In this document: one piece after another, positions 1 through 64,000 of the stretch
How positions within the stretch are numbered: position 1 is the stretch's first letter
How the letters are laid out: every line of letters begins with the position of its first letter
Virus record (IMG/VR): IMGVR_UViG_3300008629_000003
Coordinates: 8,694-72,693 of that record
Strand: one strand, 5' to 3'
Origin: a virus
DNA length: 64,000 nt
Made by a program: the position numbers and the translations under genes
Notes under the pieces: model-generated
The model's input: only the letters and a program-made list of their open reading frames with translations
Databases searched by the model: none
Told to the model about the DNA's origin: nothing

Positions 1-435
1 CGCGTCATTCGCAGCCTTCAGCGCAGCGTCTACACGGTAAACGTGGAGGGTGGCTTCGTGGAACTTCGCGAGGGCATAGCAGATCAGATCGAAGACGCGG
101 CCGAAGAGGGCGAACCGTTGCCGGCTTGGTACGAAGAGCATGGGTCAGAATTGCCCGCGCGCATCTTGCGAAGTCCATGCCAGGGTTGCGGCGGCACGCG
201 GCGAATGGTCAACCCGTCTATCGATTGTGGGGGATTCGACCCCCAATCTGACCAAGACCTTGAAGACTACATGGGCGGCGTCTACGACGTGACTTGCTCG
301 TACTGCGACGGCACGGGAGCGCACTATGAGGTCATCATTCTGAACGCGGAGGCCAGGCGCTTCGTCCGGGAGTGGGAGCAGGAGGAGGCCGACTTTGCCT
401 CCCTGTGCGCCGCTGAGCGCGCTTTCGGCTGCTAA
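1..435 (+). CDS. Phage protein with DnaJ-like zinc-finger pairs, possibly 5'-truncated by the window edge
   Basis: CQGCGGT and CSYCDGTG motifs; reading frame is open back to position 1. Confidence 0.6.
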   Translation, partial: RVIRSLQRSVYTVNVEGGFVELREGIADQIEDAAEEGEPLPAWYEEHGSELPARILRSPCQGCGGTRRMVNPSIDCGGFDPQSDQDLEDYMGGVYDVTCSYCDGTGAHYEVIILNAEARRFVREWEQEEADFASLCAAERAFGC

Positions 436-452
436 TTCGTCACAGCGCCCCT

Positions 453-479
453 CCCCCGTACGGCACGGCCGACGGGGGG
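453..479. repeat. Intergenic bulged GC hairpin, copy 1
   Basis: CCCCCGT-A-CGGC-ACG-GCCG-ACGGGGG, between a stop codon and an AAGGAG RBS. Confidence 0.85.
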
Positions 480-506
480 TGTGGTGGTGGAACCAAGGAG
501 CAAACC

Positions 507-728
507 ATGAACAAGATTCTAACGATTTTCACATTCGCGGAACACACCACATGGCCGGGAGACATTGCGCTGCACGTGGAAAATCCAGACGAGACTCTAG
601 GCGTCGAACACCTGATCCACGTGGGAACCCGTGAACAACTGATCGCCGGCGCGCGGCGTTTGGTGGCGTCGGACTCTGCATTCCGGCGCCGCACGGGCCG
701 CGCGCTGTTGTCCTACCTGGACGCGTAG
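507..728 (+). CDS. Hypothetical early protein
   Basis: 73 aa ORF with AAGGAG RBS. Confidence 0.7.
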   Translation: MNKILTIFTFAEHTTWPGDIALHVENPDETLGVEHLIHVGTREQLIAGARRLVASDSAFRRRTGRALLSYLDA

Positions 729-731
729 CCC

Positions 732-929
732 ATGCGATTCGCACCGAGACCGCACCGCGGCGACACCACGTTTCACAAGGACGGCACCGTCACCGTTTGG
801 GACGTGTACCGGCAAACGTGGCGCCGCGGGTCAAACCCCTGCGACGAACTTCTTGCCAGCCTTGACGAGACCACCCGCACCAAAATCATTCAGCACACAG
901 GACAAGACAATGACAAAGCCAACGACTGA
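732..929 (+). CDS. Hypothetical early protein
   Basis: 65 aa ORF tightly packed between neighbours. Confidence 0.6.
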   Translation: MRFAPRPHRGDTTFHKDGTVTVWDVYRQTWRRGSNPCDELLASLDETTRTKIIQHTGQDNDKAND

Positions 930-1764
930 ATTTCCGAGCTGTTTTTATTGCTGCCCCACCTGTCCAGGGTGGGGTGTCTTTGAGACCGGCCGGGGAACCA
1001 CTGAACTCCAGCGCTGCGACGATTGCGATCTCTACCCGACGGACGAAGACGCGTGGATCGCCGCGCTTCGCGTCGTCAAAGGCGAGACGGCGCCGGGAAA
1101 ACTGTACCCGCCACCCCGGTCCATTCGTATCGCAATCATCGGCGATTTGATGACAGGATTATTTGCCCTCCCGTCTTACGTGGCTGGGGTCCAACGTCTA
1201 CTCGACGCCGACCCGTTGGCCGACGGGTCCGACTTGGAGCCGCCCACCGGCCTGACAGACCGTCAGATGCGAAAAATTGAGGCGCTAGGCTGGATCTTTG
1301 TCGAGAACGACGGCTATGGCACGTATTTGGGGGAACCGGGATCGGACCAATGGGAAATCTTCATCCCCGCCGACGAGTACCACCAAGTCGACGACTACGT
1401 ACCCGGCTACAAGCGGGATATTGCCGATTTGACTCCACTTGGGCGCCTGGTGCAGGCCGTTATTTGCAACGCGGCTGAGGGAGGCTCGACTCATTGGGGC
1501 TTGATCCGAAACTATCGCCACCATGTCGATGGCGTCGAGGTGCCCGCGTCTTTTGAGGTGAGAGACATGGAAGACCCTGCGGATCCCTGGAATACCATCA
1601 CCTCCGAAAAAATCACGGAGGCTTTGAAGCGGTGCGCGGCAACCGGCCCGCGAGCTTTCCGGTACCGCCAAGCGCTACGCAATCCAGACGACGCAGACTT
1701 TGACGCCGAGGACGCCGACGTCCTTGTGCAGGTCGCGGCGTACGGATCGGTCACCTTCGCATAA
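910..1764 (+). CDS. Hypothetical protein with N-terminal Cys cluster
   Basis: ATG at 910; CFYCCPTC and CDDC motifs. Confidence 0.65.
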   Translation: MTKPTTEFPSCFYCCPTCPGWGVFETGRGTTELQRCDDCDLYPTDEDAWIAALRVVKGETAPGKLYPPPRSIRIAIIGDLMTGLFALPSYVAGVQRLLDADPLADGSDLEPPTGLTDRQMRKIEALGWIFVENDGYGTYLGEPGSDQWEIFIPADEYHQVDDYVPGYKRDIADLTPLGRLVQAVICNAAEGGSTHWGLIRNYRHHVDGVEVPASFEVRDMEDPADPWNTITSEKITEALKRCAATGPRAFRYRQALRNPDDADFDAEDADVLVQVAAYGSVTFA

Positions 1765-1772
1765 TGCCCCTT

Positions 1773-1880
1773 ATCCCTTGACAATCTCTTTACATTGTTA
1801 CCTTTGTAACTGGGTTTTGGGTGTGCTATAATGTATATAGAACGGGGGGGATGACCCCCCCCGGTCTGGAGGTTCAAATG
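1773..1880 (+). promoter_or_regulatory. Strong sigma70-type promoter, leader hairpin and RBS, copy 1
   Basis: TTGTAA(1804-1809)-17 bp-TGcTATAAT(1827-1832); GTTAC-N4-GTAAC palindrome at 1797-1810; G-run/ATGA/C-run hairpin; CTGGAGGTTCAA-ATG. Confidence 0.85.
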
Positions 1881-2351
1881 AAGGCAGTGCAGAAAAAGTG
1901 GGCGGGCGTGTTCTCAACGGCGGCGGCGGGCCTGGACGTAGGCGAGCATCGGCGACTGATTGACCCCGCGGGGTCATTCATGGACCTTTCGGTAGAGAGG
2001 CTTGGACATAACCTTTTTTCTTTCAGCCACTACGGACTCCAGAACGGAGACCTCATGGCAGACCCGGACATGGAGTTTTTTCGGCCGGAGCCAGGGACTT
2101 CCCCGAATGTCTGGCTCCCTATTACGTACCGCAACGACTACATGAGAAAGTTTGACCGGGCGGTAGTCGATTGGCAAAACGGAGAACCGCTGCGATACCA
2201 CCGGCGCCTCCAAGCTTCCCTCGCGAAGTTTGCAAACACTTGGGCCGAAAACATCCAATTCCAACAGAGCGACGCGTTGGCCCTGCTGAAGAGCGGAAAT
2301 TGCTGGAAGGGGCGCGCTCAGCCCGGCCGCAAGTTGTGGGACTTGGCGTGA
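1878..2351 (+). CDS. DUF6908-like protein
   Basis: MDLSVE...SHYGLQNGDLMADPDMEF motif, recognised from memory; strong RBS. Confidence 0.65.
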   Translation: MKAVQKKWAGVFSTAAAGLDVGEHRRLIDPAGSFMDLSVERLGHNLFSFSHYGLQNGDLMADPDMEFFRPEPGTSPNVWLPITYRNDYMRKFDRAVVDWQNGEPLRYHRRLQASLAKFANTWAENIQFQQSDALALLKSGNCWKGRAQPGRKLWDLA

Positions 2352-2617
2352 GCGCCGCCCACGACGGCAACACCGTGTGGTTTACTCGCGAGGTTGCCAA
2401 GTATGCGGAGGTATACGCGGACGCCTTCAATCGCGCGGCGTATGCGGTGCGGGGATGGGACGGAAAGGTTCCGCCCGAGACCCGGCGCGACGTGGACGAA
2501 ATGGTGGAGCACTTCCGCCGATGGTACGCGCGAGCGTTTGAGGCGAACGCGAACCCGGCCCAGGTAGCCAAGGTCATGACATACCGATGGTGGCAACACT
2601 TGAGCCGCCGCCGCTGA
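2348..2617 (+). CDS. Hypothetical protein
   Basis: GTGA start/stop overlap with the previous gene. Confidence 0.55.
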   Translation: MSAAHDGNTVWFTREVAKYAEVYADAFNRAAYAVRGWDGKVPPETRRDVDEMVEHFRRWYARAFEANANPAQVAKVMTYRWWQHLSRRR

Positions 2618-2632
2618 TCGCTCTTCCCGCAT

Positions 2633-2660
2633 CCCCCCCCGTACGGTTTGGCCGTCGGGG
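2633..2660. repeat. Intergenic bulged GC hairpin, copy 2 (variant)
   Basis: CCCCG-T-ACGGT-TTG-GCCGT-CGGGG, followed by a small hairpin and TGGAGGTTCAA-ATG. Confidence 0.75.
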
Positions 2661-2698
2661 CTTTGGGGGTAGGGGAATCACCCCCTTTGGAGGTTCAA

Positions 2699-3667
2699 AT
2701 GGACTTAAACAACTTGCCGCGGCGCTGGCGAATGGTGGCCATCGAGGCAGTGCTTGAGCACTGCCTCAAGACGACACATGGGCCGGCAACGCCCACCGAA
2801 ACACTGTCAGCGCTGCCCGGCGCGGACGTGGCCGAAGCGGCCTACACGGTGATCAAAAAGCGAGAACAAGAGATCGACAAGTTGACCAGTTTGGTGGAGG
2901 TGTACGGCCAAGACGCCGAAATGGCCACGCGACGGTGGATCGTGGCTGTCGATCAGGTGTTGGACAACTCGGTAGCCTGGGAGGACTTTGGAGGAGGCGC
3001 CCGGGTCGGTTGGATCGCTGTTACGGCTGCTGACGCCGCCCCGCGGTGGCGGCACGTTATGAACGCGATCGGTGTGGAGGAAGGCGACGCGCGGGATCTA
3101 GCGCGTGAGTTTTACAGCGTCCAAGGCGACTACGACGAGGAGGAGTTGGTGGTCGTGATTCCCGGGATCGCGCGGCCCTTGAAGCCGGCGGAGAACGACC
3201 CGGGACAACGCGGGAGCCTCTTGTGGGATCACACGCTTAACTCCATGAAAAAGGCGGTGCAATATCACCTCCGCGAAATCTCCAACACCAACGGGGTTTC
3301 GTGTCGATTCGACAACCTGGATAACCCGATATCCAACGACGCCGCCCTGGCGCAGTCGCTAATCACGCATTGGATTGAATGGTGGGACTATAACCAAAAG
3401 GGGTGGCGGTACACCTACCTCTTTCTGAAGACCGACGCCGAGGCCCGATCGATCGTGTCGTCGTTTTCGGTCGCCGATTATTCGGACTGCCACCACATTG
3501 CCGAGGTGAAGGTGGTTTCGGGACGTTTCGGCACCTACTACCGCACGGGAGCCGCCGACACGCCCAAAGTTGTCAAACACCTACGTCCCCTCGACGAACA
3601 TATCAGCCTTTTGGCAATCGACGGGACGCACATTGTGACATTGTCCTACTATGGGCCTGGCCAATGA
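2699..3667 (+). CDS. Hypothetical protein
   Basis: GGAGG RBS, long ORF. Confidence 0.7.
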   Translation: MDLNNLPRRWRMVAIEAVLEHCLKTTHGPATPTETLSALPGADVAEAAYTVIKKREQEIDKLTSLVEVYGQDAEMATRRWIVAVDQVLDNSVAWEDFGGGARVGWIAVTAADAAPRWRHVMNAIGVEEGDARDLAREFYSVQGDYDEEELVVVIPGIARPLKPAENDPGQRGSLLWDHTLNSMKKAVQYHLREISNTNGVSCRFDNLDNPISNDAALAQSLITHWIEWWDYNQKGWRYTYLFLKTDAEARSIVSSFSVADYSDCHHIAEVKVVSGRFGTYYRTGAADTPKVVKHLRPLDEHISLLAIDGTHIVTLSYYGPGQ

Positions 3668-4098
3668 GCCGCACGTGTGGCGACTGCACGCGATGCTGCA
3701 CCATGCTGTCAGTGCATGGGGACGGGTGGTACAAGCCGCCCGGGGTGCCTTGCGCTTCACAGGCCGACGGTGGGTGCAGCATCTACGCACAGCGGCCGGC
3801 AGCGTGCCACGCTTACCGTTGCATGTGGCTGGGCGGGTTCGGCACCCTTGACGACCGCCCCGACCGCGGACGGGCAATTTTTGAGCTCCAGAAGACGCAT
3901 CTCAGCACAAAGCCCACCGTCCTGATTCGTATGCACCGCGCAACGCTAGAGCAGATCGAGCGCGTGATGGCGCTGGCAAAGGTCGCAGGACGCAAGCGGC
4001 TGGTCATTCTCATGACCGACAACGCCCGGCAAATCGTGGGCGGCCCCCCGAAAGTCGTAAAACAAGCCCGCAAAAAATTGGCCAGCGTCAACGAGTAG
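3664..4098 (+). CDS. YkgJ-like CxxCxxCC metal/Fe-S-binding protein
   Basis: CGDCTRCC ... CSIYAQRPAACHAYRC; ATGA overlap. Confidence 0.75.
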   Translation: MSRTCGDCTRCCTMLSVHGDGWYKPPGVPCASQADGGCSIYAQRPAACHAYRCMWLGGFGTLDDRPDRGRAIFELQKTHLSTKPTVLIRMHRATLEQIERVMALAKVAGRKRLVILMTDNARQIVGGPPKVVKQARKKLASVNE

Positions 4099-4122
4099 CG
4101 CGGCGGCGCGCTCCTCACCTCA

Positions 4123-4148
4123 CCCCCGTACGGCACGGCCGACGGGGG
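4123..4148. repeat. Intergenic bulged GC hairpin, copy 3
   Basis: Core identical to copy 1; followed by ACCAAGGAG RBS as in copy 1. Confidence 0.85.
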
Positions 4149-4176
4149 CTTTTGGGTGTCACCAAGGAGAAACGAC

Positions 4177-4593
4177 ATGACCACCAAACCATCCACCGAC
4201 CGTTATTTCGCTTTACGCGCTTTGATCACTGAGGCCAAAAACAATTGGGAGGACGCTTGCGCTGAACTGCATTTAGACTGTCTAGACAGCGCGGTAGACG
4301 ACTTGTTGAACTTTGAAAACATCGCTAATCGCGTGCGATACATCGCAGCGATTTCCGATCTCGACCCTCACGATTATACGGACGCGGCCGACGCGCTTTA
4401 TCTTGTGGTCGACGAATCCAACGACGCATTACAAGAGATCGCCGACGCAACCGAAGATCAGCCGACGGCGGAAAGGATCACGGCCGTTTTGGAAATCATG
4501 GAAAACGAAATCCTGCCCAACCTGGAGCAAGCGTTCGTCGACTTCGAACAAACGTGGGACGACACGTTGGCACTGGCCCAAAACCCAGGTTAA
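4177..4593 (+). CDS. Highly acidic helical protein (possible DNA mimic)
   Basis: AAGGAG RBS; roughly 30 D/E versus 7 K/R in 138 aa by manual count. Confidence 0.65.
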   Translation: MTTKPSTDRYFALRALITEAKNNWEDACAELHLDCLDSAVDDLLNFENIANRVRYIAAISDLDPHDYTDAADALYLVVDESNDALQEIADATEDQPTAERITAVLEIMENEILPNLEQAFVDFEQTWDDTLALAQNPG

Positions 4594-4602
4594 ACCCGCC
4601 GA

Positions 4603-4709
4603 ATCCCTTGACAAACTCTTTACATTGTTACCTTTGTAACTGGGTTTTGGGTGTGCTATAATGTATACAGATGGGGGGGATGAACCCCTCCACTCTGGAG
4701 GTTCCAATG
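4603..4709 (+). promoter_or_regulatory. Strong sigma70-type promoter, leader hairpin and RBS, copy 2
   Basis: 4603-4667 matches 1773-1837 at 64 of 65 nt; TTGTAA-17-TGcTATAAT; CTGGAGGTTCCA-ATG. Confidence 0.85.
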
Positions 4710-4982
4710 AAACTCAGACTCACACGGACGACCGCACGCAGCATCATTTTAATGGGCTTGGACCACAGTGAGAAAGCGTTTGTACCAGGCCGAGACGCCA
4801 AAACCCGCACCGAGGCCCGCGCGTACATGCGCGCGGCATACGACGCGGCCGTGTCGTCGCTGGCTAGGATGTACGAAATCTCGCCGCGCGAGGTCCGCAA
4901 AATTACCGGCGCCATGCTGCGGAGCGCACAAGACGATTTCATCGCCTACGTGGGCGCCGAGCTCGACGGGGGTGCCCGATGA
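4707..4982 (+). CDS. Hypothetical early protein
   Basis: First gene after promoter copy 2; GGAGG RBS. Confidence 0.7.
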   Translation: MKLRLTRTTARSIILMGLDHSEKAFVPGRDAKTRTEARAYMRAAYDAAVSSLARMYEISPREVRKITGAMLRSAQDDFIAYVGAELDGGAR

Positions 4983-5902
4983 ACCGGATCGAATTGATGA
5001 TCGAGGCCGCCGTTCGACGGTCATTTGGCGAATTCTTCAAGGCAGAGAGAAACCATCGGGTTGAGTCTGCAATCTCCTGGGCCATCGACGAGGCGTCACA
5101 CATGGCGCTCGACCACTTCGACCCCGACGTCGTCATGGACGTTTTGGAATTCTACAGCGACTTTGAGATGTCATCTGGGGAGCTCGTAGAGTACATCGAA
5201 GACAACAGCACGGGCCCGGGTGATACGACTGCCCTGTGCACCGTTGCACGCTCGATGGTCTACCACGTCCTGGCTTACCAGATTACCAAGCGCGTTCGAT
5301 TTTTGGCGACGGAGTACGAGAAGATCGAAGCTGCGGCGACACATTGGCACTACTACCGCAACCGTACAGTCGAGCGTCGCGAAAGCTGCCCAACGGCATG
5401 GGATACACTCGTCCACAACGCCCACACCGACGCGGCAATCACCAACACGACCAAGCCGGTTTGGTCCATCCCACGCAGTCACGATGCGCTGGTGTTCTTT
5501 TTGGCCGGTACGGCTCTTCGATCGGATACCGCAGACATCTCGCCAACATCCAGTCCTATGGATTGTGCGAACAAGGCGGTGGAGAATCTTTTGCCAAGCT
5601 TGACGCAGGCGGAAGCTGCGCACATCTTGGAAAAAACAGAGCACCTACCAGAGGCCGCGGCGGCCTTCGCAAAGAGCGCCACGTCGGATGGAGCCTATGG
5701 CAATCCACGAGCTGGACGCGCGGTGGGACTCTTGGCCCGCTTTGCCCTATTCGAGGATGTTTTTGATTATGTGCGGTTGGCACAGGAATTGGCCAAGGAC
5801 GAACCCATTACGTTCGGACATCTCGACGCCGATGGCAAGCTGATCAACTTTGGACCACAGACTCGCGTTCATAACGTGCCTGTTGTCCTTGTGGACGTGT
5901 AG
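4979..5902 (+). CDS. Hypothetical helical protein (loosely Ocr-like segments)
   Basis: 307 aa ORF with ATGA overlap; product speculative. Confidence 0.6.
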   Translation: MNRIELMIEAAVRRSFGEFFKAERNHRVESAISWAIDEASHMALDHFDPDVVMDVLEFYSDFEMSSGELVEYIEDNSTGPGDTTALCTVARSMVYHVLAYQITKRVRFLATEYEKIEAAATHWHYYRNRTVERRESCPTAWDTLVHNAHTDAAITNTTKPVWSIPRSHDALVFFLAGTALRSDTADISPTSSPMDCANKAVENLLPSLTQAEAAHILEKTEHLPEAAAAFAKSATSDGAYGNPRAGRAVGLLARFALFEDVFDYVRLAQELAKDEPITFGHLDADGKLINFGPQTRVHNVPVVLVDV

Positions 5903-5911
5903 GACCGCGAT

Positions 5912-5941
5912 GGCCCCCGTACGGCGCGGCCGTCGGGGGCC
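5912..5941. repeat. Intergenic bulged GC hairpin, copy 4
   Basis: GGCCCCCG-T-ACGGC-GCG-GCCGT-CGGGGGCC. Confidence 0.85.
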
Positions 5942-5968
5942 TTAACCATCCCACCCCCCCGAGGTGAT

Positions 5969-6157
5969 ATGAGTAAAGTCATGCGAGGCCGTTCCAAGGC
6001 CGGCAAAAAACTATTGTCCATCTGGCTTAGTCCAGAAGAGATCGAAACACTGGACGAGTTAGCACTCCAAAATTTGCGAAGTCGTTCCTCTCAAGCCGCT
6101 TGGATCATTTTGCAAGCACTGTCCGCGGCAGCCACCGCGGCCGATAACAAAACTTGA
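5969..6157 (+). CDS. Ribbon-helix-helix (CopG/Arc-like) regulator
   Basis: LSIWLSPEEIETLDELALQNLRSRSSQAAWIILQAL pattern; GAGGTG RBS. Confidence 0.7.
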   Translation: MSKVMRGRSKAGKKLLSIWLSPEEIETLDELALQNLRSRSSQAAWIILQALSAAATAADNKT

Positions 6158-6161
6158 CTTC

Positions 6162-6218
6162 GGGTGAGCTCGGACGGGCGATGGGTTGAACCTCCAGCAA
6201 GCCCGGCCGAGCTCTCCC
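6162..6218 (+). ncRNA. Putative structured RNA carrying an anti-RBS segment
   Basis: GAGCTCGG/CCGAGCTC and GGGC/GCCC stems enclose TTGAACCTCCAG, the reverse complement of 1866-1877. Confidence 0.4.
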
Positions 6219-6231
6219 CTTTGGGAGGACT

Positions 6232-6717
6232 ATGCGAGTGTTGACCATTGAAGGGCGCGTCGTCGTACCCGTAAAAAACGACAACGGATACCGGTTCAGT
6301 TTTGTGGACATACAACAAGTAGCGCCCGGCCGATTGGCCGATCTAGCCGAGCGGACGACTTCTCCTTTCGAGATTGCGCAAGCGCTAGGCAACGAAGACC
6401 TCGCCCCCGTTATCTTGCAAGACGTGGCCTGGCTCCAACCCCTTCCCGTCGGGACGAAAGTTAGAGTCTGCCAAACTGGTGAGCTTGTCACCTACGTTTA
6501 CGATCGAGACTGGTATGCGGCCGACGTGAGCTCATGGGCTGCTGAAAAACGCGCCGAGGGTTTGGCTCCCCTGATCATCCGTATGCCCAAGACAGGGTGG
6601 AAAGCGGTAGCCATTGGGGCGAACATTCCGCCGCCACCGGTGGACTACTCCGTTCTGCTTGATGTGGTGCGAGGCTACGACGGAATGAAATCGGCCCGGG
6701 AGGTTATGCTGTTGTGA
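6232..6717 (+). CDS. Hypothetical protein
   Basis: GGAGG RBS, 161 aa. Confidence 0.65.
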   Translation: MRVLTIEGRVVVPVKNDNGYRFSFVDIQQVAPGRLADLAERTTSPFEIAQALGNEDLAPVILQDVAWLQPLPVGTKVRVCQTGELVTYVYDRDWYAADVSSWAAEKRAEGLAPLIIRMPKTGWKAVAIGANIPPPPVDYSVLLDVVRGYDGMKSAREVMLL

Positions 6718-6941
6718 TATTTGACCGGCTGTGCGGGCATTTCACACGCCAGCGGCTCCCCGGGAGCGCCACACGCCGGGCACTCCAGCGGCCCGTCGTA
6801 GACGTTCGGGCAATCCATGCACGCGCGACGCGGGATCGGCTGCTTGCGCCTTTCCTCAAGAACCGCGCGCATTTTGGCGGCATTATCCCCGCCAAGCTCG
6901 GTCAACACAAGCATAGCCATAGCCGAAACTAATTGATTCAC
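6675..6941 (-). CDS. Small zinc-ribbon protein
   Basis: CMDC...CPACG; follows the tail fibre gene and overlaps the convergent gene. Confidence 0.4.
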   Translation of the reverse strand: MNQLVSAMAMLVLTELGGDNAAKMRAVLEERRKQPIPRRACMDCPNVYDGPLECPACGAPGEPLACEMPAQPVKYHNSITSRADFIPS

Positions 6942-6949
6942 GGTGCCCC

Positions 6950-8821
6950 CTAGAAATCTGCGTCGTGGTGCGGTGCGGCCATCGCCGCGGTGAACGAGTG
7001 ATGGCACACCTTAGACGTCGAGGTGTTGAAGGGGAAAACAAGGTGATATCCGCCCGGCTTGGCCTGACAGATTCCGATTTGCTCTTCAAGCTGAGCCATC
7101 GTGCCGGTGTAGGCGGCGACGAATTCAGTACCTACAGCAACGACCGGAGATTGCGACACGTCGAGGCGCGTTGTGACGATTTGGCCGCCAACGCTGATCA
7201 CCTGCAAGTCTCCATCAGGCGAGACCACCGCCGCTAAGTTTTCCTTCCCGGTTGTCGATAGCGTAAAGACGGCCAAGTTTGGGTCAGACGTTGGGCTCGA
7301 CGGCGCCGGTTCTAGCTCCGTCTGCCCCTTGGCCACACCTACAGTCCCGCCCGTCGAGGTGTCGAGGAAAATGGTGTAGATGCTGCCGTCTGGAAGCTGA
7401 CAGAGCTTCGCGCCATGATACCGAATTCCAGATCCGCCCGCGGGCGTTGCTATGGCATAACCTGCGGTCGTGTTGTGGTTCCATGTGGCGCCGTAGTCGT
7501 CGCTGTAGATGTACCGCACCTCACACGGCACCGTGACCCCGCTCATCGCATGATACCCGCCGACCAACACTAGGCGACCCTTCTTGAGAAGGACGAAGTC
7601 GTGGACGGCATCAATTCGGGCGGTGCCAGCCGGATCCCACACGGTCGAAATGAACACCCAGCTCGCGCCGTTGTTCGTGCTCCCGTACAGTTTGATCGCT
7701 TGGCCGTCGGTGCTTGGCGACGTGCGGAAGGCCGCTAAATGTGTGTGGGTAGACGCATTGGCGGGCAGCCGCACAACAGCGCACGAAGGGTATGTAGTGT
7801 CCCCCGAGTCAATCGTCACCGGAGACCCCCACTGGCCCGTCGGGGGGATGGCGTCGTACACGGCCGCCCGTAGCTCCCCGTTTGTTTCGTCTCCGTAGAC
7901 ACACACGACCTTTTTGGCAGTCGGGGCCACGTCCGCACAAAGAGAATTGATCGAGCCAGCCACGGTCATCTCTCGCGACGGCACCAAATTCATGAGCGGA
8001 GCGTTTAGAGCTCTCCGACGGAGCCGGCTTGCCTGGCGTAAGTCAATGACATCCACCTTTGGACTTGTCGCGTCGTTGCGGCGAACATCGGCCAACAGCA
8101 TGTACCCGGTTGCGGGGTTGCGGGTCCGCGTCACGACGGTGATTTCTGCGTACGCTCGCGCGTGGATGTCGGGGTCGGCTGGCGGTGTGCTCAAGAAGTC
8201 ACCCGCGGCGGTGAACTTCACGCCGCTTTCGGCCGCAGGTGGAACCGACGTTAACGTCAACGAGGTGTCGGAGGCGACGCTGGTTACCTCATAGGTGCCG
8301 GCGTTGCCCGCGCTTGTGTCGGCCGCATCGACCCGGATCTTGGTACCGCGATTAAATCCGTCGGTAGTCTTGCCCGCATAGCGGGTAAATTTGCTTTGTG
8401 CGCTTCCAACGACCACCGCCGAAACTCCGTCGAATGTCAGCGTCCCGGGTTCGTAATCCGTAACCACCCGCCGCATGACAACGGTTCGCCAGGTGTTGTC
8501 GTTCGCCAGCGCGATGTCCTGAAAAAGAACCTCGTTCGCGGTTAAAACAAAGGGGTTTCCGTGTTGATCGACGGCATACGCAACACCATCATCGGCCCCG
8601 CCCTTAACCCCGATACTTCCGTCGTCGTTGTCGTCGTGCACCTTCCACGCATCGCCGCGCGCATTGCCGGAAATCCGGGTGTAAACGATGCCCGGGAAGC
8701 CTTCAAAAAGCTGCCGCACGATATACCGGACCTGTTCTTGTCGATCCTCTTGGAGCCACTGTAGTTCGTCGACGCCCAACTGAAGGTCGAGCAGGTATTT
8801 CAAGCCGGTGGATGTGATCAT
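6950..8821 (-). CDS. Tail fibre/receptor-binding protein with BNR/Asp-box beta-propeller
   Basis: STNNGASW and YSDDYGATW Asp-boxes; position after the baseplate genes. Confidence 0.65.
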   Translation of the reverse strand: MITSTGLKYLLDLQLGVDELQWLQEDRQEQVRYIVRQLFEGFPGIVYTRISGNARGDAWKVHDDNDDGSIGVKGGADDGVAYAVDQHGNPFVLTANEVLFQDIALANDNTWRTVVMRRVVTDYEPGTLTFDGVSAVVVGSAQSKFTRYAGKTTDGFNRGTKIRVDAADTSAGNAGTYEVTSVASDTSLTLTSVPPAAESGVKFTAAGDFLSTPPADPDIHARAYAEITVVTRTRNPATGYMLLADVRRNDATSPKVDVIDLRQASRLRRRALNAPLMNLVPSREMTVAGSINSLCADVAPTAKKVVCVYGDETNGELRAAVYDAIPPTGQWGSPVTIDSGDTTYPSCAVVRLPANASTHTHLAAFRTSPSTDGQAIKLYGSTNNGASWVFISTVWDPAGTARIDAVHDFVLLKKGRLVLVGGYHAMSGVTVPCEVRYIYSDDYGATWNHNTTAGYAIATPAGGSGIRYHGAKLCQLPDGSIYTIFLDTSTGGTVGVAKGQTELEPAPSSPTSDPNLAVFTLSTTGKENLAAVVSPDGDLQVISVGGQIVTTRLDVSQSPVVAVGTEFVAAYTGTMAQLEEQIGICQAKPGGYHLVFPFNTSTSKVCHHSFTAAMAAPHHDADF

Positions 8822-8828
8822 TGTTTCC

Positions 8829-10832
8829 CTACGATTTAGCTAGAACCTTGCGCAAAACATCGGTCGCGACCCAACTGTTGACGGTCAATTGGACATCGAT
8901 CTGAGTAGCAGAGACAACCCCCACCACCGTCGTCTCTTCTAGCACAGTGTTGGCCGCGTTACGCACCTCTACCGTGTCACCGGTACCAAACCCCTTCGTC
9001 GTCGCTACGGTCAAGCGCGTGGACGTTGGGATCGGGTTTGTATCGGGTCCAGTCATTGCTGACGCCAGCGCGATCTCGTACTGCATGTCCACAGTCGAGA
9101 TCGGGAGCAAGTTTTTCGCCGCCCAATACGCGATCTGTTCAGGTGTCAAAAGGGGCGCGGTGTTCGGAAACTCCAGGCAAAGGTCCAGAAGTGTCTGAGC
9201 GCTGTCTAGGTACACCGGGCTGACTTGTGGCCAAGTCTTCTCAAGGTTCCATCCGGCCAATGTTGCGACCTGTTGGTACGCTGGCAACTCCGAACAGCAA
9301 ATCCGTTGGAGCTCTATCTCTGCGCCTCGTTTGGTTCCGCGCATTTCGGCGACGGCATATTGGTGGCGCATCCATAGGTCTTTTTCGTCGTTGAGACTGC
9401 ACCCGCCGTCGATGAAGTTGGCCTCTACCCACGCCTGTAAAAATAACGGTCGGCGGCTGTTGTCCGACATCCGGTACCCTGCCGACGCGTGGCTTACGTA
9501 TAGGGTGGTCGTGGTGTCCTGTGCCGCACCAATCCGCACCAAATCGGTACCCAAAGCGCCGGTGAAAACGCTGTATAGAACGCGATCGACAATGTACCCG
9601 TCGACAACGAGGTACACAACCGACCGCCCGAACACGAGGACTTCGACCGTGTGTTCTGCTCCAACATCGACCCTCCACCCTTGGCCCACCTCCCCAAAGG
9701 TCGCCGCCGAGTCCGCATTCTTTGATAGTCGCCATTCGTATTGGCTGCCGGCCACGACTTCACGCAGGTACGCGTAGACCCCGCGGTGGCCGTTGTGGAG
9801 CTCTAGCATTGGCCCGACTCGCTTCTCGGCGTCGGCCGTGAAGCTTTCCACCAAAAAAGTCGCACGCGCAACATACTGGACACGATTTGGCTTTGGCGTC
9901 GCCGGCGTCGTCGCCTGCATGTAATGAGGCGACGCACCGCCCGAGGGTGACATCTTGATCCGTTGACGCGTGACCGCTATGGTACCGCCAACCTGTGTCC
10001 ATGCCGGCACCTCAGCCGAGGGCAAGCGATCGCCTAGAGCGTGCAACGCAAACACGTCTACCGTTGCCGCGGTGATAGCCGAGGGCACCTCTTCAAAGTC
10101 ACTTTGTACGCTCTCGAATACTCCGAGGGTGGCACGCGCCCCCGCTTCCGCAATTTCGGTCCATTGATCTCGGAGAGCTTTTGGCACCGTATTTTTGAGG
10201 CGTTCAATTTGCCACGGTCTCGGGATCGGGCGGTTTAGGCCCGCCTCAACATCAAAGAGGCGCACCTTGCCCGCGCTGGCCCGCAAAATCCCAAGGCCGT
10301 ACACGGGCTTGGACACCGACGGCGCAACCCCGAGGCCGTAAGGGATCGCGGCTTTCCATTCGTCATCAACGAACAACACCCAGCGCCTTGCGCGATCTTT
10401 CCTCAACTTGTACCGGTGGCGCTGGTTCCACGACCAGCCGGTGGCGACTTCTGAAATCACCGTCCCCGCGGTGGGGTCAATGAATTGCAGCGTCGCCCCT
10501 ACGGACACACCGATTTCTCTCATCCCGTCAGAAATCGCCAAGACAATAGCCGACGCACCCGTTGAATAGGTCGGCTGGCTTACCCCCTGGAGGCTTACCT
10601 GAATCTCTGCCGCGTCTTGAGTCCTGACTACTCCGTTGGAGTCCACCTCGTGCAGCTTGTGAACAAACGCCGCAAGTGTAGCGCCCGAGGACTCGACAAC
10701 GACCTCCGTGTCGTCATTGGCCAACAACGGCGCAACGCCCCCCGTATATGTCCACGGGTCTGGGGACGCCGCGGCGTTTGGAAGGTACCCCTTGGTCGGG
10801 CTGTAGTATACGGTTCGGCGGTTGCTCGGCAC
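8829..10832 (-). CDS. Baseplate wedge/tail protein with beta-sandwich domains
   Basis: Directly downstream of baseplate J; beta-rich; MRGTKRG segment reminiscent of gpI-type wedge proteins. Confidence 0.55.
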   Translation of the reverse strand: MPSNRRTVYYSPTKGYLPNAAASPDPWTYTGGVAPLLANDDTEVVVESSGATLAAFVHKLHEVDSNGVVRTQDAAEIQVSLQGVSQPTYSTGASAIVLAISDGMREIGVSVGATLQFIDPTAGTVISEVATGWSWNQRHRYKLRKDRARRWVLFVDDEWKAAIPYGLGVAPSVSKPVYGLGILRASAGKVRLFDVEAGLNRPIPRPWQIERLKNTVPKALRDQWTEIAEAGARATLGVFESVQSDFEEVPSAITAATVDVFALHALGDRLPSAEVPAWTQVGGTIAVTRQRIKMSPSGGASPHYMQATTPATPKPNRVQYVARATFLVESFTADAEKRVGPMLELHNGHRGVYAYLREVVAGSQYEWRLSKNADSAATFGEVGQGWRVDVGAEHTVEVLVFGRSVVYLVVDGYIVDRVLYSVFTGALGTDLVRIGAAQDTTTTLYVSHASAGYRMSDNSRRPLFLQAWVEANFIDGGCSLNDEKDLWMRHQYAVAEMRGTKRGAEIELQRICCSELPAYQQVATLAGWNLEKTWPQVSPVYLDSAQTLLDLCLEFPNTAPLLTPEQIAYWAAKNLLPISTVDMQYEIALASAMTGPDTNPIPTSTRLTVATTKGFGTGDTVEVRNAANTVLEETTVVGVVSATQIDVQLTVNSWVATDVLRKVLAKS

Positions 10833-12215
10833 TTAGAAGCTCTGGGAGAGGGATGCGTTGACTGTCGTTGCCGTGGCGGTGTCCAGCAAAGACAACCGGA
10901 CAAGGTGTGGGAGGCTATCGGCGGCCACGACGACGTTAGCCGCGGGAAGAAATGCCGCGGTGTCTACAGACGAAACCCCCGGCGTATCGACCAGCAAAGA
11001 CAACAGCTTGGCCTCGTCAACGTCGGCACCAAAGTCCCATTTTCGGTAATCCAGATAATCGGCCAACCTACCCGACGCCGACTTCCAGACAGCCTCCAGG
11101 GTGGTGTCTGTGTCGATCGTGATTTGGGCCTCGACTTCCACCGCCGTCAAAGTGATGTTTTGGAGGCTGACAGTCATGTGAGACCGTGAGCGTTGGCCGA
11201 TGTAGAGCTCCAGCGCATCTAAGGCCGCGGTGGTAAAGACGTTACCCGACCGATGGAGTACCTTGGCCTCCATTTGCCCAGAAACCGTCGACGCTACTTG
11301 CACAACGCGTAGCACGTCGATGTTCCCGAGCTTGGCTATTGACTCCAACCAACTACGCGTCTCTTGAGACAGACCGGAAGGGCCGTGCACCGCGCGGTAC
11401 TTCAGATCAAAGTCGGTTTCTGTATCGGCGCCGCCTGTTGCCCGCTCGGGGTTTGAAACCGACAACAGGCCAGCGACCGACGGCGCCAAGTCTTCCGCGC
11501 TTAGCGCGTCCACATTTCCCGACGCCCCCGCCACCACCGCCTCAGCCCAGACCTTGTCGGCTAGAGATAGGGACGAGCTTTCGCCATCCAGCACGGCGTT
11601 CGCGTCGCCCGTCGTAACACTTGCCAACGTCTCGAAATTTACCCCGGCCGATGTGCTCAGCGTGGAGCCTATCGGGATCGTTTTTCGCAGAAGTATGTCC
11701 ACATCATCCGTCGACGGCGCATAGGTTCCCGACAAGGTGGCCACCTCGATCTCATCCCCCCCACCTGGCCCGGTGCCAGAGGTCACCGCAATGATGGTCG
11801 CCGTCTCGGTAACCGTTCCCGCCCCGTTGCGAATTCTGATCGAATTCGTTGCCGTAAAGCCCGCGCTATCGTCTACCTCAATCTTGTCGGTGCCCGCGCT
11901 GGTTATCGCTTGTACGTTTGCGCTGGTTGGCGTAAAAATGACCAACATCTTGGCGCGCTGAGCTCCAAACCGCTCCGCGCCGCGCTCGGCGGCGACCTCT
12001 GTTGCAACGTCATCGCTGGCAGACAACAGCGTAAACCGGCGCAGCAATGCAGTATATAAGAGGTGTGAGTTGTAGGCCAAACCCGCCGTCGCGCCTGCCC
12101 ATGCCCGCGCGACCGAGTTGCGGCCAAACCAAGTCACTTGGTCGGTGTATCGCCGAAACCTCTTGATCCACTCTTCCGTGTATTGCTCGGGCTTTCTAAG
12201 CTCTGGGATTGACAC
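10833..12215 (-). CDS. Baseplate J-like wedge protein
   Basis: AEAVVAGASGNV...VSNPERATGGADTETDFDLKYR motif. Confidence 0.85.
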   Translation of the reverse strand: MSIPELRKPEQYTEEWIKRFRRYTDQVTWFGRNSVARAWAGATAGLAYNSHLLYTALLRRFTLLSASDDVATEVAAERGAERFGAQRAKMLVIFTPTSANVQAITSAGTDKIEVDDSAGFTATNSIRIRNGAGTVTETATIIAVTSGTGPGGGDEIEVATLSGTYAPSTDDVDILLRKTIPIGSTLSTSAGVNFETLASVTTGDANAVLDGESSSLSLADKVWAEAVVAGASGNVDALSAEDLAPSVAGLLSVSNPERATGGADTETDFDLKYRAVHGPSGLSQETRSWLESIAKLGNIDVLRVVQVASTVSGQMEAKVLHRSGNVFTTAALDALELYIGQRSRSHMTVSLQNITLTAVEVEAQITIDTDTTLEAVWKSASGRLADYLDYRKWDFGADVDEAKLLSLLVDTPGVSSVDTAAFLPAANVVVAADSLPHLVRLSLLDTATATTVNASLSQSF

Positions 12216-13963
12216 TAGGCGCCCCCGCTGCGGATTGTCCCGCCGTTGATCGTAGATGCTGAAACGGACACGTCGAACGCCCCGTCAACAACCTGGACAC
12301 CAATCTTTTGGATGTTCGTAAGACGCGGATCAGTAGACAACACGCCGGTCAGACGATCGGCAATATATGCCTCCCGCACTTCTGGCGGGATCTCGCTTAT
12401 TCCATCCATGACGTACTCCGAAAACTCGGCAATGATGACCTCCACGCCTTGCAGTATACAGTCGCCGCCGCTCACCACGTCGATGTCCCCCGACGCGGTT
12501 TGAGTCATGTCTATACGCATGTCGACCCCCCACGCACTCTTCCCAACGTGCGAACCAAACGTCGGCAACCCTTCGACGGGTGAAGGACGTGGTCGCAGGC
12601 TCGGTATTTTCAGCACACGGCCCGCGCGGAGCGCCTCTTGTGGCGTTAGGCGATTTCCCTCCAAGATCGTCGCCCATGCCACCCCAAAGATTCCCTCAAT
12701 CGACTGCGCCGTGTCGGTGTCGAGCACGGTGTGATCGACTGAGCCAGTGTACGGCCCCACCCCCTGCCCACCGCTCGATAAATACGCCTGGAAATCGCGG
12801 TCGGACATGCCAAAAAACATCCCGCCCACCGCTTGCTGAGCCGCCTCGGCTTCGATCTCCGCAAACATTGCCACCGTGTCGGCCACCTTGAGGGCCGCAA
12901 GCCCCCCCGCCTGTGAGCTCCAATCAACGCGCCCCCGGTCGATTGCTATTTCTTCGACATGGACCGCCGCGATCACTTCCCGGGCCGTGTTGGAGAGGCT
13001 CTCGGCCGTCGTCAGGAAATCCGCAGCGCTTGACGCGACCCCAATGTCGGCACCCTGCGCCCCGGCGCCTGTAGGTAGCGTTGCGGTTGCGCTGGCGGCG
13101 TCCGTGGTGTTGGATGTCGTTGGACCGCTGTTCGCTGTTTTGCCCACGGCTTGGTTAGTGCGTTTTGCAGCGCCACCGGCCATCACATTCGCCGCGCTGT
13201 TCTTCTGTGCTTGAAACGCCGCCACGCTGCCCTCGGCTTGGCTGGCCAAGATTCCTACCGGTTGACCAACTAGCGCGTCGGCCAAGGTTTCCAGGGTCAG
13301 CGACGAAATCAGAGAGTTGGCGTTGCTCCAGGCGTTAAGCCCTGCCATCAAGCCCGATAATAGAGCTTGCATAAGGCCACCGGTAACGAGCGGTCCAACT
13401 TCGCGAGCTGTAATCGAGTACCACACGGCCCCAGACGCCGACGATCGGCGCGCGGATCGCTCGTACCGCACGTCGGCGATCAGCGCCTCAAATTTGTTGT
13501 TATTCCAAAAATCGTAGAAGTTAAGGAAAAACGTGGATTTTTCGGGGTCGAAGTCTGTAAGCTTCAAAGCCAACAACGGCGTGCCGGTCAGCCAATTGAT
13601 GCACGCGTCCACATCTTCGCGGCTGATAGCTTCCGATAGTCTAACGATTTCGTCGTCAAACCGCTGGAAGCGCATACTCCCATCCCCAAAAAACAAGCCA
13701 AGGCCGCGCGGCGCTACTCCGAATGTTCCCTGAAACGAATACGCGACAAGAGCCCGGCCACCACGGGTCAGAAGGGTGCCACCCGTCGTCCGATCGACCG
13801 CTGAACGACTCCCCCCAGATATCGCAATGGTATTCGGAACGACGACCAACGGGTGCACCGCCAAGCTTTTAACTACGACGTCCCCGTTGGATTGCGTTGT
13901 CCGCATTCCAAGCTCAAACAGAAAGAGGCTTAGCTGGCCCCCGGCGTTATTTGCGGCAGGCAT
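12215..13963 (-). CDS. Baseplate protein: tube-initiator-like N-terminus, LysM, gp25-like C-terminus
   Basis: HTVLDTDTAQSI..FGVAWATILEGNRL (LysM); GDIDVVSGGDCILQ...DPRL (gp25-like). Confidence 0.6.
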   Translation of the reverse strand: MPAANNAGGQLSLFLFELGMRTTQSNGDVVVKSLAVHPLVVVPNTIAISGGSRSAVDRTTGGTLLTRGGRALVAYSFQGTFGVAPRGLGLFFGDGSMRFQRFDDEIVRLSEAISREDVDACINWLTGTPLLALKLTDFDPEKSTFFLNFYDFWNNNKFEALIADVRYERSARRSSASGAVWYSITAREVGPLVTGGLMQALLSGLMAGLNAWSNANSLISSLTLETLADALVGQPVGILASQAEGSVAAFQAQKNSAANVMAGGAAKRTNQAVGKTANSGPTTSNTTDAASATATLPTGAGAQGADIGVASSAADFLTTAESLSNTAREVIAAVHVEEIAIDRGRVDWSSQAGGLAALKVADTVAMFAEIEAEAAQQAVGGMFFGMSDRDFQAYLSSGGQGVGPYTGSVDHTVLDTDTAQSIEGIFGVAWATILEGNRLTPQEALRAGRVLKIPSLRPRPSPVEGLPTFGSHVGKSAWGVDMRIDMTQTASGDIDVVSGGDCILQGVEVIIAEFSEYVMDGISEIPPEVREAYIADRLTGVLSTDPRLTNIQKIGVQVVDGAFDVSVSASTINGGTIRSGGA

Positions 13964-13966
13964 GAG

Positions 13967-14338
13967 TCAGTCCAGAGGGCAAAAGAGATCGACGGAAAAC
14001 GTGGGGAGCTCGGGCAAAGCTGGAAGCGGTGGCACCGGCAAGGCCACCGGAAACGACGGAAGTGGGATCGGAGGGATGGCGCAATTTCCCGCCCCGAGCG
14101 GACACGACAAATCGATGGAAAAAAACGGGAGCTCTGGCAAGGCCGGCAACGGGGGAACGGACACCGCAAGCGGAAACGCGGGAAGCGGGATCGGGGGAAT
14201 GGCACAATTCCCCGCCCCGAGCGGACACGACAAATCGACGGAAAAGGACGGGAGCTCGGGCAAGGCCGGTAACGGGGGCAACGGTAACGACACCGGGAAC
14301 GCGGGAAGCGGAATCGGAGGAATGGCACAACGAGTCAT
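13967..14338 (-). CDS. Pro-rich protein of three tandem 41-aa Cys-bounded repeats
   Basis: (CAIPPIPLP...LPALPELP.FS.DL.CPL) x3; 123-bp DNA repeats diverging mostly silently or conservatively. Confidence 0.7.
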   Translation of the reverse strand: MTRCAIPPIPLPAFPVSLPLPPLPALPELPSFSVDLSCPLGAGNCAIPPIPLPAFPLAVSVPPLPALPELPFFSIDLSCPLGAGNCAIPPIPLPSFPVALPVPPLPALPELPTFSVDLFCPLD

Positions 14339-14377
14339 CTACGCGTCCCTTGTTTCCCCCACTATCGCACATTTCGG

Positions 14378-15319
14378 TCAATGCCCCGCGATGACTTTGG
14401 AGAGGTAGATGTTGGCGGCGGTTGGGAGGGTTAGTTTTGTCGCCATTGCCGTCGCAAGAGGAGCGACCCCGGAGGGTGCCGTAGCAACGCCCACGGCCAG
14501 CTCTGAAAGAACCGCGGCAAGGTCAGAGAAAAACTGCCCCGACAAGATGTACGGATCGCCCGGTGCTGCGTTCCCGTTGCCAAGCTGCACCTCAGACCCG
14601 AACACCTGAGCTTTGGCTGCCATCGTTGTCGCCTTGCCATCCGACAATCGAAACATTTCCGCCCCCCCTTGGCGAATCATCGTGATGCCCGAGGCTTTGT
14701 CGGCCTGCATCGTAAACCAATCACCCCCCGAGGTATTGATCGCGACGTCCGTTTTGCCAACGACAAGTCTCGATCCCGAGCTTGTGGAAATCGAAAGCTC
14801 GTCCCGGTCAGCGTCCAGACTGACGTAGAACCGCGCGGCCGTGTCCATGTCGCGACCGATGGACAAACGAAACGTCCCACGGTCATCATAGGCAGCCTCC
14901 CACTCGATCACGGCTTGCTGTTCACCGGCTGCATTCAACGGTCTCAGACGTCCTGCTAAGCGATTGGGTGATGATCCTGCGCTGTCGTTGCGCGGCTTCA
15001 AGAAATCCGTAGAGCTCAACGAGCGCACGCCCCCGCGTACGATTGGGAGCTTCGGATTCCCGTGGAGAAAATCGATCAAGACGTGATCGCCTTTGACGAT
15101 TTCCTTGCCAATGTCGTCGTACACCGCGGGACGCGGGAGCTTTTGGATCCCCTCGTCGTTGAAGCCCCACGACCCCTGACAGATTTGTACCCACTCGATC
15201 GGCCACGTCTCCCCAGAAAAATCCGTCAACACAACCACGTCGCCGACCTGTACGAATCGGCCGGCGCGCGTCGCCGTACTTCGGCCGTGTGGTGCAGCGC
15301 TGATCGGGATTGAGCTCAT
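14378..15319 (-). CDS. Baseplate central spike (gpV/gp5-like OB fold)
   Basis: KGDHVLIDFLHGNPKLPIVRG OB-fold motif followed by beta-strand repeats. Confidence 0.7.
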   Translation of the reverse strand: MSSIPISAAPHGRSTATRAGRFVQVGDVVVLTDFSGETWPIEWVQICQGSWGFNDEGIQKLPRPAVYDDIGKEIVKGDHVLIDFLHGNPKLPIVRGGVRSLSSTDFLKPRNDSAGSSPNRLAGRLRPLNAAGEQQAVIEWEAAYDDRGTFRLSIGRDMDTAARFYVSLDADRDELSISTSSGSRLVVGKTDVAINTSGGDWFTMQADKASGITMIRQGGAEMFRLSDGKATTMAAKAQVFGSEVQLGNGNAAPGDPYILSGQFFSDLAAVLSELAVGVATAPSGVAPLATAMATKLTLPTAANIYLSKVIAGH

Positions 15320-16839
15320 GGGTCCACAAACGTGTAGTTTTGAGGGTTCAAGGTTGGCGCTGTCGCTTTGATCTCTGCTTTCAAGGTTTCTACCATGCTG
15401 TCGTTGTGGCCGCGCTCAAGGCGTAGGGTGGTGAGATAGTGTTGCCCGTAGCTCCAACGGTGCGTGACCCCGGTGCAGTAGAACCTAACGCCATCGGCGC
15501 GCTCCCCGCGGGAAGGGGTGGCCCATGGAAGCAAGACCGGATCCCCGACGCGGTAATGGTCGGCACCAACGACGGTCATCGAGCCGCTTTCGAAAAATGG
15601 ATTTAATCGGTACCAGTTAAAAAGCCGATTCCGAAACTCGCGAACCTCGCCGCCTACGTCGTCGGCCGATACTCCGTCAACTTTGGACGCAACATCCCCA
15701 CCAATAAGGGTCAGACCGCTCTGGTACGAACGCATTCCGAACTTTCCCGCGGCCCAGAGGTCAAGCAACGGAAAAAAGATCCCCTCCTCCAACATGGCCT
15801 CATTTCCGACGAGCGCGTGCTGACTTGTGGTCAGGTAGTAGGACAACGCCTCAGAATCGCCATAGCCTAGATCGTCGCTCACAACATGGCGCTCCTCGAT
15901 CACGTGGTTTTTGTCTGGGTGCGTGACAAATGTGGTCAAGCCATCCCATCCCGCAGACTGTTCAACTACCGGGGCAAAGTCGAGCGCGGGTTCATCAAAA
16001 GGCTTGGGCCTGAGAATTAGGTGAATCTCAGGAATTGGATCATCATCTCTAGGCTTCGTGTCGATCCGTACTTCGTAAAAATCGGAATCGACGATCGAAT
16101 TGAGAAACCCCCATATGGTACCCTGGAAGTTTCGCGGCGTTTCCGAATAGATGCGCTGGTCACCCCACCCACCAACGACGTTCACGGTCGAAATGATCTC
16201 TCGCACCTCGCCGGTTTGACCCGCAAATGGCCCCTTTAGCAACGGAAAGCGCATCGATGGGCAAGCATCCAAGATCCAGTCAGCCACATCTTTCAGCGTC
16301 GCGCCCGAGAACAGGTTGGAGGCTTGCTCGCCGACGCCTGTTGCCGGCCCCCATGTGCCGGGAAGGTTCATCAAGAGAGGATGACCCGGCCCGAACGCTT
16401 CCTCCACGTCCGAGCGAAACACCCGCTCCCCGTTGACGGTCAAAAACGCTTTGACGATGTGATCATTCACCAGGATTTTACCCATATCCATGCCGCTTAG
16501 CTTGATCGTTTTTCTGATTCGTTGACCGATACGGGACCGAGACCGAGACACGCGCGAAACAAATCCAAAGGTGATCCCTCCAGGTACATCGAAACCAATA
16601 GAGATCGGCGTGTTGGGGCCTATGGCTTGATAGATCGACTCGTACCGATTGAGGTTAGCGGCTTGCTTGTGATCGGGCGTGTCGCGCGGCAGCAACACAA
16701 CCGACCAAGAGCCGGCCCCGCCCTGGATCCCCTTATCCGCTGTGAACGACACACATTCAGCACTTAAATCGTACACATCGGAACGATCGTCCGTCACCCA
16801 AACGAAAACCCGCGGCGTCGCGTTTCGAACCGTGGTCAC
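15316..16839 (-). CDS. Baseplate hub protein (gp27-like)
   Basis: Between tape measure and spike; C-terminal GSMTVVG...RVGD...VTHRWSYGQHYLTTLRLERG. Confidence 0.75.
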   Translation of the reverse strand: MTTVRNATPRVFVWVTDDRSDVYDLSAECVSFTADKGIQGGAGSWSVVLLPRDTPDHKQAANLNRYESIYQAIGPNTPISIGFDVPGGITFGFVSRVSRSRSRIGQRIRKTIKLSGMDMGKILVNDHIVKAFLTVNGERVFRSDVEEAFGPGHPLLMNLPGTWGPATGVGEQASNLFSGATLKDVADWILDACPSMRFPLLKGPFAGQTGEVREIISTVNVVGGWGDQRIYSETPRNFQGTIWGFLNSIVDSDFYEVRIDTKPRDDDPIPEIHLILRPKPFDEPALDFAPVVEQSAGWDGLTTFVTHPDKNHVIEERHVVSDDLGYGDSEALSYYLTTSQHALVGNEAMLEEGIFFPLLDLWAAGKFGMRSYQSGLTLIGGDVASKVDGVSADDVGGEVREFRNRLFNWYRLNPFFESGSMTVVGADHYRVGDPVLLPWATPSRGERADGVRFYCTGVTHRWSYGQHYLTTLRLERGHNDSMVETLKAEIKATAPTLNPQNYTFVDP

Positions 16840-18605
16840 AGTCCCGTCCCCCCGCCATACCTCTGAATAATCAAATCTCTTTTGGCTTCCTTTGCTTGTT
16901 CATTAGCCTCCCACCGAGCCCTCTCTGCCGGGGTGGCCGTGCCCATATGCACTTTCCCAGATAGACCGTCACCCAATACGGTGTCCATGGCGTTCTGTAT
17001 GCCCCCGACGGTTTTAATGGCCCCCGACGCCTCCTTGAACGTCGCCGTCAGCTCGACCAGGCTTTCGGCTATGTCTTCTGTTGACTTCTGCCAATCGATA
17101 TTTACCAGCAACCCCATCCCTTCGGCTAGGTTTTGGAAGCTTTTCTGTAAACCGCTCATAACCGTGGAAACGGTTCGGCCGACGCCCATCATCATTTCCT
17201 CAGACGTCAACCCGTAGCCTTCGCCCCTGCTCACGGTAGCCGCCCCGGTAGCAACGAAGCCGCCGCGTTTGTACGCGCTCTGCTCCCCGCGGTTTTTCCG
17301 CGCTTGCAAAGCCGCCGCCGCGCTACGGTCGCCACCCGCGCCGACCTCCGCTTTGTATGCCGCCAGCCCTTCGGCCGAGCCAAGGTTCTGGACCAGCGCC
17401 TCCAACTCATGGGCTTTTAGCTGCCCCCCGCTTACGGACTCCAGGCCCATAAACATCTGAGTGTTTGAATACCCGGCCGCTTGAAACTCTCCGAACAGAT
17501 CGCCGATGTTGTCGGGGTTGTAGATCCCCTCCTCCAGGCGTTTGCGCATGTCGATGTACGACGGCCCGCCCTTGCGGCCAAAACCCATCACCCGCATCAT
17601 ATACGATTTCATCGGGCCACCCCCCGTCATCGTTCCCTGAAGCCGGTGCAAGAACCCCGTCGCCGCTTGCCCGCGGCCCCGTTCATCATCCGACCCGTTC
17701 AACGTGCCGAAAACAAGGCCCGGCAGCGCTTGAGCTACCCGGAGCCCTTGACGGTCAACGTGGCCAGTCGACGCGAACATATCGCTCACTAGCCCCGTCC
17801 GTTGCTCCATGAATTCGCCGTGGCGCCCTTCGCTCATCCCTAGCCGCGCCGCAAGGCCGGACATTTCCTCCATGTAAGCCGTCCGCGCCGGGGCTCTGCG
17901 TAGAGCTCCAATCAGCTTGCGGGCCGTCCCCATGCTTCGCATCGTGGTGGACGGGTCAATGCCAAACGTCCGTCCGTACCCAAGGAATTCCTGAGCCTCA
18001 CCTCGCCCCACGGTGTTGGTCTGACCGCCTAAAATCTCCATAAATTGCCCGGTTTGCGCGATGGTATAGCCAAGCGCACTCCCATAATTGGTCACGGACC
18101 CCGCGGCCGATGCAAACCTCGCGTCGAGTTGCGCGATTATTTTGCTGAGCTCCATGTACTTGTGGCCCGACTGAAGCAAAAAACCGGTAATCGACGAACC
18201 AAGCCCCACACCAAGCGCCGTCGAGGCCGCGCGGCTTACGAAGGATCCCCCCATCCGGTTGGCTTGACCAAAGGCCGCCCCAATTTGAGACCGGTCCCGC
18301 TCTTTTGTATGAGCCTTGGCTCGGTCCGCGTTCGCTTGGACAACACCCGCCGCCCTGTTCTCTTCGTTTCGCCCTCGATCAGCGTCTAGCCGTTGCTGAT
18401 AGCGCAGATGCGCCCCGAGCCCGGGCGAGCTTGTGGTCTGGGCGGCGTGGTGTGTTTTCGCGTCCCGCCCGAACGTATCGGGCGACCAGACGACGACATC
18501 TTGAAACTCACGTACGGCGGCCGTGGCGTCCCTCACCTTTCGCGAGTAATCGACAATGGCTTGCACGTCGGCCTGCGCGCGGACTCGGATTGTTTGTTCG
18601 CTCAT
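16836..18605 (-). CDS. Tape measure protein (short)
   Basis: Ala/Gly-rich helical protein downstream of the tail chaperones. Confidence 0.7.
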   Translation of the reverse strand: MSEQTIRVRAQADVQAIVDYSRKVRDATAAVREFQDVVVWSPDTFGRDAKTHHAAQTTSSPGLGAHLRYQQRLDADRGRNEENRAAGVVQANADRAKAHTKERDRSQIGAAFGQANRMGGSFVSRAASTALGVGLGSSITGFLLQSGHKYMELSKIIAQLDARFASAAGSVTNYGSALGYTIAQTGQFMEILGGQTNTVGRGEAQEFLGYGRTFGIDPSTTMRSMGTARKLIGALRRAPARTAYMEEMSGLAARLGMSEGRHGEFMEQRTGLVSDMFASTGHVDRQGLRVAQALPGLVFGTLNGSDDERGRGQAATGFLHRLQGTMTGGGPMKSYMMRVMGFGRKGGPSYIDMRKRLEEGIYNPDNIGDLFGEFQAAGYSNTQMFMGLESVSGGQLKAHELEALVQNLGSAEGLAAYKAEVGAGGDRSAAAALQARKNRGEQSAYKRGGFVATGAATVSRGEGYGLTSEEMMMGVGRTVSTVMSGLQKSFQNLAEGMGLLVNIDWQKSTEDIAESLVELTATFKEASGAIKTVGGIQNAMDTVLGDGLSGKVHMGTATPAERARWEANEQAKEAKRDLIIQRYGGGTGL

Positions 18606-19039
18606 TTGTCGGCCTGTGATTTAGGAGAAATCGATCCCATTCGTAGAGTCATGGGCGCGCTTCGCTCCTGCTTTTTCTTGTGGATGTACTTGAGGCGTTT
18701 CTGTACGTCTGCACTGTTCAAGAAATCCAGATTCCGCGTCGTCATCTTCTCACCCAGGGACGGATCCGCTTGGACATCGCTGGCAAACACCGCGGTCGGG
18801 TTTGATCGTTCGTGCAGTCGTCGCTCTTGGTATGCCGACATGAGGAGGTCTCTTAGAATTTCGGGGTCTGTAGCGCTGAGGTATCGTTCGTCCCGAACTG
18901 AATAGCCATAGCGCTGGCGCCATACCTCTCGAAAGTTGCTTGATTCGTGCCACGCCTGAACGATGACAGGGTGATCACTGTGTCGCGGGATTTGCGCAAC
19001 GCCCTCCACATTCAAGACGTGGAGGGCCGCTCGTTTCCC
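18602..19039 (-). CDS. Tail assembly chaperone, -1 frameshift extension (lambda gpT-like)
   Basis: G-GGA-AAC slippery heptamer at 19033-19039 shifts into the GKRAALHVL... frame. Confidence 0.7.
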   Translation of the reverse strand, partial: GKRAALHVLNVEGVAQIPRHSDHPVIVQAWHESSNFREVWRQRYGYSVRDERYLSATDPEILRDLLMSAYQERRLHERSNPTAVFASDVQADPSLGEKMTTRNLDFLNSADVQKRLKYIHKKKQERSAPMTLRMGSISPKSQADK

Positions 19040-19500
19040 GGCACTTCGGCCTCGCTTGCCCCATCCATAGCGGCCTGAAATGCGGCGGTGATCGTTCGGT
19101 ATGTATCGTTGGATACCACGCGGTCGGCGATAGACCGCCAACCTTCTGGTCCCGACACAAAAAGAACGGTCCAGCGCGCCTGGAACTCTAGGGAACGGTT
19201 CAAGTCGTGGAGCTCGGACCAACACGCGCGAAGATCGGCGGGAAGATCGAGCCATGCCGCGTCTAGCGTGGACGCATACACCTCGTTTTCCACCTCGGGG
19301 ACGAGGCTGTAAATCATCGCCGTGATCTGATCGATTTCTGTGCGAAGATCGGCGTATGCTTTGACCCCGCCCGCTAACTCGTGGAGCTTGCGTTGGAGCT
19401 GTAGCCGTTCGCGGATTGTGGGTTCCACGTGGAACACAAACACGGCCTCCGCATCGGTTTCTAACTCCACGCGGACGTCTATTGTTTTTCGCTGGTCCAT
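19012..19500 (-). CDS. Tail assembly chaperone (lambda gpG-like)
   Basis: Follows the tail tube; GGAGAG RBS; slippery site near its end. Confidence 0.75.
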   Translation of the reverse strand: MDQRKTIDVRVELETDAEAVFVFHVEPTIRERLQLQRKLHELAGGVKAYADLRTEIDQITAMIYSLVPEVENEVYASTLDAAWLDLPADLRACWSELHDLNRSLEFQARWTVLFVSGPEGWRSIADRVVSNDTYRTITAAFQAAMDGASEAEVPGNERPSTS

Positions 19501-19535
19501 ATTCTCTCCGGTTGGTTACTGCCGGAGACATAGTA

Positions 19536-20015
19536 TCAGACGCCGCCGAGCTCGGCCCATTGCTTCCCGTTGTAGCGGGTGCCATAGACAAAGCCGAGAT
19601 CAATGGTCTTGTTCCCTCGTGCTCCCTGGCTCTGCGCGTGTCGATTGATCTTACACCCGGTGTAAGCATTCAAAATCGTACCCGCTCCAGGCCGATGCTC
19701 GGCTACGCGCTCCAAAATCGTGTATTCTTTTCCGAGAAAGGTGTCCGCCGATGGTAGGGAATCGTTCCACGCTGGGGTGAAAAACGCCGGCACGTTGCAC
19801 CCGCCGTCGTGGCGGCCTTGCACGTGCTCATTCACTTTGTGGTCGCCGGCCTCTTCGACCGGGTTGGTTTCGAAGTTGTCGGTCATGTTTATGCCGGTTG
19901 TCGCTCCGATAACCACATCCGACGGATCGTCCGCATTGAGAATAATTACCTCTACAGCCGCCCCCGCCACCTTGCTGACGTAGGCGTCTTGGCCTTGGAA
20001 AGTTGCGTAAGACAT
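19536..20015 (-). CDS. Tail tube protein
   Basis: 159 aa, directly downstream of the sheath; ILNAYTGCKI motif. Confidence 0.75.
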   Translation of the reverse strand: MSYATFQGQDAYVSKVAGAAVEVIILNADDPSDVVIGATTGINMTDNFETNPVEEAGDHKVNEHVQGRHDGGCNVPAFFTPAWNDSLPSADTFLGKEYTILERVAEHRPGAGTILNAYTGCKINRHAQSQGARGNKTIDLGFVYGTRYNGKQWAELGGV

Positions 20016-20018
20016 TGT

Positions 20019-21800
20019 CTATTCTCCGATATTCACATAGGTGGTCACGGTTATGAAATCCGTGGTTGTGGGCAACTTGACACCCCACACGACGTTGTAC
20101 CCGTTGCCGCTTGCGTCAAGCGTGATCGAGCTGATGCTGAAATCTTCAATCAGGCCACGCTTATCCTTCAAGAATAGGGCGCGCTTTATGATGACTGCCG
20201 AGATCGTGGACGGGTCGACCTTGTCTGCTCCGAGCTGGGAACCGTCCAGATCCTCCTTCAGCACACGATCGACAAAATCGGCCTGATCTCGCTGCATGAT
20301 CAAACAAGTATCGGCGGTGTCCACATTCCAACTCTGGGTATTTGCTTGTAGCGTGTTCAAGCCCTGGCTCACGACAAAGCGATAGGGCCGACTTCCCGAA
20401 AGCCTGTAGACACCGACGCCAGCCTTGTGAAGGGTGGTCAGGTTGCCGCTTACGCGCTCGTCCCATTTGATTTCGAGCGTAGAGTAGGAGAGCGCGTCGT
20501 TGGTCAGGTTGTGCGCGATGCCCCCGGCAATACGCATCCCGAACACCGCGGGCGCCAACGACTTGTAAGCATCCAGGTAATCCATACCACCGGCCCAAAG
20601 GTCGATGTCTTGGTTGTCGAGCGCCGTTGCGCGCACCTTCGGATTGGTACTTCCGGCGCCGGCCAAATTGGTGTCGCCCCAATCACAGCCCGTCGTGATG
20701 CTGACAGGATAGCCCGCCGCGCGCTTGGTGATCGCCCAATCGCGCCAAGCTGCGTGAACGGTCGTCAGGCTTTCCACCAAAAGAAACGCACGGGGTACGA
20801 TTTGCTCACGAAGCAAAAACGCGTCCCACTCTTTCGAGTCCAGATCAGAAATAAAATCGTTGTGTTCGGTAAGCGTGCCAGCGGGCGATGCGCCGGGGAC
20901 AACGGTGCCCCACGCGCTAACCTCTTTCATAGGCTTTTCAGCCTGAGTCAAGAGCGCCGCGTTGCTGAATGTTGCGGCCTTGGAGGCGCCGATGTGCTTC
21001 GATGTGTCATTGAGCCAATCGACCAAAGCCTGGCCATTTGCTAGGGTGCCGCTCGTCTCTTGTCGCGTGGTGTCGTACTCCACGATCATCCCGTAGCCGC
21101 TCGCCGCGGTTTCCGCGGCAGAAACCGCGGCGCTGGCGGTGGTGGTGATGTCCACCCAGAACACCTCTTGACCGTTGGCGTCAAACTCCGTCCCTTTGCC
21201 GTCCGTGGCTTTGACCAAATAGGCGACGTTGGCGCTGTTGTTATCTCCAAGCTCAATAGCTTGGCCGTCTTTGACCCAGGTGTTGTCACGCACATAGATA
21301 CGCGTGTCGCCAACGCTCACGTCCTGGGCCAAGCGTGCAAAATGCTTCAGCGGGGTGACCACCACACCCGAACCGCTCACAGCAATTTTAATGTGCCCCC
21401 CGGGTGCGCCGAACTTCTTGGAGTAAATGTTCATTTCAACCACTGGGCCGGTGGAGTGAGCGGGGACCGAACACCGAACAAGCGCAGAACAGGACACGTA
21501 ATAAGCAAACGGCAATCCGTGACGCTTCGCGTACTTGGCCGCGATCGCAATGTCGGACGCTGGGCCGTATTCATCGGCGACGGCACTGGCCGTCCCAAGC
21601 GCAACGAACGGCGAAAATTCCGCCTCATCGCTATACTTCAAGTCGTTGGCGTTGTATGGCACCCCCCAATCCGCGTCACCGATGACCACGGGGACGTGGA
21701 ATTCGGGCAAGGGTCCGGGGAGACTGCTGCGCACACGGATATCCGTGTAGACACCGGGTATATACTTCGTGGTCCCGTCGGGGGCGGTAACGGAAGGCAT
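20019..21800 (-). CDS. Tail sheath protein
   Basis: N-terminal YIPGVYT; C-terminal VVSQGLNT...FITVTTYV. Confidence 0.9.
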   Translation of the reverse strand: MPSVTAPDGTTKYIPGVYTDIRVRSSLPGPLPEFHVPVVIGDADWGVPYNANDLKYSDEAEFSPFVALGTASAVADEYGPASDIAIAAKYAKRHGLPFAYYVSCSALVRCSVPAHSTGPVVEMNIYSKKFGAPGGHIKIAVSGSGVVVTPLKHFARLAQDVSVGDTRIYVRDNTWVKDGQAIELGDNNSANVAYLVKATDGKGTEFDANGQEVFWVDITTTASAAVSAAETAASGYGMIVEYDTTRQETSGTLANGQALVDWLNDTSKHIGASKAATFSNAALLTQAEKPMKEVSAWGTVVPGASPAGTLTEHNDFISDLDSKEWDAFLLREQIVPRAFLLVESLTTVHAAWRDWAITKRAAGYPVSITTGCDWGDTNLAGAGSTNPKVRATALDNQDIDLWAGGMDYLDAYKSLAPAVFGMRIAGGIAHNLTNDALSYSTLEIKWDERVSGNLTTLHKAGVGVYRLSGSRPYRFVVSQGLNTLQANTQSWNVDTADTCLIMQRDQADFVDRVLKEDLDGSQLGADKVDPSTISAVIIKRALFLKDKRGLIEDFSISSITLDASGNGYNVVWGVKLPTTTDFITVTTYVNIGE

Positions 21801-21803
21801 ATG

Positions 21804-22073
21804 TTACTCCTTGATCTTCTTAGTCGGCTTGGATTTTTTTGGAAGCACTAGCGCCACCGGGTTGTCGCTGTCGCGCGCTGCTTTCCATTGCTTGCGATTC
21901 CACGCCCTGATCCGGTCTATGACCTTGGGCCAGTCTTTGGCGCTGAACTGGACCGCCTGGGGCGCACAGCAATCGAACAACAGATCAACACAACGCGCGT
22001 CGCCTGTTCTTTGTTTTGCTTCGGTCGCATCCGTGGCGGGTGGCATTTGGGCGATGTATTCCAAAAAGGTCAT
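21804..22073 (-). CDS. Hypothetical protein
   Basis: In operon, GAGGA RBS. Confidence 0.55.
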   Translation of the reverse strand: MTFLEYIAQMPPATDATEAKQRTGDARCVDLLFDCCAPQAVQFSAKDWPKVIDRIRAWNRKQWKAARDSDNPVALVLPKKSKPTKKIKE

Positions 22074-22080
22074 GGGATCC

Positions 22081-22767
22081 TCAGTTGCTATATGTCACGC
22101 TCTGCGACATTTTGAAAGCTACCCGCTCTCTTTGGGACGTTTGGTGTTGGGTCCATTCCATGGACATGGACATTACCGGCACATAGGCAACATGTGGCGT
22201 CAAGTCAGAGGATACCTCAAACCCGCCGTCCGATAGGGTGATGTTGAGAACCCCGGCGCTCTGGAGGCGTCCCTTGTCACGCATTAGAACATTTCGGACA
22301 GCTTCATGCAGTAACAGAGACCCCTCCGGGGCGATCGCCCATGATCCGATCTGAATTTGGGTCGTTTGGTCTGAGCCAATGATCGTGTGCTCGACATGTC
22401 GGAGCTTTTCGCCTGCTCCGAGCTTTTCGACGCGCCGGTGCATGACATCCCCCATGGTCGCCTGGCCCACATCTTCGCTACCCGAGGCAACCAAAACCGA
22501 GACCCAGGGCAATGACAACTCTGTCCGTGGATAGGTCACCCCAACGCGCACCGCGCCGGCGCTGCCATAGGAGACCAATCGCTTGAGGTGATCCTTCAAG
22601 TCTTGGGTCCATTGGTCTTGCGTCCCGTCTCGCAAGTCATCAAAGCGCTGGTAGAGCTCGGAGAGTCGAACGTCATCAGACGCGAGCTCTACCAGTCCCT
22701 TGATCAACACCTCGCGCACCAACAGGCTCGGAACAATGCCCGCACCAGACCCGAGCGGCTTTGGCAT
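22081..22767 (-). CDS. Tail terminator/neck protein
   Basis: Position upstream of the sheath; YPRTELSLPWVSV motif. Confidence 0.55.
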   Translation of the reverse strand: MPKPLGSGAGIVPSLLVREVLIKGLVELASDDVRLSELYQRFDDLRDGTQDQWTQDLKDHLKRLVSYGSAGAVRVGVTYPRTELSLPWVSVLVASGSEDVGQATMGDVMHRRVEKLGAGEKLRHVEHTIIGSDQTTQIQIGSWAIAPEGSLLLHEAVRNVLMRDKGRLQSAGVLNITLSDGGFEVSSDLTPHVAYVPVMSMSMEWTQHQTSQRERVAFKMSQSVTYSN

Positions 22768-23739
22768 CTAGCCCCCCCCGATTACGGCATTTACACCGGC
22801 CATTATGTGAGCCTCTAGGCGGCCGTTGCGCATTGTCGCTTGCATGACGCGACGCGCGACGTACTTTCCTTGGCGCGCTGGGATGTTCCAGCCCTGAGAG
22901 TTTTCGGTCATTGTTCGAATGGTCATATAAGTGGTGTGCCTTCGCGTTCCCGTCTTAAACATGCCGTGAAATTTTGAAGCACTCCAGGCCGGGTTAACCA
23001 TCGGGCCGTGTTTGTTTTTGCCCACTAGCCGCGCTGTACGCCTTTCATCGACCGACATGTTGTGGGCGCCTTGCCCGCCGCCCAGAGCGATCCCCGTTCG
23101 AACGTGGGATCGGTCCAGCGCTCGGCGGTGGGGGGTTTTCGGTCTCACATATCGATCGGCTTGAACATACTGGCGCTTGCCGGATGGCATCGTGCGATAT
23201 ACCGGCCCAACACCGAGGCGCTTGTGATGGGAAAGCTGCCGCTTGGCCGTCAAGTAAATGTCCCGGGGCATCATATTACGAAGAGCCGTCCGAGTTTGGC
23301 CGCCATCCCGCCGCGCCCCGGGCTCTTTAAATGCATAATGCCGAAACGGGACGTGCATGTATCGCACACCATCGGCAGATTTTTTAATTCTGCCGGTGGC
23401 CTTCCCCCAATTTACGACCGATGGTAAGTGGAACGCGGGGTGTCCATCTTCAACGATCGACGCATGTTTCGCCGTATTCGTAACCGAAAACACAACAGAC
23501 CAGACGCTTCCGCTCATAGCCACCTGTTCGACTTCAAGCCGGCCCTCGGCTTGAATGCCGTTGATGTATCCCCCGCGGTCGCTGATCTGCATTGCGTGGG
23601 CGGCGGAAATCCACGTCCCTTGGATGTATTGTGCCGCGCGCAAAGCCCCGCGGTTAAATGCTCGTTTCATGGTGTCGAGATCGGGGGTCATATCGTCCCA
23701 CGACGCCCCCTCGATTTGCAAGCTGAACTCCAAGGTCAT
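22768..23739 (-). CDS. Neck/tail completion protein
   Basis: HASIVEDG, YMHVPFRH, YMTIRTMTENSQGWNIP motifs. Confidence 0.6.
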   Translation of the reverse strand: MTLEFSLQIEGASWDDMTPDLDTMKRAFNRGALRAAQYIQGTWISAAHAMQISDRGGYINGIQAEGRLEVEQVAMSGSVWSVVFSVTNTAKHASIVEDGHPAFHLPSVVNWGKATGRIKKSADGVRYMHVPFRHYAFKEPGARRDGGQTRTALRNMMPRDIYLTAKRQLSHHKRLGVGPVYRTMPSGKRQYVQADRYVRPKTPHRRALDRSHVRTGIALGGGQGAHNMSVDERRTARLVGKNKHGPMVNPAWSASKFHGMFKTGTRRHTTYMTIRTMTENSQGWNIPARQGKYVARRVMQATMRNGRLEAHIMAGVNAVIGGG

Positions 23740-24521
23740 CGCCGCTCTTCCTCCCCGCGCGTCCATTGGTCCAGCCGACTGACCGAACACCGGTAGGGGT
23801 AAGCCGTCCCGGCTTCCGCTCGAAACATACCGGGGTCATACTCCACAACATAGGCCGCGGGAGCTCGATATCGCACCGTGTACCCCCGGGCCGGGGATGG
23901 CCCGCACCCCTCGCGCCATTCAATCCTCTGGCCGGTGCGGGTGTATTCTACGCCCTCCACGGCCTCCAGAATTGCACGCGTCCCGGCCTGTTCGTAAAAC
24001 ACCGCCTCCACTTCCGAGACGCGTGGATACTTCAACCGATCCGGGGTTGGTGATTGCTCGGGGACGCGGTAGTCGCCAATCGAATCGCGGAACCGTATGT
24101 CAGAGCCGCTGAGCTGTTGATGCGCGCGATAGATCACCTCCTGAACGATGTGGGTCTCGTTGTCGGGTAAAATCATGTCACCAGGCGCCGCAATAATCGG
24201 CCGGGGAAACGTCGCCTGAGCATCACCGTGGATCAATTGGCCCGCGGCTTGGTCCTCTCGTTTGTTGCTGCGATTCTGCAACAACACGACAATCGGCTCC
24301 CGGTGCTTTTGTGGGTGTAAATACCCGCGACCGAAACAGCTTGGACAACCAATAGCCGGGAGGCCGGTTTCGAGGCGCAAGCATGGGCATTTGATGCCCC
24401 TCCTCAACTCGGCACTTTGCCCGTGTTGCTCGATCAAATCGTCGAGCTCGGCCGGGTCCACGTGAATCAGGGGAAACCTATCGGTCCCGACCACCTGGAG
24501 GCTTTTCCTTCGGGCGGCCAT
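23736..24521 (-). CDS. Head closure/neck protein
   Basis: CPC...CPSCFGRG motif; position in the neck cluster. Confidence 0.6.
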   Translation of the reverse strand: MAARRKSLQVVGTDRFPLIHVDPAELDDLIEQHGQSAELRRGIKCPCLRLETGLPAIGCPSCFGRGYLHPQKHREPIVVLLQNRSNKREDQAAGQLIHGDAQATFPRPIIAAPGDMILPDNETHIVQEVIYRAHQQLSGSDIRFRDSIGDYRVPEQSPTPDRLKYPRVSEVEAVFYEQAGTRAILEAVEGVEYTRTGQRIEWREGCGPSPARGYTVRYRAPAAYVVEYDPGMFRAEAGTAYPYRCSVSRLDQWTRGEEERR

Positions 24522-25438
24522 CAATAGCCGTACATCATGACCGGGAGGCCACGCTTGTACGATCGCAGGCTTTTCCAATTGATCCGCTTGGTCGCTTCAT
24601 CCAAGACGTGCTCAAGTGCTGAATTCAAACCGTAGATCGCCGACGCCTGAAGACCAACGGATCGACTCACGCCGTCCATGCTTATCGACGCACTTGTTAG
24701 CCCTTGCGACTGCGCCAAACCACCAATCGACAAGAGGGTGATCCCTGCCACGCAATAGCACCAATGCGCCAAAACCGCCTCGATCTCACCCGTCGCGCCG
24801 CCCTGTTTCGAAATCGGCCCGCGCGTAAAATCGACGGCCCAAAAATCCGGCACCGGGCTCTGGTGGATGTTGATCGTATGCCACACGCCGTAATTCGAAC
24901 CGCCACCGTCGGCGTTGTTGGTGATCACTACCGACAACAGATCGGTCGGAATGATGTGGAGCGTTCCCTGCTCCCCCCACTCCAATTTCACAAAATTCAT
25001 ATTTCCGTTGGCTTCGGAAAACTCCCAAACCAACACGTCGAAATAATACGCGCGGATCCGGTCAACCGATATGACAGAAGCCGAGGGCAAGTCAATCCGA
25101 AACCACGTATTTGTCGCCGCCCGATTGTACGGCAAGCGTGACACCAGGCGGTCAAAATGGACTCCCTGAATCAAGCCGTCGTCAGCGGGGCGAGCCTTGC
25201 AAACCTCGATCCCCATAGGGACGCCAAGCTTGGCCTCCAGCTCGGAGATCGCCGCGCGCATGTGCCACCGAATCGTCTCGTCTGGTATCGCCCCTAGAAC
25301 ACCGGTCAGATCATCTTGTGAACTTGGGTCGAGCCCAGCCGCCAAACCCGGCGCGTACCTCCTTCTCCATAAATCTGGATCAAGAAGCTCCGCAACAGGG
25401 ACACTCAGACCGAGTGTGCGATAAGACGGCCGACTCAT
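24521..25438 (-). CDS. Head-tail adaptor
   Basis: SASISMDGVSRS motif; position after the capsid genes. Confidence 0.65.
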   Translation of the reverse strand: MSRPSYRTLGLSVPVAELLDPDLWRRRYAPGLAAGLDPSSQDDLTGVLGAIPDETIRWHMRAAISELEAKLGVPMGIEVCKARPADDGLIQGVHFDRLVSRLPYNRAATNTWFRIDLPSASVISVDRIRAYYFDVLVWEFSEANGNMNFVKLEWGEQGTLHIIPTDLLSVVITNNADGGGSNYGVWHTINIHQSPVPDFWAVDFTRGPISKQGGATGEIEAVLAHWCYCVAGITLLSIGGLAQSQGLTSASISMDGVSRSVGLQASAIYGLNSALEHVLDEATKRINWKSLRSYKRGLPVMMYGY

Positions 25439-25449
25439 ATCCCCTCACG

Positions 25450-25926
25450 TTATCGGCGCTGACAGTACAGGTAAGCGCTGGCGCCGACCACATCACCGGA
25501 ACCTGTACCAACGACGGACAACGCGATGGTCGCGTTGTAGTCTACGTCGGCCTTGCCCGTTTCTGGAGCGACACGTTGACCGGTGCCCGCGCCCGTCTTG
25601 ATGTCTTCTGGCGCGTCCAAGATCGTGGCGCCCGCCACCAAAACGTCGGCAGTCGCCGCCGAACCCGCCGCCGACTCACAACCAAGATCCGCGGCCCAGA
25701 TGGTAAGCGGCCAAGGCGCCTTCACTGCGAGGCTGACCTTCGTGTTGTTGTTGGCCGCGGTATGCAGCATCAACGGAATGACAAAGAACGAAGCCGGAAA
25801 CTCGTGCAAACGAGCATGGCCGGCATAGCCGAGGGCCTTGTCGTAGCGCCGCAAGTCGAAAAGTTGGTCACTAGTAGGGCGAACACTGAACGCCCCAACT
25901 ACGGCAGAGTTGCTAATTTCAGCCAT
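25450..25926 (-). CDS. Virion structural protein (possible decoration protein)
   Basis: Small beta-rich protein in the head cluster. Confidence 0.5.
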   Translation of the reverse strand: MAEISNSAVVGAFSVRPTSDQLFDLRRYDKALGYAGHARLHEFPASFFVIPLMLHTAANNNTKVSLAVKAPWPLTIWAADLGCESAAGSAATADVLVAGATILDAPEDIKTGAGTGQRVAPETGKADVDYNATIALSVVGTGSGDVVGASAYLYCQRR

Positions 25927-26767
25927 TGGTGGCTCCTTCTGTCAGTCGAATGATCGCGTCTCGTTGGGCTACCGAAACAGTCGGAAGACCTTCTCGACGC
26001 AAATAGTAATTGATACGATTTGGGTGCGGGTGACTCTCTTGGGTCTTTTTTCGCAGATCGCTGATGATTTTCTGCGCGGACTCTAAGTCTTCCGCCGATC
26101 CCCATTCTTGCAGTAGTTCTACCGCGTCGGCCGCGGTGACGATCGGATCCAAATGCACAGGATCGGCCACGTCCGAGCCGGCCGCCTCGGTGCTCGGGCT
26201 ATGCTCGGGCTCCTCTTCCACAGGCTCGACAACAGGAGGCGCCTTGCGCTTCTTTTTGCTAGGGGGTCGTGGCGGGCGCCATCCGTCGGCCGGCGTCTTC
26301 CATCCCGTAACTTCCCACGGGTACGCCTTCCCTCGCATTTTCGCCCAATCCACCGGAGGAACGGACAATAGCATTTCTGCCAGCGTTAGGCCGGTAGCCA
26401 AACTTCGCCCACCCGCTTCTCCTGGGTTGCCGTGGTTGAATACTCCAACCAAGTCGTCGGTCGACCATCCGAGCTCTATAGCTCGATCCAGAGGCGTGGT
26501 GGCCGTGGGTGGTACGGGCCGCAATGTTGGACGAGATTTAGGGGCAGTGGAGAGAACCTCGTCCTCCCGTACCACCCGAAACCGGCCATCCGACTGCACC
26601 ACAGCCGCCCGAACCGCCGCCAACGCCGGCGCGTCCTCCGGCATGGTGGCCACCATCACATACTCCCCGGATACAAGCTCGCGTTTAACGAACTCCACCG
26701 GTTCCCCCCCCATCCAGAAGATCGAAGAGTCGCGTAGGCGGCCACCATGTCGGACGATCCACACCAT
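25919..26767 (-). CDS. Hypothetical protein after the capsid gene
   Basis: In operon; start codon uncertain. Confidence 0.55.
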   Translation of the reverse strand: MVWIVRHGGRLRDSSIFWMGGEPVEFVKRELVSGEYVMVATMPEDAPALAAVRAAVVQSDGRFRVVREDEVLSTAPKSRPTLRPVPPTATTPLDRAIELGWSTDDLVGVFNHGNPGEAGGRSLATGLTLAEMLLSVPPVDWAKMRGKAYPWEVTGWKTPADGWRPPRPPSKKKRKAPPVVEPVEEEPEHSPSTEAAGSDVADPVHLDPIVTAADAVELLQEWGSAEDLESAQKIISDLRKKTQESHPHPNRINYYLRREGLPTVSVAQRDAIIRLTEGATNG

Positions 26768-26774
26768 CGACGGC

Positions 26775-28286
26775 TTAGGCCCGGCCGATGTTGTAGAAAT
26801 ACACATTCTGGAGGGCGTTGCGCACCTCGGGAACGCAAGCCGAATACATCAGAGGCCGGTCCACTTCAGCCAGAATCGACGCCAGCGCCATGATCCCCAT
26901 TGATGGCCCCAGGCTTGCGACGGCCACGGTGTTCGTCGGCGTGTCACCACCGGTCAAGAAGCTGGCCGCATTGTCACGCGCCGCCCAGTATGCCCCGGGC
27001 TGCCCATTGTGCAGAGCGCGCTCGGAAGCGGAAGTCACCCGCAGACCAAAGGCGTGCGAGGTGTTCGGACGGTAATGGTTCAGATCGTAGGATGTTACTG
27101 CGCCACCGCCCCCGGTGTTCGCTACCTCGAAAATGAACCACGCATCGGTCGAAGCCGAGTCCGCGTCCGTGCCGCGGTAAACCTTGAACGAGTCGGCCAA
27201 GGGGTTGCCCGGGGTGATCGTCAGAGTCACCTCTTGAGTCGCCGCGACGGTCGTGTAGCCCGTTGAAGGCGCACGCGTCCCGAGACTTTCGAGCTCTTCG
27301 ACGGTCTCTGTGATCACCCAGAAAATCTCCCCGGCGCTTGCTGCATCCCACTTGGATACCCGGCTACCGCCCGGTGAGCCCGCGGAAGGCGCCGCAACCG
27401 TTGGACTCGTTGTCGGTGCACCAGTAATCAGCGCGCTGCTGTACTGCGGCGCTGCATAGATGGGGGACAAGGTGTTGTCCGACTCAAACCAAATTACCCG
27501 GCCCTGGGTCTGGATGCCTGCAATCTGCTGACCGACCATGTATGGCTTCGCAGAGATCGGCATCGGGAGACGCTGGGCGCCGTCCATAGAGCTCTCAAAG
27601 GTCTCGCGAGTCATCGGATCCATACAAAAGCAATTGAACACACCAAACAGCGTCGCGCTCTTGGCGGCCCGTTCGCGGATCGTGTCAATGGTCAGGGGTG
27701 ATCCCTGCATGTCGATTGCGTGGGAGCCATAGGGAGACGTGCCCGTCGTTCCGTCTGTGCCTTCGCGGATCTGCTGTGCCAGTCCTTCGAATCGCAGTCC
27801 ACTCGCTCCGAGGCGCGTCTGCGACGTGTCGGAAAAATAGAGGTTCCGGTTCTTCTTGAACAACATATTTTTGCGCAAGGCTACGCGCTCAATGTTCTGA
27901 GCGCCCGTGGTGCCGAGGGCGCGCTGCGTCTTCTCAAGCGCCGCCAAGAGAAAGGTCGGCCCAATCTCGCCCATGAGCTTGATGTTCTTGATCACGCGCT
28001 CGGTGCCGAAGTTGGTCTCAGGGGGCAAGCTCCGCTCCCCAAAAAAACCACTATTCCGGCTGAAGCCATAGGAGGTCACCTTGGTGAATTCGTGCTTGAT
28101 GCTTGTGGCGGGCACGGACGGCAGCAACTTCATGAGCGTGAGCTCACCCGGGTCGCTTTCGTTCCAAAGTGTATTGTGGGCCTCGATTTCGAGGTCCTCT
28201 GGAACGATATCCGTAATGTTTCCGCTGTGAACCGCCTTTTCCAGTGCTTGAAGCAGTTGGGCGGTCTGGGCTCCGTTGATTGACAT
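26775..28286 (-). CDS. Major capsid protein
   Basis: 503 aa after protease and scaffold; ALEKA...EDLE N-terminus; HEFTKV...FFGE..LP; FEGLAQQI. Confidence 0.85.
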   Translation of the reverse strand: MSINGAQTAQLLQALEKAVHSGNITDIVPEDLEIEAHNTLWNESDPGELTLMKLLPSVPATSIKHEFTKVTSYGFSRNSGFFGERSLPPETNFGTERVIKNIKLMGEIGPTFLLAALEKTQRALGTTGAQNIERVALRKNMLFKKNRNLYFSDTSQTRLGASGLRFEGLAQQIREGTDGTTGTSPYGSHAIDMQGSPLTIDTIRERAAKSATLFGVFNCFCMDPMTRETFESSMDGAQRLPMPISAKPYMVGQQIAGIQTQGRVIWFESDNTLSPIYAAPQYSSALITGAPTTSPTVAAPSAGSPGGSRVSKWDAASAGEIFWVITETVEELESLGTRAPSTGYTTVAATQEVTLTITPGNPLADSFKVYRGTDADSASTDAWFIFEVANTGGGGAVTSYDLNHYRPNTSHAFGLRVTSASERALHNGQPGAYWAARDNAASFLTGGDTPTNTVAVASLGPSMGIMALASILAEVDRPLMYSACVPEVRNALQNVYFYNIGRA

Positions 28287-28345
28287 TTTTCGGTCCTTCT
28301 AAAGTAAGGTTTAGAGATTCGCTAACGCTACAAACGCTATAGCGG

Positions 28346-29089
28346 TTAGGCTTGAAGAGTCTTCACCGCCTCAATGATTCGCGTGTTGTTGGCGTCGTCG
28401 TATGCGTCGAACTTGCCCGTGTGCTGGTAGCTGCGCAGCTCGTCAGTTGATACGACATGACCCATCCGAGCCTTCGCTAGAACGTCCTTCGGAAACCCTG
28501 GCCCTTCGGCACGCTTGATCTCCTGACGCCGCCGATTCGACACGCGCGGGCGAGCGGGAGCAGTGAAACCCGTGTCCGGTACCGACATGAGAGCCTCATG
28601 CGTAGCGACCACCGCTTTCCCCATGGGTGCCAGCGTTCCAGCCAACCCGCGGGCGAGCTGTTGATTGCTCTTGACCAGTCCCTTGATCAGCTTGCGGTCG
28701 AGCGCGCGGCCCTTCTCCAGTCGCTCGATTCGCTTGGACATAGCCGTCAGAAATTCCGTAGCGTCGATCGCGCCTTGATCGTAGTCGTTGAACTGACGAG
28801 ACATTTGCATGTCTTCGAAGCCTGGCTCGTCGTCCTCTTCGTCTTCGTCGATCTCCTCTTCGTCTTCGTCGATCTCCTCTTCGTCTTCGTCGATCTCCTC
28901 TTCGTCTTCGTCGATCTCCTCTTTGGCCTTGGCCATGGGCTTAACAACCACGCCGAGCAAAGTGTTGAGGCCATCGACCAAGCCCTTCGCCATGGTTTGC
29001 ATAGCTCCGTCGGTGTCGTCGGCGAGCTTGCCGATCTCTTCGATTTCGGCCGCTAGGGTGTCGGGATTGATTTTATCCAAGTTAGGCAC
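28346..29089 (-). CDS. Capsid scaffold protein
   Basis: Between protease and capsid; acidic repeats; several xxK-A/G/S sites; AAGGAG RBS before GTG. Confidence 0.7.
   Translation of the reverse strand: MPNLDKINPDTLAAEIEEIGKLADDTDGAMQTMAKGLVDGLNTLLGVVVKPMAKAKEEIDEDEEEIDEDEEEIDEDEEEIDEDEEDDEPGFEDMQMSRQFNDYDQGAIDATEFLTAMSKRIERLEKGRALDRKLIKGLVKSNQQLARGLAGTLAPMGKAVVATHEALMSVPDTGFTAPARPRVSNRRRQEIKRAEGPGFPKDVLAKARMGHVVSTDELRSYQHTGKFDAYDDANNTRIIEAVKTLQA
28835..28923 (-). repeat. 21-bp tandem repeat x4 encoding EEIDEDE
   Basis: Direct inspection of the DNA. Confidence 0.9.
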
Positions 29090-29960
29090 TTTGGCGCTCC
29101 TTGTGGTTTGCATATTGAAGGCACCAGCGAATCGCCTCCCGTCGGGAGATTTTAAATCTTCGCCGTACCTGTCGGATCAAGTGTTCCATCTTTTCGGTTT
29201 TGGTGTCGCCTGATACGCCTTCCAAATCTTCCTTAACGACTGCGCCGGTTCCCGCGCCACCCGCGGTAACCGCTTTGGCGAGTGTGCACCGCGCACCTTT
29301 GGGGCATTTGCAGTTGCGGCAGGCATCGGCGCCGACCATCCCCTTGCGCAGAAAGGCTAACTCCATCGGCTCCAAGGTCGTGTCTGGATTGACCGGAACC
29401 TCGCACACGGCCGCACAGGTCACCTTAGCGTAGAGGACACGCTTTCGACATGGCGACAACGCCATAGAACCCTCAGCGCTCAAGCCTAGAGGCCGCGGGG
29501 TGCCCTTGAGAAGCTGTGACAAGCTCCAGAAATGATCCGCACGATCAAGCTCGCCCGGGCTAGGCCATTTGTCGGGGGGCAGAAACTTCTGCCATGATTG
29601 GGGGTCCGTCCGGTCAAACAGGTGACCCGTAGTCCAAAATCCGACTTTGCCGTGCGACTTGCTCAACTCTGTGTCGCCGGCGTGAAACTCCAAGGTTGTC
29701 GGAACGCCAACAATGATCGGCTTTCCATCTGGGCCGACTATGTGGGTGTCGTTCCAGAATCCGCCTTTTATGTACTCTTCCCAATTGATATGTCCGAGCT
29801 CGCGCGCTGCGTCCATGATCTGATCGTCGCGATCGACGGTGGGTACCACGCCACCATCTGGGCCGATCTTCCCATAGGTCATCAGCCAACCCCCGAGCGG
29901 GCGCGTTGGTCGCCATCCGGCGCCGCGGCTTTTGACCAAGGGTACAACTTCGCCTTTCAT
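29082..29960 (-). CDS. Prohead protease
   Basis: DRDDQ, WNDTH, LGLSAEG (catalytic Ser motif), VPVNPDT; start uncertain. Confidence 0.8.
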   Translation of the reverse strand: MKGEVVPLVKSRGAGWRPTRPLGGWLMTYGKIGPDGGVVPTVDRDDQIMDAARELGHINWEEYIKGGFWNDTHIVGPDGKPIIVGVPTTLEFHAGDTELSKSHGKVGFWTTGHLFDRTDPQSWQKFLPPDKWPSPGELDRADHFWSLSQLLKGTPRPLGLSAEGSMALSPCRKRVLYAKVTCAAVCEVPVNPDTTLEPMELAFLRKGMVGADACRNCKCPKGARCTLAKAVTAGGAGTGAVVKEDLEGVSGDTKTEKMEHLIRQVRRRFKISRREAIRWCLQYANHKERQSA

Positions 29961-30010
29961 GCGAAAACTGTGTTTGTGGATTGGCGGATTCTGTGACGCT
30001 TCACACCTCA

Positions 30011-30056
30011 AACAAAAAAAGACCCACCATCCGAGAGCGAAAAAGGATGGTGGGCC
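30011..30056 (-). terminator. Rho-independent terminator or attenuator upstream of the protease-scaffold-capsid genes
   Basis: CCCACCATCC/GGATGGTGGG stem followed by TCTTTTTTTGTTT on the - strand. Confidence 0.7.
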
Positions 30057-30103
30057 GTAGCTGTCGAGAGCCCGCACTCTCATAGCCGCACGCCTACATG
30101 TGA

Positions 30104-30379
30104 TCACGTTTGTGGAGGATTGTCAACAACTCGGCGCACAATTACCCTTCTGCGGGCTTTGGGCGTGGCGGCGGCGGGCTCTTTTAGCGGCGCGGAGCTC
30201 AACAGCGGAACCTCTATGTCTGCGCCACAGCCACCGGGGCACAGCGCCACCACCCGGCCGTCGCTTCCAACCTTGATGATCCTGTTGGCCAACGTCCACT
30301 CCCCGCGTCGCTTTTTCCACAGCGATTTGTCGCAGGTGTGGCATTTCACCTCCACCGCGGCCGGATCAATCGCGGCCAA
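30104..30379 (-). CDS. Small zinc-ribbon protein (Mu Com-like)
   Basis: VKCHTCDKSL...ALCPGGC. Confidence 0.55.
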   Translation of the reverse strand: MAAIDPAAVEVKCHTCDKSLWKKRRGEWTLANRIIKVGSDGRVVALCPGGCGADIEVPLLSSAPLKEPAAATPKARRRVIVRRVVDNPPQT

Positions 30380-30608
30380 TGATTGCCTCTAGTCGAGCGC
30401 GCTCCGCTAGAAGAGCCCTGAGACGGCGGTGCGTAAAGATGCCGCCGACGTCTTTGCTCAGGGCTTCTTGGGCCTTCTGTATTGCTGGCCCCATCGTGTC
30501 GAGCTGGGCCTTCGCTCGGGCGATCAGCTTCTTGCGCTGCGCGTCCGACTGAAGCCGGTGGGTTTTAAGGCGTACCAGATGACCGACTGCTTGTTGGTGC
30601 TGACTCAT
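30366..30608 (-). CDS. Hypothetical helical protein
   Basis: ATGA overlap with the giant upstream gene. Confidence 0.55.
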   Translation of the reverse strand: MSQHQQAVGHLVRLKTHRLQSDAQRKKLIARAKAQLDTMGPAIQKAQEALSKDVGGIFTHRRLRALLAERARLEAIIGRD

Positions 30609-33600
30609 GCTGCCCCTTTGTGCTTTTCTTGGAGGGCCTTTTGGTACGCGAAGGCGACCCCGTGCTCGTCTAGGTTAGCGAGCGGGCTTTGGAATACATC
30701 GGCAAGCCCGCTTTTACGGCGCAATCTGCGGCGCGCGGACGTGTCGAATTCTGTGTCTGTGTGCCAATCGTGGACGTCCACATTTCCCGTTTGGCCTTGC
30801 CGGTACGCACGGCCGGATCTCTGGGCGTGACTCTTCATCGTTTGCGGGACGTCGTAGTGGTGGATCGCTTTCCCTCGCTGAAGATTGAGCCCCGCCTCTC
30901 CCGACGCCGTGGATACAATGACGTCGTGCTTCGGCGGGCCGCTCCCCTTCGGGTCGAATCCAAGCCTCACCGAATCGCGAGCCGACGCGGTGAGTCCCCC
31001 ATGGTACAGCGCGGAACGTAGACCGCGGCGGCGAAGCTCTTCGTGGATAAGTTTCGCGCCTGCCAGAGAATCGGAGAACACAATCGAAGGTTTCCCCTTT
31101 TGGCTGTTGCCGTCACGGTCCACATAGAGCCCGTGGTTTACGTCGTGCTCCAGCACGTCGGCCATTTGCTTGAGTTTTTGGTTGTGCTCTACCGGGGCCA
31201 GGTTTACCGCGCGGCGCATAGCGGACTCTCGAATGATTCCGAGGCTCCGCGACAAGTCACGCGCTACGCGTTCGTGGTCGGCGGCGGGAATATCGAACTT
31301 TCCAGGCGCCGCCAAGAACTTCATCGCTTCCACATCTACGCCCCCACGTTGCCGGGCGGCCCTTGCTCGCTCGTACATTTTTTTGGTCTTGTCTACCAAC
31401 GCCGCGTGCTTTCCCGTTAGCTTGATCGGTCCTTCGCCGGGCACCTTCCGTCCCTCTACGATCCGCGGGTTGGAGCTATCCAGACGCTTGACCCCTTCTG
31501 GCTTCACGTGGGCCGTGTAAGTCATGTGGGCCATCTCGCGGCGGATCGCGTCTGGATTGTGCGCGAGGTCTTGTCCATATGCCTGCATGAATTCGTGAGC
31601 GTCTTGGTACTTCACGGGATCGAGCTTCGATGCCATGGCGAAGACTTCGCGCTCATCGTTTTTGTGCGGCGTAGCCGTCCCGGCCAAGTAGTGTGTACGA
31701 TTGATCGGGTGACTTACGGCGCTATTCATCATCGCGACCCCGCTTGGGTTGTCTCTCCACGTCCCAAGGTGCGCCTCATCCTCATACACCATGTGCTTTG
31801 GGATCCCGTGGGCATCGAAAGCCTCACGCATCCACCGGGCGCGGGTCTCGGGCGTGGCGCTTTCCATGTCGGTCCTCATTTGCTTGGGTGTTCGGCCATG
31901 GTGTTCGCTCATGAGCTGGAGGGCAGTGTCGCGGAATGCCTGGTGTGTCATCACCCGCATGTGCAACGAATCGTCTTTGAGCATTGCCACGCGGTCGGCG
32001 TGCTTTTTGCCAACGCCTGTGCTCCAATTGTATTGGCCCGGCTCGGTAAATTGAAGCATTGCGCTATCAAATTGCGATTGGACGGCAGCGGGCACCAGAA
32101 ACAAACCGTGCTTTGTGTCGCCAGCGCTGTGTAGGTGTGTGAATCCCCCGATCCCGATCGCCGTCTTACCCGTACCAGTCCCAAGGAACGCTCCAACCGA
32201 TCCAGATTCCTGCAACATCTTGATCACGCGCTGGCCGTGGACACGCTCTTTATCCATGCGGATACCAAACAGCGGCACTTTTTGGCCAGCTTTGAAGCCC
32301 TTGCCGACCTTGCTTACCATGGATGTTAGCTGCTCTTCGGCTTGTTTGCCGAGCGTGTGGCGCTCGCCTTTGCCGGGGTCCGGTAGCTTCCGCGCTTCTT
32401 TTTGGGGCGGCGGTTTTGCGCTGAACATCGCCATTTGGTTTTGCCTGTCGATCTCCTCGTGAACCAAATGCTCAGACGCTTTGCGCTTTGCCGCGCCCTT
32501 TCCGCCCATATCCGCGAATCCGCCGCGCTCACGTTTTTGCACCTTGGCGTACATGCTTCGTTGTTCCGATAGATACTGGTCCAGCTCATCCGGCGTCGAC
32601 GTGCCTTTTATGTGCCGCTCTTTGTTCGGGATTTCTTGAACGCCAACGCGCAACGATCGGCCCGTGAGCTGACCGTGGTGGCGCTGCATCGTTTTTGCGA
32701 AGTCGCCGCGGATCTCGTGCTGCATAGCGGTCTGGGCGAGCTCCAGAGACGTGTGCGCGTTTACAAACTTCCCCCACGCGGTTGGCTGCTTGGCGACCTC
32801 GTCTTTGATTTCACGAACCCGAGCGGGATCTGGGTTGTCTCCGAGCGCGGAGATCGCATCTTGCAAGCTGGCGCGGCGGTATTTTTTGAGAACTTCGTCA
32901 CGGTCGCGCGCCCAGTCCTTCCACTCTGGGGACGGCCCCGGCGCCATGAAGGACATACTCAGCGTCCCCCGATCCGGGTTTGGCTCGGGGCCTAGCTTTT
33001 GCATTTCGGCCATGTATCGGGTTTCATCGACCTTTGTTTTCTTGTCGATCCCCATTCGGTCATAGTAAAAATCTCGGAGCGCGGCCTTGTCGTCGTGCGT
33101 CATTTCCGCCAACGGCTTGAAGGCTGCGACCGCGGTTGGGTGTTCCGCAAGCGACCGAAATACCGCCTCGTGGGTATTTGGGTCGTTCACCTGCAAATCT
33201 TGGGAGTGGATAGCCCCGGCCGTTTTGCCGTAGGTCTTCTCCATGAACCGATCCGAAAGCCCCTCGAAATGTTCCGACACCTCCTCATACTTGACCTTTT
33301 TCCCGTCCTCCCCTCTCATCGGAAAGAGCTCACGCACGTGATCGATGTATTGCTGACGGTCGGGTGCTCGTTCTATGTTCTGCGGGCTCAACAGGTCGGT
33401 CATTACGGCCGACGGGTGCTCGCCCTCTGCCAGCCTAGATCCAATGTGGTCCTCTAAGCCTTGCCGCACGTCTGAACCCAGGTCCAAATCCTGATACAAC
33501 GGAGGCGACTCGGGGACCGGGTCATTAAACGACGAATTTGCACGGCGCGCGATTCCCGTTGGTAACCAGCCCTCCTCGTCGTGTTCGCCGTTACGAATCG

Positions 33601-36600
33601 CAACGGCACGCGCCCGCTTTTCCATTTCGGCCTTCGGCGTCTTTGTGATCAAATTATCCCAGGAACCGCTCGGGATACTGACCTTTTTCTGCTTGTGGTC
33701 GACTTGGTAATGCTCGGGCCGCAATCCAACGGAATGAAGCCACTGGAGCGTCGTTGCTGTGTCGCCCTTGACTTCTAGTTGGTCGGGTAGACGCGTACGA
33801 AATGCGTGGCCCATGGTTGCCGTCGCTTCCATCTTGCCAATTGCCGCCCCGACGGCCGACTGTGCGTCGTCGATGTCTTGGTTGTAGGCGTCAAGCTGCA
33901 ACAACGCCGTCTCAATATCCCCGGCCGTCTCCACCGCTGTTGACAGGTCGGGGACGATCTTGTTTGCGGTGGCGATGGCATCGGCCGCCACCGGTTCCAA
34001 TCGGTCGGCGTGATACCCCTCCAGCGCGTGCAAGACCGTGGATCCGTCGTGGCCGTCGGACTCCAGCGCAAACCGAGTCAGAATCGCCGCATTTTTCAAT
34101 CCTATGGCCTCGACTGTGCTTCGGTCTAGATAGCGTTGACCACCAATACCAAGAGACACATCGGCGATTTCTGAATAATGCGCCTGGGCCACGGAGTTTA
34201 ACGCCACCGAGCTACCCGTATCGTGCAGACCCAAAAGCTGATTAGTGAGCGACCGCTGGGTCTGCTCTCGTATGGATTCGGTTGTTTTAGTGTCTAGCGC
34301 CTCGCTCACGTCGATCTTGAAAGCCGACCGAGCCGCTAGATAGTCGCCCTTCTCGATCTCCTTGTTGAGCTTGCGGAACTCTTTCGACTTCTGGGCGAGC
34401 TCCACCGCGTCCGACAACACCTCGCGCATTTCTGCGAGCTCCACCGGCTGGGGGGGGGCTTTTTCTGCCTCAAGCAACCCCAGACGTTTGGCCGTCCCGG
34501 CCGCGCGGGCAAATGACCCGACCATGTCTCCATGCGCCAGGGCCTTCATTGCGGTGTGAGGCGATTCTTCTTTTTCAATTTCTGCAAAACGCTTTGCGCG
34601 CGACTTCTCCACCTCAAACCGGCGCAGCTTGGCGGCGGCGGCGCGCTGGAGCTCTTCTTTGCCGTCGTCGGCCGTTTCTTCCAACCCTCGCCGCTTCATT
34701 TCCTCACGTACGGCCGGGTGCTTTAGCGCCGCGGCGTCGCCTTCTGATGCGGCCTTTAGCAGTCGCGCGTCTTGCAGGGCTTGAAGCGACCGTCGGGTCA
34801 CCTCGTCGCTGGCTTTTGGTGGCGTCGAAGGTATTCCGCCTTTGTCATCCCGACCGCCTAATCGCTCCAGCTTTTTGTCGGGGCTTGGTTGAGAGTCGAT
34901 GATCTCCAGCGCAGCCTCAGCCGCTTTGGACCCAACTTCCGACTTTCCCGCTGATCGACGTTGCTTGCGTTTTCGCCGGTCGATTTTTCTCTCTTCTCGT
35001 TCGCGGTTATCTAGTTGCAACGCCAACGTCGCCAACTCTTGCGCCTTTGCCGCTACGGCCGGCGTTTCTTTCATCGCTTGCGCGACGTTGGCTTTCCAAC
35101 CCGCTTGCTGGCCTTTTGCTTCGGCCACCTTCTCGGCAATCTCGCGCGCTTGCGCCTTTGCTTCTCGTAGCTGTTTGGCATGGTGCCGCGAAAGCACCAG
35201 ATTTTTGGCACCCTTCGGCATGTGGATCAAGTTGGATTCGTCTAGATCCTCGGATACGTTGCCAGCTTTGGCGCGAACCTTTTCGATAAAATCCCGCTCG
35301 GCGCCGCGCTTGGCATCTTTGACCTTTTGCTTGGCCTGCTTTTCGTCCTCAATAGCCGCCGCGCTCATTTTGCTTTTGCGCTTTTTCTCTTCGACGGCCT
35401 TCTTCTTTCGCCGGCCTTTGGCCTCTTTCTTGTACTCCTCCTCCGATTTAATGTCCTTGAGTTTGAGGTAGCTTAGCTTTCCACCGGCGCCGCCGACAAT
35501 ACGGTGAACCCCTTCGCCGGCCGGCTCAATGATCACCGGCACCCCGCGCTCATCTTTGCCATTCGGGTGCACGGTGATCCACCGCTGGCCAGGCTTGAGA
35601 GGGAGTGAAGCTTTTCGCATGGGTTGCGGCAACAGACCCGAAAGCTTGTCATAAGTCGCCTGGTATTTCTCGGTCTCCTCTTCGGACGCAAGAAACCACA
35701 TGACGCTGGACAGGTGGTCAGCCCACAAACGCCACCGACGCGACGCTCTTTCGATCCGCCCCGGGTCTCTTGACTCCAACGCGCTCTCTAGGATTTTTCG
35801 GCGGGGTCGCTCTTGCTTCTGTAGCTCTTGGACGTTTTCTGGAAACAGGGCGTGGTCGTGGCGATAGTAGAACGAAGAGAGCTCCTCCACGTCGGTGGCT
35901 TCGTCGCCCCCCTCAACTGCTTGGCCTAGATCCATCATCTGGAGGTGACCGTTTGCATCTCGGCCGACCTGGATCTGATCGTTGATTGTCCAGCCGTGGT
36001 CGTGCATGTGCAACACAGCGTCGCGGACGTGGTCTAGCTCGTCGGGGGTCAGGTCTTTGGCTTCGTCCAAATACGGCCGAATCATCCAAAACCGGCCGTC
36101 GTAGACGCCGCCGCTTGCCTTTTGCACCATCGGCAAATCTTGCAACGCTTTGCGAGCGAGGTATTCGTTGCGCAAATGATCGATCGCTTCGGCTGGCGTT
36201 CGGTGGCCGTCGCTTTCGGCCTGAAACGGCGTCGTGGTTGAAACCTTAACGACGTGGCCGCCCACCCGATACACGACCCCGTCCTGCCCTTTTCCTAGAT
36301 ACTTGCCGCCACCGCTCAACAGCTTTTTGATTACGGGGTGTGGAGCTCCCTCGGGGTCGTGGTGGAGCTCTTTACGCATGTCGTGAATATGGTGCGGGAC
36401 CGATTGTGTCGGCACCTTGTACGGCCGGCTAGTGTGCTCCCCGCCGTGGGTAAACGAGCGCTTACGGGTGAGCCATGTATGATTTTCGTCCTGCTTGTGA
36501 ACATGAATCGACCCGCCGCCGTACGCGTTCGGAGTTTCCCACGACGCGCCGGGCTTGACGTCATTTTCGTGGACCTTTTGCCAGCGCTTGACGCCCGTCT

Positions 36601-37012
36601 TGGTGGTCTTGAGTACAAGCCCCGGCCGGTTTTTTAGGCGCTGGCCTTTCTGCAACGCCTTTGGCACCCACGCCCGCCAATTCTTGATCGCCGACACTGG
36701 GAACCGCTTTTCCCCCTTTGGCGAATGTGCGTCGTGGACCGTGTATTGGCCGTGTTCGATCCGGTGGGATGACCCATCCTCGGCAATGGCCCGCACGCCC
36801 GCGGCGCCCGACGATTGGCTCAGGCCACGGTACGCGTTCCCGTTTGCATCGGCCCAGCGTAGATAAGCGCGACGGCCCCAGCCAACTGACGCATAGCGGT
36901 GCTTGTGGGGCACCTTGACCGAAAACGATTCTCCGCTATCTCCGCAGGTTATGTCCAGCTCGACGTGGCTTGGCCTTGCTGTCGTGCAACACCTACAAGG
37001 ACGAAAGGGCAT
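30605..37012 (-). CDS. Giant polyvalent protein: kinase-like domain plus SNF2/SF2 ATPase
   Basis: YLGKGQDGVVY..VVK, DLG; GTGTGKT, DEAH, TATP, GEAGLNLQ, QRSGRAYRQGQ. Confidence 0.85.
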   Translation of the reverse strand: MPFRPCRCCTTARPSHVELDITCGDSGESFSVKVPHKHRYASVGWGRRAYLRWADANGNAYRGLSQSSGAAGVRAIAEDGSSHRIEHGQYTVHDAHSPKGEKRFPVSAIKNWRAWVPKALQKGQRLKNRPGLVLKTTKTGVKRWQKVHENDVKPGASWETPNAYGGGSIHVHKQDENHTWLTRKRSFTHGGEHTSRPYKVPTQSVPHHIHDMRKELHHDPEGAPHPVIKKLLSGGGKYLGKGQDGVVYRVGGHVVKVSTTTPFQAESDGHRTPAEAIDHLRNEYLARKALQDLPMVQKASGGVYDGRFWMIRPYLDEAKDLTPDELDHVRDAVLHMHDHGWTINDQIQVGRDANGHLQMMDLGQAVEGGDEATDVEELSSFYYRHDHALFPENVQELQKQERPRRKILESALESRDPGRIERASRRWRLWADHLSSVMWFLASEEETEKYQATYDKLSGLLPQPMRKASLPLKPGQRWITVHPNGKDERGVPVIIEPAGEGVHRIVGGAGGKLSYLKLKDIKSEEEYKKEAKGRRKKKAVEEKKRKSKMSAAAIEDEKQAKQKVKDAKRGAERDFIEKVRAKAGNVSEDLDESNLIHMPKGAKNLVLSRHHAKQLREAKAQAREIAEKVAEAKGQQAGWKANVAQAMKETPAVAAKAQELATLALQLDNREREERKIDRRKRKQRRSAGKSEVGSKAAEAALEIIDSQPSPDKKLERLGGRDDKGGIPSTPPKASDEVTRRSLQALQDARLLKAASEGDAAALKHPAVREEMKRRGLEETADDGKEELQRAAAAKLRRFEVEKSRAKRFAEIEKEESPHTAMKALAHGDMVGSFARAAGTAKRLGLLEAEKAPPQPVELAEMREVLSDAVELAQKSKEFRKLNKEIEKGDYLAARSAFKIDVSEALDTKTTESIREQTQRSLTNQLLGLHDTGSSVALNSVAQAHYSEIADVSLGIGGQRYLDRSTVEAIGLKNAAILTRFALESDGHDGSTVLHALEGYHADRLEPVAADAIATANKIVPDLSTAVETAGDIETALLQLDAYNQDIDDAQSAVGAAIGKMEATATMGHAFRTRLPDQLEVKGDTATTLQWLHSVGLRPEHYQVDHKQKKVSIPSGSWDNLITKTPKAEMEKRARAVAIRNGEHDEEGWLPTGIARRANSSFNDPVPESPPLYQDLDLGSDVRQGLEDHIGSRLAEGEHPSAVMTDLLSPQNIERAPDRQQYIDHVRELFPMRGEDGKKVKYEEVSEHFEGLSDRFMEKTYGKTAGAIHSQDLQVNDPNTHEAVFRSLAEHPTAVAAFKPLAEMTHDDKAALRDFYYDRMGIDKKTKVDETRYMAEMQKLGPEPNPDRGTLSMSFMAPGPSPEWKDWARDRDEVLKKYRRASLQDAISALGDNPDPARVREIKDEVAKQPTAWGKFVNAHTSLELAQTAMQHEIRGDFAKTMQRHHGQLTGRSLRVGVQEIPNKERHIKGTSTPDELDQYLSEQRSMYAKVQKRERGGFADMGGKGAAKRKASEHLVHEEIDRQNQMAMFSAKPPPQKEARKLPDPGKGERHTLGKQAEEQLTSMVSKVGKGFKAGQKVPLFGIRMDKERVHGQRVIKMLQESGSVGAFLGTGTGKTAIGIGGFTHLHSAGDTKHGLFLVPAAVQSQFDSAMLQFTEPGQYNWSTGVGKKHADRVAMLKDDSLHMRVMTHQAFRDTALQLMSEHHGRTPKQMRTDMESATPETRARWMREAFDAHGIPKHMVYEDEAHLGTWRDNPSGVAMMNSAVSHPINRTHYLAGTATPHKNDEREVFAMASKLDPVKYQDAHEFMQAYGQDLAHNPDAIRREMAHMTYTAHVKPEGVKRLDSSNPRIVEGRKVPGEGPIKLTGKHAALVDKTKKMYERARAARQRGGVDVEAMKFLAAPGKFDIPAADHERVARDLSRSLGIIRESAMRRAVNLAPVEHNQKLKQMADVLEHDVNHGLYVDRDGNSQKGKPSIVFSDSLAGAKLIHEELRRRGLRSALYHGGLTASARDSVRLGFDPKGSGPPKHDVIVSTASGEAGLNLQRGKAIHHYDVPQTMKSHAQRSGRAYRQGQTGNVDVHDWHTDTEFDTSARRRLRRKSGLADVFQSPLANLDEHGVAFAYQKALQEKHKGAA

Positions 37013-37015
37013 GTG

Positions 37016-37240
37016 TCACCTTGGGAGATCAGACGCATCATGGCCGGTCACGGGGCTATATCGGATCGCGCCGGCTGTTTCTTTCAAGTCGTGCAGGAGC
37101 TTCCGGTAGCGTTCCCGCTCTAGCGGAGAGCTAGAAGACTGGATCGCTTTTTCGACGCGACCAACCGCCGCCTCTAGTTTTCCGCTCGATTTTTGAAGCT
37201 TGATCTCTGCCAAAATCGACTCAGCATGTAGCGCTTTCAT
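37016..37240 (-). CDS. Hypothetical protein
   Basis: Fills the gap in the operon; carries LQKS and VEKA motifs. Confidence 0.55.
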   Translation of the reverse strand: MKALHAESILAEIKLQKSSGKLEAAVGRVEKAIQSSSSPLERERYRKLLHDLKETAGAIRYSPVTGHDASDLPR

Positions 37241-37243
37241 ATT

Positions 37244-40200
37244 CTACCCCCGAAACCAAAACGTCCCCACACGGCGCAGCGGGCGGGCCTCCCGAGTGGG
37301 ACGCGCCGGTGCAGCTTTTACGAATACAAGGCGCCGCCCCTTGGCCATTTTCTTGGCCCCCTCCACAAACATCCCGGGCGCGGTCGCCTTCAACACCTTG
37401 AGTTGCCTGTGCAGGCCGTTCCAATGGTGATGCTCAAACGGGCTGTCACCATATCGATAGGTGTGGATCTTGAAATCGCCGACGCGGTTTGACCGACCAA
37501 GCCGGCCGTGCGCTTGTAGCATTTGCGCGGCGTCGTCGGGATTGCCCAAGACGTGAAGGTGGTCTCCTTCCGCCAAGTTGTGGCCGCTGGCGCTTGTTCG
37601 GTCGATCAAGAGATAGCCGCCCTTTGTCCCTTTCCACGCGCGCTTACGCTCCTCGATAGCAGCGACCGGCTTTCCATCTCGCTTGACCGTTGCACCCTTC
37701 GCGCTCTGGGTGATGTTTCGCACGTTCGCGCGGTCCACACCCATCCCGTGAAGCATAGCCGTAACCGACCGACGCTGATCTGCGCTGTCCACAAAAATGA
37801 CGTGTCGTTCGTCTTTCTTCGCGCCCTGTATCTTTTTTTGCAGGGTGGAAAGCTTTGGATTGTGGCTCACATCGCCACCCCCTAGATTTGCCCGATGCTC
37901 TTTTTCCATTTGAGCCATCGCCTTCTCTGTTGCTTTCTTGCGTAGAGCTCCAAAGGAGGTCTCGGCATACCCCCGCACGCCTGCACGCTTCTTGTCGTAA
38001 AACTGATCGATCGTTGCTTGAACGTGCGCCCCGACGCGCGCCTCGATCCGTTTCTGCGCCCGTAGCTGCGGTTTCGACATTTTGACCGGGTTGTCCGTGT
38101 GCTCGATGTTGTAGTGCGGCGCGACCTGTCGATCTGCGGACATGTGCGGCTTTAGCTCGTCGTACATCATTCGTTGGATCGCGGCGTCCTGTGCGTTCGT
38201 TCCGCCACCAAACCCACTGAACGCCCGTTCGAACCGCGTTCGATAGCCAAGAACGCCCGGGCGAGCCCAGTTGACAATATCGTAAGCCTCAACCGGGTGC
38301 TCGGTCGCCGGCGTGGCGGTCAAGGCGTGGCGGTTCTTTGCTGGGATTTTAAAAATCCGTTTCGCACCCGCTGACATTTTGCCGCTTCCGCTTTTGCTGC
38401 GAAGCTCTTGCGGCTCGTCAATCCCTACGCTGTCCCACTCGTGAGCCTCCGCTAGGGCTGCGTGGTCGTACCTGCCGGCGTGCGTGTGGCCTACGATCAC
38501 AGTTGACCCCTCTGGGGCTGCCGCTAAAATGGCGTGCCTTTCTGCTTTGGTGCTTTTCGCAGGCAAAACGACGACCGGGATATTGGTAAACGATTCGATC
38601 TCTGCTTTCCATTGTGCTTGACGTCCATCTGGGACGATCCGTAAATGGCGGCCTTTCGGGTTGTCTTTCAGCATTTTGCCCGCGACGCCGACCGACACCA
38701 GCGTTTTCCCACCGCCCGTCCTCATGGTCAACAGGCCACCGCCCGAGCCATGTAGCCACTCGGTGTTGTTGCGCTGGTCGGCCATCAGGCTGATCTTTTT
38801 CCCGGCCATGTGCTTGAGGTCACTTGGCAACATTGAAGCGTCTGGGAACGTGTCTCGAAACCCGTGGACCTTGTAGTCGTGGACCCACTCTCGCCCCTCC
38901 GCGTCTTTGGCGATCCCGTCTGTGTTTCGCTTTACCGAGTCCCATTTTGCGTTATCCGCTCGGTCGGCCTCTGTGCGCGTCACGAACTTTCGGAGCGCTT
39001 GACTGTCGGTGTGAATCTCGTGCATTCCCGTTTGCAGATTATACCGGACTTTCTTCTTAAATCGGCCAAGCCGCGCCAACTTATCCTCTAGGGCTATCTT
39101 CGACGCGACCTTGATCACCACCGGGTGATGCTTTCGCCAACCCTCGCCCAAGGCCATCTCACCAAAGTGATACATCGACGCGGACACCTGCATACTCCCG
39201 AGCGCACCCCCAAGGTTTTCGCGCTGCTCCATGAGGTTGCGCGCTCGGAGCATTTCGATCGTTATTTCGGATTGTAGGTCGCCCTTCTCGACCTGCCTTT
39301 CTAGATCGTCCGCTTGGTTTTGTAGCTCTGCGTGGCGGGCTAGGGCTTTCTTCTCGGTGTCGCGCTGGCCTTTTACGTTGTCGCTTCCCAGCTTCGACAC
39401 CCATTGCGCGAAATCACGATCGGACATCTCGCTGCGCATCCGTTGTACCACCGCCACAGATGCGGCCTCGGGGCCTAGCGCGTCGATCAGCTTTTTGACA
39501 TCGTATCGGACGGCCAACTCGTCGCCGATCAAGCCCGCGATCGCCGTGGACGCTCCATTGGTGACCGCGCCGTTCAGCTTGTTGCCGATGTGCTCGTTCC
39601 AATGTGGCATGATCGCTTGGTAAAACGCACCATCTGACCCCGCGGACATCGCTTGCTCTCGAAAGTCGATCGCGAAATTTTCGAGCTCTTCGTCGGTTAG
39701 GGACCGCGCCTCGATTTTGAGAGCCTCAAGCGCTGTCGGTGAGGCGTTCTCAGCTTCGGGCAACGCTTCCAAGGTTGCGGCGATTTCCTTTGAGTCCCGG
39801 CGAGCTACAACGAGCTCCCGAAACCTCTCGACGGCCTCTTCTGCGGCCTCGTGCGACATGATCGGGCGCGTCTCGGGCTCGGGCTCGGCGTCCTCTCCAG
39901 CGTCATCCTCGGCGGCACCATCCTGAATCGGGCCATCTTCGCCGCCGATCGTTATCATCGGCGGCGAAGATGTATCTCCCGGGTCTCCCTCCTGATCCTC
40001 GGGTGCGCCATCGGGCGCGTGCTCCTTGGCCCAGGAGGCCGGGTCGGCGTCGGGGTCGCTTTCGCTTTCGACTTCGTCTTCAGTGCTTCCCACTGTATCA
40101 GGACCGCCGGTTGTTGTCGGCGTGGTTTCTACTTCCGCCTCTGCGGGGACAAAAGGGGCGCCGTCGTCTGGTACGTCGTTCTCCTCAAACCGACTGTCCT

Positions 40201-41065
40201 CTCGGGCTTCTTGGTCGGCCTTGGCCTCTTGGTCGTCGAGCCAATTTTGGATCTCATTCTCTTGTTCGGCGGGCGCCATTTCCGACAAGCCGGGGATGTC
40301 GTTCTCGTCGGGGAGCCGAACTTGGAACGGCGCAACTTCTGGGCCGGCTTCCGCGTGCGCCTGCTCTGGGGTGAGACCTAAGTTGAGCAACTTTGCGCGA
40401 TCAAACGCCGCCGCCACTTTCTTTTTCTTTCTTTCGCGCTCTTTCCGAGCAATACCCCGGGCAATGTTGCGGCCGTACTGCTTCGCCTGTTTTTCGTCCA
40501 TACCCATCGCCTCACCATGAGCGACGGCCGTGTTTTGAACGATTTGCCTATCTTCTTGGGATAGCCCCCGCTTTTTGATGCCCACCGCCTCCATAAAGCG
40601 GTTTTCGGCATCTTTTCGGATCTTCCGCTCCTTCCGGCGCTTTTCTTTGAGCGCGGCCTTCTTGGGCGCGTTGCGCTTTTCGACTTCTTTTCGCTCGGCC
40701 AACGCGGCCTCGTCCACTTCGCTGGCCTTGACGCGACCGGTATTCATCACCATATGACGCCGGCCTTGGATGTGCTTGGCCCCACTTCCCCCCGTCAATG
40801 CAAACGAATGGTCGGGCCGTTTTGTGATCTTAATCGGCCGCCCATGCAGCGGGCTGGTCTCTTTTGTCACCGTGACCCAAATGGTGGCACCAATCGGGAC
40901 CGAATCATAATCGACCGATCCGTCTTTCATCGGTGTGCTGATCGTGGCTTTCGATAGAGATCGACTCAATCGGGACCGCGGCCGACTCTTTTTCAGTACC
41001 ACAACGCTCGGGGTCCACGGTCGCGTGTGACGCTCTAGCCAGGGCTGGCTCAGTGTGATGTTCAT
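37244..41065 (-). CDS. Large SNF2/SF2-like ATPase with variant motifs
   Basis: TGGGKT, DEPQ, TATP, HVIFVDS, SGHNL, QAHGRLGR. Confidence 0.8.
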   Translation of the reverse strand: MNITLSQPWLERHTRPWTPSVVVLKKSRPRSRLSRSLSKATISTPMKDGSVDYDSVPIGATIWVTVTKETSPLHGRPIKITKRPDHSFALTGGSGAKHIQGRRHMVMNTGRVKASEVDEAALAERKEVEKRNAPKKAALKEKRRKERKIRKDAENRFMEAVGIKKRGLSQEDRQIVQNTAVAHGEAMGMDEKQAKQYGRNIARGIARKERERKKKKVAAAFDRAKLLNLGLTPEQAHAEAGPEVAPFQVRLPDENDIPGLSEMAPAEQENEIQNWLDDQEAKADQEAREDSRFEENDVPDDGAPFVPAEAEVETTPTTTGGPDTVGSTEDEVESESDPDADPASWAKEHAPDGAPEDQEGDPGDTSSPPMITIGGEDGPIQDGAAEDDAGEDAEPEPETRPIMSHEAAEEAVERFRELVVARRDSKEIAATLEALPEAENASPTALEALKIEARSLTDEELENFAIDFREQAMSAGSDGAFYQAIMPHWNEHIGNKLNGAVTNGASTAIAGLIGDELAVRYDVKKLIDALGPEAASVAVVQRMRSEMSDRDFAQWVSKLGSDNVKGQRDTEKKALARHAELQNQADDLERQVEKGDLQSEITIEMLRARNLMEQRENLGGALGSMQVSASMYHFGEMALGEGWRKHHPVVIKVASKIALEDKLARLGRFKKKVRYNLQTGMHEIHTDSQALRKFVTRTEADRADNAKWDSVKRNTDGIAKDAEGREWVHDYKVHGFRDTFPDASMLPSDLKHMAGKKISLMADQRNNTEWLHGSGGGLLTMRTGGGKTLVSVGVAGKMLKDNPKGRHLRIVPDGRQAQWKAEIESFTNIPVVVLPAKSTKAERHAILAAAPEGSTVIVGHTHAGRYDHAALAEAHEWDSVGIDEPQELRSKSGSGKMSAGAKRIFKIPAKNRHALTATPATEHPVEAYDIVNWARPGVLGYRTRFERAFSGFGGGTNAQDAAIQRMMYDELKPHMSADRQVAPHYNIEHTDNPVKMSKPQLRAQKRIEARVGAHVQATIDQFYDKKRAGVRGYAETSFGALRKKATEKAMAQMEKEHRANLGGGDVSHNPKLSTLQKKIQGAKKDERHVIFVDSADQRRSVTAMLHGMGVDRANVRNITQSAKGATVKRDGKPVAAIEERKRAWKGTKGGYLLIDRTSASGHNLAEGDHLHVLGNPDDAAQMLQAHGRLGRSNRVGDFKIHTYRYGDSPFEHHHWNGLHRQLKVLKATAPGMFVEGAKKMAKGRRLVFVKAAPARPTREARPLRRVGTFWFRG

Positions 41066-41439
41066 AGTTTAAACGTCCCAGGGTACCGGGTGACGGGGGC
41101 AGCATAGGACCGAAAGACTCCGCGGTCGGGAACCTTGCCCTCTCGGAATTGTGCCACAAGTTGAGGCGCTAGAGCTCGGGCCGCTTTCATCGTTGGGCAA
41201 ATGATATGGTAGGGGAGCGCGTGGTTCGGTGTTTCAACCGACAAAACGCCGACACCCGCCGCGGACTTCACGAACCGAAACATCAACCCGTCAACGCGGA
41301 ACGAACGCCCACCCTGCGACGCTCCGGCCCCGCCCGTTGGAGACCAAACCGTCTCCACCGCTTTGGCGAGCTTGGCCAAGCCGATGCGGCGTCGAATGGT
41401 CAGCCTTACCGGAATCCCGTATCCATCAACTAGCTTCAT
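41062..41439 (-). CDS. Hypothetical protein
   Basis: 4-nt overlaps with both neighbours; LAKA motif. Confidence 0.6.
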   Translation of the reverse strand: MKLVDGYGIPVRLTIRRRIGLAKLAKAVETVWSPTGGAGASQGGRSFRVDGLMFRFVKSAAGVGVLSVETPNHALPYHIICPTMKAARALAPQLVAQFREGKVPDRGVFRSYAAPVTRYPGTFKL

Positions 41440-44400
41440 TTTTTGCCTCGTTTAAACGGGTTGTGCTTTTTGAGCTTTTCCAGGTATTTGGCGAACGCGC
41501 TCTCCTCTTTGGACAATACCCCGCGCGCCTTTTCCATAGTCTTGCTCCCTGATATCGTGAGACCTTGCCGGTAAGCTTCCACCACGGTGGGGTCGATGTA
41601 ATTGTCGAGCGCGGTCTTTACTATGTGGCCCCATTCCGTCTTAACTTTCGGGCCATCTTTGGCCGCTACGACCTTGTGGTCGGTGTCTCCCAGAGCCTTC
41701 TGGTACGCCTTGCGCTCCTTTGCCGAGTGAAACCCCACGTGGCCGCCCGCGTAGACCTTGCCCCCGTGCTTCTTTGCCATTGCTCGATCTGGCTCTGCGT
41801 GCTTGACGAAGTGCTTCCGCGTTTTCCCTTTTTTGTGCCCTAGCGCTTTCGCTGCTGCCATTGCGGCCTTCTCGATCTTGACCTCTGCGTCTTTGGCGCT
41901 TGTTGGCGGTCCAAGCTTGTCGGCTGCTTGCGCGAACAAATTCGACGCATGGAACGTCCGAAAGTCTTTGACTGTGCCGCCGTTGGTGTGAGCTCGGACA
42001 TAATTTCGAAGAACCGCCGCGCTAACCGGCGCGGATGTGCCGTTCGCCCGAACATATTGGAACAGGTTTTTAGACGCGCCTGGCTGCTTTAGAAGGTGCG
42101 CCACGATCCGCGCCACCTTTGGGTCTTTCATCGTTTTAACCTGCGGCACGCCTGCCTTGCCGGCGTATCGCATGGTCACCGTGTCACCATTGACCCGCAC
42201 ATGCGAGGATTTTAGGGTCGTCACCCCATACGATCCCTTGGCGGCGCTCGACGTGTTTCCCGCGCGAATTAGGGTCGCATCAACCAGCGCCACCATCGCC
42301 GCCGAAACGGCATCTCTCGACGTTGGCGCTAGGTCTAGGTGGTCCTGTATGATGCCCCTCGCGTGCCCGAGACCCGTGGTGAAACGGGCCATTTTACGGA
42401 ACTTTTCCTCCGCATTTTTTACTAGGTACGCATTCCGATAGCTGTTGACCTTTTTCCCCTGGGCGTTGCGCCAACTCATAGAGCTGTTCTCTTCCGGCTT
42501 AGAGATCGTGACCTTTGTTCCGAGGGGTGGATACTTGCTGTGCTCTGGAAATCGCTTTTGCAGATCGGCAAGGTACTTCTTGTCGGCGCTCTTTTTCTTC
42601 GCGGCGCGACGCTCGGCCGGCGTCGCCTCTTTTTCACCGGTGGCGGCTTTTCGCGCCGCGACGGCCGGGTGGCTGTCTTGGTGCTTCGCGTAGTGCCCAT
42701 GGTCGACCTGCTCTTGCTGGCCGGTTTTTTTGTCGATGACCGTGACGCCCTTTTCGCCGGAGCTCATGGTCACGCCGCGGCGCACCTTACCAGATTTGGA
42801 GCGGTACTTTACGACTTCGCCCTTTGGTTTTCTCGGCTCTTTTTTTTTTTCAGTCTTGGGCGGGCGCGCTTGTGCTTGTGGGTCTTGCCCCGTCTTTTGC
42901 CACCGACGGACGCCCGGGTTTTTCTTTGATGCGACAAGCTGTTGGCCCTGGTGCTTACCTGCGCCGGCCTGGGCCGGGTCCACCTTGGGCTGACCGTTGC
43001 CGACGGCCTTTCTCATTACAAGCCGGAGCCCAAACCGGATCCGCGCTTTGTTGAGCTCTTCCCAAGCATCGTGTTTAGCCCACGCGCGAGACTCCGCGGC
43101 CGTTTGCCTTTTTTCGCCGCGCCTGTAATCTGCCTCCTTCACTTCTTGGCGCATCTTTTTGTAATGTTTGGTTTCCAGTGCTTTGAGGCGCTTCTTTTCA
43201 GCGGGACTCAACACGCGCTCGGTTTTCACGCGGGTGATGACGGTTTGCTTGTCGCCTCGCCATTCGTCGTGTTTCTTGATCGTGCCGTGCAGCTTGTACG
43301 AATGGCCGACTTTGAACGGCGCTCGGCCTTTGGGTGCGTTTTCATATGGCTGGGCGGACGGAGCGTGATCGTAGGTGGGCGAGCTTGAGAAGTATTTTAA
43401 CGTTTGCCCGCTTTTCGTCTTGAAGGTCAACAGGGTGGTCGTGCCATATTGCCCGTGGATGTCGCGCGTTGACACCAGCGTCGCCTGTTGTGCCGGTGTG
43501 GGCGGCTTGACCCCTTTCTTGCGCTGTGCCTGGGTCATTGCCAACTCCCCAAACTTTTCGCCGGGCTTCCCTATGTGCTTTTGCGGTGGCGGGGCCTTCT
43601 TTGCGGGCGCGGCTTTTTCTGTTGCCTTCTTTTCGGCCTCTCTCTTTAGGTGGTTGTCGTACGCGTTAACCGCTGACACCGCCACGCCCATGTGGTTCTC
43701 GGGCACGCCCGTGTTGCCTGCTCCATGGTTTTCGCCCAAGGCGCGTAATTTTTGATAGTACCCAGAACGGCTATATGCCGGGATCTTTTTCATCCACGCG
43801 ATCACCTTTTTGGCTTTCTCGGCGGCTTTCTTGTCTGTTCGGGCCGATGACCATACTCCGACGCTCTGCTGGCTTTTCAGGAAACTACTTGTGCTCTTGA
43901 CTTCCGATCCCGGCCGGGAATTCGCATCCGCGCGGGCGGCCGACATATACCCATCGTGCGGGTTTCCTGGGTGGTCCAACCAGTGAGCCGTCGCCTGTAT
44001 GATTGCAGGAAGGGCAACCTCTAGTTTCCCGCGCGGCTCCTTCGCGTAACTGTCAAACTCTTTTGTGTCCCAACTGGATAACCACTCCGCAGCCGTCGCG
44101 GCGGTTTTGGGGTCTTGACCGAAAAAATCACCTAGACACGTTCGGCCGACTTGGACGTGCTTGTTGTGGTCATCCTTTAGGACGTGCAGCTTGGACCGTT
44201 GGCGGTTTTTTCCGCAAAAATCACAATGTGAGCCCGACTTGTGAAATTGGTGCGGCACTTTTTGGCCGCGGTGGTGGTTGACCATGTTTCGCTTCGCGCC
44301 GGGCTCAAAGCTTCCCACGTAAGCCCAGCCGTGGGACTTCATTTCCGGCCCGGTGATTTTGACCGCCACGACCGGCACCTTTTGTCGCACCTGTTTCGTG

Positions 44401-45257
44401 TCGCGTTCGCCCATCATGGAGTAGCTACCCTCCACGGGTTCCCCGGGATGCTCCCACGGCACCGTCCGCAACATCGTGGCCATTTTCTTGCCCAAGATTT
44501 CCATATGCGGCGGCTGTAGTCCTAGCTTGATCGCTCGCTTTTGCATTCGAGCAAATTTCTTTTTAACCGTCGCTAAGTTTTCTTGTGGAATAGCGTGCAG
44601 GCTAGAGCGCGGCCCTTCATTAGCCGCCTGGATCGCCTTCTCTTTGGCGTCTTTTAACTTCCCGTGGCCAACGCTGACCCACTCCACATGATCGTCGTCG
44701 AAGACGTGGCCGACCTTCCACTTCTTCCCGGCCTTCTCAATGACCGTCGTGTTGTCGCCGACGGTGACTAGGTAGCCCCCTTTGCCGTCGCGCTTCGTTT
44801 TCGACTTGATCGGCGCCGGCTCCTCTACATCACCCTCAGTGTACCGCTGCCTAGCCTGGGCACGCTGGGCCTTAATCTTGGCCCAGACGTCGTCTTCCTT
44901 TTTCTCGGGCGCTGTCTTTTTGGCCGGTGCCTTTTTCTTCGCCGCGGCTTTCTTCTTCGCCGCGGCTTTCTTCTTTACCGGTGCTTTCTTCTTCGCCGGC
45001 GTGGCGGCTTTGGGCTCGTCGTCGAAAATCTCGGGAAACAGAATCCGAAAAGGATCCATCTCTTCCGGCTTCTCGGCCGGCTTCTCGGCCGGCTTCTTCT
45101 TGGGCTTCTTCTTGGCGGCTGGCTTGACCTTGTCTGGATACTCGTAGCGCCATTTTCCGCTCGGGAGCTTTTTCTTCCACCCGCCTTTGTTGCCGCGGGT
45201 GACGCGTTGCCAGCCAACGCCCGGGGGCTTTGCCGATTTCAGGAGAATGATCTTCAT
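41436..45257 (-). CDS. Polyvalent protein: Lys/Ala-rich region, Zn-finger/OB module, DNA topoisomerase IB
   Basis: Start MKIILLKS by ATGA overlap; LIRAGN, YGVTTL, YAGKAG, KDFRT, ALGH, NYIDP (R-K-R-H-Y pentad). Confidence 0.85.
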   Translation of the reverse strand: MKIILLKSAKPPGVGWQRVTRGNKGGWKKKLPSGKWRYEYPDKVKPAAKKKPKKKPAEKPAEKPEEMDPFRILFPEIFDDEPKAATPAKKKAPVKKKAAAKKKAAAKKKAPAKKTAPEKKEDDVWAKIKAQRAQARQRYTEGDVEEPAPIKSKTKRDGKGGYLVTVGDNTTVIEKAGKKWKVGHVFDDDHVEWVSVGHGKLKDAKEKAIQAANEGPRSSLHAIPQENLATVKKKFARMQKRAIKLGLQPPHMEILGKKMATMLRTVPWEHPGEPVEGSYSMMGERDTKQVRQKVPVVAVKITGPEMKSHGWAYVGSFEPGAKRNMVNHHRGQKVPHQFHKSGSHCDFCGKNRQRSKLHVLKDDHNKHVQVGRTCLGDFFGQDPKTAATAAEWLSSWDTKEFDSYAKEPRGKLEVALPAIIQATAHWLDHPGNPHDGYMSAARADANSRPGSEVKSTSSFLKSQQSVGVWSSARTDKKAAEKAKKVIAWMKKIPAYSRSGYYQKLRALGENHGAGNTGVPENHMGVAVSAVNAYDNHLKREAEKKATEKAAPAKKAPPPQKHIGKPGEKFGELAMTQAQRKKGVKPPTPAQQATLVSTRDIHGQYGTTTLLTFKTKSGQTLKYFSSSPTYDHAPSAQPYENAPKGRAPFKVGHSYKLHGTIKKHDEWRGDKQTVITRVKTERVLSPAEKKRLKALETKHYKKMRQEVKEADYRRGEKRQTAAESRAWAKHDAWEELNKARIRFGLRLVMRKAVGNGQPKVDPAQAGAGKHQGQQLVASKKNPGVRRWQKTGQDPQAQARPPKTEKKKEPRKPKGEVVKYRSKSGKVRRGVTMSSGEKGVTVIDKKTGQQEQVDHGHYAKHQDSHPAVAARKAATGEKEATPAERRAAKKKSADKKYLADLQKRFPEHSKYPPLGTKVTISKPEENSSMSWRNAQGKKVNSYRNAYLVKNAEEKFRKMARFTTGLGHARGIIQDHLDLAPTSRDAVSAAMVALVDATLIRAGNTSSAAKGSYGVTTLKSSHVRVNGDTVTMRYAGKAGVPQVKTMKDPKVARIVAHLLKQPGASKNLFQYVRANGTSAPVSAAVLRNYVRAHTNGGTVKDFRTFHASNLFAQAADKLGPPTSAKDAEVKIEKAAMAAAKALGHKKGKTRKHFVKHAEPDRAMAKKHGGKVYAGGHVGFHSAKERKAYQKALGDTDHKVVAAKDGPKVKTEWGHIVKTALDNYIDPTVVEAYRQGLTISGSKTMEKARGVLSKEESAFAKYLEKLKKHNPFKRGKK

Positions 45258-48200
45258 GCTTCGTCCCCAATGTGGACATAGTGTCCATGTTCGACCCGGT
45301 GGAGCTCTCCGGTCTTGTGGTCCATAACCGACACGCCGTCCAATCCTGACGCGTGCAGGTCGCCCGTACAGGGCTCTCCGGTCTTGGGGTGGCGGTACCT
45401 CACCCCCTTGCCCTTGGAACCCCCTGGGGTGCCGCGGTGCGCCTTGCGCAGCATGACACGGGCTTTCTGTAGACTGCTTGGGCCAAGCTTTTTGTTTTTC
45501 GCCAGGTATTTCAACACCGCGGCGCGATCGCTCCACTTGGCTTTGGGCAGGTGAATCTGAAAGAAACTTGCCCCCGAGTCTTTGTCCACCGCCGAAACAA
45601 ACCACTTGTCGGGCTTGTCCACAACGTACGCGTGGATCTCTCCGTCGGCAAACGTCCCCAACAACTCCATGCCGGCCACATTTGGCACGTTGGGCGCTGG
45701 CGGGTGGGCGGACATAGGCCCGTGGTACTGCGGCGTTACTTTTGGCTTGGCGTGCCCGCTCGTTTCCTTCCACGGCCTCGTATGCTCCGCGTCGGCCCAT
45801 TTACCCCCGCGGGGTCCGAGGAAGGGTCCAGCGCTGGCCTTACGCAGCATGACACGGGCTTTCCGTAAACCGTGCTCATACTCGTAATCTTCGCGGGCAT
45901 CTTTTGCGTCTCGGTATGCGTTGACGTTCGCTAGTAGCGATTTCCTGCTAAACGCGACGACCTCAGACGCTTTTGAGGTAGCAGCGCCCGGGTTCTTTAC
46001 GATGATCCCGTCGTGCCCCTGACTTATCAGCTTGCGAACGTCGGCGTGCGTTAGGTCTTTTGGGCTGATTTCTCCCTTGTTTTCTACTACCTTGGGGTTG
46101 CTTAGGGCTACGTGGGTTTTGTGTAGGTTGGGTCCGTATCGGTTGGCATATTTCCGGCGTGGAGACAGGTAAATGCCGGCCTCGGACCCAGCGTCCGCTC
46201 CGTGAATAGTTCGACCGTGGTTCGCCTGATAGACCGTCAACGGCCCGCCGTCTTGACCCGTTAAAGGGATCGGCGGTCCATGTTGTTTATAGACGCTCGA
46301 CAAGTCGTGATCGGCGGCGGGGTGTGACGCAGCGGCGGTGGATTCCTTCCACGGCCTTGTGTGCTCCGCGTCGGCCCACTTACCACCGCGGGGTCCGAGG
46401 AAGGGTCCAGCGCTGGCCTTACGCAGCACAAACCGAGCGCGGCGCCCCTTGGTCCGCATTCGCTTGTCGAGCTCTGCGTCTAGAGCGGTCTGGAGTAGGC
46501 TGTGCGCTTTTCTCATGTTGCCACCGCCCACGGCCTTGACCCTCACTTCGTACGTCCCGTCTTTTCGCCGCTTGACCTTTTCCACCTGAATTTTTCCGCC
46601 GACCACCACCTCATGCTCGGCGTGGAACGTGGACAGCCCGCTAATGTCCGTCCCTCGTTTTGTCTTCATGGTCAGGATAACCGGGTGACGTTTTGTCGGT
46701 TTGGTGTGGCCCTCGTCCTTTTGCTCGGTTGCTGCGAAGGTTTCGGCGGCGGATCTCTGCTTAGACCAACTCGACATCTCGCGCAAGTCTATCTCTGCCC
46801 CTTTGGCTAGGCCCTTTATTGCCCCGGGTGGTAAGCGCACGCCGCGGTGGAGCTCTACGGCGTAATCACCCTCCACCTTGGCCAGCGTCTTGAGCACTTT
46901 GTAAGCTTGCTGGTGTAATTGCTTCGTGCTTTCGGCTTTCCATTGAAGGGTCTGGACTGGCTTTGCAAGCTTTTTTTGCCATTGCTTCGGGTCGCGCACG
47001 GACTTCACATTGCCGGCCGTCCATAGCGTTAGCGCATCGAGCAAGGCCGCGTGCGTAGCAGGCAACGCGGCGCGGTGCCATTGAAATTTGAGCGCCTCTT
47101 CGCCGCCGTGGTACCTCGCGAGGCTAAACAGCTTCCACACGGTGTCGGGGTCTTTTCCTGACTTGCGCGCGGCCTCTTTGACCGATTTTCTTCCTGCGGC
47201 AACACAGTCGTCAAATGTCGCGCCCCCGGCGTTCTGCGCTCTCTTAAACGCCATCCGATAATGGAGACTCAACCCATGAAAATCATATCCAACATGCTTG
47301 AGGGCTTGTTTTGCTTCCTCGTTGGGAACGTGCGACATATTCGAAACAGGGTGATATTTCTTTTCCTCTTCAAGCTCGAAATAGGCTGCCTCTAGTCCTT
47401 TGGTGGTCCAGTTTACGGCGCCCCCCGGGGGCATGGTTCGCACCCGAATCTCTTGGTCTGGATACCAGACCTGCGTGTGCGTGCTCCACTTGCCCTGGAA
47501 GACTCGACTATAGCCAAGCCCATCACCTAACGGCTTCCATTCGCTTGCGGCTCCCGTGCGTTGGGCTTCATCGGCCGGGGGTCGGGCAAGGTCGGCGGCT
47601 TCTTTTAGGTCCGACGCGCGGACTTTTTCGTGGTGAGCTTTATACTTTTCGAGGAATTCGGCCTCTGTCAGCTTGAGCTTTTCCCGGTATGGCTTGAGAA
47701 ATCCATGGTCCTGCGCGTCTTTGTAGTGTCGCCACAACCCGACGGACATACTGTCCAGACCATTCCCTTCGTAATCGTGGTAGGCGTCTTGTATCCATTC
47801 GTTTAGCGCTGCCTCGTGGGCGGCTGGGCCGGCTTCTAGCGCGGCCTGGCGCTTTGCTTCCGTCTGCTTGTCGCGCGCAGTCTTCCACGCGCCACGCATC
47901 GCCTTTAGGATGTCACTCCGCGCCACCCCCTTGATCTCCTTTCCGATGACAGGCAAAAGATCGGCAATCTTGCCACCCCGCAGGAGCAACATTTGCGTTT
48001 TGCCCTCGTTCAAATCTGGCACCAACTTTTCCATTTCGGGCCATTTCTTTACTAAGAACATCTCAAGGCGTCGGCGGGCCTCTACGTCTTCTTTGTGGTG
48101 GTGGTGGTGGCTTTTGTAATAGGCGAGCGCATGTTTCCAAGCCCCCGCGGCGTCGTCCCCCCATTCTTCGGGGAGGCTTGGCTTCATGTCGTCGAAACGC

Positions 48201-48403
48201 ATGTGAAAGTCTTTGCGGTTGCTATCTTCCGACCAGAACTGTCTATATTTCCATTTCTGCGCCCATTTTCTAGCCGCTTTGGGCGCCGGCTTAAACGACT
48301 TGTCGCCGACGCGGGTGTGTTCCTTCACTCTCACCACCTTGCCGCTCGGCAGGGTGCGAAAGTGAGACTTTACTTGGTGGGCTTTACCAAGAACAATCCG
48401 CAT
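45254..48403 (-). CDS. Polyvalent protein with two ADP-ribosyltransferase domains
   Basis: LHRG..SSWS..EHE (R-S-E clade); PLTVY..GIYLS..A..Y..NP..GHDGIIV..EVVAF (ART-PolyVal-like). Confidence 0.8.
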   Translation of the reverse strand: MRIVLGKAHQVKSHFRTLPSGKVVRVKEHTRVGDKSFKPAPKAARKWAQKWKYRQFWSEDSNRKDFHMRFDDMKPSLPEEWGDDAAGAWKHALAYYKSHHHHHKEDVEARRRLEMFLVKKWPEMEKLVPDLNEGKTQMLLLRGGKIADLLPVIGKEIKGVARSDILKAMRGAWKTARDKQTEAKRQAALEAGPAAHEAALNEWIQDAYHDYEGNGLDSMSVGLWRHYKDAQDHGFLKPYREKLKLTEAEFLEKYKAHHEKVRASDLKEAADLARPPADEAQRTGAASEWKPLGDGLGYSRVFQGKWSTHTQVWYPDQEIRVRTMPPGGAVNWTTKGLEAAYFELEEEKKYHPVSNMSHVPNEEAKQALKHVGYDFHGLSLHYRMAFKRAQNAGGATFDDCVAAGRKSVKEAARKSGKDPDTVWKLFSLARYHGGEEALKFQWHRAALPATHAALLDALTLWTAGNVKSVRDPKQWQKKLAKPVQTLQWKAESTKQLHQQAYKVLKTLAKVEGDYAVELHRGVRLPPGAIKGLAKGAEIDLREMSSWSKQRSAAETFAATEQKDEGHTKPTKRHPVILTMKTKRGTDISGLSTFHAEHEVVVGGKIQVEKVKRRKDGTYEVRVKAVGGGNMRKAHSLLQTALDAELDKRMRTKGRRARFVLRKASAGPFLGPRGGKWADAEHTRPWKESTAAASHPAADHDLSSVYKQHGPPIPLTGQDGGPLTVYQANHGRTIHGADAGSEAGIYLSPRRKYANRYGPNLHKTHVALSNPKVVENKGEISPKDLTHADVRKLISQGHDGIIVKNPGAATSKASEVVAFSRKSLLANVNAYRDAKDAREDYEYEHGLRKARVMLRKASAGPFLGPRGGKWADAEHTRPWKETSGHAKPKVTPQYHGPMSAHPPAPNVPNVAGMELLGTFADGEIHAYVVDKPDKWFVSAVDKDSGASFFQIHLPKAKWSDRAAVLKYLAKNKKLGPSSLQKARVMLRKAHRGTPGGSKGKGVRYRHPKTGEPCTGDLHASGLDGVSVMDHKTGELHRVEHGHYVHIGDEA
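45764..46428. repeat. 86-bp direct repeat (45764-45849 and 46343-46428) flanking one ART module
   Basis: 82 of 86 nt identical, all differences synonymous; encodes LRKASAGPFLGPRGGKWADAEHTRPWKE. Confidence 0.9.
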
Positions 48404-48410
48404 CGATCAC

Positions 48411-48782
48411 CTATCGCGCGTCGGCCCACACGTTAACCGTCGTGGTCTCACCACCGCCCGGGGCAGCGTTGAGCGTTACGACAACCCCGCCAGATGCGTT
48501 CGCGTCGGCGGCCGAGACGACGTAGCCCGTGGACGATCCGCCCGACTTCGCCGCAATTGATGCGACACACTTTGCTCCCGCAAATGTGGTCCCCAGCGCA
48601 AGCGTGCCGCTCGTGTTGCTTTCACCGATTACAATCGTGCCGGTCGTGACCTTGGCCACCTCGTTGAGGCGTGTTCCGAGGCCGACCGCCGTTGCCTTGT
48701 ACTGAGGTACGATTGGCGATCCGGCGCGGGCGCCGTTGAGAAATGCGAGATTTTCTGACGAAAGGGTGGGTAGCTGAGCCAA
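48411..48782 (-). CDS. Virion structural protein
   Basis: AAGGAGG RBS; small T/G/A-rich beta protein. Confidence 0.55.
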   Translation of the reverse strand: MAQLPTLSSENLAFLNGARAGSPIVPQYKATAVGLGTRLNEVAKVTTGTIVIGESNTSGTLALGTTFAGAKCVASIAAKSGGSSTGYVVSAADANASGGVVVTLNAAPGGGETTTVNVWADAR

Positions 48783-48794
48783 CTTGGCCTCCTT

Positions 48795-49166
48795 CTATGG
48801 TTTCTCTATGATCCAGATTTCTAGATCGCTGGGTGTGACAGTGTTTCCGCTTAGCAAAACAGACGTAGCCAATACACCATCAACGGTATCATCGGCCAAA
48901 ATCTCAAACTTTCGCAGGTTGGCCATTAAGGTCTCCCCGGCCGCTAGGCGAAGTTTAAACGGGTTGTCGTGGCTGTAGATGAACAAGCCGATCGCGCTTG
49001 TGAAGCTGATCGCAACATCTGAGCCGGCCGCCGCTAGGAGCATTTTCTTCACCGTGTACCCGGTGAGGCTTGCTAAAGAGAGCGCCGCCTCGTCGAATTC
49101 TTTGCTAGGCTGCTCCCCGGCTTCGTTCGTATACTCGATCGTCGTTTTGCTCGTAAATGTCGCCAT
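48795..49166 (-). CDS. Virion structural protein
   Basis: In head operon; beta-rich. Confidence 0.55.
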   Translation of the reverse strand: MATFTSKTTIEYTNEAGEQPSKEFDEAALSLASLTGYTVKKMLLAAAGSDVAISFTSAIGLFIYSHDNPFKLRLAAGETLMANLRKFEILADDTVDGVLATSVLLSGNTVTPSDLEIWIIEKP

Positions 49167-49167
49167 T

Positions 49168-50328
49168 TTACCCTCTATAGTGCTGCATAATTTCCGCGAC
49201 GGTCTCGTCGATCGATTCTACCAGACCCTCGGCCCAATACTGAAGTGGACCACACGTACAGTTTGGATGTATCGGTCCCACCGTCGGCCCCCACGCCGCG
49301 CGGGGCTTTTTGAAGTTGCCGCCCCCCGCCTCGCGTTTCTCTATAGTAGACAGACGATACCGCTTGGAGGCGCCGGTCTCGCCCCAGATGCGCCGACACT
49401 CTTTGCAGCTCTGCGGGCTCGCCATCTTGAACACCCACGGGTCATCCTCCCCAGCGGCACGCGCGTCTGTCTTGAGCTTTTCATAGGCGCCGTGGTTATG
49501 CGCGAACACTAGCTCAGTTCGGGCCACCCGGTCGAAATCATTTTGTAGACTCGGGCCTTTGGTGACGGCCCTTAGCTCTTGAGCTAACCGCCCCGCACCC
49601 CATCGTTTTTCGACCGCCTTCTCGGTGGCGCCGCGGATCGCGGAATGTTCCGCCTCCGTTAAAATGCGCTGGATTTCCGTGGTAACGCCCTCCGCAGGGC
49701 GGCGCATATAGACCGCGGCTTTTCGCTTCGCGTAGTCCATGCTGGCCAGGTCTGTGTCGGACAACTCGGTGGACATTGCCTGCTCTATGATCTTCGCAAG
49801 GGGGGGCGTTTTCCGTATCTGATACGCCTTCAATTGCTCCAATCCCCGTCCAACGCGATAGCTCAAATCAATGAGGGAGCGATGCTTGACGTTTGGTTGG
49901 ACCAGACCCTTGCGAACAAGCTCGTCGAACCGCGGATAATTGGGCGGCACGCGCCCGGTAATTTTTGCGACTAGCGCCACCTCATGATCTTGGAGTAGCT
50001 CTAGCAGAGCGCCCTCTGTCGTCGTGGACATAGGCAACAGGCGCCCGCCGTCCAACAAGGTACGCACCTCTTCGACAAGGCGCGTACCCCACTCGCTCCA
50101 AGACTTGCGCGCGAGACCGATCAGGCGGTGGAGCTCGGGGAATCGTGGATCCTCGCCCTCACCAGTAGGGACCAACGCCTTGCGTAACGGCGACGGATCA
50201 AATCCTAGATGAACACCGATCGCAGAAATGACGGCCGGGTGGTGGGCCGAGTCGATTTCGCTCAAGCCGTTTGTTGTGATGTGGAGGCGCCCCTTCCGCA
50301 TCTTTACCTGGCACTGGACGCACGCCAT
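49168..50328 (-). CDS. MuF/SPP1 gp7-like head morphogenesis protein
   Basis: RVARTELVFAHNHG, CKEC, GPIHPNCTC. Confidence 0.85.
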   Translation of the reverse strand: MACVQCQVKMRKGRLHITTNGLSEIDSAHHPAVISAIGVHLGFDPSPLRKALVPTGEGEDPRFPELHRLIGLARKSWSEWGTRLVEEVRTLLDGGRLLPMSTTTEGALLELLQDHEVALVAKITGRVPPNYPRFDELVRKGLVQPNVKHRSLIDLSYRVGRGLEQLKAYQIRKTPPLAKIIEQAMSTELSDTDLASMDYAKRKAAVYMRRPAEGVTTEIQRILTEAEHSAIRGATEKAVEKRWGAGRLAQELRAVTKGPSLQNDFDRVARTELVFAHNHGAYEKLKTDARAAGEDDPWVFKMASPQSCKECRRIWGETGASKRYRLSTIEKREAGGGNFKKPRAAWGPTVGPIHPNCTCGPLQYWAEGLVESIDETVAEIMQHYRG

Positions 50329-50750
50329 TAGCCTGCCGGTGGGGGATCGTTTCGGAACTGATAATAGAGCTCCACAGGCGTCCCCGAGCCAATACCCGCC
50401 GCCGTTGACACATACGCCCCCACATCTCCGTCGCCCCGCATAAGCTTGGGCACGATCACATTGCCGGAAGGAACAACCAGCTCCCCCTCTTCAACCCACC
50501 CGTCAAGCGTTGTCATCCCTTTGCCGGGTGATGACTGAACCCACCGACCAAACTTGACGGTCACGCCTGTTACACCTGCGGGCACCTTGACTATCCACAT
50601 AAGCGAAGAGCGCCTCCACGATTTTATGCAATGGAGCACGTCTGTTGGCGGTGACTCCACGGCCACCACCTTCTTGTACGGTTCGGCCACGTCGGCCGCT
50701 GACTGCCCCTGATAGCGGGGAAACTGTGTGCCTGATTGTGCGCTACCCAT
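50328..50750 (-). CDS. Hypothetical protein
   Basis: Overlaps the portal stop and the MuF start. Confidence 0.55.
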   Translation of the reverse strand: MGSAQSGTQFPRYQGQSAADVAEPYKKVVAVESPPTDVLHCIKSWRRSSLMWIVKVPAGVTGVTVKFGRWVQSSPGKGMTTLDGWVEEGELVVPSGNVIVPKLMRGDGDVGAYVSTAAGIGSGTPVELYYQFRNDPPPAG

Positions 50751-52593
50751 GGATGTCCTCTACGTAGATTGTGATCGGTCGGGCCTTTGTCATACCCGGG
50801 TCTTCGCCGAAAGGGTACGACGGCGCCGACTGGCCATAGCCGTCGTCCTCTTGCCCGCCCGCTGGCTGGCCATAGCCGTCGTCCTCGGGCGGCGGCCCTT
50901 GCGCGGCGTCCTCTTGCCCGGCCGCTGGCTGGCCATAGCCGTCGTCCTCGGGTGGCTGGCCTTGCTCTTGCTGCTCTTGCTGCATCGCCTCTTGCTGCTC
51001 TTGCTGCTCTTGCATCGCCTTCTGTTGCTGATAATTCACGAAGGTGGGATCCGTTGGCATGTTCCACACGTTCGCGTCGAACTTCGCTTGATCTTTTTCC
51101 GAAAGGCTATCCATCTTTTCGGGCTCAACCCAGAACCCCATCGGGCTTAACCCTTCCAACAACCTGACCTCGTTTCGGGTGATCGACGTTCGCGCACGCG
51201 TGGACAGAAGGTTGGCCTGGCTGGCCTGATCGTCCTCTGGATAAACGAATTCAAACAGAAGATCGGGGTGGCAACGCTGGACCAGGGGAGTGAGCACTGT
51301 TTGACCAAGGTGTTCCAAATCACCCTTGAGCCCCTCCTCCTTCGCGCTGGCTATTTCGTCCCCGCGGCTGGCCTCGCCAAGACGGCTACCCTGCCCGCCG
51401 TCCCACGGTTTCGCGTTGACTGTGCTTGGGTCCATTCGGTAGATAGCCGTAGAGAGCGCGATCAATAGACTGAGCCAAACCTCGTACATCATGTCTTTGT
51501 TCGGCGCCTTGAGGTCAATCTTCTGGATGGCTCCAGTGTCGGGCAGCGGCATGATCGGCGGCTGGTGGGCGCGTCGTACGCCTTGCGTAGACTCTCGAAA
51601 CATATCGACGAACGCGGCCATATCATCCGGGTGCACGTCGCCCGACACGCCGAGAATGAACTCTGACAACATGCCCTTGGTAAAAAATGATTCGTTGTAG
51701 TCCCACGCATTGATGAAGGCCAAAATCACTTGGATCGCCATTTCGACGCGGCTGGGCGGATAGCCCGCGAGGTCTATACTCGTGCGATTGACGATCGGCG
51801 CAACGATTAGCCGGTGCCTTGGGTACACCTGCTCAAGCACGCCCTCACGCACCAAACAGAACTCCGATCCGTGCAGGTCAAAGTCTAGGGTCTCGCACGC
51901 AAGATCCAGCACGTCGGCCGTCGTGAGCTCGTTCGGGTCGTAGTGCTTGAACCATTTTGGATTATCCTCGCGCCATTTTTCCACCCATTCAAGGGTCGGC
52001 CAAATCATCTCACCGTCAACCGCGCGGACACCAACGACGCGACGCTGGTCAAACATGCTGTGTAGCACCTCCACGACCGGCCTGTTGATCGTCAACAGGT
52101 CGTCTTCTAGCTGCATCATCAACTGAGTGAACGTCGGACAATACGTTGCGCTAGGCCGTTCAATGATCCTCTCGGCCTTTTTAATAAATCGCTTGATCTC
52201 CTCTGGCGGTTCGCGGCGGTGATCGGTATGGTCTCGGTGGATGACGCGCCAACCAACCCCGCCCGGTACGCCCCGAAATTTTCCCGACATGGCGCGAACC
52301 TGCGTCGCTCGCGCCTCGTGAATGGCTTGCAAGATCGGCGCACGCTCGCGCACACTTCGCAGCATTTTCAACGAGAAGGTCTCGAAACGGCCGTGGCCCT
52401 TTCGAACGCCAACGCCACCGCCGTCCCTCATCATATGCCGCGGGGTGGATGGCACTGCGCTAACGGTCATATTCCGCGCGGCTTCCGAGCGAATTCGGCG
52501 CATAGCATCGGGGGGGATAGAATACCCCCCGTCCGGGGTGCGCTCTACCCCCAGCTTGACCAGCGCATCGAGCGGGCTCTGCTTACCTGCCAC
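50743..52593 (-). CDS. Portal protein
   Basis: VRAVDG, GYPPSRVE, YNESFFTKG, KDMMYEVW, ITRNEVR..EGLSP. Confidence 0.9.
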   Translation of the reverse strand: MAGKQSPLDALVKLGVERTPDGGYSIPPDAMRRIRSEAARNMTVSAVPSTPRHMMRDGGGVGVRKGHGRFETFSLKMLRSVRERAPILQAIHEARATQVRAMSGKFRGVPGGVGWRVIHRDHTDHRREPPEEIKRFIKKAERIIERPSATYCPTFTQLMMQLEDDLLTINRPVVEVLHSMFDQRRVVGVRAVDGEMIWPTLEWVEKWREDNPKWFKHYDPNELTTADVLDLACETLDFDLHGSEFCLVREGVLEQVYPRHRLIVAPIVNRTSIDLAGYPPSRVEMAIQVILAFINAWDYNESFFTKGMLSEFILGVSGDVHPDDMAAFVDMFRESTQGVRRAHQPPIMPLPDTGAIQKIDLKAPNKDMMYEVWLSLLIALSTAIYRMDPSTVNAKPWDGGQGSRLGEASRGDEIASAKEEGLKGDLEHLGQTVLTPLVQRCHPDLLFEFVYPEDDQASQANLLSTRARTSITRNEVRLLEGLSPMGFWVEPEKMDSLSEKDQAKFDANVWNMPTDPTFVNYQQQKAMQEQQEQQEAMQQEQQEQGQPPEDDGYGQPAAGQEDAAQGPPPEDDGYGQPAGGQEDDGYGQSAPSYPFGEDPGMTKARPITIYVEDIHG

Positions 52594-52975
52594 GGATCTC
52601 CCCCTTGACGCGCTGCTCTACTGACCATGTTGTACCGCACTCTGGGCACTCATGCCTAGACGGAAGTGAGAGCAAGTGCAGCCTCCGGTCAAGCGTTTGC
52701 AGGAATAAAACACAGCATAACCGACCGTCAACAGTAGGGACGCGTCGACCGAGACCCGCGGCCCCTTGACGTTGCGCCTTGAGCCAAGCGTTCGGGGGGC
52801 GCTCCACTGGTCCGTCCTGTATGACATTCGCCAGCGCCATCAGGTCGGATAGCGGATCCTCAACCTGGACCGCGACCGGGCGCGATTGTGCTTTTGTGAT
52901 CCTTGTGTCACTGGCTCCGCGCGGCGCCTCAAGCGATTGAAGTTGTCGCCGGCTGGCGTCCGAAAGTCTGTCCAT
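52583..52975 (-). CDS. Small protein with C-terminal zinc ribbon
   Basis: Between terminase and portal; HECPECG. Confidence 0.55.
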   Translation of the reverse strand: MDRLSDASRRQLQSLEAPRGASDTRITKAQSRPVAVQVEDPLSDLMALANVIQDGPVERPPNAWLKAQRQGAAGLGRRVPTVDGRLCCVLFLQTLDRRLHLLSLPSRHECPECGTTWSVEQRVKGEIRGR

Positions 52976-52984
52976 GTCTTCTCC

Positions 52985-54859
52985 CTACAGTCGGGGGCGG
53001 CCGACGCGCGCCACCGCCACGTCGGCGTACAGGTTCGCGTGTGCGAAATGTGGGTCGAGCCCAACGTGTTCGGCTATGATCTTTTTCTTTCCTTCGCGCT
53101 TCTTTTGCTCGTTGTCCTCGTATTCGTCGCGAAATGCCACCTTGGTCTGGTGGACCCAGTATACGTCGCGGCAAATGGGCACCGGTACCATTTCCCCGAC
53201 TCGCAGACCCGACGTGAGCGCTACCTTGCCCCCCTGAACTGGTAGCGTCTGAATGAGCGTTCGCGGATCTGGGGTCTCGTTGCCCCGCTTGACCCATCGC
53301 CCCAAGCTCCACATCAACCCTTTGGTCCGGTGGATGGAGACCGACCATTTAAACCGCGTCTCTTCTCCTTTCTGGTTTGGCTTTTTACCCGTGTCGTGCC
53401 ACGTGACCATCGGCTTTTGTTCATCCCCGCCGACGTAGCCAGCCAAAAACACACGGCCGCGAAACGCCAACGCGAATCGGTGGGCCTCGTTCCAATGGGG
53501 CAAACAGTCAATCACGGCATAGCGGACGTCGTATTCGTACATGAGCTTTCCAACCCGCTTCCACGGATCGACCGACGTACCTTCTCCGTCGTGCGCTACC
53601 TCTATGTGGATCGTCCGGTGCTTTCCGTTTGGCGCCATTTCTTTGATCACGACGCAGTTGTATCCCGCTTGAGCATCCATCCCGAGCGCCGTGTTCTTGA
53701 CGTTGCGCTTGCGCCATCGGTGCGACATGTTTGCGGGCCACGGCAACGACTTGTCGACGCAACTGTGTAAATGATCCAGCGTTACCGGTTGCCGCGTCGC
53801 GTCGAGGTATGGCAACCCAAAAACGGAATTATGAACCTCTTGGATATTCACCGGCTCGGTTGGCTTGTCGATCTTTGCGATCACCCGTGACGCGGGGTAG
53901 GTGGGACTCAAAAGCTGCGGCATCTGCCAACTATGCGCGTAATTTCCGGGGCGCTCCGGCTCCCACCATCCGTCGCGCGGCCGGGTGATGATCTCCCCGC
54001 ACTTAGGGCAATAGTAGCAGGCCGGGGTCGTCCTGTATTGCTCGATCGCCCTGCCCACTAAGCCCAGGTATGGGACGCGGTCTCGGTGAAACGCGTGCTC
54101 CACTTTTCTCTTCATCATGGGCGTCGCGTTTGCCAGCTTCAAGATGCAGTCCTCGGCCTTCCGGCTTAAAACAATACCCTCGGGGCACCCGCATCCCGTA
54201 TGGAACCATCGTTGATCGCCCCTTAAAAAGTACAGATGGATGTCACTGTCGGGGTAGTTGGCGGTGCTCACCTTGATGTCGATCGGGTCTGTCTGGGCGC
54301 TGTACCGCTCCTCAGCTAGTTGAATGCTATGGTACGACATGCGGCGCACCTCATCGAACAAACACCCCCTCAACGGTAGGCCCTCTGTTGAGGTCTTGCC
54401 TTCAATGGTCAAGAAGTAGGTCGTCGACGCTCCGAGCGAGCGAGCCAATACGCGGTCGGTTCCCTTGCCGTCCCTCATGTCTTTGCCGACCCACTGTCGC
54501 AATGCTTCCGAGCCTTTGAGGAACGGGGCGTAGCGCTGCGCTGAAAACGCGGCCGGTAGACGCTCGTCTGGGAAGTAGTAGCCGAACAATGAGCCCCAAT
54601 GAGCGATGTTTGCTCGCGCTAGATAAGCCAACAACCGGCCGGTTTTACCTGTTTGGGCGCCGGCCATAAACACCTGGAATGGATGTTCGTCTTGGTACAT
54701 TGGCACCATGTGACTGTACCGCACCCAATCAAAGGGCTGACGATCGAGCCGGAGGTTGTAGTGCTGCACGAATTCGTAGCTATTCGCGCGGGGGTCTATT
54801 GGTGAACTGCCGCCGCCCATCCCTCCGAACGCAGCGCGAGCCATTGGACCGAGGTTCAT
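52985..54859 (-). CDS. terL: Terminase large subunit (GpA-like)
   Basis: AGAQTGKT Walker A, LFDEV Walker B, VSTA coupling motif, ALGMD, DPHFAHA. Confidence 0.9.
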   Translation of the reverse strand: MNLGPMARAAFGGMGGGSSPIDPRANSYEFVQHYNLRLDRQPFDWVRYSHMVPMYQDEHPFQVFMAGAQTGKTGRLLAYLARANIAHWGSLFGYYFPDERLPAAFSAQRYAPFLKGSEALRQWVGKDMRDGKGTDRVLARSLGASTTYFLTIEGKTSTEGLPLRGCLFDEVRRMSYHSIQLAEERYSAQTDPIDIKVSTANYPDSDIHLYFLRGDQRWFHTGCGCPEGIVLSRKAEDCILKLANATPMMKRKVEHAFHRDRVPYLGLVGRAIEQYRTTPACYYCPKCGEIITRPRDGWWEPERPGNYAHSWQMPQLLSPTYPASRVIAKIDKPTEPVNIQEVHNSVFGLPYLDATRQPVTLDHLHSCVDKSLPWPANMSHRWRKRNVKNTALGMDAQAGYNCVVIKEMAPNGKHRTIHIEVAHDGEGTSVDPWKRVGKLMYEYDVRYAVIDCLPHWNEAHRFALAFRGRVFLAGYVGGDEQKPMVTWHDTGKKPNQKGEETRFKWSVSIHRTKGLMWSLGRWVKRGNETPDPRTLIQTLPVQGGKVALTSGLRVGEMVPVPICRDVYWVHQTKVAFRDEYEDNEQKKREGKKKIIAEHVGLDPHFAHANLYADVAVARVGRPRL

Positions 54860-55458
54860 TCCGAATCCACCACGGACGTCTGAATTTCTCCAATGGACGC
54901 GCGGACTCTAGCCTCAACCATTTTCAAAAACTCGCGCCGCGCGGCCTCGTCTGGAATGTACCGCAGGCTCAAATCTGTGATCGCTTGCCCAAATCGTTCG
55001 AACACTGGCAGAGCATACGCAGTCAAGAGCTCCCCGCGGGCGGCCTGACGGTGCGCCGCGTGCTGCTGCTTTCCTAGCATGTCGGCGATCTTGGCCGTGT
55101 CGTTGACTAGGCGCTGCCGAGCAACGATCAATCCCTCCGCGTCCACTGGCTGACCGGCCGGCACTTGTTCTTGGGCCAACTCCCAAATCTCCTCGGCCGT
55201 TGGAGTGAGCGGTTGTTGTTGCAACATGTACGTCAAGACCGCCACCGGCCGGCGTGCGTCCAAGAGCTCGGGGTCATCGAGTAGATGTCCGATCGCCTGT
55301 TGACCGTGCTTGGCTAGGTGCTGAAACCCTTTCGAAAACACGGAAAAGCCACCGTGTGATCGGCATCGCTTTTGGCCCTTTACGGGGTAACTCTTGCAGA
55401 ATGTCTCGTCTTTGAGTTGTGCGCCACACCGCCCGTCTACTGCCACGGGACTACCCAT
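54856..55458 (-). CDS. Terminase small subunit (HGGxSTG-like)
   Basis: CGAQ...C...KRCRSHGGFS; directly upstream of terL. Confidence 0.65.
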   Translation of the reverse strand: MGSPVAVDGRCGAQLKDETFCKSYPVKGQKRCRSHGGFSVFSKGFQHLAKHGQQAIGHLLDDPELLDARRPVAVLTYMLQQQPLTPTAEEIWELAQEQVPAGQPVDAEGLIVARQRLVNDTAKIADMLGKQQHAAHRQAARGELLTAYALPVFERFGQAITDLSLRYIPDEAARREFLKMVEARVRASIGEIQTSVVDSE

Positions 55459-55684
55459 GGTGCCGGCCAAAATCTGGAATGTGCCGGTAGAGCTCGGGTC
55501 GCCCGGGTACAGGCTCGACCACCGCGGCATTTCTTAGATGCCTCATAATGTCAGGGCCATACTCTATATCGACCCCCGCCCGCGCGCACCATTCGGCCAT
55601 TGGCGCACCTTCGGGGGGCATCTGCGGCGCTAGGTGCTCGATCTTGCTGATACCGATCTGATAGTCGTACCGATTTCTGCGCAT
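55451..55684 (-). CDS. Hypothetical protein
   Basis: TAATG coupling to the upstream gene. Confidence 0.45.
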   Translation of the reverse strand: MRRNRYDYQIGISKIEHLAPQMPPEGAPMAEWCARAGVDIEYGPDIMRHLRNAAVVEPVPGRPELYRHIPDFGRHHG

Positions 55685-56547
55685 TACGCCCTCGCTATGT
55701 CCTCTAACCCCATCCCCGCGTCATCCATCAACGAGACGATCCGCCCCGCACCTACCTTAGTACACTTCACACCCTTAAAAATCGACTTTACCGACGCACG
55801 GGTCCGCGCGTCGATTTTCCCCGTGATTTTGACATCGAACCCAGACACAAGGAGCCGCGCCTGAAGCATTGACACCATTGGATCCATAGCGCCGCGGTAA
55901 GTACCAGCCAACACACAACCGGCCAACGCTGCGTCTTCTAACGGCGTCTCAGACTTGCAAAGCTTGTCCCAAATGTACCGGCCGACCATCGGGTTGCTGT
56001 AGTCTGCGCTCCGGCCTGCCAACGGCGTGAACCCCACGGATTCCGCCTTCTGATCAATCCATCGGATAGCGGCCGGCGTACTAATGCCGGCCGGCGTCTG
56101 CATAGCTGCCACGTCTAAACGCACCTCAGCTCCATAGTGCGAAAAAGACGTGTGTGCGGCGGGGTTGTACCCCGTGCGAAACCACGTCCGAAATCGGCTC
56201 GTGTGCGGTGGCGGCCCCCCCGCCGCGCTCCAATCCAAAAAATACGCCCGATCGCGCTGGGCCATTGCAGGATCTTCAAACCCCGTCAAGATTCGCAGAC
56301 ACCCCCCACCTCCGGCCTTGACCGAGGCGTCAAAATCTTTCAAGCCAGCAAGCGTCCCGGCCGTCAATTGACCCGACCACGGCGTCAGCCTGTTGTCGTG
56401 GTGCATTTGCCCGGTCAACGTCCGCGGGCCGTGCAATTTATCGGTCGCGCCATAAAAGCCCACGCCGGCGCCCACGTGAATAATCCTGACCACATTCGTT
56501 TGCGTACTCGACACGGCTACCCTCCCAATCCAAAATTTCCGGGCCAT
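55684..56547 (-). CDS. Putative endolysin-like protein with peptidoglycan-binding domain
   Basis: C-terminal VSMLQARL..GFDVKITGKIDARTRASVK; M15-like LRILTGF segment. Confidence 0.45.
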   Translation of the reverse strand: MARKFWIGRVAVSSTQTNVVRIIHVGAGVGFYGATDKLHGPRTLTGQMHHDNRLTPWSGQLTAGTLAGLKDFDASVKAGGGGCLRILTGFEDPAMAQRDRAYFLDWSAAGGPPPHTSRFRTWFRTGYNPAAHTSFSHYGAEVRLDVAAMQTPAGISTPAAIRWIDQKAESVGFTPLAGRSADYSNPMVGRYIWDKLCKSETPLEDAALAGCVLAGTYRGAMDPMVSMLQARLLVSGFDVKITGKIDARTRASVKSIFKGVKCTKVGAGRIVSLMDDAGMGLEDIARA

Positions 56548-57203
56548 CCTTTCAACGGCACGCGATAGCGGCACACAGACCCCGGCACGCTCTTGTAAGT
56601 ACGTACCCGGCCGGGCTCCCCTTTCAACACGTCCACCGCCAAATCCCCCGTCAGTAAGCCCTGGTGGACCACGTTTCCGAGGACCGTGTTTTGCCATTCT
56701 GCCCGCTCTATCATACTCCAAATACAGTAAGGTGGGCCGACGATGGTGGGCGGTTCGGGAAGGTCACACGCACCGGCTAGACCTTCCATTGTTGTAGTGC
56801 TGCCCCCGGTGCTTGCGACTATGCAGTCCTGAACGCTCACATATCGCCGGCCGGCGCGGGATTGTTCCGAACCACTTCCGGCGCTTGTCCATTCTCTCAC
56901 GCGGGGACCGTCCGGGGTCTCACACACCGCCAGCTCGTAGCGTTCAAACTGAACCAAAACGTCGAACACGGCGCGCGTCACCTCTCTACGGTATGATTTT
57001 TCATCCCAACAGATCGAATGTGCTAACGCTAACCGGTGCCAGCGCGCGGGCCCGGCCGGCGTGTTCCGCGCCCCTTGATACTGATTGTATTCGACTGCAC
57101 CGACCCCAAACCTTTCGACCCCTTCTTGGTCTTTGATCCTCACACATGACGCCACCGCAACCAAAACACGCGGCGCTCGCTCTATCTGCTCTCTCTCCGG
57201 CAT
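56517..57203 (-). CDS. Hypothetical protein
   Basis: First gene of the leftward unit; GAGGGTGG upstream. Confidence 0.55.
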   Translation of the reverse strand: MPEREQIERAPRVLVAVASCVRIKDQEGVERFGVGAVEYNQYQGARNTPAGPARWHRLALAHSICWDEKSYRREVTRAVFDVLVQFERYELAVCETPDGPRVREWTSAGSGSEQSRAGRRYVSVQDCIVASTGGSTTTMEGLAGACDLPEPPTIVGPPYCIWSMIERAEWQNTVLGNVVHQGLLTGDLAVDVLKGEPGRVRTYKSVPGSVCRYRVPLKGWPGNFGLGG

Positions 57204-57244
57204 TCCACCCTCACCCCGAGCTCACTGAGGCGATTGCCTCACCG

Positions 57245-57298
57245 GGATTATATACACACCCTTGACCGAAGGTGTGCGGGGTTGTTATCTTTTCGGCT
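57245..57298. promoter_or_regulatory. Divergent promoter/operator region
   Basis: + strand TTGACC-18-TGtTATCTT; - strand TATAAT at 57247-57252; CACACC-N10-GGTGTG inverted repeat. Confidence 0.5.
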
Positions 57299-57790
57299 AT
57301 GAATTGGCAACAGATGATCGGTGACCGCTTGCGGCGCGTACGTTTAGAGCGAGGGCACGCCGCGCCTGAGGATGCTGCTATGCTGATTGAGCGAATGTCG
57401 GGACCGACAATTCGCCTCAACGAAAACGGCAAACGGGTGAATTTACACCTCGACGTCGTGTTTCGGCTGTGCCGCGCTTACGACTTCCCGATTGGCGCAC
57501 TAATCAAAGGCTGGAAACCTGTAAACCGTATACCCGACGCGTATTGGACCAAAGACCACCCCGGCCTCCGCGACTACCAAAACGAGGTCCGAAAACGCTT
57601 GCGGGCCGCGCGATTGGCGGCGGGAATGGGCACCCCCACCGCCGCGGGCTACGCCGAAATCCACCCGTCTTGGCTTGTACGTGTGGAGCTTGGCTCCTAC
57701 GACCGTTTGGATTTAATACGGCTGAGGCGACTAGCGGCGGTCTATGGAATCACTTTGGTGGACATCCTCTACGACTCGGAGAGCTCGTGA
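57299..57790 (+). CDS. Tandem XRE-family HTH transcriptional regulator
   Basis: IGDRLRRVRLERG and KRLRAARLAAGM...SWLVRVELG...LRRLAAVYGI. Confidence 0.8.
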   Translation: MNWQQMIGDRLRRVRLERGHAAPEDAAMLIERMSGPTIRLNENGKRVNLHLDVVFRLCRAYDFPIGALIKGWKPVNRIPDAYWTKDHPGLRDYQNEVRKRLRAARLAAGMGTPTAAGYAEIHPSWLVRVELGSYDRLDLIRLRRLAAVYGITLVDILYDSESS

Positions 57791-57933
57791 CTACCCCGCC
57801 TGAGTCACCTTGGAAATATCGGCTCGGCTTTGCGCTTGGTCGATACGGTGCGCCTCTCGTTTTCGGTGTCCTTTTGGGGTTGGTCAGCGTTGGCTTAATT
57901 GTCGCGGGATATCATCACCTGGAGGCTCCGTGA
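57787..57933 (+). CDS. Small membrane protein
   Basis: GTGA overlaps on both sides; one hydrophobic helix. Confidence 0.5.
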   Translation: MTTPPESPWKYRLGFALGRYGAPLVFGVLLGLVSVGLIVAGYHHLEAP

Positions 57934-58541
57934 AGCTTGACGAACCCCTTTCAAAAGTTGCGATCCGCCTAAAGCAAATCGCGCACGATCCCGCCAACTG
58001 GGTGTACCTCAGCCGAGGAGAACGCGTAGAACAAAAAAAGATAGAAGCCGACGGAGAGCTCGTGCCGTTGCTTCCTCTTGTTCGTTACTCTATGCGTTTC
58101 GAAGGCTGGGAAACGCGGATCACGTTTATCTATTCCGTCGATGTCGTGCCTGTACCCGTTAGCCAGAGCGGAGACGACGCGGAAGAGTCACCCCACCGGC
58201 ACCTCCAAATACAAATGTCGATCCCTCAACAACTCACACAGGGGGAGCTCAACCTGGCCCTTTCCGACCCAAAGGGTTTGATGGCCTTGCTTACTCCATT
58301 GGTGTCGCTCTTTTTTCCGATGCACGACCACATCAAGATGAACTCCAAAGCACACGCCCCGATCCCCGTCCGTGACGCCCGGCAGGGTACCAAGGGCAAC
58401 GTCCATTTTCGGACGCCCGTGTCGTTTCACTTTTTCGTCGGCCTCAACGACACCACCGCCGTGGCTGGAGGCCGCGACTCATACAGCGGGATGCACGCCG
58501 CTGGTGGACGCCTTCTTGGACCGGACGGTAACCCGCTTTGA
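57930..58541 (+). CDS. Hypothetical protein
   Basis: GGAGG RBS before GTG. Confidence 0.6.
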   Translation: MKLDEPLSKVAIRLKQIAHDPANWVYLSRGERVEQKKIEADGELVPLLPLVRYSMRFEGWETRITFIYSVDVVPVPVSQSGDDAEESPHRHLQIQMSIPQQLTQGELNLALSDPKGLMALLTPLVSLFFPMHDHIKMNSKAHAPIPVRDARQGTKGNVHFRTPVSFHFFVGLNDTTAVAGGRDSYSGMHAAGGRLLGPDGNPL

Positions 58542-59281
58542 GCTCACAGTCAGATCGGCGCACCTTGCGGCTCTGCCGCGCGTTGACTTTGTATGGGCGG
58601 CTATCAGGACATGAATGGTGCGTCCTTATGGTCATGGTCGACCAAACCTGGGGGCGGGGCTCTAACGTAATTCAGATCAGCCTCTCGGAGATCACGCGCT
58701 TGTTGCCGGCTGTGTCGTACCACTCGATCCGCGAAAGCATTAGGCGGCTGAAATGCCCCGCCGTCGCGGTGGTGCGCAACGGCACCCAGGGTCACGGGAT
58801 CCTATTAGCCGACGACTTTAACCACCCGTCGCGTCAGGGCCGGAAATACAAGATCGTCGAAGACTGGAGGGTGTGGGGATGGCCCTCCGACGTCTCGCTG
58901 GATGCTATTAGTGGAGTTTTAGACCGACACTTCGCCGCACCGTTGCCCGAGACGTGGCCCGCCGCCGCGGCAGACCTCGCGGGCTGGTTGCTGCGCTATG
59001 TCGAAACGGTGCGCGGCACAGACGCGGAGCTCCCTAAGCGTTCCAGCGACGACCTAGTGTGGCAGCGCTGGTGTACTTGCTTCGCGGAATTGTTACCCCA
59101 TCACCACCCAGAGACCCTCCGCGCTATTCTCGATTGGTGCTTTGGGCCTAGCCTGACCCGGTGGGGTCAAAGGCTATGCAACGGCACGCCTGACAAGATA
59201 TTGCGGAGGCACTTTCCCGAAATTCTCCAACACTGGCGCAAGTCACGACACCAAACGACTTGGTCTTTTTCGGATGCCTGA
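58538..59281 (+). CDS. Phage replication initiator (lambda O-like wHTH)
   Basis: LSGHEWCVLMVMVDQTWG..ISLSEI; C-terminal ILDW...PDKILRRHF. Confidence 0.6.
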   Translation: MSSQSDRRTLRLCRALTLYGRLSGHEWCVLMVMVDQTWGRGSNVIQISLSEITRLLPAVSYHSIRESIRRLKCPAVAVVRNGTQGHGILLADDFNHPSRQGRKYKIVEDWRVWGWPSDVSLDAISGVLDRHFAAPLPETWPAAAADLAGWLLRYVETVRGTDAELPKRSSDDLVWQRWCTCFAELLPHHHPETLRAILDWCFGPSLTRWGQRLCNGTPDKILRRHFPEILQHWRKSRHQTTWSFSDA

Positions 59282-59369
59282 TGTCTCTTGCCTCACCTAT
59301 TCGTCTAATCATGCGCGGCCTCATGGCTTTGCTGGACGCGCGCATAGCGCGCCAAAACTTCTACCACGA

Positions 59370-60050
59370 TCACGCCAGCGCAACGGCCAAATCAATCGCG
59401 CGGTAGACGCTATAGAAGATAGCCGCCTCTACCGTCGCGGCTTCCATTTCGGCTAATCCGCCGTCGGCGCCCGGTGGCTGCGAGCCAACCAGCGTCGTAA
59501 AAAGGGCTACGGACTGAAACCGACGAACCCGCCACCGGGCGTCCTTTGTTTTGGTTTTGGGAAGCTTGGACCAAACTCCATACGCCAACGGTTTGGCGCC
59601 GTGCAACACACACCATCCTCCCGACACACCCGGGTCTATGCCTACTGATATCGACGTTTTACCGCCGCGCTGTTGTCGGTACCGGGCCGCGGTTTGCGCG
59701 TGTTTTGCCATCCAAGCCGCTTCAGCAATTGCGCCGCGTTCAGCTTTTGTCAGTTTGCCAGAAAACACCAGGCCGAGATACTTTTCCGCTCTGTCGATGG
59801 CCATCGCTTCAGCTTTTCCCTTCGGCGTCTTTGCTGGTATGCCTGCGTTTTGTGGACGCCACTTCCACGCCGGAGGGCGCGTTAGCTCTATCGTAGACAG
59901 GTCCAACCCTTGCGATTGCAGCGCCGCGTAAATCGCCGCCCGAATGACGCCGGCCGATTCTGCTAAGACCATTTGCTCGTTGACTTTGATCTTCCCGTCG
60001 CGTTTTGGCACGAACAGTCCCTCTATCGCCACGCCTAGAACTTTGGTCAT
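59370..60050 (-). CDS. RuvC-like Holliday junction resolvase, circularly permuted
   Basis: Motif order VAIE, P.WK, AIAEA, then VGIDPGVSGG. Confidence 0.6.
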   Translation of the reverse strand: MTKVLGVAIEGLFVPKRDGKIKVNEQMVLAESAGVIRAAIYAALQSQGLDLSTIELTRPPAWKWRPQNAGIPAKTPKGKAEAMAIDRAEKYLGLVFSGKLTKAERGAIAEAAWMAKHAQTAARYRQQRGGKTSISVGIDPGVSGGWCVLHGAKPLAYGVWSKLPKTKTKDARWRVRRFQSVALFTTLVGSQPPGADGGLAEMEAATVEAAIFYSVYRAIDLAVALA

Positions 60051-60310
60051 GGCTCCACCTTGCGCCAAAACACTGTGTCCGATCCGTCTTGGATGCCGTT
60101 AAACGGCGTGCGGTTTCCTCTATGGTCGCGCATTGACCTCGAAACTTCCCACCACCCCTGAAGCTTTATTTTGCGCCCGCGGGCCGTTTTTGCAGTCTTA
60201 TATTGCGGCGGGTGGTACGTCTTGAGAACTACCCGTATGTACTCGGGAAAAACCAGGCATTTGACCCACCAAACTTGGCCGCGGCACTTCTCACTCCTTG
60301 GAGGCTGCAC
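60047..60310 (-). CDS. Hypothetical protein
   Basis: Tight packing in the operon. Confidence 0.45.
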   Translation of the reverse strand: MQPPRSEKCRGQVWWVKCLVFPEYIRVVLKTYHPPQYKTAKTARGRKIKLQGWWEVSRSMRDHRGNRTPFNGIQDGSDTVFWRKVEP

Positions 60311-60707
60311 CCTTCACCTCGTCTTCGCTTGCGTGTTCCAGCATGACCGGCAGTCCCAAAATGCCGGTGTACCTTTGATAGTCCGTAGCCACCCACGATA
60401 AAACGCCAAAGACCTCGCGCCAGGTACAACCCCTAATTGCTTCCATAGACTCTAGCCGCGAAATTCTAAGACGCCAATTTCGCGCGATCAATGCTGCGCC
60501 AACCGTTGCCAACGGCACCCCGGGCATTTCGACAAACGTACCGGACGGCTTGGCGGCGCATTTGCTCACCGCAATGACTCTCCACTGCCGATGAAAGGCA
60601 TCCTCCACCACTTCCGAGGCTAATCGCTCGGCGTCCAGGTCTACCTCTACAAACCGCACGGCCGCACCAAGCCGAACGACCGCGTAGTGTTTAGGCCACG
60701 CGGTCAT
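60291..60707 (-). CDS. Hypothetical protein
   Basis: ATGA overlap. Confidence 0.55.
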   Translation of the reverse strand: MTAWPKHYAVVRLGAAVRFVEVDLDAERLASEVVEDAFHRQWRVIAVSKCAAKPSGTFVEMPGVPLATVGAALIARNWRLRISRLESMEAIRGCTWREVFGVLSWVATDYQRYTGILGLPVMLEHASEDEVKGAASKE

Positions 60708-60991
60708 ACCGGATCCCCATAGCCGCGCACGGCCTGAACCAGGCCCAGCATCTTGGCCGGCACTTCTTCGGCTTTACATGCCACCCGAAACGTGAGCGGC
60801 CCGATGTCGAGCTCCAATCGCTCCATATACGCGTCATACTCCCACTCGCTGTAAGACCCCTCAAAAATCAGGTCGTTTGTTTGGGCGCTCCACAAATGCC
60901 CACCCGTTGGATTTTTCCATATCCTGCCCAACATTTCGCACGTCGCGGGCGCTTTGTTCCAACCGAATCCATGCATCGGGTCTCTGTTCAT
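60704..60991 (-). CDS. Hypothetical protein
   Basis: ATGA overlap. Confidence 0.55.
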   Translation of the reverse strand: MNRDPMHGFGWNKAPATCEMLGRIWKNPTGGHLWSAQTNDLIFEGSYSEWEYDAYMERLELDIGPLTFRVACKAEEVPAKMLGLVQAVRGYGDPV

Positions 60992-61782
60992 TCACCGGCC
61001 GGGGTTTGAACCTGACCAAACAGCGTCGGCTGGGGTTCAAAGCGACTTTGATCTGCGACTACTGGCCGACCCATCGCCACCGCCGAAATGCGCTCATGCG
61101 CCTTGGCTAAATACTCCGGCGACCAGTCGCACCCGATGAACTTCCGCCCCATGGATACGGCTGCGATTCCCGTGGACCCGGCACCCATGAAGCAGTCCAC
61201 AACCAAGTCCCCGGGCTCGGTCGAGACCTGTATAAGCTTGGCCAAAACGTCGGTCGGTTTCTCAGTCGGGTGCGCCCGCTTGGTCGGATGGACTCTCTTT
61301 CCCTTCAGTACGTTTGTGATCGTGGTGTCAAAACAGCGCGCGGTGCCGGTGCACATTGCCAAGATCAGCTCATGCTGAGGCCGAAAGGCGGTCCCCATGC
61401 CACCGCTTCCCTTGTCCCAGACCAAAAGCGCGCGGAACCTCAGCCCGCCGCTTTCGATCGCCGGCTGCAAGATGGGCATCATTCGCCAGTCGCAAAAGAC
61501 AAACATCCACCCGCCGTCGATAAGCACCCGGGAGGCTTCTATCGATACCTCTCGCAGGAGCCAAACCAGACCCCCGGTTCCCATGTTGTCGTTGTCAAAC
61601 CATCCCTCCTCTTTACGAATCTCGTGCCGCATTCCTTGGCACGTGGCGTTGCGTCGCTGCGTCTCCGAAAAGCCCCCGGAACAATACGGGGGGTCGATTA
61701 AAACACACGCCGCCGAATTCGGGGTGAGGGCTTGCATAAACGCCAACGCGTCGCCCTGAAAGAGGGTAGCCGCTCTATCCAT
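60988..61782 (-). CDS. DNA methyltransferase (N6A/N4C, beta class)
   Basis: IDPPY, HPTEKP, VDCFMGAGSTG. Confidence 0.9.
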   Translation of the reverse strand: MDRAATLFQGDALAFMQALTPNSAACVLIDPPYCSGGFSETQRRNATCQGMRHEIRKEEGWFDNDNMGTGGLVWLLREVSIEASRVLIDGGWMFVFCDWRMMPILQPAIESGGLRFRALLVWDKGSGGMGTAFRPQHELILAMCTGTARCFDTTITNVLKGKRVHPTKRAHPTEKPTDVLAKLIQVSTEPGDLVVDCFMGAGSTGIAAVSMGRKFIGCDWSPEYLAKAHERISAVAMGRPVVADQSRFEPQPTLFGQVQTPAGE

Positions 61783-62309
61783 CAGTACCTCCGACGTGGC
61801 GACCACCAGCTTGGCCCCGTCTTGCGACTATATGACCGCCCGCGCGTTGACTCCAATCCATTAGCCCGCCGCGTCGGCTCGGGGTCGGCCCAAAGCTCCC
61901 CAACCGTCAACCGTCCAAAAGCCTCGGGGTTGACGGCGTGGAGCTCGCGCAACTTTGAAATCTCGTACCCCCAACCAAACAACAACACCCGATCGGATTC
62001 GAACAACGCCTCAAACTCTTTTGGATACGTCGTGTATTCAAAATGCGCCGTGCCGCCCGTCCGCAACATTCCAATCGGCGAACCATCCGGGGCCTTTTTT
62101 TGAGCATGAGCCCACCCGCGCAAAGTCGTGAGCGGAATTTCCCCAATTGCAAACTCCTTCAACTTTTCCAAGGTACTGACACGCGCAACAATCGACGCAC
62201 GCACACACCCGAACCCATACGCAAAGCCGGCCGGATACGCCTTCCACTTTTTCGCTTCTCGACCAGGAAACAGGCTCAGGCTCCAACACCCGCGCTGAAC
62301 ACGTTGCAT
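61782..62309 (-). CDS. Hypothetical protein
   Basis: GAGGTG RBS. Confidence 0.55.
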   Translation of the reverse strand: MQRVQRGCWSLSLFPGREAKKWKAYPAGFAYGFGCVRASIVARVSTLEKLKEFAIGEIPLTTLRGWAHAQKKAPDGSPIGMLRTGGTAHFEYTTYPKEFEALFESDRVLLFGWGYEISKLRELHAVNPEAFGRLTVGELWADPEPTRRANGLESTRGRSYSRKTGPSWWSPRRRY

Positions 62310-62375
62310 ACTCACCTCTCTTATAGCATAGCGCAGCCGCGCACACGTCGCAACGCCGCGCAATACTTGCGGGGG

Positions 62376-62648
62376 CTAATTCTTGCGGTTCGGGGCCTTT
62401 TTTGTGCCGGCTCGACAATGCCTACACATCGGCACATTGATCCCGTTTACCTTGTGCACCAGCACAACCTCTCGAAACCTTTGGAGAACCCATTGGTCGC
62501 CCGGCACCCAATCGGGAGCATCTACCGAGCGCGGTAACCACCGCGCCGGGTCTCGTCTGTGCCGCAACACTTCGCTCCGATCTCGCACGGCACAGCGACG
62601 CACCGTGTGACGCTCGGACCCGCACTGCCCTGAACACTCGCACGTCAT
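62376..62648 (-). CDS. Small Cys-rich (HNH-like zinc finger) protein
   Basis: CECSGQCG...MCRHC. Confidence 0.5.
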   Translation of the reverse strand: MTCECSGQCGSERHTVRRCAVRDRSEVLRHRRDPARWLPRSVDAPDWVPGDQWVLQRFREVVLVHKVNGINVPMCRHCRAGTKKAPNRKN

Positions 62649-63676
62649 GAGCGCCTCCAGCTTTCGCCGCCCAGCAAGTGGACCGCCCCCATCATCTGGG
62701 CAAGACGATCGCCCACCCGAAACCCATAGCGGCCGGGCTTGCTGTGTCCCGTGTTCATTAGAGCGTTCCACGACACATTGGACGTAATGAACGTCGGCAA
62801 ATTGCGATCGTACCGACCGCAGATCAGCCTCTCGATCTGCGACGTCACATAGTCGGCCTGTTTCGCCGAATTCATCGGACTTGTGCCCAAGTCATCCAGC
62901 AACAGCAACGGCACCTCACACGCACGGCCTAGAGGATCCTTGTCTTTACTCCAGCTCAGCTCTTGCCGCCTCACCAACTCGGCCTCCGTAGTGCAAAACA
63001 CCTCCATAGAGCTCGAATAGCGCAACAGGTAACGGTCCCGACTGGCGCGGCGCATCGCTGGAATATCCACGCTTTCCCCGAAAGCGCTCCGCATCTCTTC
63101 GTCTGTTCGCACCTTCCACTCTTCATCACCCGAACCCAACATCTTGGTCGCCATCGCAGCACAGAGCAGAGATTTCCCAACACCGACCGGCCCATGCAAA
63201 AAAACCCCGAGGCGTTTCGCCGGATCCCAATCGTGCAAATCAATAAAAGCCGAACCATTCCCAGCCGCCACGCCTATGGTCGGCCGATGCGCCAACATCA
63301 CCCGGCGCCGAAACTCCGCGGACGGCTCGCCCCCGTCTTGAGTAACAAACACGTCCATCCGATAGGATCGAAAACGCTCGGGCACCCCTGCGCGCTTTTG
63401 CCGCGCAAGCAACGAGCGCTCCGTCTGATCGCGCTCTACTCCATCCTGGCACCGCTCACACGGCGACACCGACGGCCGGAACCACCGCGGACGCGCGACC
63501 GCTATATGCGCCAGTCGCGGCGGCGGTTCCCACCAACTCCAAAAACCCACCACCCCGCACCCACAGGTCACTGGCGCCGGCTCTACGTTGTGATCGTACA
63601 AATCCCACGAAACGCCGATCCCGGTGTCTACCCAGCCGGCCAAATCGTCTATCTCAAAATCATCATTTCGCTGCAC
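62645..63676 (-). CDS. DnaC/IstB-like AAA+ helicase loader
   Basis: GPVGVGKS, LLLLDDLG, PTFITSN, RVGDRL. Confidence 0.85.
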   Translation of the reverse strand: MQRNDDFEIDDLAGWVDTGIGVSWDLYDHNVEPAPVTCGCGVVGFWSWWEPPPRLAHIAVARPRWFRPSVSPCERCQDGVERDQTERSLLARQKRAGVPERFRSYRMDVFVTQDGGEPSAEFRRRVMLAHRPTIGVAAGNGSAFIDLHDWDPAKRLGVFLHGPVGVGKSLLCAAMATKMLGSGDEEWKVRTDEEMRSAFGESVDIPAMRRASRDRYLLRYSSSMEVFCTTEAELVRRQELSWSKDKDPLGRACEVPLLLLDDLGTSPMNSAKQADYVTSQIERLICGRYDRNLPTFITSNVSWNALMNTGHSKPGRYGFRVGDRLAQMMGAVHLLGGESWRRS

Positions 63677-64000
63677 AACGCCCTCCTAGTGTTTTGCTCT
63701 TCAACAACTCCAGCGCTTCCAAACCTTTCGTCAAGTCTTCGGCGGTCATCCCAGCGTGATGACCGGCCTTGGCCACCCTGGTATCATTCGCCCCGCCTGG
63801 CCCCTTTGGTGGAGTCTTGCCCAACACGAGCCAATCGTTCAACCCCCGCGTGAACTTCTTCGTCGACGGTGGAGCCTCCGTGGGAAACACACCATCACCA
63901 CACACCTCGGCTTCCAAATACGCCACGATCGCCAACCTCAACTCATCCATCGAGCGCGCCTGTCGTACCCACTTGCGCCGGCGTCGGTCATCCGGCCGTC
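63663..64000 (-). CDS. Hypothetical protein, probably truncated by the window edge
   Basis: Frame stays open from 63950 to the end of the window. Confidence 0.45.
   Translation of the reverse strand, partial: RPDDRRRRKWVRQARSMDELRLAIVAYLEAEVCGDGVFPTEAPPSTKKFTRGLNDWLVLGKTPPKGPGGANDTRVAKAGHHAGMTAEDLTKGLEALELLKSKTLGGRCAAK

What the first reader, a model, noticed from the sequence alone, without database searches (positions are those of the whole stretch)
30104..48403. Candidate capsid-loaded effector polyprotein system: 18 kb of enzymes embedded in the head operon
Seen: four giant, tightly coupled genes (1049, 1273, 1273 and 2135 aa) plus small partners lie between MuF and the prohead protease. 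They carry two ADP-ribosyltransferases, a topoisomerase IB, a kinase-like domain, a Zn/OB module and two SNF2-like ATPases. The proteins share a grammar: short hydrophobic strand, xK-[A/S/G], basic beta-hairpin, then a payload domain. Known: T4 Alt and internal proteins and P1 DarA/DarB are packaged in heads and injected, and large polyvalent proteins occur near MuF genes. Inference: these are polyproteins loaded into the prohead, cut into separate enzymes, and ejected with the DNA to remodel it and disable host defences before transcription.
Basis: partly seen in the sequence, partly recalled or inferred. Interest (0 to 1): 0.88.

Follow-up and report, generated by a model that had tools for sequence, protein, structure and literature searches.

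The report
Cuttable enzyme cargo in phage head operon
An uncultured phage encodes four giant multi-enzyme proteins among its head genes, and their modules are joined by a short motif that also sits where the capsid protein and head protease are expected to be trimmed, so they are probably packed into the capsid, cut apart and injected, though none of this has been shown experimentally.

Summary
The observation mostly holds. On the minus strand the order is terminase, portal, a weak MuF-like gene, two small genes, then giants of 1049, 1273, 1273 and 2135 aa with four small partners. An assemblin-fold protease, an acidic scaffold and the major capsid protein follow.

- **Domains:** topoisomerase IB, two SNF2 ATPases and a kinase fold are confirmed. 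The two ADP-ribosyltransferases rest on sub-threshold Pfam hits. The "Zn/OB" module shows only three invariant cysteines.
- **Junction motif:** hydrophobic-x-K-[A/S/G] occurs 9 times in the giants against 0.73 in shuffles. It also lies in the capsid protein N-arm in 9 of 9 lineages. It lies in three disordered linkers of the protease family and at the portal C-terminus in 4 of 4 phages.
- **Module starts:** homologues in Bordetella phage PHB04 and Morganella phage Mecenats66 begin with the motif. Homology breakpoints fall on it.
- **Hairpin:** the canonical basic hairpin follows only one window junction. A site-plus-hairpin profile finds 129 protein clusters elsewhere, and no Pfam family covers it.

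My best reading is polyvalent, Dar-like capsid cargo cut by the head protease (confidence about 0.55). Packaging and cleavage are untested. The scan has noted the same tag on other DNA (e1-5985754, e1-5889662, e1-6053533, e1-6076122, e1-6005987). I class it as a new variant of a known kind.

The parts
50743..52593 (-). Portal protein (616 aa). The C-terminal K-A site with a 12-residue hydrophobic tail lies at about 50782-50796
   Evidence: phrog_2662 E 9.4e-14. A C-terminal K-A is seen in 4 of 4 portals compared (window, G001, PHB04, Mecenats66)
49168..50328 (-). MuF-like minor head protein (386 aa); weak assignment
   Evidence: phrog_2468 E 1e-4; colinear BLASTP E 0.019 to the PHB04 386-aa protein at the same position; no Pfam or NCBIfam hit
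48411..49166 (-). Two 123-aa ORFs of unknown function between the MuF-like gene and the first giant
   Evidence: no PHROG or NCBIfam hit
45254..48403 (-). Giant A, 1049 aa. In order: N-terminal site plus canonical hairpin; an unknown ~440-aa region; an R-S-E-type ART-like module; junction; ART-PolyVal-like module; junction; a small unknown module; junction; a small beta-rich C-terminal module
48287..48403 (-). Giant A residues 1-39: the site (K at residue 7) followed directly by the basic hairpin
   Evidence: leader HMM E 4.7e-13, residues 4-39; alignment A1
46418..46966 (-). Giant A residues 480-662: candidate ADP-ribosyltransferase (sub-threshold)
   Evidence: PF01129 E 8.6e-4, 19.1 bits against a cut-off of 22.3
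46334..46453 (-). Giant A junction 1 (site at residues 658-663) plus a G-P-R-G-G-K-W type tag
   Evidence: 93-nt DNA repeat copy at 46336-46428
45836..46414 (-). Giant A residues 664-856: ART-PolyVal-like module (sub-threshold)
   Evidence: PF18760 E 3.4e-4, 21.8 bits against a cut-off of 31.2; 68% identical to P0215 639-881, with homology starting at the junction
45755..45874 (-). Giant A junction 2: double K-A site (residues 847 and 856) plus the second copy of the tag
45440..45478 (-). Giant A junction 3: double K-A site ending at residue 988
45257..45439 (-). Giant A residues 989-1049: small beta-rich module. It is repeated in giant B (808-856) and giant F (51-96)
   Evidence: BLASTP 3.3e-7 and 8.4e-4; it equals the N-terminus of P0099
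41436..45257 (-). Giant B, 1273 aa. In order: N-terminal site plus a G-W type basic tag; a Lys/Ala/Pro-rich basic stretch; a phrog_2319 Cys-cluster module; junction; small beta-rich module; topoisomerase IB
43188..44594 (-). Giant B residues 222-690: phage-specific module of unknown function with three invariant Cys
   Evidence: phrog_2319 E 9.5e-49; A4 invariants. It stands alone behind a leader in P0146. Atlas: viral hypothetical-protein clusters at 0.96
42990..43055 (-). Giant B junction (site at residues 746-751, with a K-A 11 residues upstream)
41802..42533 (-). Giant B residues 909-1152: type IB topoisomerase catalytic domain
   Evidence: PF01028 E 4.9e-25; PDB 2f4q E 7.8e-18
41062..41439 (-). 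125-aa partner. It is homologous to the C-terminal module of leader-bearing polyproteins elsewhere and contains two K-[A/S] sites
   Evidence: BLASTP to the C-termini of P0100, P0003, P0149, P0117, P0104 and P0212
37244..41065 (-). Giant D, 1273 aa. In order: site at residues 22-27; an N-domain shared with giant F; an acidic and coiled region; SNF2 ATPase; a double site near the C-terminus (about 37313-37402)
   Evidence: PF00176 E 3.2e-14; phrog_62 E 1e-24
37016..37240 (-). 74-aa partner, homologous to the C-terminal end of P0197
30605..37012 (-). Giant F, 2135 aa. In order: small beta-rich module; kinase-like module; junction; then a complete homologue of the PHB04 and Mecenats66 'helicase' (N-domain, long helical region, SNF2 ATPase)
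35618..36610 (-). Giant F residues 135-465: protein-kinase-like fold
   Evidence: AF2 mean pLDDT 75.6. Foldseek against PDB gives 14 hits at E <= 1e-3, all kinases. Invariant Gly-loop, Lys, Glu, catalytic-loop and D-x-G columns in A3. Atlas 0.91-0.93
35585..35611 (-). Giant F junction (K-A-S at about residues 473-475). It corresponds to the N-terminus of the stand-alone helicases of PHB04 and Mecenats66
   Evidence: the kinase model ends in a low-pLDDT tail just before it
30638..32233 (-). Giant F residues 1594-2125: SNF2-type ATPase
   Evidence: phrog_62 E 5.3e-58; Helicase_C E 3.5e-13; P1 DarB 1474-1555 E 2.9e-9
30104..30608 (-). 80-aa helical and 91-aa Cys-rich small partners downstream of giant F. 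A small gene sits in the same place after the helicase in PHB04, Mecenats66, L012 and L015
29082..29960 (-). Prohead protease, assemblin-like (292 aa from this ATG; the true start may lie further upstream, up to 30107). It has K-[S/G/A] sites near the N-terminus and twice in the C-terminal linker
   Evidence: 84 homologues. Invariant H73, H93 and S161. AF2 mean pLDDT 83.8, with low confidence at 1-11, 203-211 and 228-250. Foldseek top hits are herpesvirus assemblins, with T4 gp21 at rank 34
28346..29113 (-). Scaffolding protein with an extremely acidic repeat
   Evidence: 21-nt repeat, 4.3 copies, 100%; same position as the acidic proteins in L012, L013, L014 and G001
26775..28286 (-). Major capsid protein (503 aa). 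The conserved K-A site is at about residues 17-18 (about 28230-28253)
   Evidence: phrog_752 E 7.5e-22; the site is present in 9 of 9 lineages

Best explanation
This is a capsid-cargo cassette. It encodes four polyvalent (Dar-like) multi-enzyme proteins and their small partners, expressed with the head genes of a myovirus-type phage related to Bordetella phage PHB04 and Morganella phage Mecenats66.

Each module is introduced by a short hydrophobic strand ending in Lys-(Ala/Ser/Gly). A small basic element usually follows: a His/Arg beta-hairpin, a G-P-R-G-G-K-W peptide, a G-W type peptide or a small beta-rich domain.

Inferred mechanism: the proteins are recruited into the procapsid. The basic elements may bind the very acidic scaffold and later the DNA. 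The assemblin-fold head protease, which carries the same motif in its own linkers, then cuts at these junctions while it trims the capsid protein, the portal tail and itself. The released enzymes are two candidate ADP-ribosyltransferases, a kinase, a topoisomerase IB, two SNF2 translocases and modules of unknown function. They leave the capsid with the DNA and act on host proteins and on the incoming DNA, by analogy with P1 Dar and T4 Alt.

Shown: the gene order, most domain identities, the motif and its enrichment, its conservation in structural proteins, and the modular swapping at the motif.

Inferred: packaging, cleavage, the exact scissile bond, the role of the basic tags and the targets of the enzymes.
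For: 1. Position and coupling. The cassette lies between the portal/MuF-like genes and protease-scaffold-MCP, with overlapping starts and stops. There is no excess of promoter- or terminator-like sites inside it. PHB04 and Mecenats66 have the same layout.

2. Motif enrichment. There are 9 strict-pattern sites in the four giants against a shuffle mean of 0.73, and 0 of 2000 shuffles reach 9.

3. Same motif where maturation cuts are expected.
- MCP N-arm in 9 of 9 lineages.
- Portal C-terminus in 4 of 4.
- Protease family N-terminal site in 32 of 37 aligned members, and second C-linker site in 31 of 37.
- All three protease sites fall in or at the edge of segments with pLDDT below 50.

4. Protease identity. 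H73, H93 and S161 are invariant in 37 sequences. The top Foldseek hits are almost all herpesvirus assemblins, which use a Ser-His-His triad, and PrV assemblin ends at an Ala in vivo.

5. Module starts.
- The PHB04 helicase, methylase, ppGpp-type enzyme and 169-aa protein, and the Mecenats66 helicase, begin with the motif. That is 5 of 17 annotated cassette CDS against 0 of 39 outside the cassette in the fetched loci.
- Giant F residues 463-2134 equal those whole helicases, with the motif kept at the fusion point.
- Giant A 663-907 equals P0215 639-881, with homology starting at the site.
- Further breakpoints are listed.

6. Wider family.
- A profile of site plus hairpin finds 129 cluster representatives at E <= 1e-3 among 1.84 billion.
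- Local HMM scanning finds 241 instances in 130 of 140 sequences.
- 147 of 221 hairpins have the K-[A/S/G] strand within 30 residues upstream, and 74 of 221 are N-terminal.
- Payloads include LPD1, ART-PolyVal, InPase and a C5 methylase.

7. Precedent for packaging. [quoted passage not shown] JC1 gp69 was found in virions with 51 peptides (PMC9144972, Table 6 text). phi24B gp47 was found in virions (bioRxiv 10.64898/2026.04.10.717836, passages).
Against: - There is no direct evidence that these proteins are in virions or are cut. No virion proteome of PHB04, Mecenats66 or the Thermus relatives was found in the papers read.
- P1 DarB is described as a 250-kDa virion protein, so it may be carried whole. 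That is a precedent for uncut cargo.
- The motif is short. 5 of the 10 motif-bearing candidate starts in the window lie outside the cassette and protease, in three ORFs.
- Giant D has no internal site between residues 27 and 1222. Giant F has one strict-looking junction in 2135 residues and none by the strict pattern.
- The canonical hairpin is detected at one window site only.
- The protease fold match is weak (best E 3.1e-3, TM 0.26-0.38). BLASTP at E <= 0.01 finds no match between this protease and the proteases of PHB04 and Mecenats66.
- The two ART calls are below Pfam thresholds.
Confidence: 0.55

Rival explanations
1. The proteins are packaged but not cut. The hydrophobic K-[A/S] strand and basic tag would be a docking (capsid-targeting) element that binds scaffold, protease, portal or shell by strand addition. 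The giants would travel whole, like P1 DarB or the N4 virion RNA polymerase.
For: P1 DarB needs only its N-terminal 30 residues for packaging and is described as a 250-kDa virion protein (PMC9024508, passages). The strand sits at the very N-terminus of stand-alone cargo genes. 52 of 102 internal sites have a second K-[A/G/S] 5-14 residues upstream, which would also fit a repeated docking strand.
Against: The same motif occupies the MCP N-arm, the portal tail and three disordered linkers of the protease itself. Trimming is the usual event at such positions. An internal copy at every module joint is hard to explain for docking alone.
Confidence: 0.2
2. The giants are not virion cargo. They would be late-expressed intracellular enzymes for DNA handling or anti-defence that merely sit in the head operon. 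The motif would be a flexible linker or a recombination joint that helps to shuffle modules.
For: DNA repeats of 93 nt (92% identity) and 34 nt (91%) coincide with the junctions of giant A and could drive module gain and loss. Module content differs strongly between relatives. No packaging data exist for this lineage.
Against: The motif is conserved at the protein level across GC-rich and AT-rich lineages, where DNA repeats cannot be shared. It also occurs in MCP, portal and protease. Related giant proteins are found in virions of other phages.
Confidence: 0.13
3. Cleavage happens, but by another enzyme or at another time. It could be autoproteolysis or a host protease acting after injection. 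Iyer et al. proposed this kind of processing for polyvalent proteins that carry metallopeptidase domains.
For: Iyer et al. 2017 discuss autoproteolytic release by MPTase domains (PMC5512222, passages).
Against: No peptidase domain was detected in any cassette protein by Pfam, PHROGs or NCBIfam. The motif is shared with the head protease's own linkers.
Confidence: 0.07

Closest known systems
Polyvalent proteins of phages and conjugative elements (Iyer, Burroughs, Anand, de Souza, Aravind 2017, PMC5512222; abstract and passages read)
   Same: Several unrelated effector domains sit in one giant polypeptide. The genes lie beside portal, terminase and MuF-type genes. Packaging and injection are predicted. 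The families are shared: an ART-PolyVal-like module and SNF2 ATPases here, and LPD1, ART-PolyVal and InPase in proteins carrying the same leader.
   Different: In the passages I read, processing is attributed to built-in metallopeptidases. I did not see a repeated junction motif shared with the capsid protein and head protease, or the basic tags, described there. I did not read the whole paper or its supplements. No Pfam model covers the leader.
Phage P1 Dar anti-restriction system (DarB, Ulx, DarA, Hdf, DdrA, DdrB)
   Same: A giant SNF2-type protein is encoded beside the portal and protease genes, followed by a small gene. In P1 the cargo is loaded through an N-terminal signal and injected with the DNA. 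Giant F matches DarB residues 1474-1555 at E 2.9e-9.
   Different: No methyltransferase domain was found in the window's giants, and no DarA/Hdf-type protein was detected. The P1 DarB N-terminus shows no obvious hydrophobic K-[A/S] strand (by eye). P1 cuts its capsid protein between Glu and Ser.
Phage T4 internal proteins and Alt, with their capsid targeting sequence removed by gp21
   Same: A short N-terminal peptide ends in the head protease's cut motif. An ADP-ribosyltransferase is among the injected cargo (described in passages of PMC9024508 and PMC5512222).
   Different: The motif differs: T4 cuts after Glu (recalled). T4 cargo proteins are separate small genes, not multi-module chains with an internal copy of the signal at each joint.
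Ejection proteins of phiKZ-like giant phages (SPN3US) processed by the prohead protease
   Same: Many head and ejection proteins are cut by the head protease at a shared motif (PMC5694885 and PMC7411985; search listing and abstract starts only).
   Different: It is a different phage lineage with a different motif. The tag-plus-payload modularity seen here is not part of what I read.
Herpesvirus assemblin (Ser-His-His capsid maturation protease)
   Same: Best fold matches. Two His and one Ser are invariant in the family. The protease is followed by a linker and a C-terminal helical domain bounded by candidate self-cut sites. PrV assemblin ends at Ala in vivo. I recall the herpesvirus consensus as hydrophobic-x-Ala then Ser.
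   Different: There is no sequence-level match to any PDB chain and the fold scores are weak. The scaffold is a separate gene here.

Membership tests
Polyvalent proteins (Iyer et al. 2017) | Two or more unrelated effector domains in one polypeptide | tested here: met
   Giant B: phrog_2319 module plus topoisomerase IB. Giant F: kinase fold plus SNF2. Giant A: two ART-like modules, both sub-threshold
Polyvalent proteins (Iyer et al. 2017) | Encoded by a phage beside portal, terminase and MuF head genes | tested here: met
   the MuF call itself is weak
Polyvalent proteins (Iyer et al. 2017) | Hallmark Pfam families (LPD, ART-PolyVal, Kinase-PolyVal, InPase) above threshold | tested here: inconclusive
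   In the window, ART-PolyVal scores 21.8 bits against a cut-off of 31.2, and Kinase-PolyVal appears only as an Atlas lead at 0.91. In proteins sharing the leader, LPD1 (2.5e-22), ART-PolyVal (1.8e-11) and InPase (3e-41) pass
P1 Dar system | DarB-type fusion of an N6-adenine methyltransferase with an SNF2 helicase | tested here: not met
   No methylase domain in any giant. Only the helicase C-lobe matches DarB (E 2.9e-9). PHB04 does have a 2097-aa protein annotated as N-6 DNA methylase in the cassette
P1 Dar system | DarA/Hdf-type head-morphogenesis partners | tested here: not met
   No Pfam, PHROG or NCBIfam hit for the small partners. The two 123-aa ORFs were not scanned against Pfam
P1 Dar system | Presence in virions and protection of DNA from type I restriction | not testable with these tools
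   Needs virion proteomics and plating on restricting hosts
T4-type capsid targeting sequence | Short N-terminal peptide ending in the head protease's cut motif, removed in the prohead | tested here: inconclusive
   The sequence form is present: K at residue 7 of giants A and B, and at positions 5-21 in 50 N-terminal leaders elsewhere. Removal is not testable here
Assemblin / prohead serine protease | Assemblin-like fold | tested here: inconclusive
   Foldseek top hits are herpesvirus assemblins (best E 3.1e-3, prob 0.97, TM 0.26-0.38), with T4 gp21 at rank 34. A sequence profile finds no PDB match
Assemblin / prohead serine protease | Conserved Ser and His catalytic residues | tested here: met
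   H73, H93 and S161 are invariant in 37 aligned homologues. Their spatial arrangement was not inspected
Assemblin / prohead serine protease | Gene directly upstream of scaffold and major capsid protein | tested here: met
   the same order in G001 and L011-L015
Type IB topoisomerase | Catalytic-core domain above the family threshold | tested here: met
   PF01028 88.7 bits against a cut-off of 23.7; PDB 2f4q E 7.8e-18
Type IB topoisomerase | Active-site Arg/Lys/Arg/His and Tyr all present | not tested
Protein-kinase-like fold | Bilobal kinase fold with Gly-loop, Lys, Glu, catalytic loop and D-x-G | tested here: met
   14 PDB hits at E <= 1e-3, all kinases; invariant columns in A3
ADP-ribosyltransferases | Family model above threshold, or a fold match | tested here: inconclusive
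   Both modules are below the Pfam cut-offs. No PDB sequence hit.

The most novel reading that the evidence does not exclude
A sequence-readable 'address and cut' code for phage capsid cargo. A hydrophobic strand ending in Lys-(Ala/Ser/Gly), recognised by an assemblin-type head protease, is followed by interchangeable small basic tags that first bind the acidic scaffold and then the DNA. Under this reading any enzyme placed behind the cassette is loaded, released as a separate protein and injected. In many relatives the cassette also carries a Q-L-x-L-F peptide that looks like a sliding-clamp docking motif. If true, injected effector sets could be read directly from phage genomes, and foreign proteins could be loaded into capsids by design.
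Probability: 0.35. Interest if true: 0.8.

Novelty: new variant of a known kind. Interest (0 to 1): 0.62.

Why it matters
Which proteins a phage carries in its head and injects is usually learned one phage at a time by mass spectrometry. If the junction motif and its tags mark cargo, injected anti-defence and takeover enzymes could be predicted from sequence. That would cover a widespread set of mostly uncultured phages (129 protein clusters for one tag type alone).

The payload list here (ADP-ribosyltransferase-like modules, a kinase, a topoisomerase IB, SNF2 translocases) points to activities that act on the host or on the entering DNA before any phage gene is expressed.

The cassette would also be a natural handle for loading foreign proteins into capsids, as was done with the T4 and P1 signals.

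The general idea of packaged polyvalent proteins has been in print since 2017. The new part is the shared cut-and-tag punctuation and its link to the capsid protein and to an uncatalogued assemblin-like protease family.

Tried and rejected
- **Complex prediction.** A prediction of the protease core (A2 residues 15-205) with a 60-residue junction segment of the giant-A cluster representative P0010 gave 'no answer'. It counts neither for nor against binding.
- **Internal translation starts at the junction Met codons.** The DNA upstream of the internal Met codons shows no Shine-Dalgarno-like run, unlike the true gene starts. Rejected.
- **Sequence searches that found nothing.**
  - PDB with giant A found no ART hit.
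  - PDB with the protease alone found nothing relevant.
  - The protease profile found nothing in PDB.
  - The phrog_2319 module profile found nothing in PDB.
- **Family scans.** NCBIfam added nothing beyond the helicases. Pfam at relaxed E-values found no family covering the leader or hairpin.
- **Homologues of giant A.** The search gave only its own cluster and one partial relative, so no useful alignment for a structure prediction of giant A could be built.
- **Cultured phages.** tblastn of one leader against 50,697 phage records found no match. A hairpin-rich protein (P0109) matched only through its DUF6496 N-terminus.
- **Host assignment.** A protease-profile scan of one genome per species gave only 3 MAG contigs with inconsistent labels: Enterobacteriaceae, proteobacterium and Thermoleophilia. 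No host was assigned. There are no tRNAs in the window.
- **Regulatory sites.** The promoter and terminator scan inside the cassette found no more than shuffles give.
- **Literature.** Searches for 'capsid targeting sequence' with 'polyvalent protein' found 0 papers. A search on prohead protease, cleavage motif and internal proteins found only the SPN3US and T4 literature. Supplements are closed. The supplementary files of Iyer et al. could describe the leader, and I could not see them.
- **Dropped step.** The catalytic residues of the topoisomerase, the ART-like modules and the SNF2 motifs therefore remain unchecked.

Full report
**Anatomy**

All genes of the region lie on the minus strand. 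Reading 5' to 3' on that strand:
- large terminase (52985-54859)
- a 130-aa ORF
- portal (50743-52593)
- a 140-aa ORF
- a 386-aa MuF-like protein (49168-50328)
- two 123-aa ORFs
- giant A (45254-48403, 1049 aa)
- giant B (41436-45257, 1273 aa)
- a 125-aa ORF
- giant D (37244-41065, 1273 aa)
- a 74-aa ORF
- giant F (30605-37012, 2135 aa)
- ORFs of 80 and 91 aa
- a protease (29082-29960 or longer)
- an acidic scaffold (28346-29113)
- the major capsid protein (26775-28286)

The longest ORF for giant B is 1454 aa. Starts and stops overlap or are 3 nt apart throughout. The cassette holds no more promoter- or terminator-like sites than shuffled sequence. TerL, portal and MCP are identified by PHROGs. 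The window is part of a 72.7-kb virus record.

**Domain claims**

- *Topoisomerase IB* in giant B is solid (PF01028 E 4.9e-25; PDB 2f4q E 7.8e-18).
- *SNF2-type ATPases* are present in giants D and F.
- *The kinase-like module* of giant F (residues 135-465) has no Pfam hit. An alignment with four homologues shows invariant Gly-loop, Lys, Glu, catalytic-loop and D-x-G columns. The AlphaFold2 model has mean pLDDT 75.6. It matches only protein kinases in the PDB, with 14 hits at E <= 1e-3. The Atlas features point the same way.
- *The two ADP-ribosyltransferases* rest on sub-threshold Pfam hits (PF01129 E 8.6e-4; PF18760 ART-PolyVal E 3.4e-4). I could not raise them.
- *The 'Zn/OB' module* is phrog_2319, a phage family of unknown function. 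It has three invariant cysteines in five aligned homologues, no PDB relative and only viral hypothetical-protein neighbours in the Atlas.
- *The MuF assignment* is weak.

**The junction motif in the window**

A hydrophobic run ending in K-[A/S/G] occurs at these residues:
- giant A: 3, 658, 851 and 983
- giant B: 3 and 746
- giant D: 22, 1222 and 1246
- the 125-aa ORF: twice

A further K-A-S lies at about residue 473 of giant F, in front of its conserved N-domain.

A strict pattern, written after seeing the sites, gives 9 hits in the four giants against a mean of 0.73 in 2000 composition-preserving shuffles, and none of the shuffles reaches 9. A looser rule (three of the four residues before the Lys hydrophobic) gives 9 against 2.6, and 2 of 2000 shuffles reach it.

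Among all 1366 candidate starts in the window with at least 100 codons downstream, 10 have the motif in their first 16 residues. All 10 are on the minus strand. Five of them belong to giants A, B and D and the protease. The other five fall in three ORFs elsewhere in the window, so the motif alone is not diagnostic.

What follows the site differs between junctions:
- The N-terminus of giant A has a His/Arg hairpin.
- Two junctions of giant A carry a 27-residue tag containing G-P-R-G-G-K-W.
- Giant B starts with a G-W type basic peptide.
- The last junction of giant A is followed by a small beta-rich module that recurs in giants B and F.

Only the first of these matches the hairpin profile.

**The same motif in the structural proteins**

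The capsid protein has a hydrophobic-x-K-A about 10-13 residues before a conserved V-P-E-D-L-E segment. An equivalent K-[A/S] is present in 9 of 9 lineages examined: the window, G001 (G002 is nearly the same phage), L011, L012, L013, L014, L015, PHB04 and Mecenats66.

The portal ends with K-A followed by a short, largely hydrophobic tail of about 9 to 26 residues in 4 of 4 portals seen.

The protease has 84 homologues. In an alignment of 37 of them:
- An N-terminal L-x-K-[A/S/G] is found in 32.
- A second site in the C-terminal linker is found in 31.
- A third site (consensus L-R-K-G) lies between them.

In the AlphaFold2 model (mean pLDDT 83.8) the only segments below pLDDT 50 are residues 1-11, 203-211 and 228-250. 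These hold or directly adjoin the three sites. They separate the catalytic core, a Cys-rich loop and a C-terminal helical hairpin.

**Protease identity**

No Pfam, PHROG, NCBIfam or PDB sequence match exists. The family has invariant His73, His93 and Ser161. The model's best PDB matches are almost all herpesvirus assemblins, with T4 gp21 at rank 34. The scores are weak, though (best E 3.1e-3, probability 0.97, TM 0.26-0.38).

Assemblins use a Ser-His-His triad, and pseudorabies assemblin ends at an alanine in vivo (PMC4498786, passages). From memory, herpesvirus sites are hydrophobic-x-Ala followed by Ser. By analogy the bond after the small residue is a candidate, but a cut directly after the Lys is equally open.

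BLASTP at E <= 0.01 finds no match between this protease and the proteases at the same position in PHB04 and Mecenats66. Both of those still carry M-L-K-A near their N-termini.

**Relatives and module boundaries**

tblastn finds the giant F helicase and the capsid protein in Bordetella phage PHB04, Morganella phage Mecenats66 and Thermus phages.

- PHB04 has portal, then a ppGpp-type enzyme, a phosphatase, a 386-aa head protein, a 169-aa protein, a 2097-aa methylase and a 1518-aa helicase. Small genes, protease, scaffold and MCP follow.
- Mecenats66 has only the helicase.

Five of the 17 annotated cassette CDS in these two phages start with the motif. None of the 39 annotated CDS outside the cassette in the fetched loci does.

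Breakpoints that fall on the motif:
- Giant F residues 463-2134 align with the whole PHB04 and Mecenats66 helicases from their residues 5-15. Giant F is therefore such a helicase fused behind a 470-residue kinase-bearing extension, with the motif kept at the joint.
- Giant A 663-907 is 68% identical to P0215 639-881. The homology begins at the site, and a nine-residue second copy of the site is simply absent in P0215.
- The phrog_2319 module stands alone behind a leader in P0146.
- The kinase module follows a leader in P0129 and P0099.
- The 125-aa and 74-aa partners match the C-terminal ends of polyproteins elsewhere.

A metagenomic relative with 61% capsid identity (G001) has 34 kb between portal and MCP. 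That stretch holds giants of 1700, 695, 1684, 1444, 501, 577 and about 1880 aa. Several of them start with the motif followed by Q-L-x-L-F and the hairpin, and two internal copies lie in the 1700-aa protein.

**Census of the leader**

I aligned eight leaders (A1). A profile search of 1.84 billion cluster representatives found 129 proteins at E <= 1e-3 and 24 at E <= 1e-10. Their lengths run from 40 to 3447 aa, with up to 13 matched stretches in one protein. Further counts:
- Local HMM scanning gave 241 instances in 130 of 140 sequences.
- A regular expression for the hairpin core found 221 instances in 117 proteins. Of these, 147 have a hydrophobic K-[A/S/G] within 30 residues upstream: 71 at a spacing of three residues, most of the rest at 9-20. 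Of the 221, 74 are N-terminal.
- In 50 N-terminal cases the Lys lies at positions 5-21, most often at 6-10.
- Of 102 internal sites, 52 have a second K-[A/G/S] 5-14 residues upstream. Dipeptide frequency predicts about 20%.
- 70 of the 140 sequences contain Q-[LM]-x-[LM]-F. Earlier notes of this scan read that peptide as a sliding-clamp docking motif. In the window it is absent from the junctions and occurs once, inside giant F.
- Payloads behind the leader include LPD1, ART-PolyVal, InPase, a C5 DNA methylase and PaaX-like domains.
- No Pfam model covers the leader.

**Mechanism and rivals**

The best-supported reading has three parts:
- The cassette encodes capsid cargo.
- The motif is the recognition site of the head protease.
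- The basic elements behind it are retained at the new N-termini.

The very acidic scaffold repeat suggests, without any test, that the tags first bind the scaffold and later the DNA.

The main rival is packaging without cleavage, with the strand acting as a docking peptide. P1 DarB is a precedent, since its first 30 residues suffice for packaging and it is described as a 250-kDa virion protein. A second rival is that these are ordinary intracellular enzymes and the motif is a linker or recombination joint. The 93-nt and 34-nt DNA repeats at giant A's junctions fit module shuffling. They cannot explain protein-level conservation across GC-rich and AT-rich lineages. Cleavage by a built-in peptidase is unlikely, because none was detected. 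Internal translation starts were rejected.

**Comparison with what is known**

- Polyvalent proteins, and their predicted packaging, were described by Iyer et al. (PMC5512222).
- P1 Dar proteins are packaged and injected (PMC9024508, PMC12810830).
- The Thermus Lalka phages have DarB-like genes followed by Ulx-like genes (PMC11437467).
- Giant DarB-like or polyvalent proteins were detected in virions of JC1 and phi24B.
- T4 and phiKZ-like phages cut head cargo with the prohead protease (listing only).

Against this background the window adds three things: a different cut-type motif shared by cargo, capsid protein, portal and an uncatalogued assemblin-like protease; interchangeable basic tags; and a cassette with four giants.

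My literature searches found no description of this punctuation. They cover open-access text only, and supplements were closed. This scan has reported the same tag on other genomes. I treated those notes as leads.

**Verdict**

It is a new variant of a known kind.

Noticed in passing
window 28188-28205 (MCP) and 29220-29231 (protease): The segment V-P-E-D-L-E of the capsid protein N-arm recurs as the consensus V-P-E-D-L-E-G in the linker of the protease family, just before its C-terminal helical domain. The protease may mimic the N-arm to enter the shell, or this may be a second processing signal.
   Followed up: partly
window 28833-28923: The scaffold gene holds a perfect 21-nt repeat (4.3 copies, 100%) that encodes an extremely acidic Glu/Asp/Ile repeat. 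Relatives also have acidic scaffolds.
   Followed up: partly
window 45757-45849 / 46336-46428 and 45441-45474 / 45837-45870: Direct DNA repeats of 93 nt (92% identity) and 34 nt (91%) coincide with the junction-plus-tag elements of giant A. They could mediate duplication or loss of modules.
   Followed up: partly
window 44906-45115: The N-terminal part of giant B is a Lys/Ala/Pro-rich basic stretch encoded by 18-nt and 12-nt tandem repeats. It may be a DNA-binding spacer.
   Followed up: no
window 32423-32437: A single Q-M-A-M-F peptide lies in giant F about 65 residues before the SNF2 domain. It resembles the clamp-type peptide common in leaders of other phages.
   Followed up: no
window 40985-41002: Giant D may start at an in-frame GTG at 41002. 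That would put its K-S site at the N-terminus, as in giants A and B. The ATG at 41065 overlaps the stop of the upstream gene.
   Followed up: partly
window 41062-41439 and 37016-37240: The 125-aa and 74-aa partners are homologous to the C-terminal ends of giant leader-bearing proteins in other phages. Genes have therefore split or fused at module boundaries.
   Followed up: partly
window 12215-13906, 15316-16272, 22081-22722: Three ORFs outside the cassette have candidate starts carrying the same N-terminal hydrophobic K-[S/G] pattern. These may be chance, or further processed virion proteins.
   Followed up: no
window 50830-51013: The portal C-terminal region is encoded by imperfect 36/63-nt and 9-nt repeats that give a Gln/Gly/Asp-rich segment just before the K-A site.
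   Followed up: no
G001 (L004, L007, L008): The closest metagenomic relative has a 34-kb cargo region with seven large proteins. They include a C5 DNA methylase, an LPD1 protein and a PaaX-like domain protein. Cargo content therefore turns over quickly between phages with 61% identical capsid proteins.
   Followed up: partly
window 30104-30379: The 91-aa ORF upstream of the protease has two Cys pairs (a zinc-ribbon-like pattern) and ends in a basic hydrophobic tail. It has no database hit.
   Followed up: no
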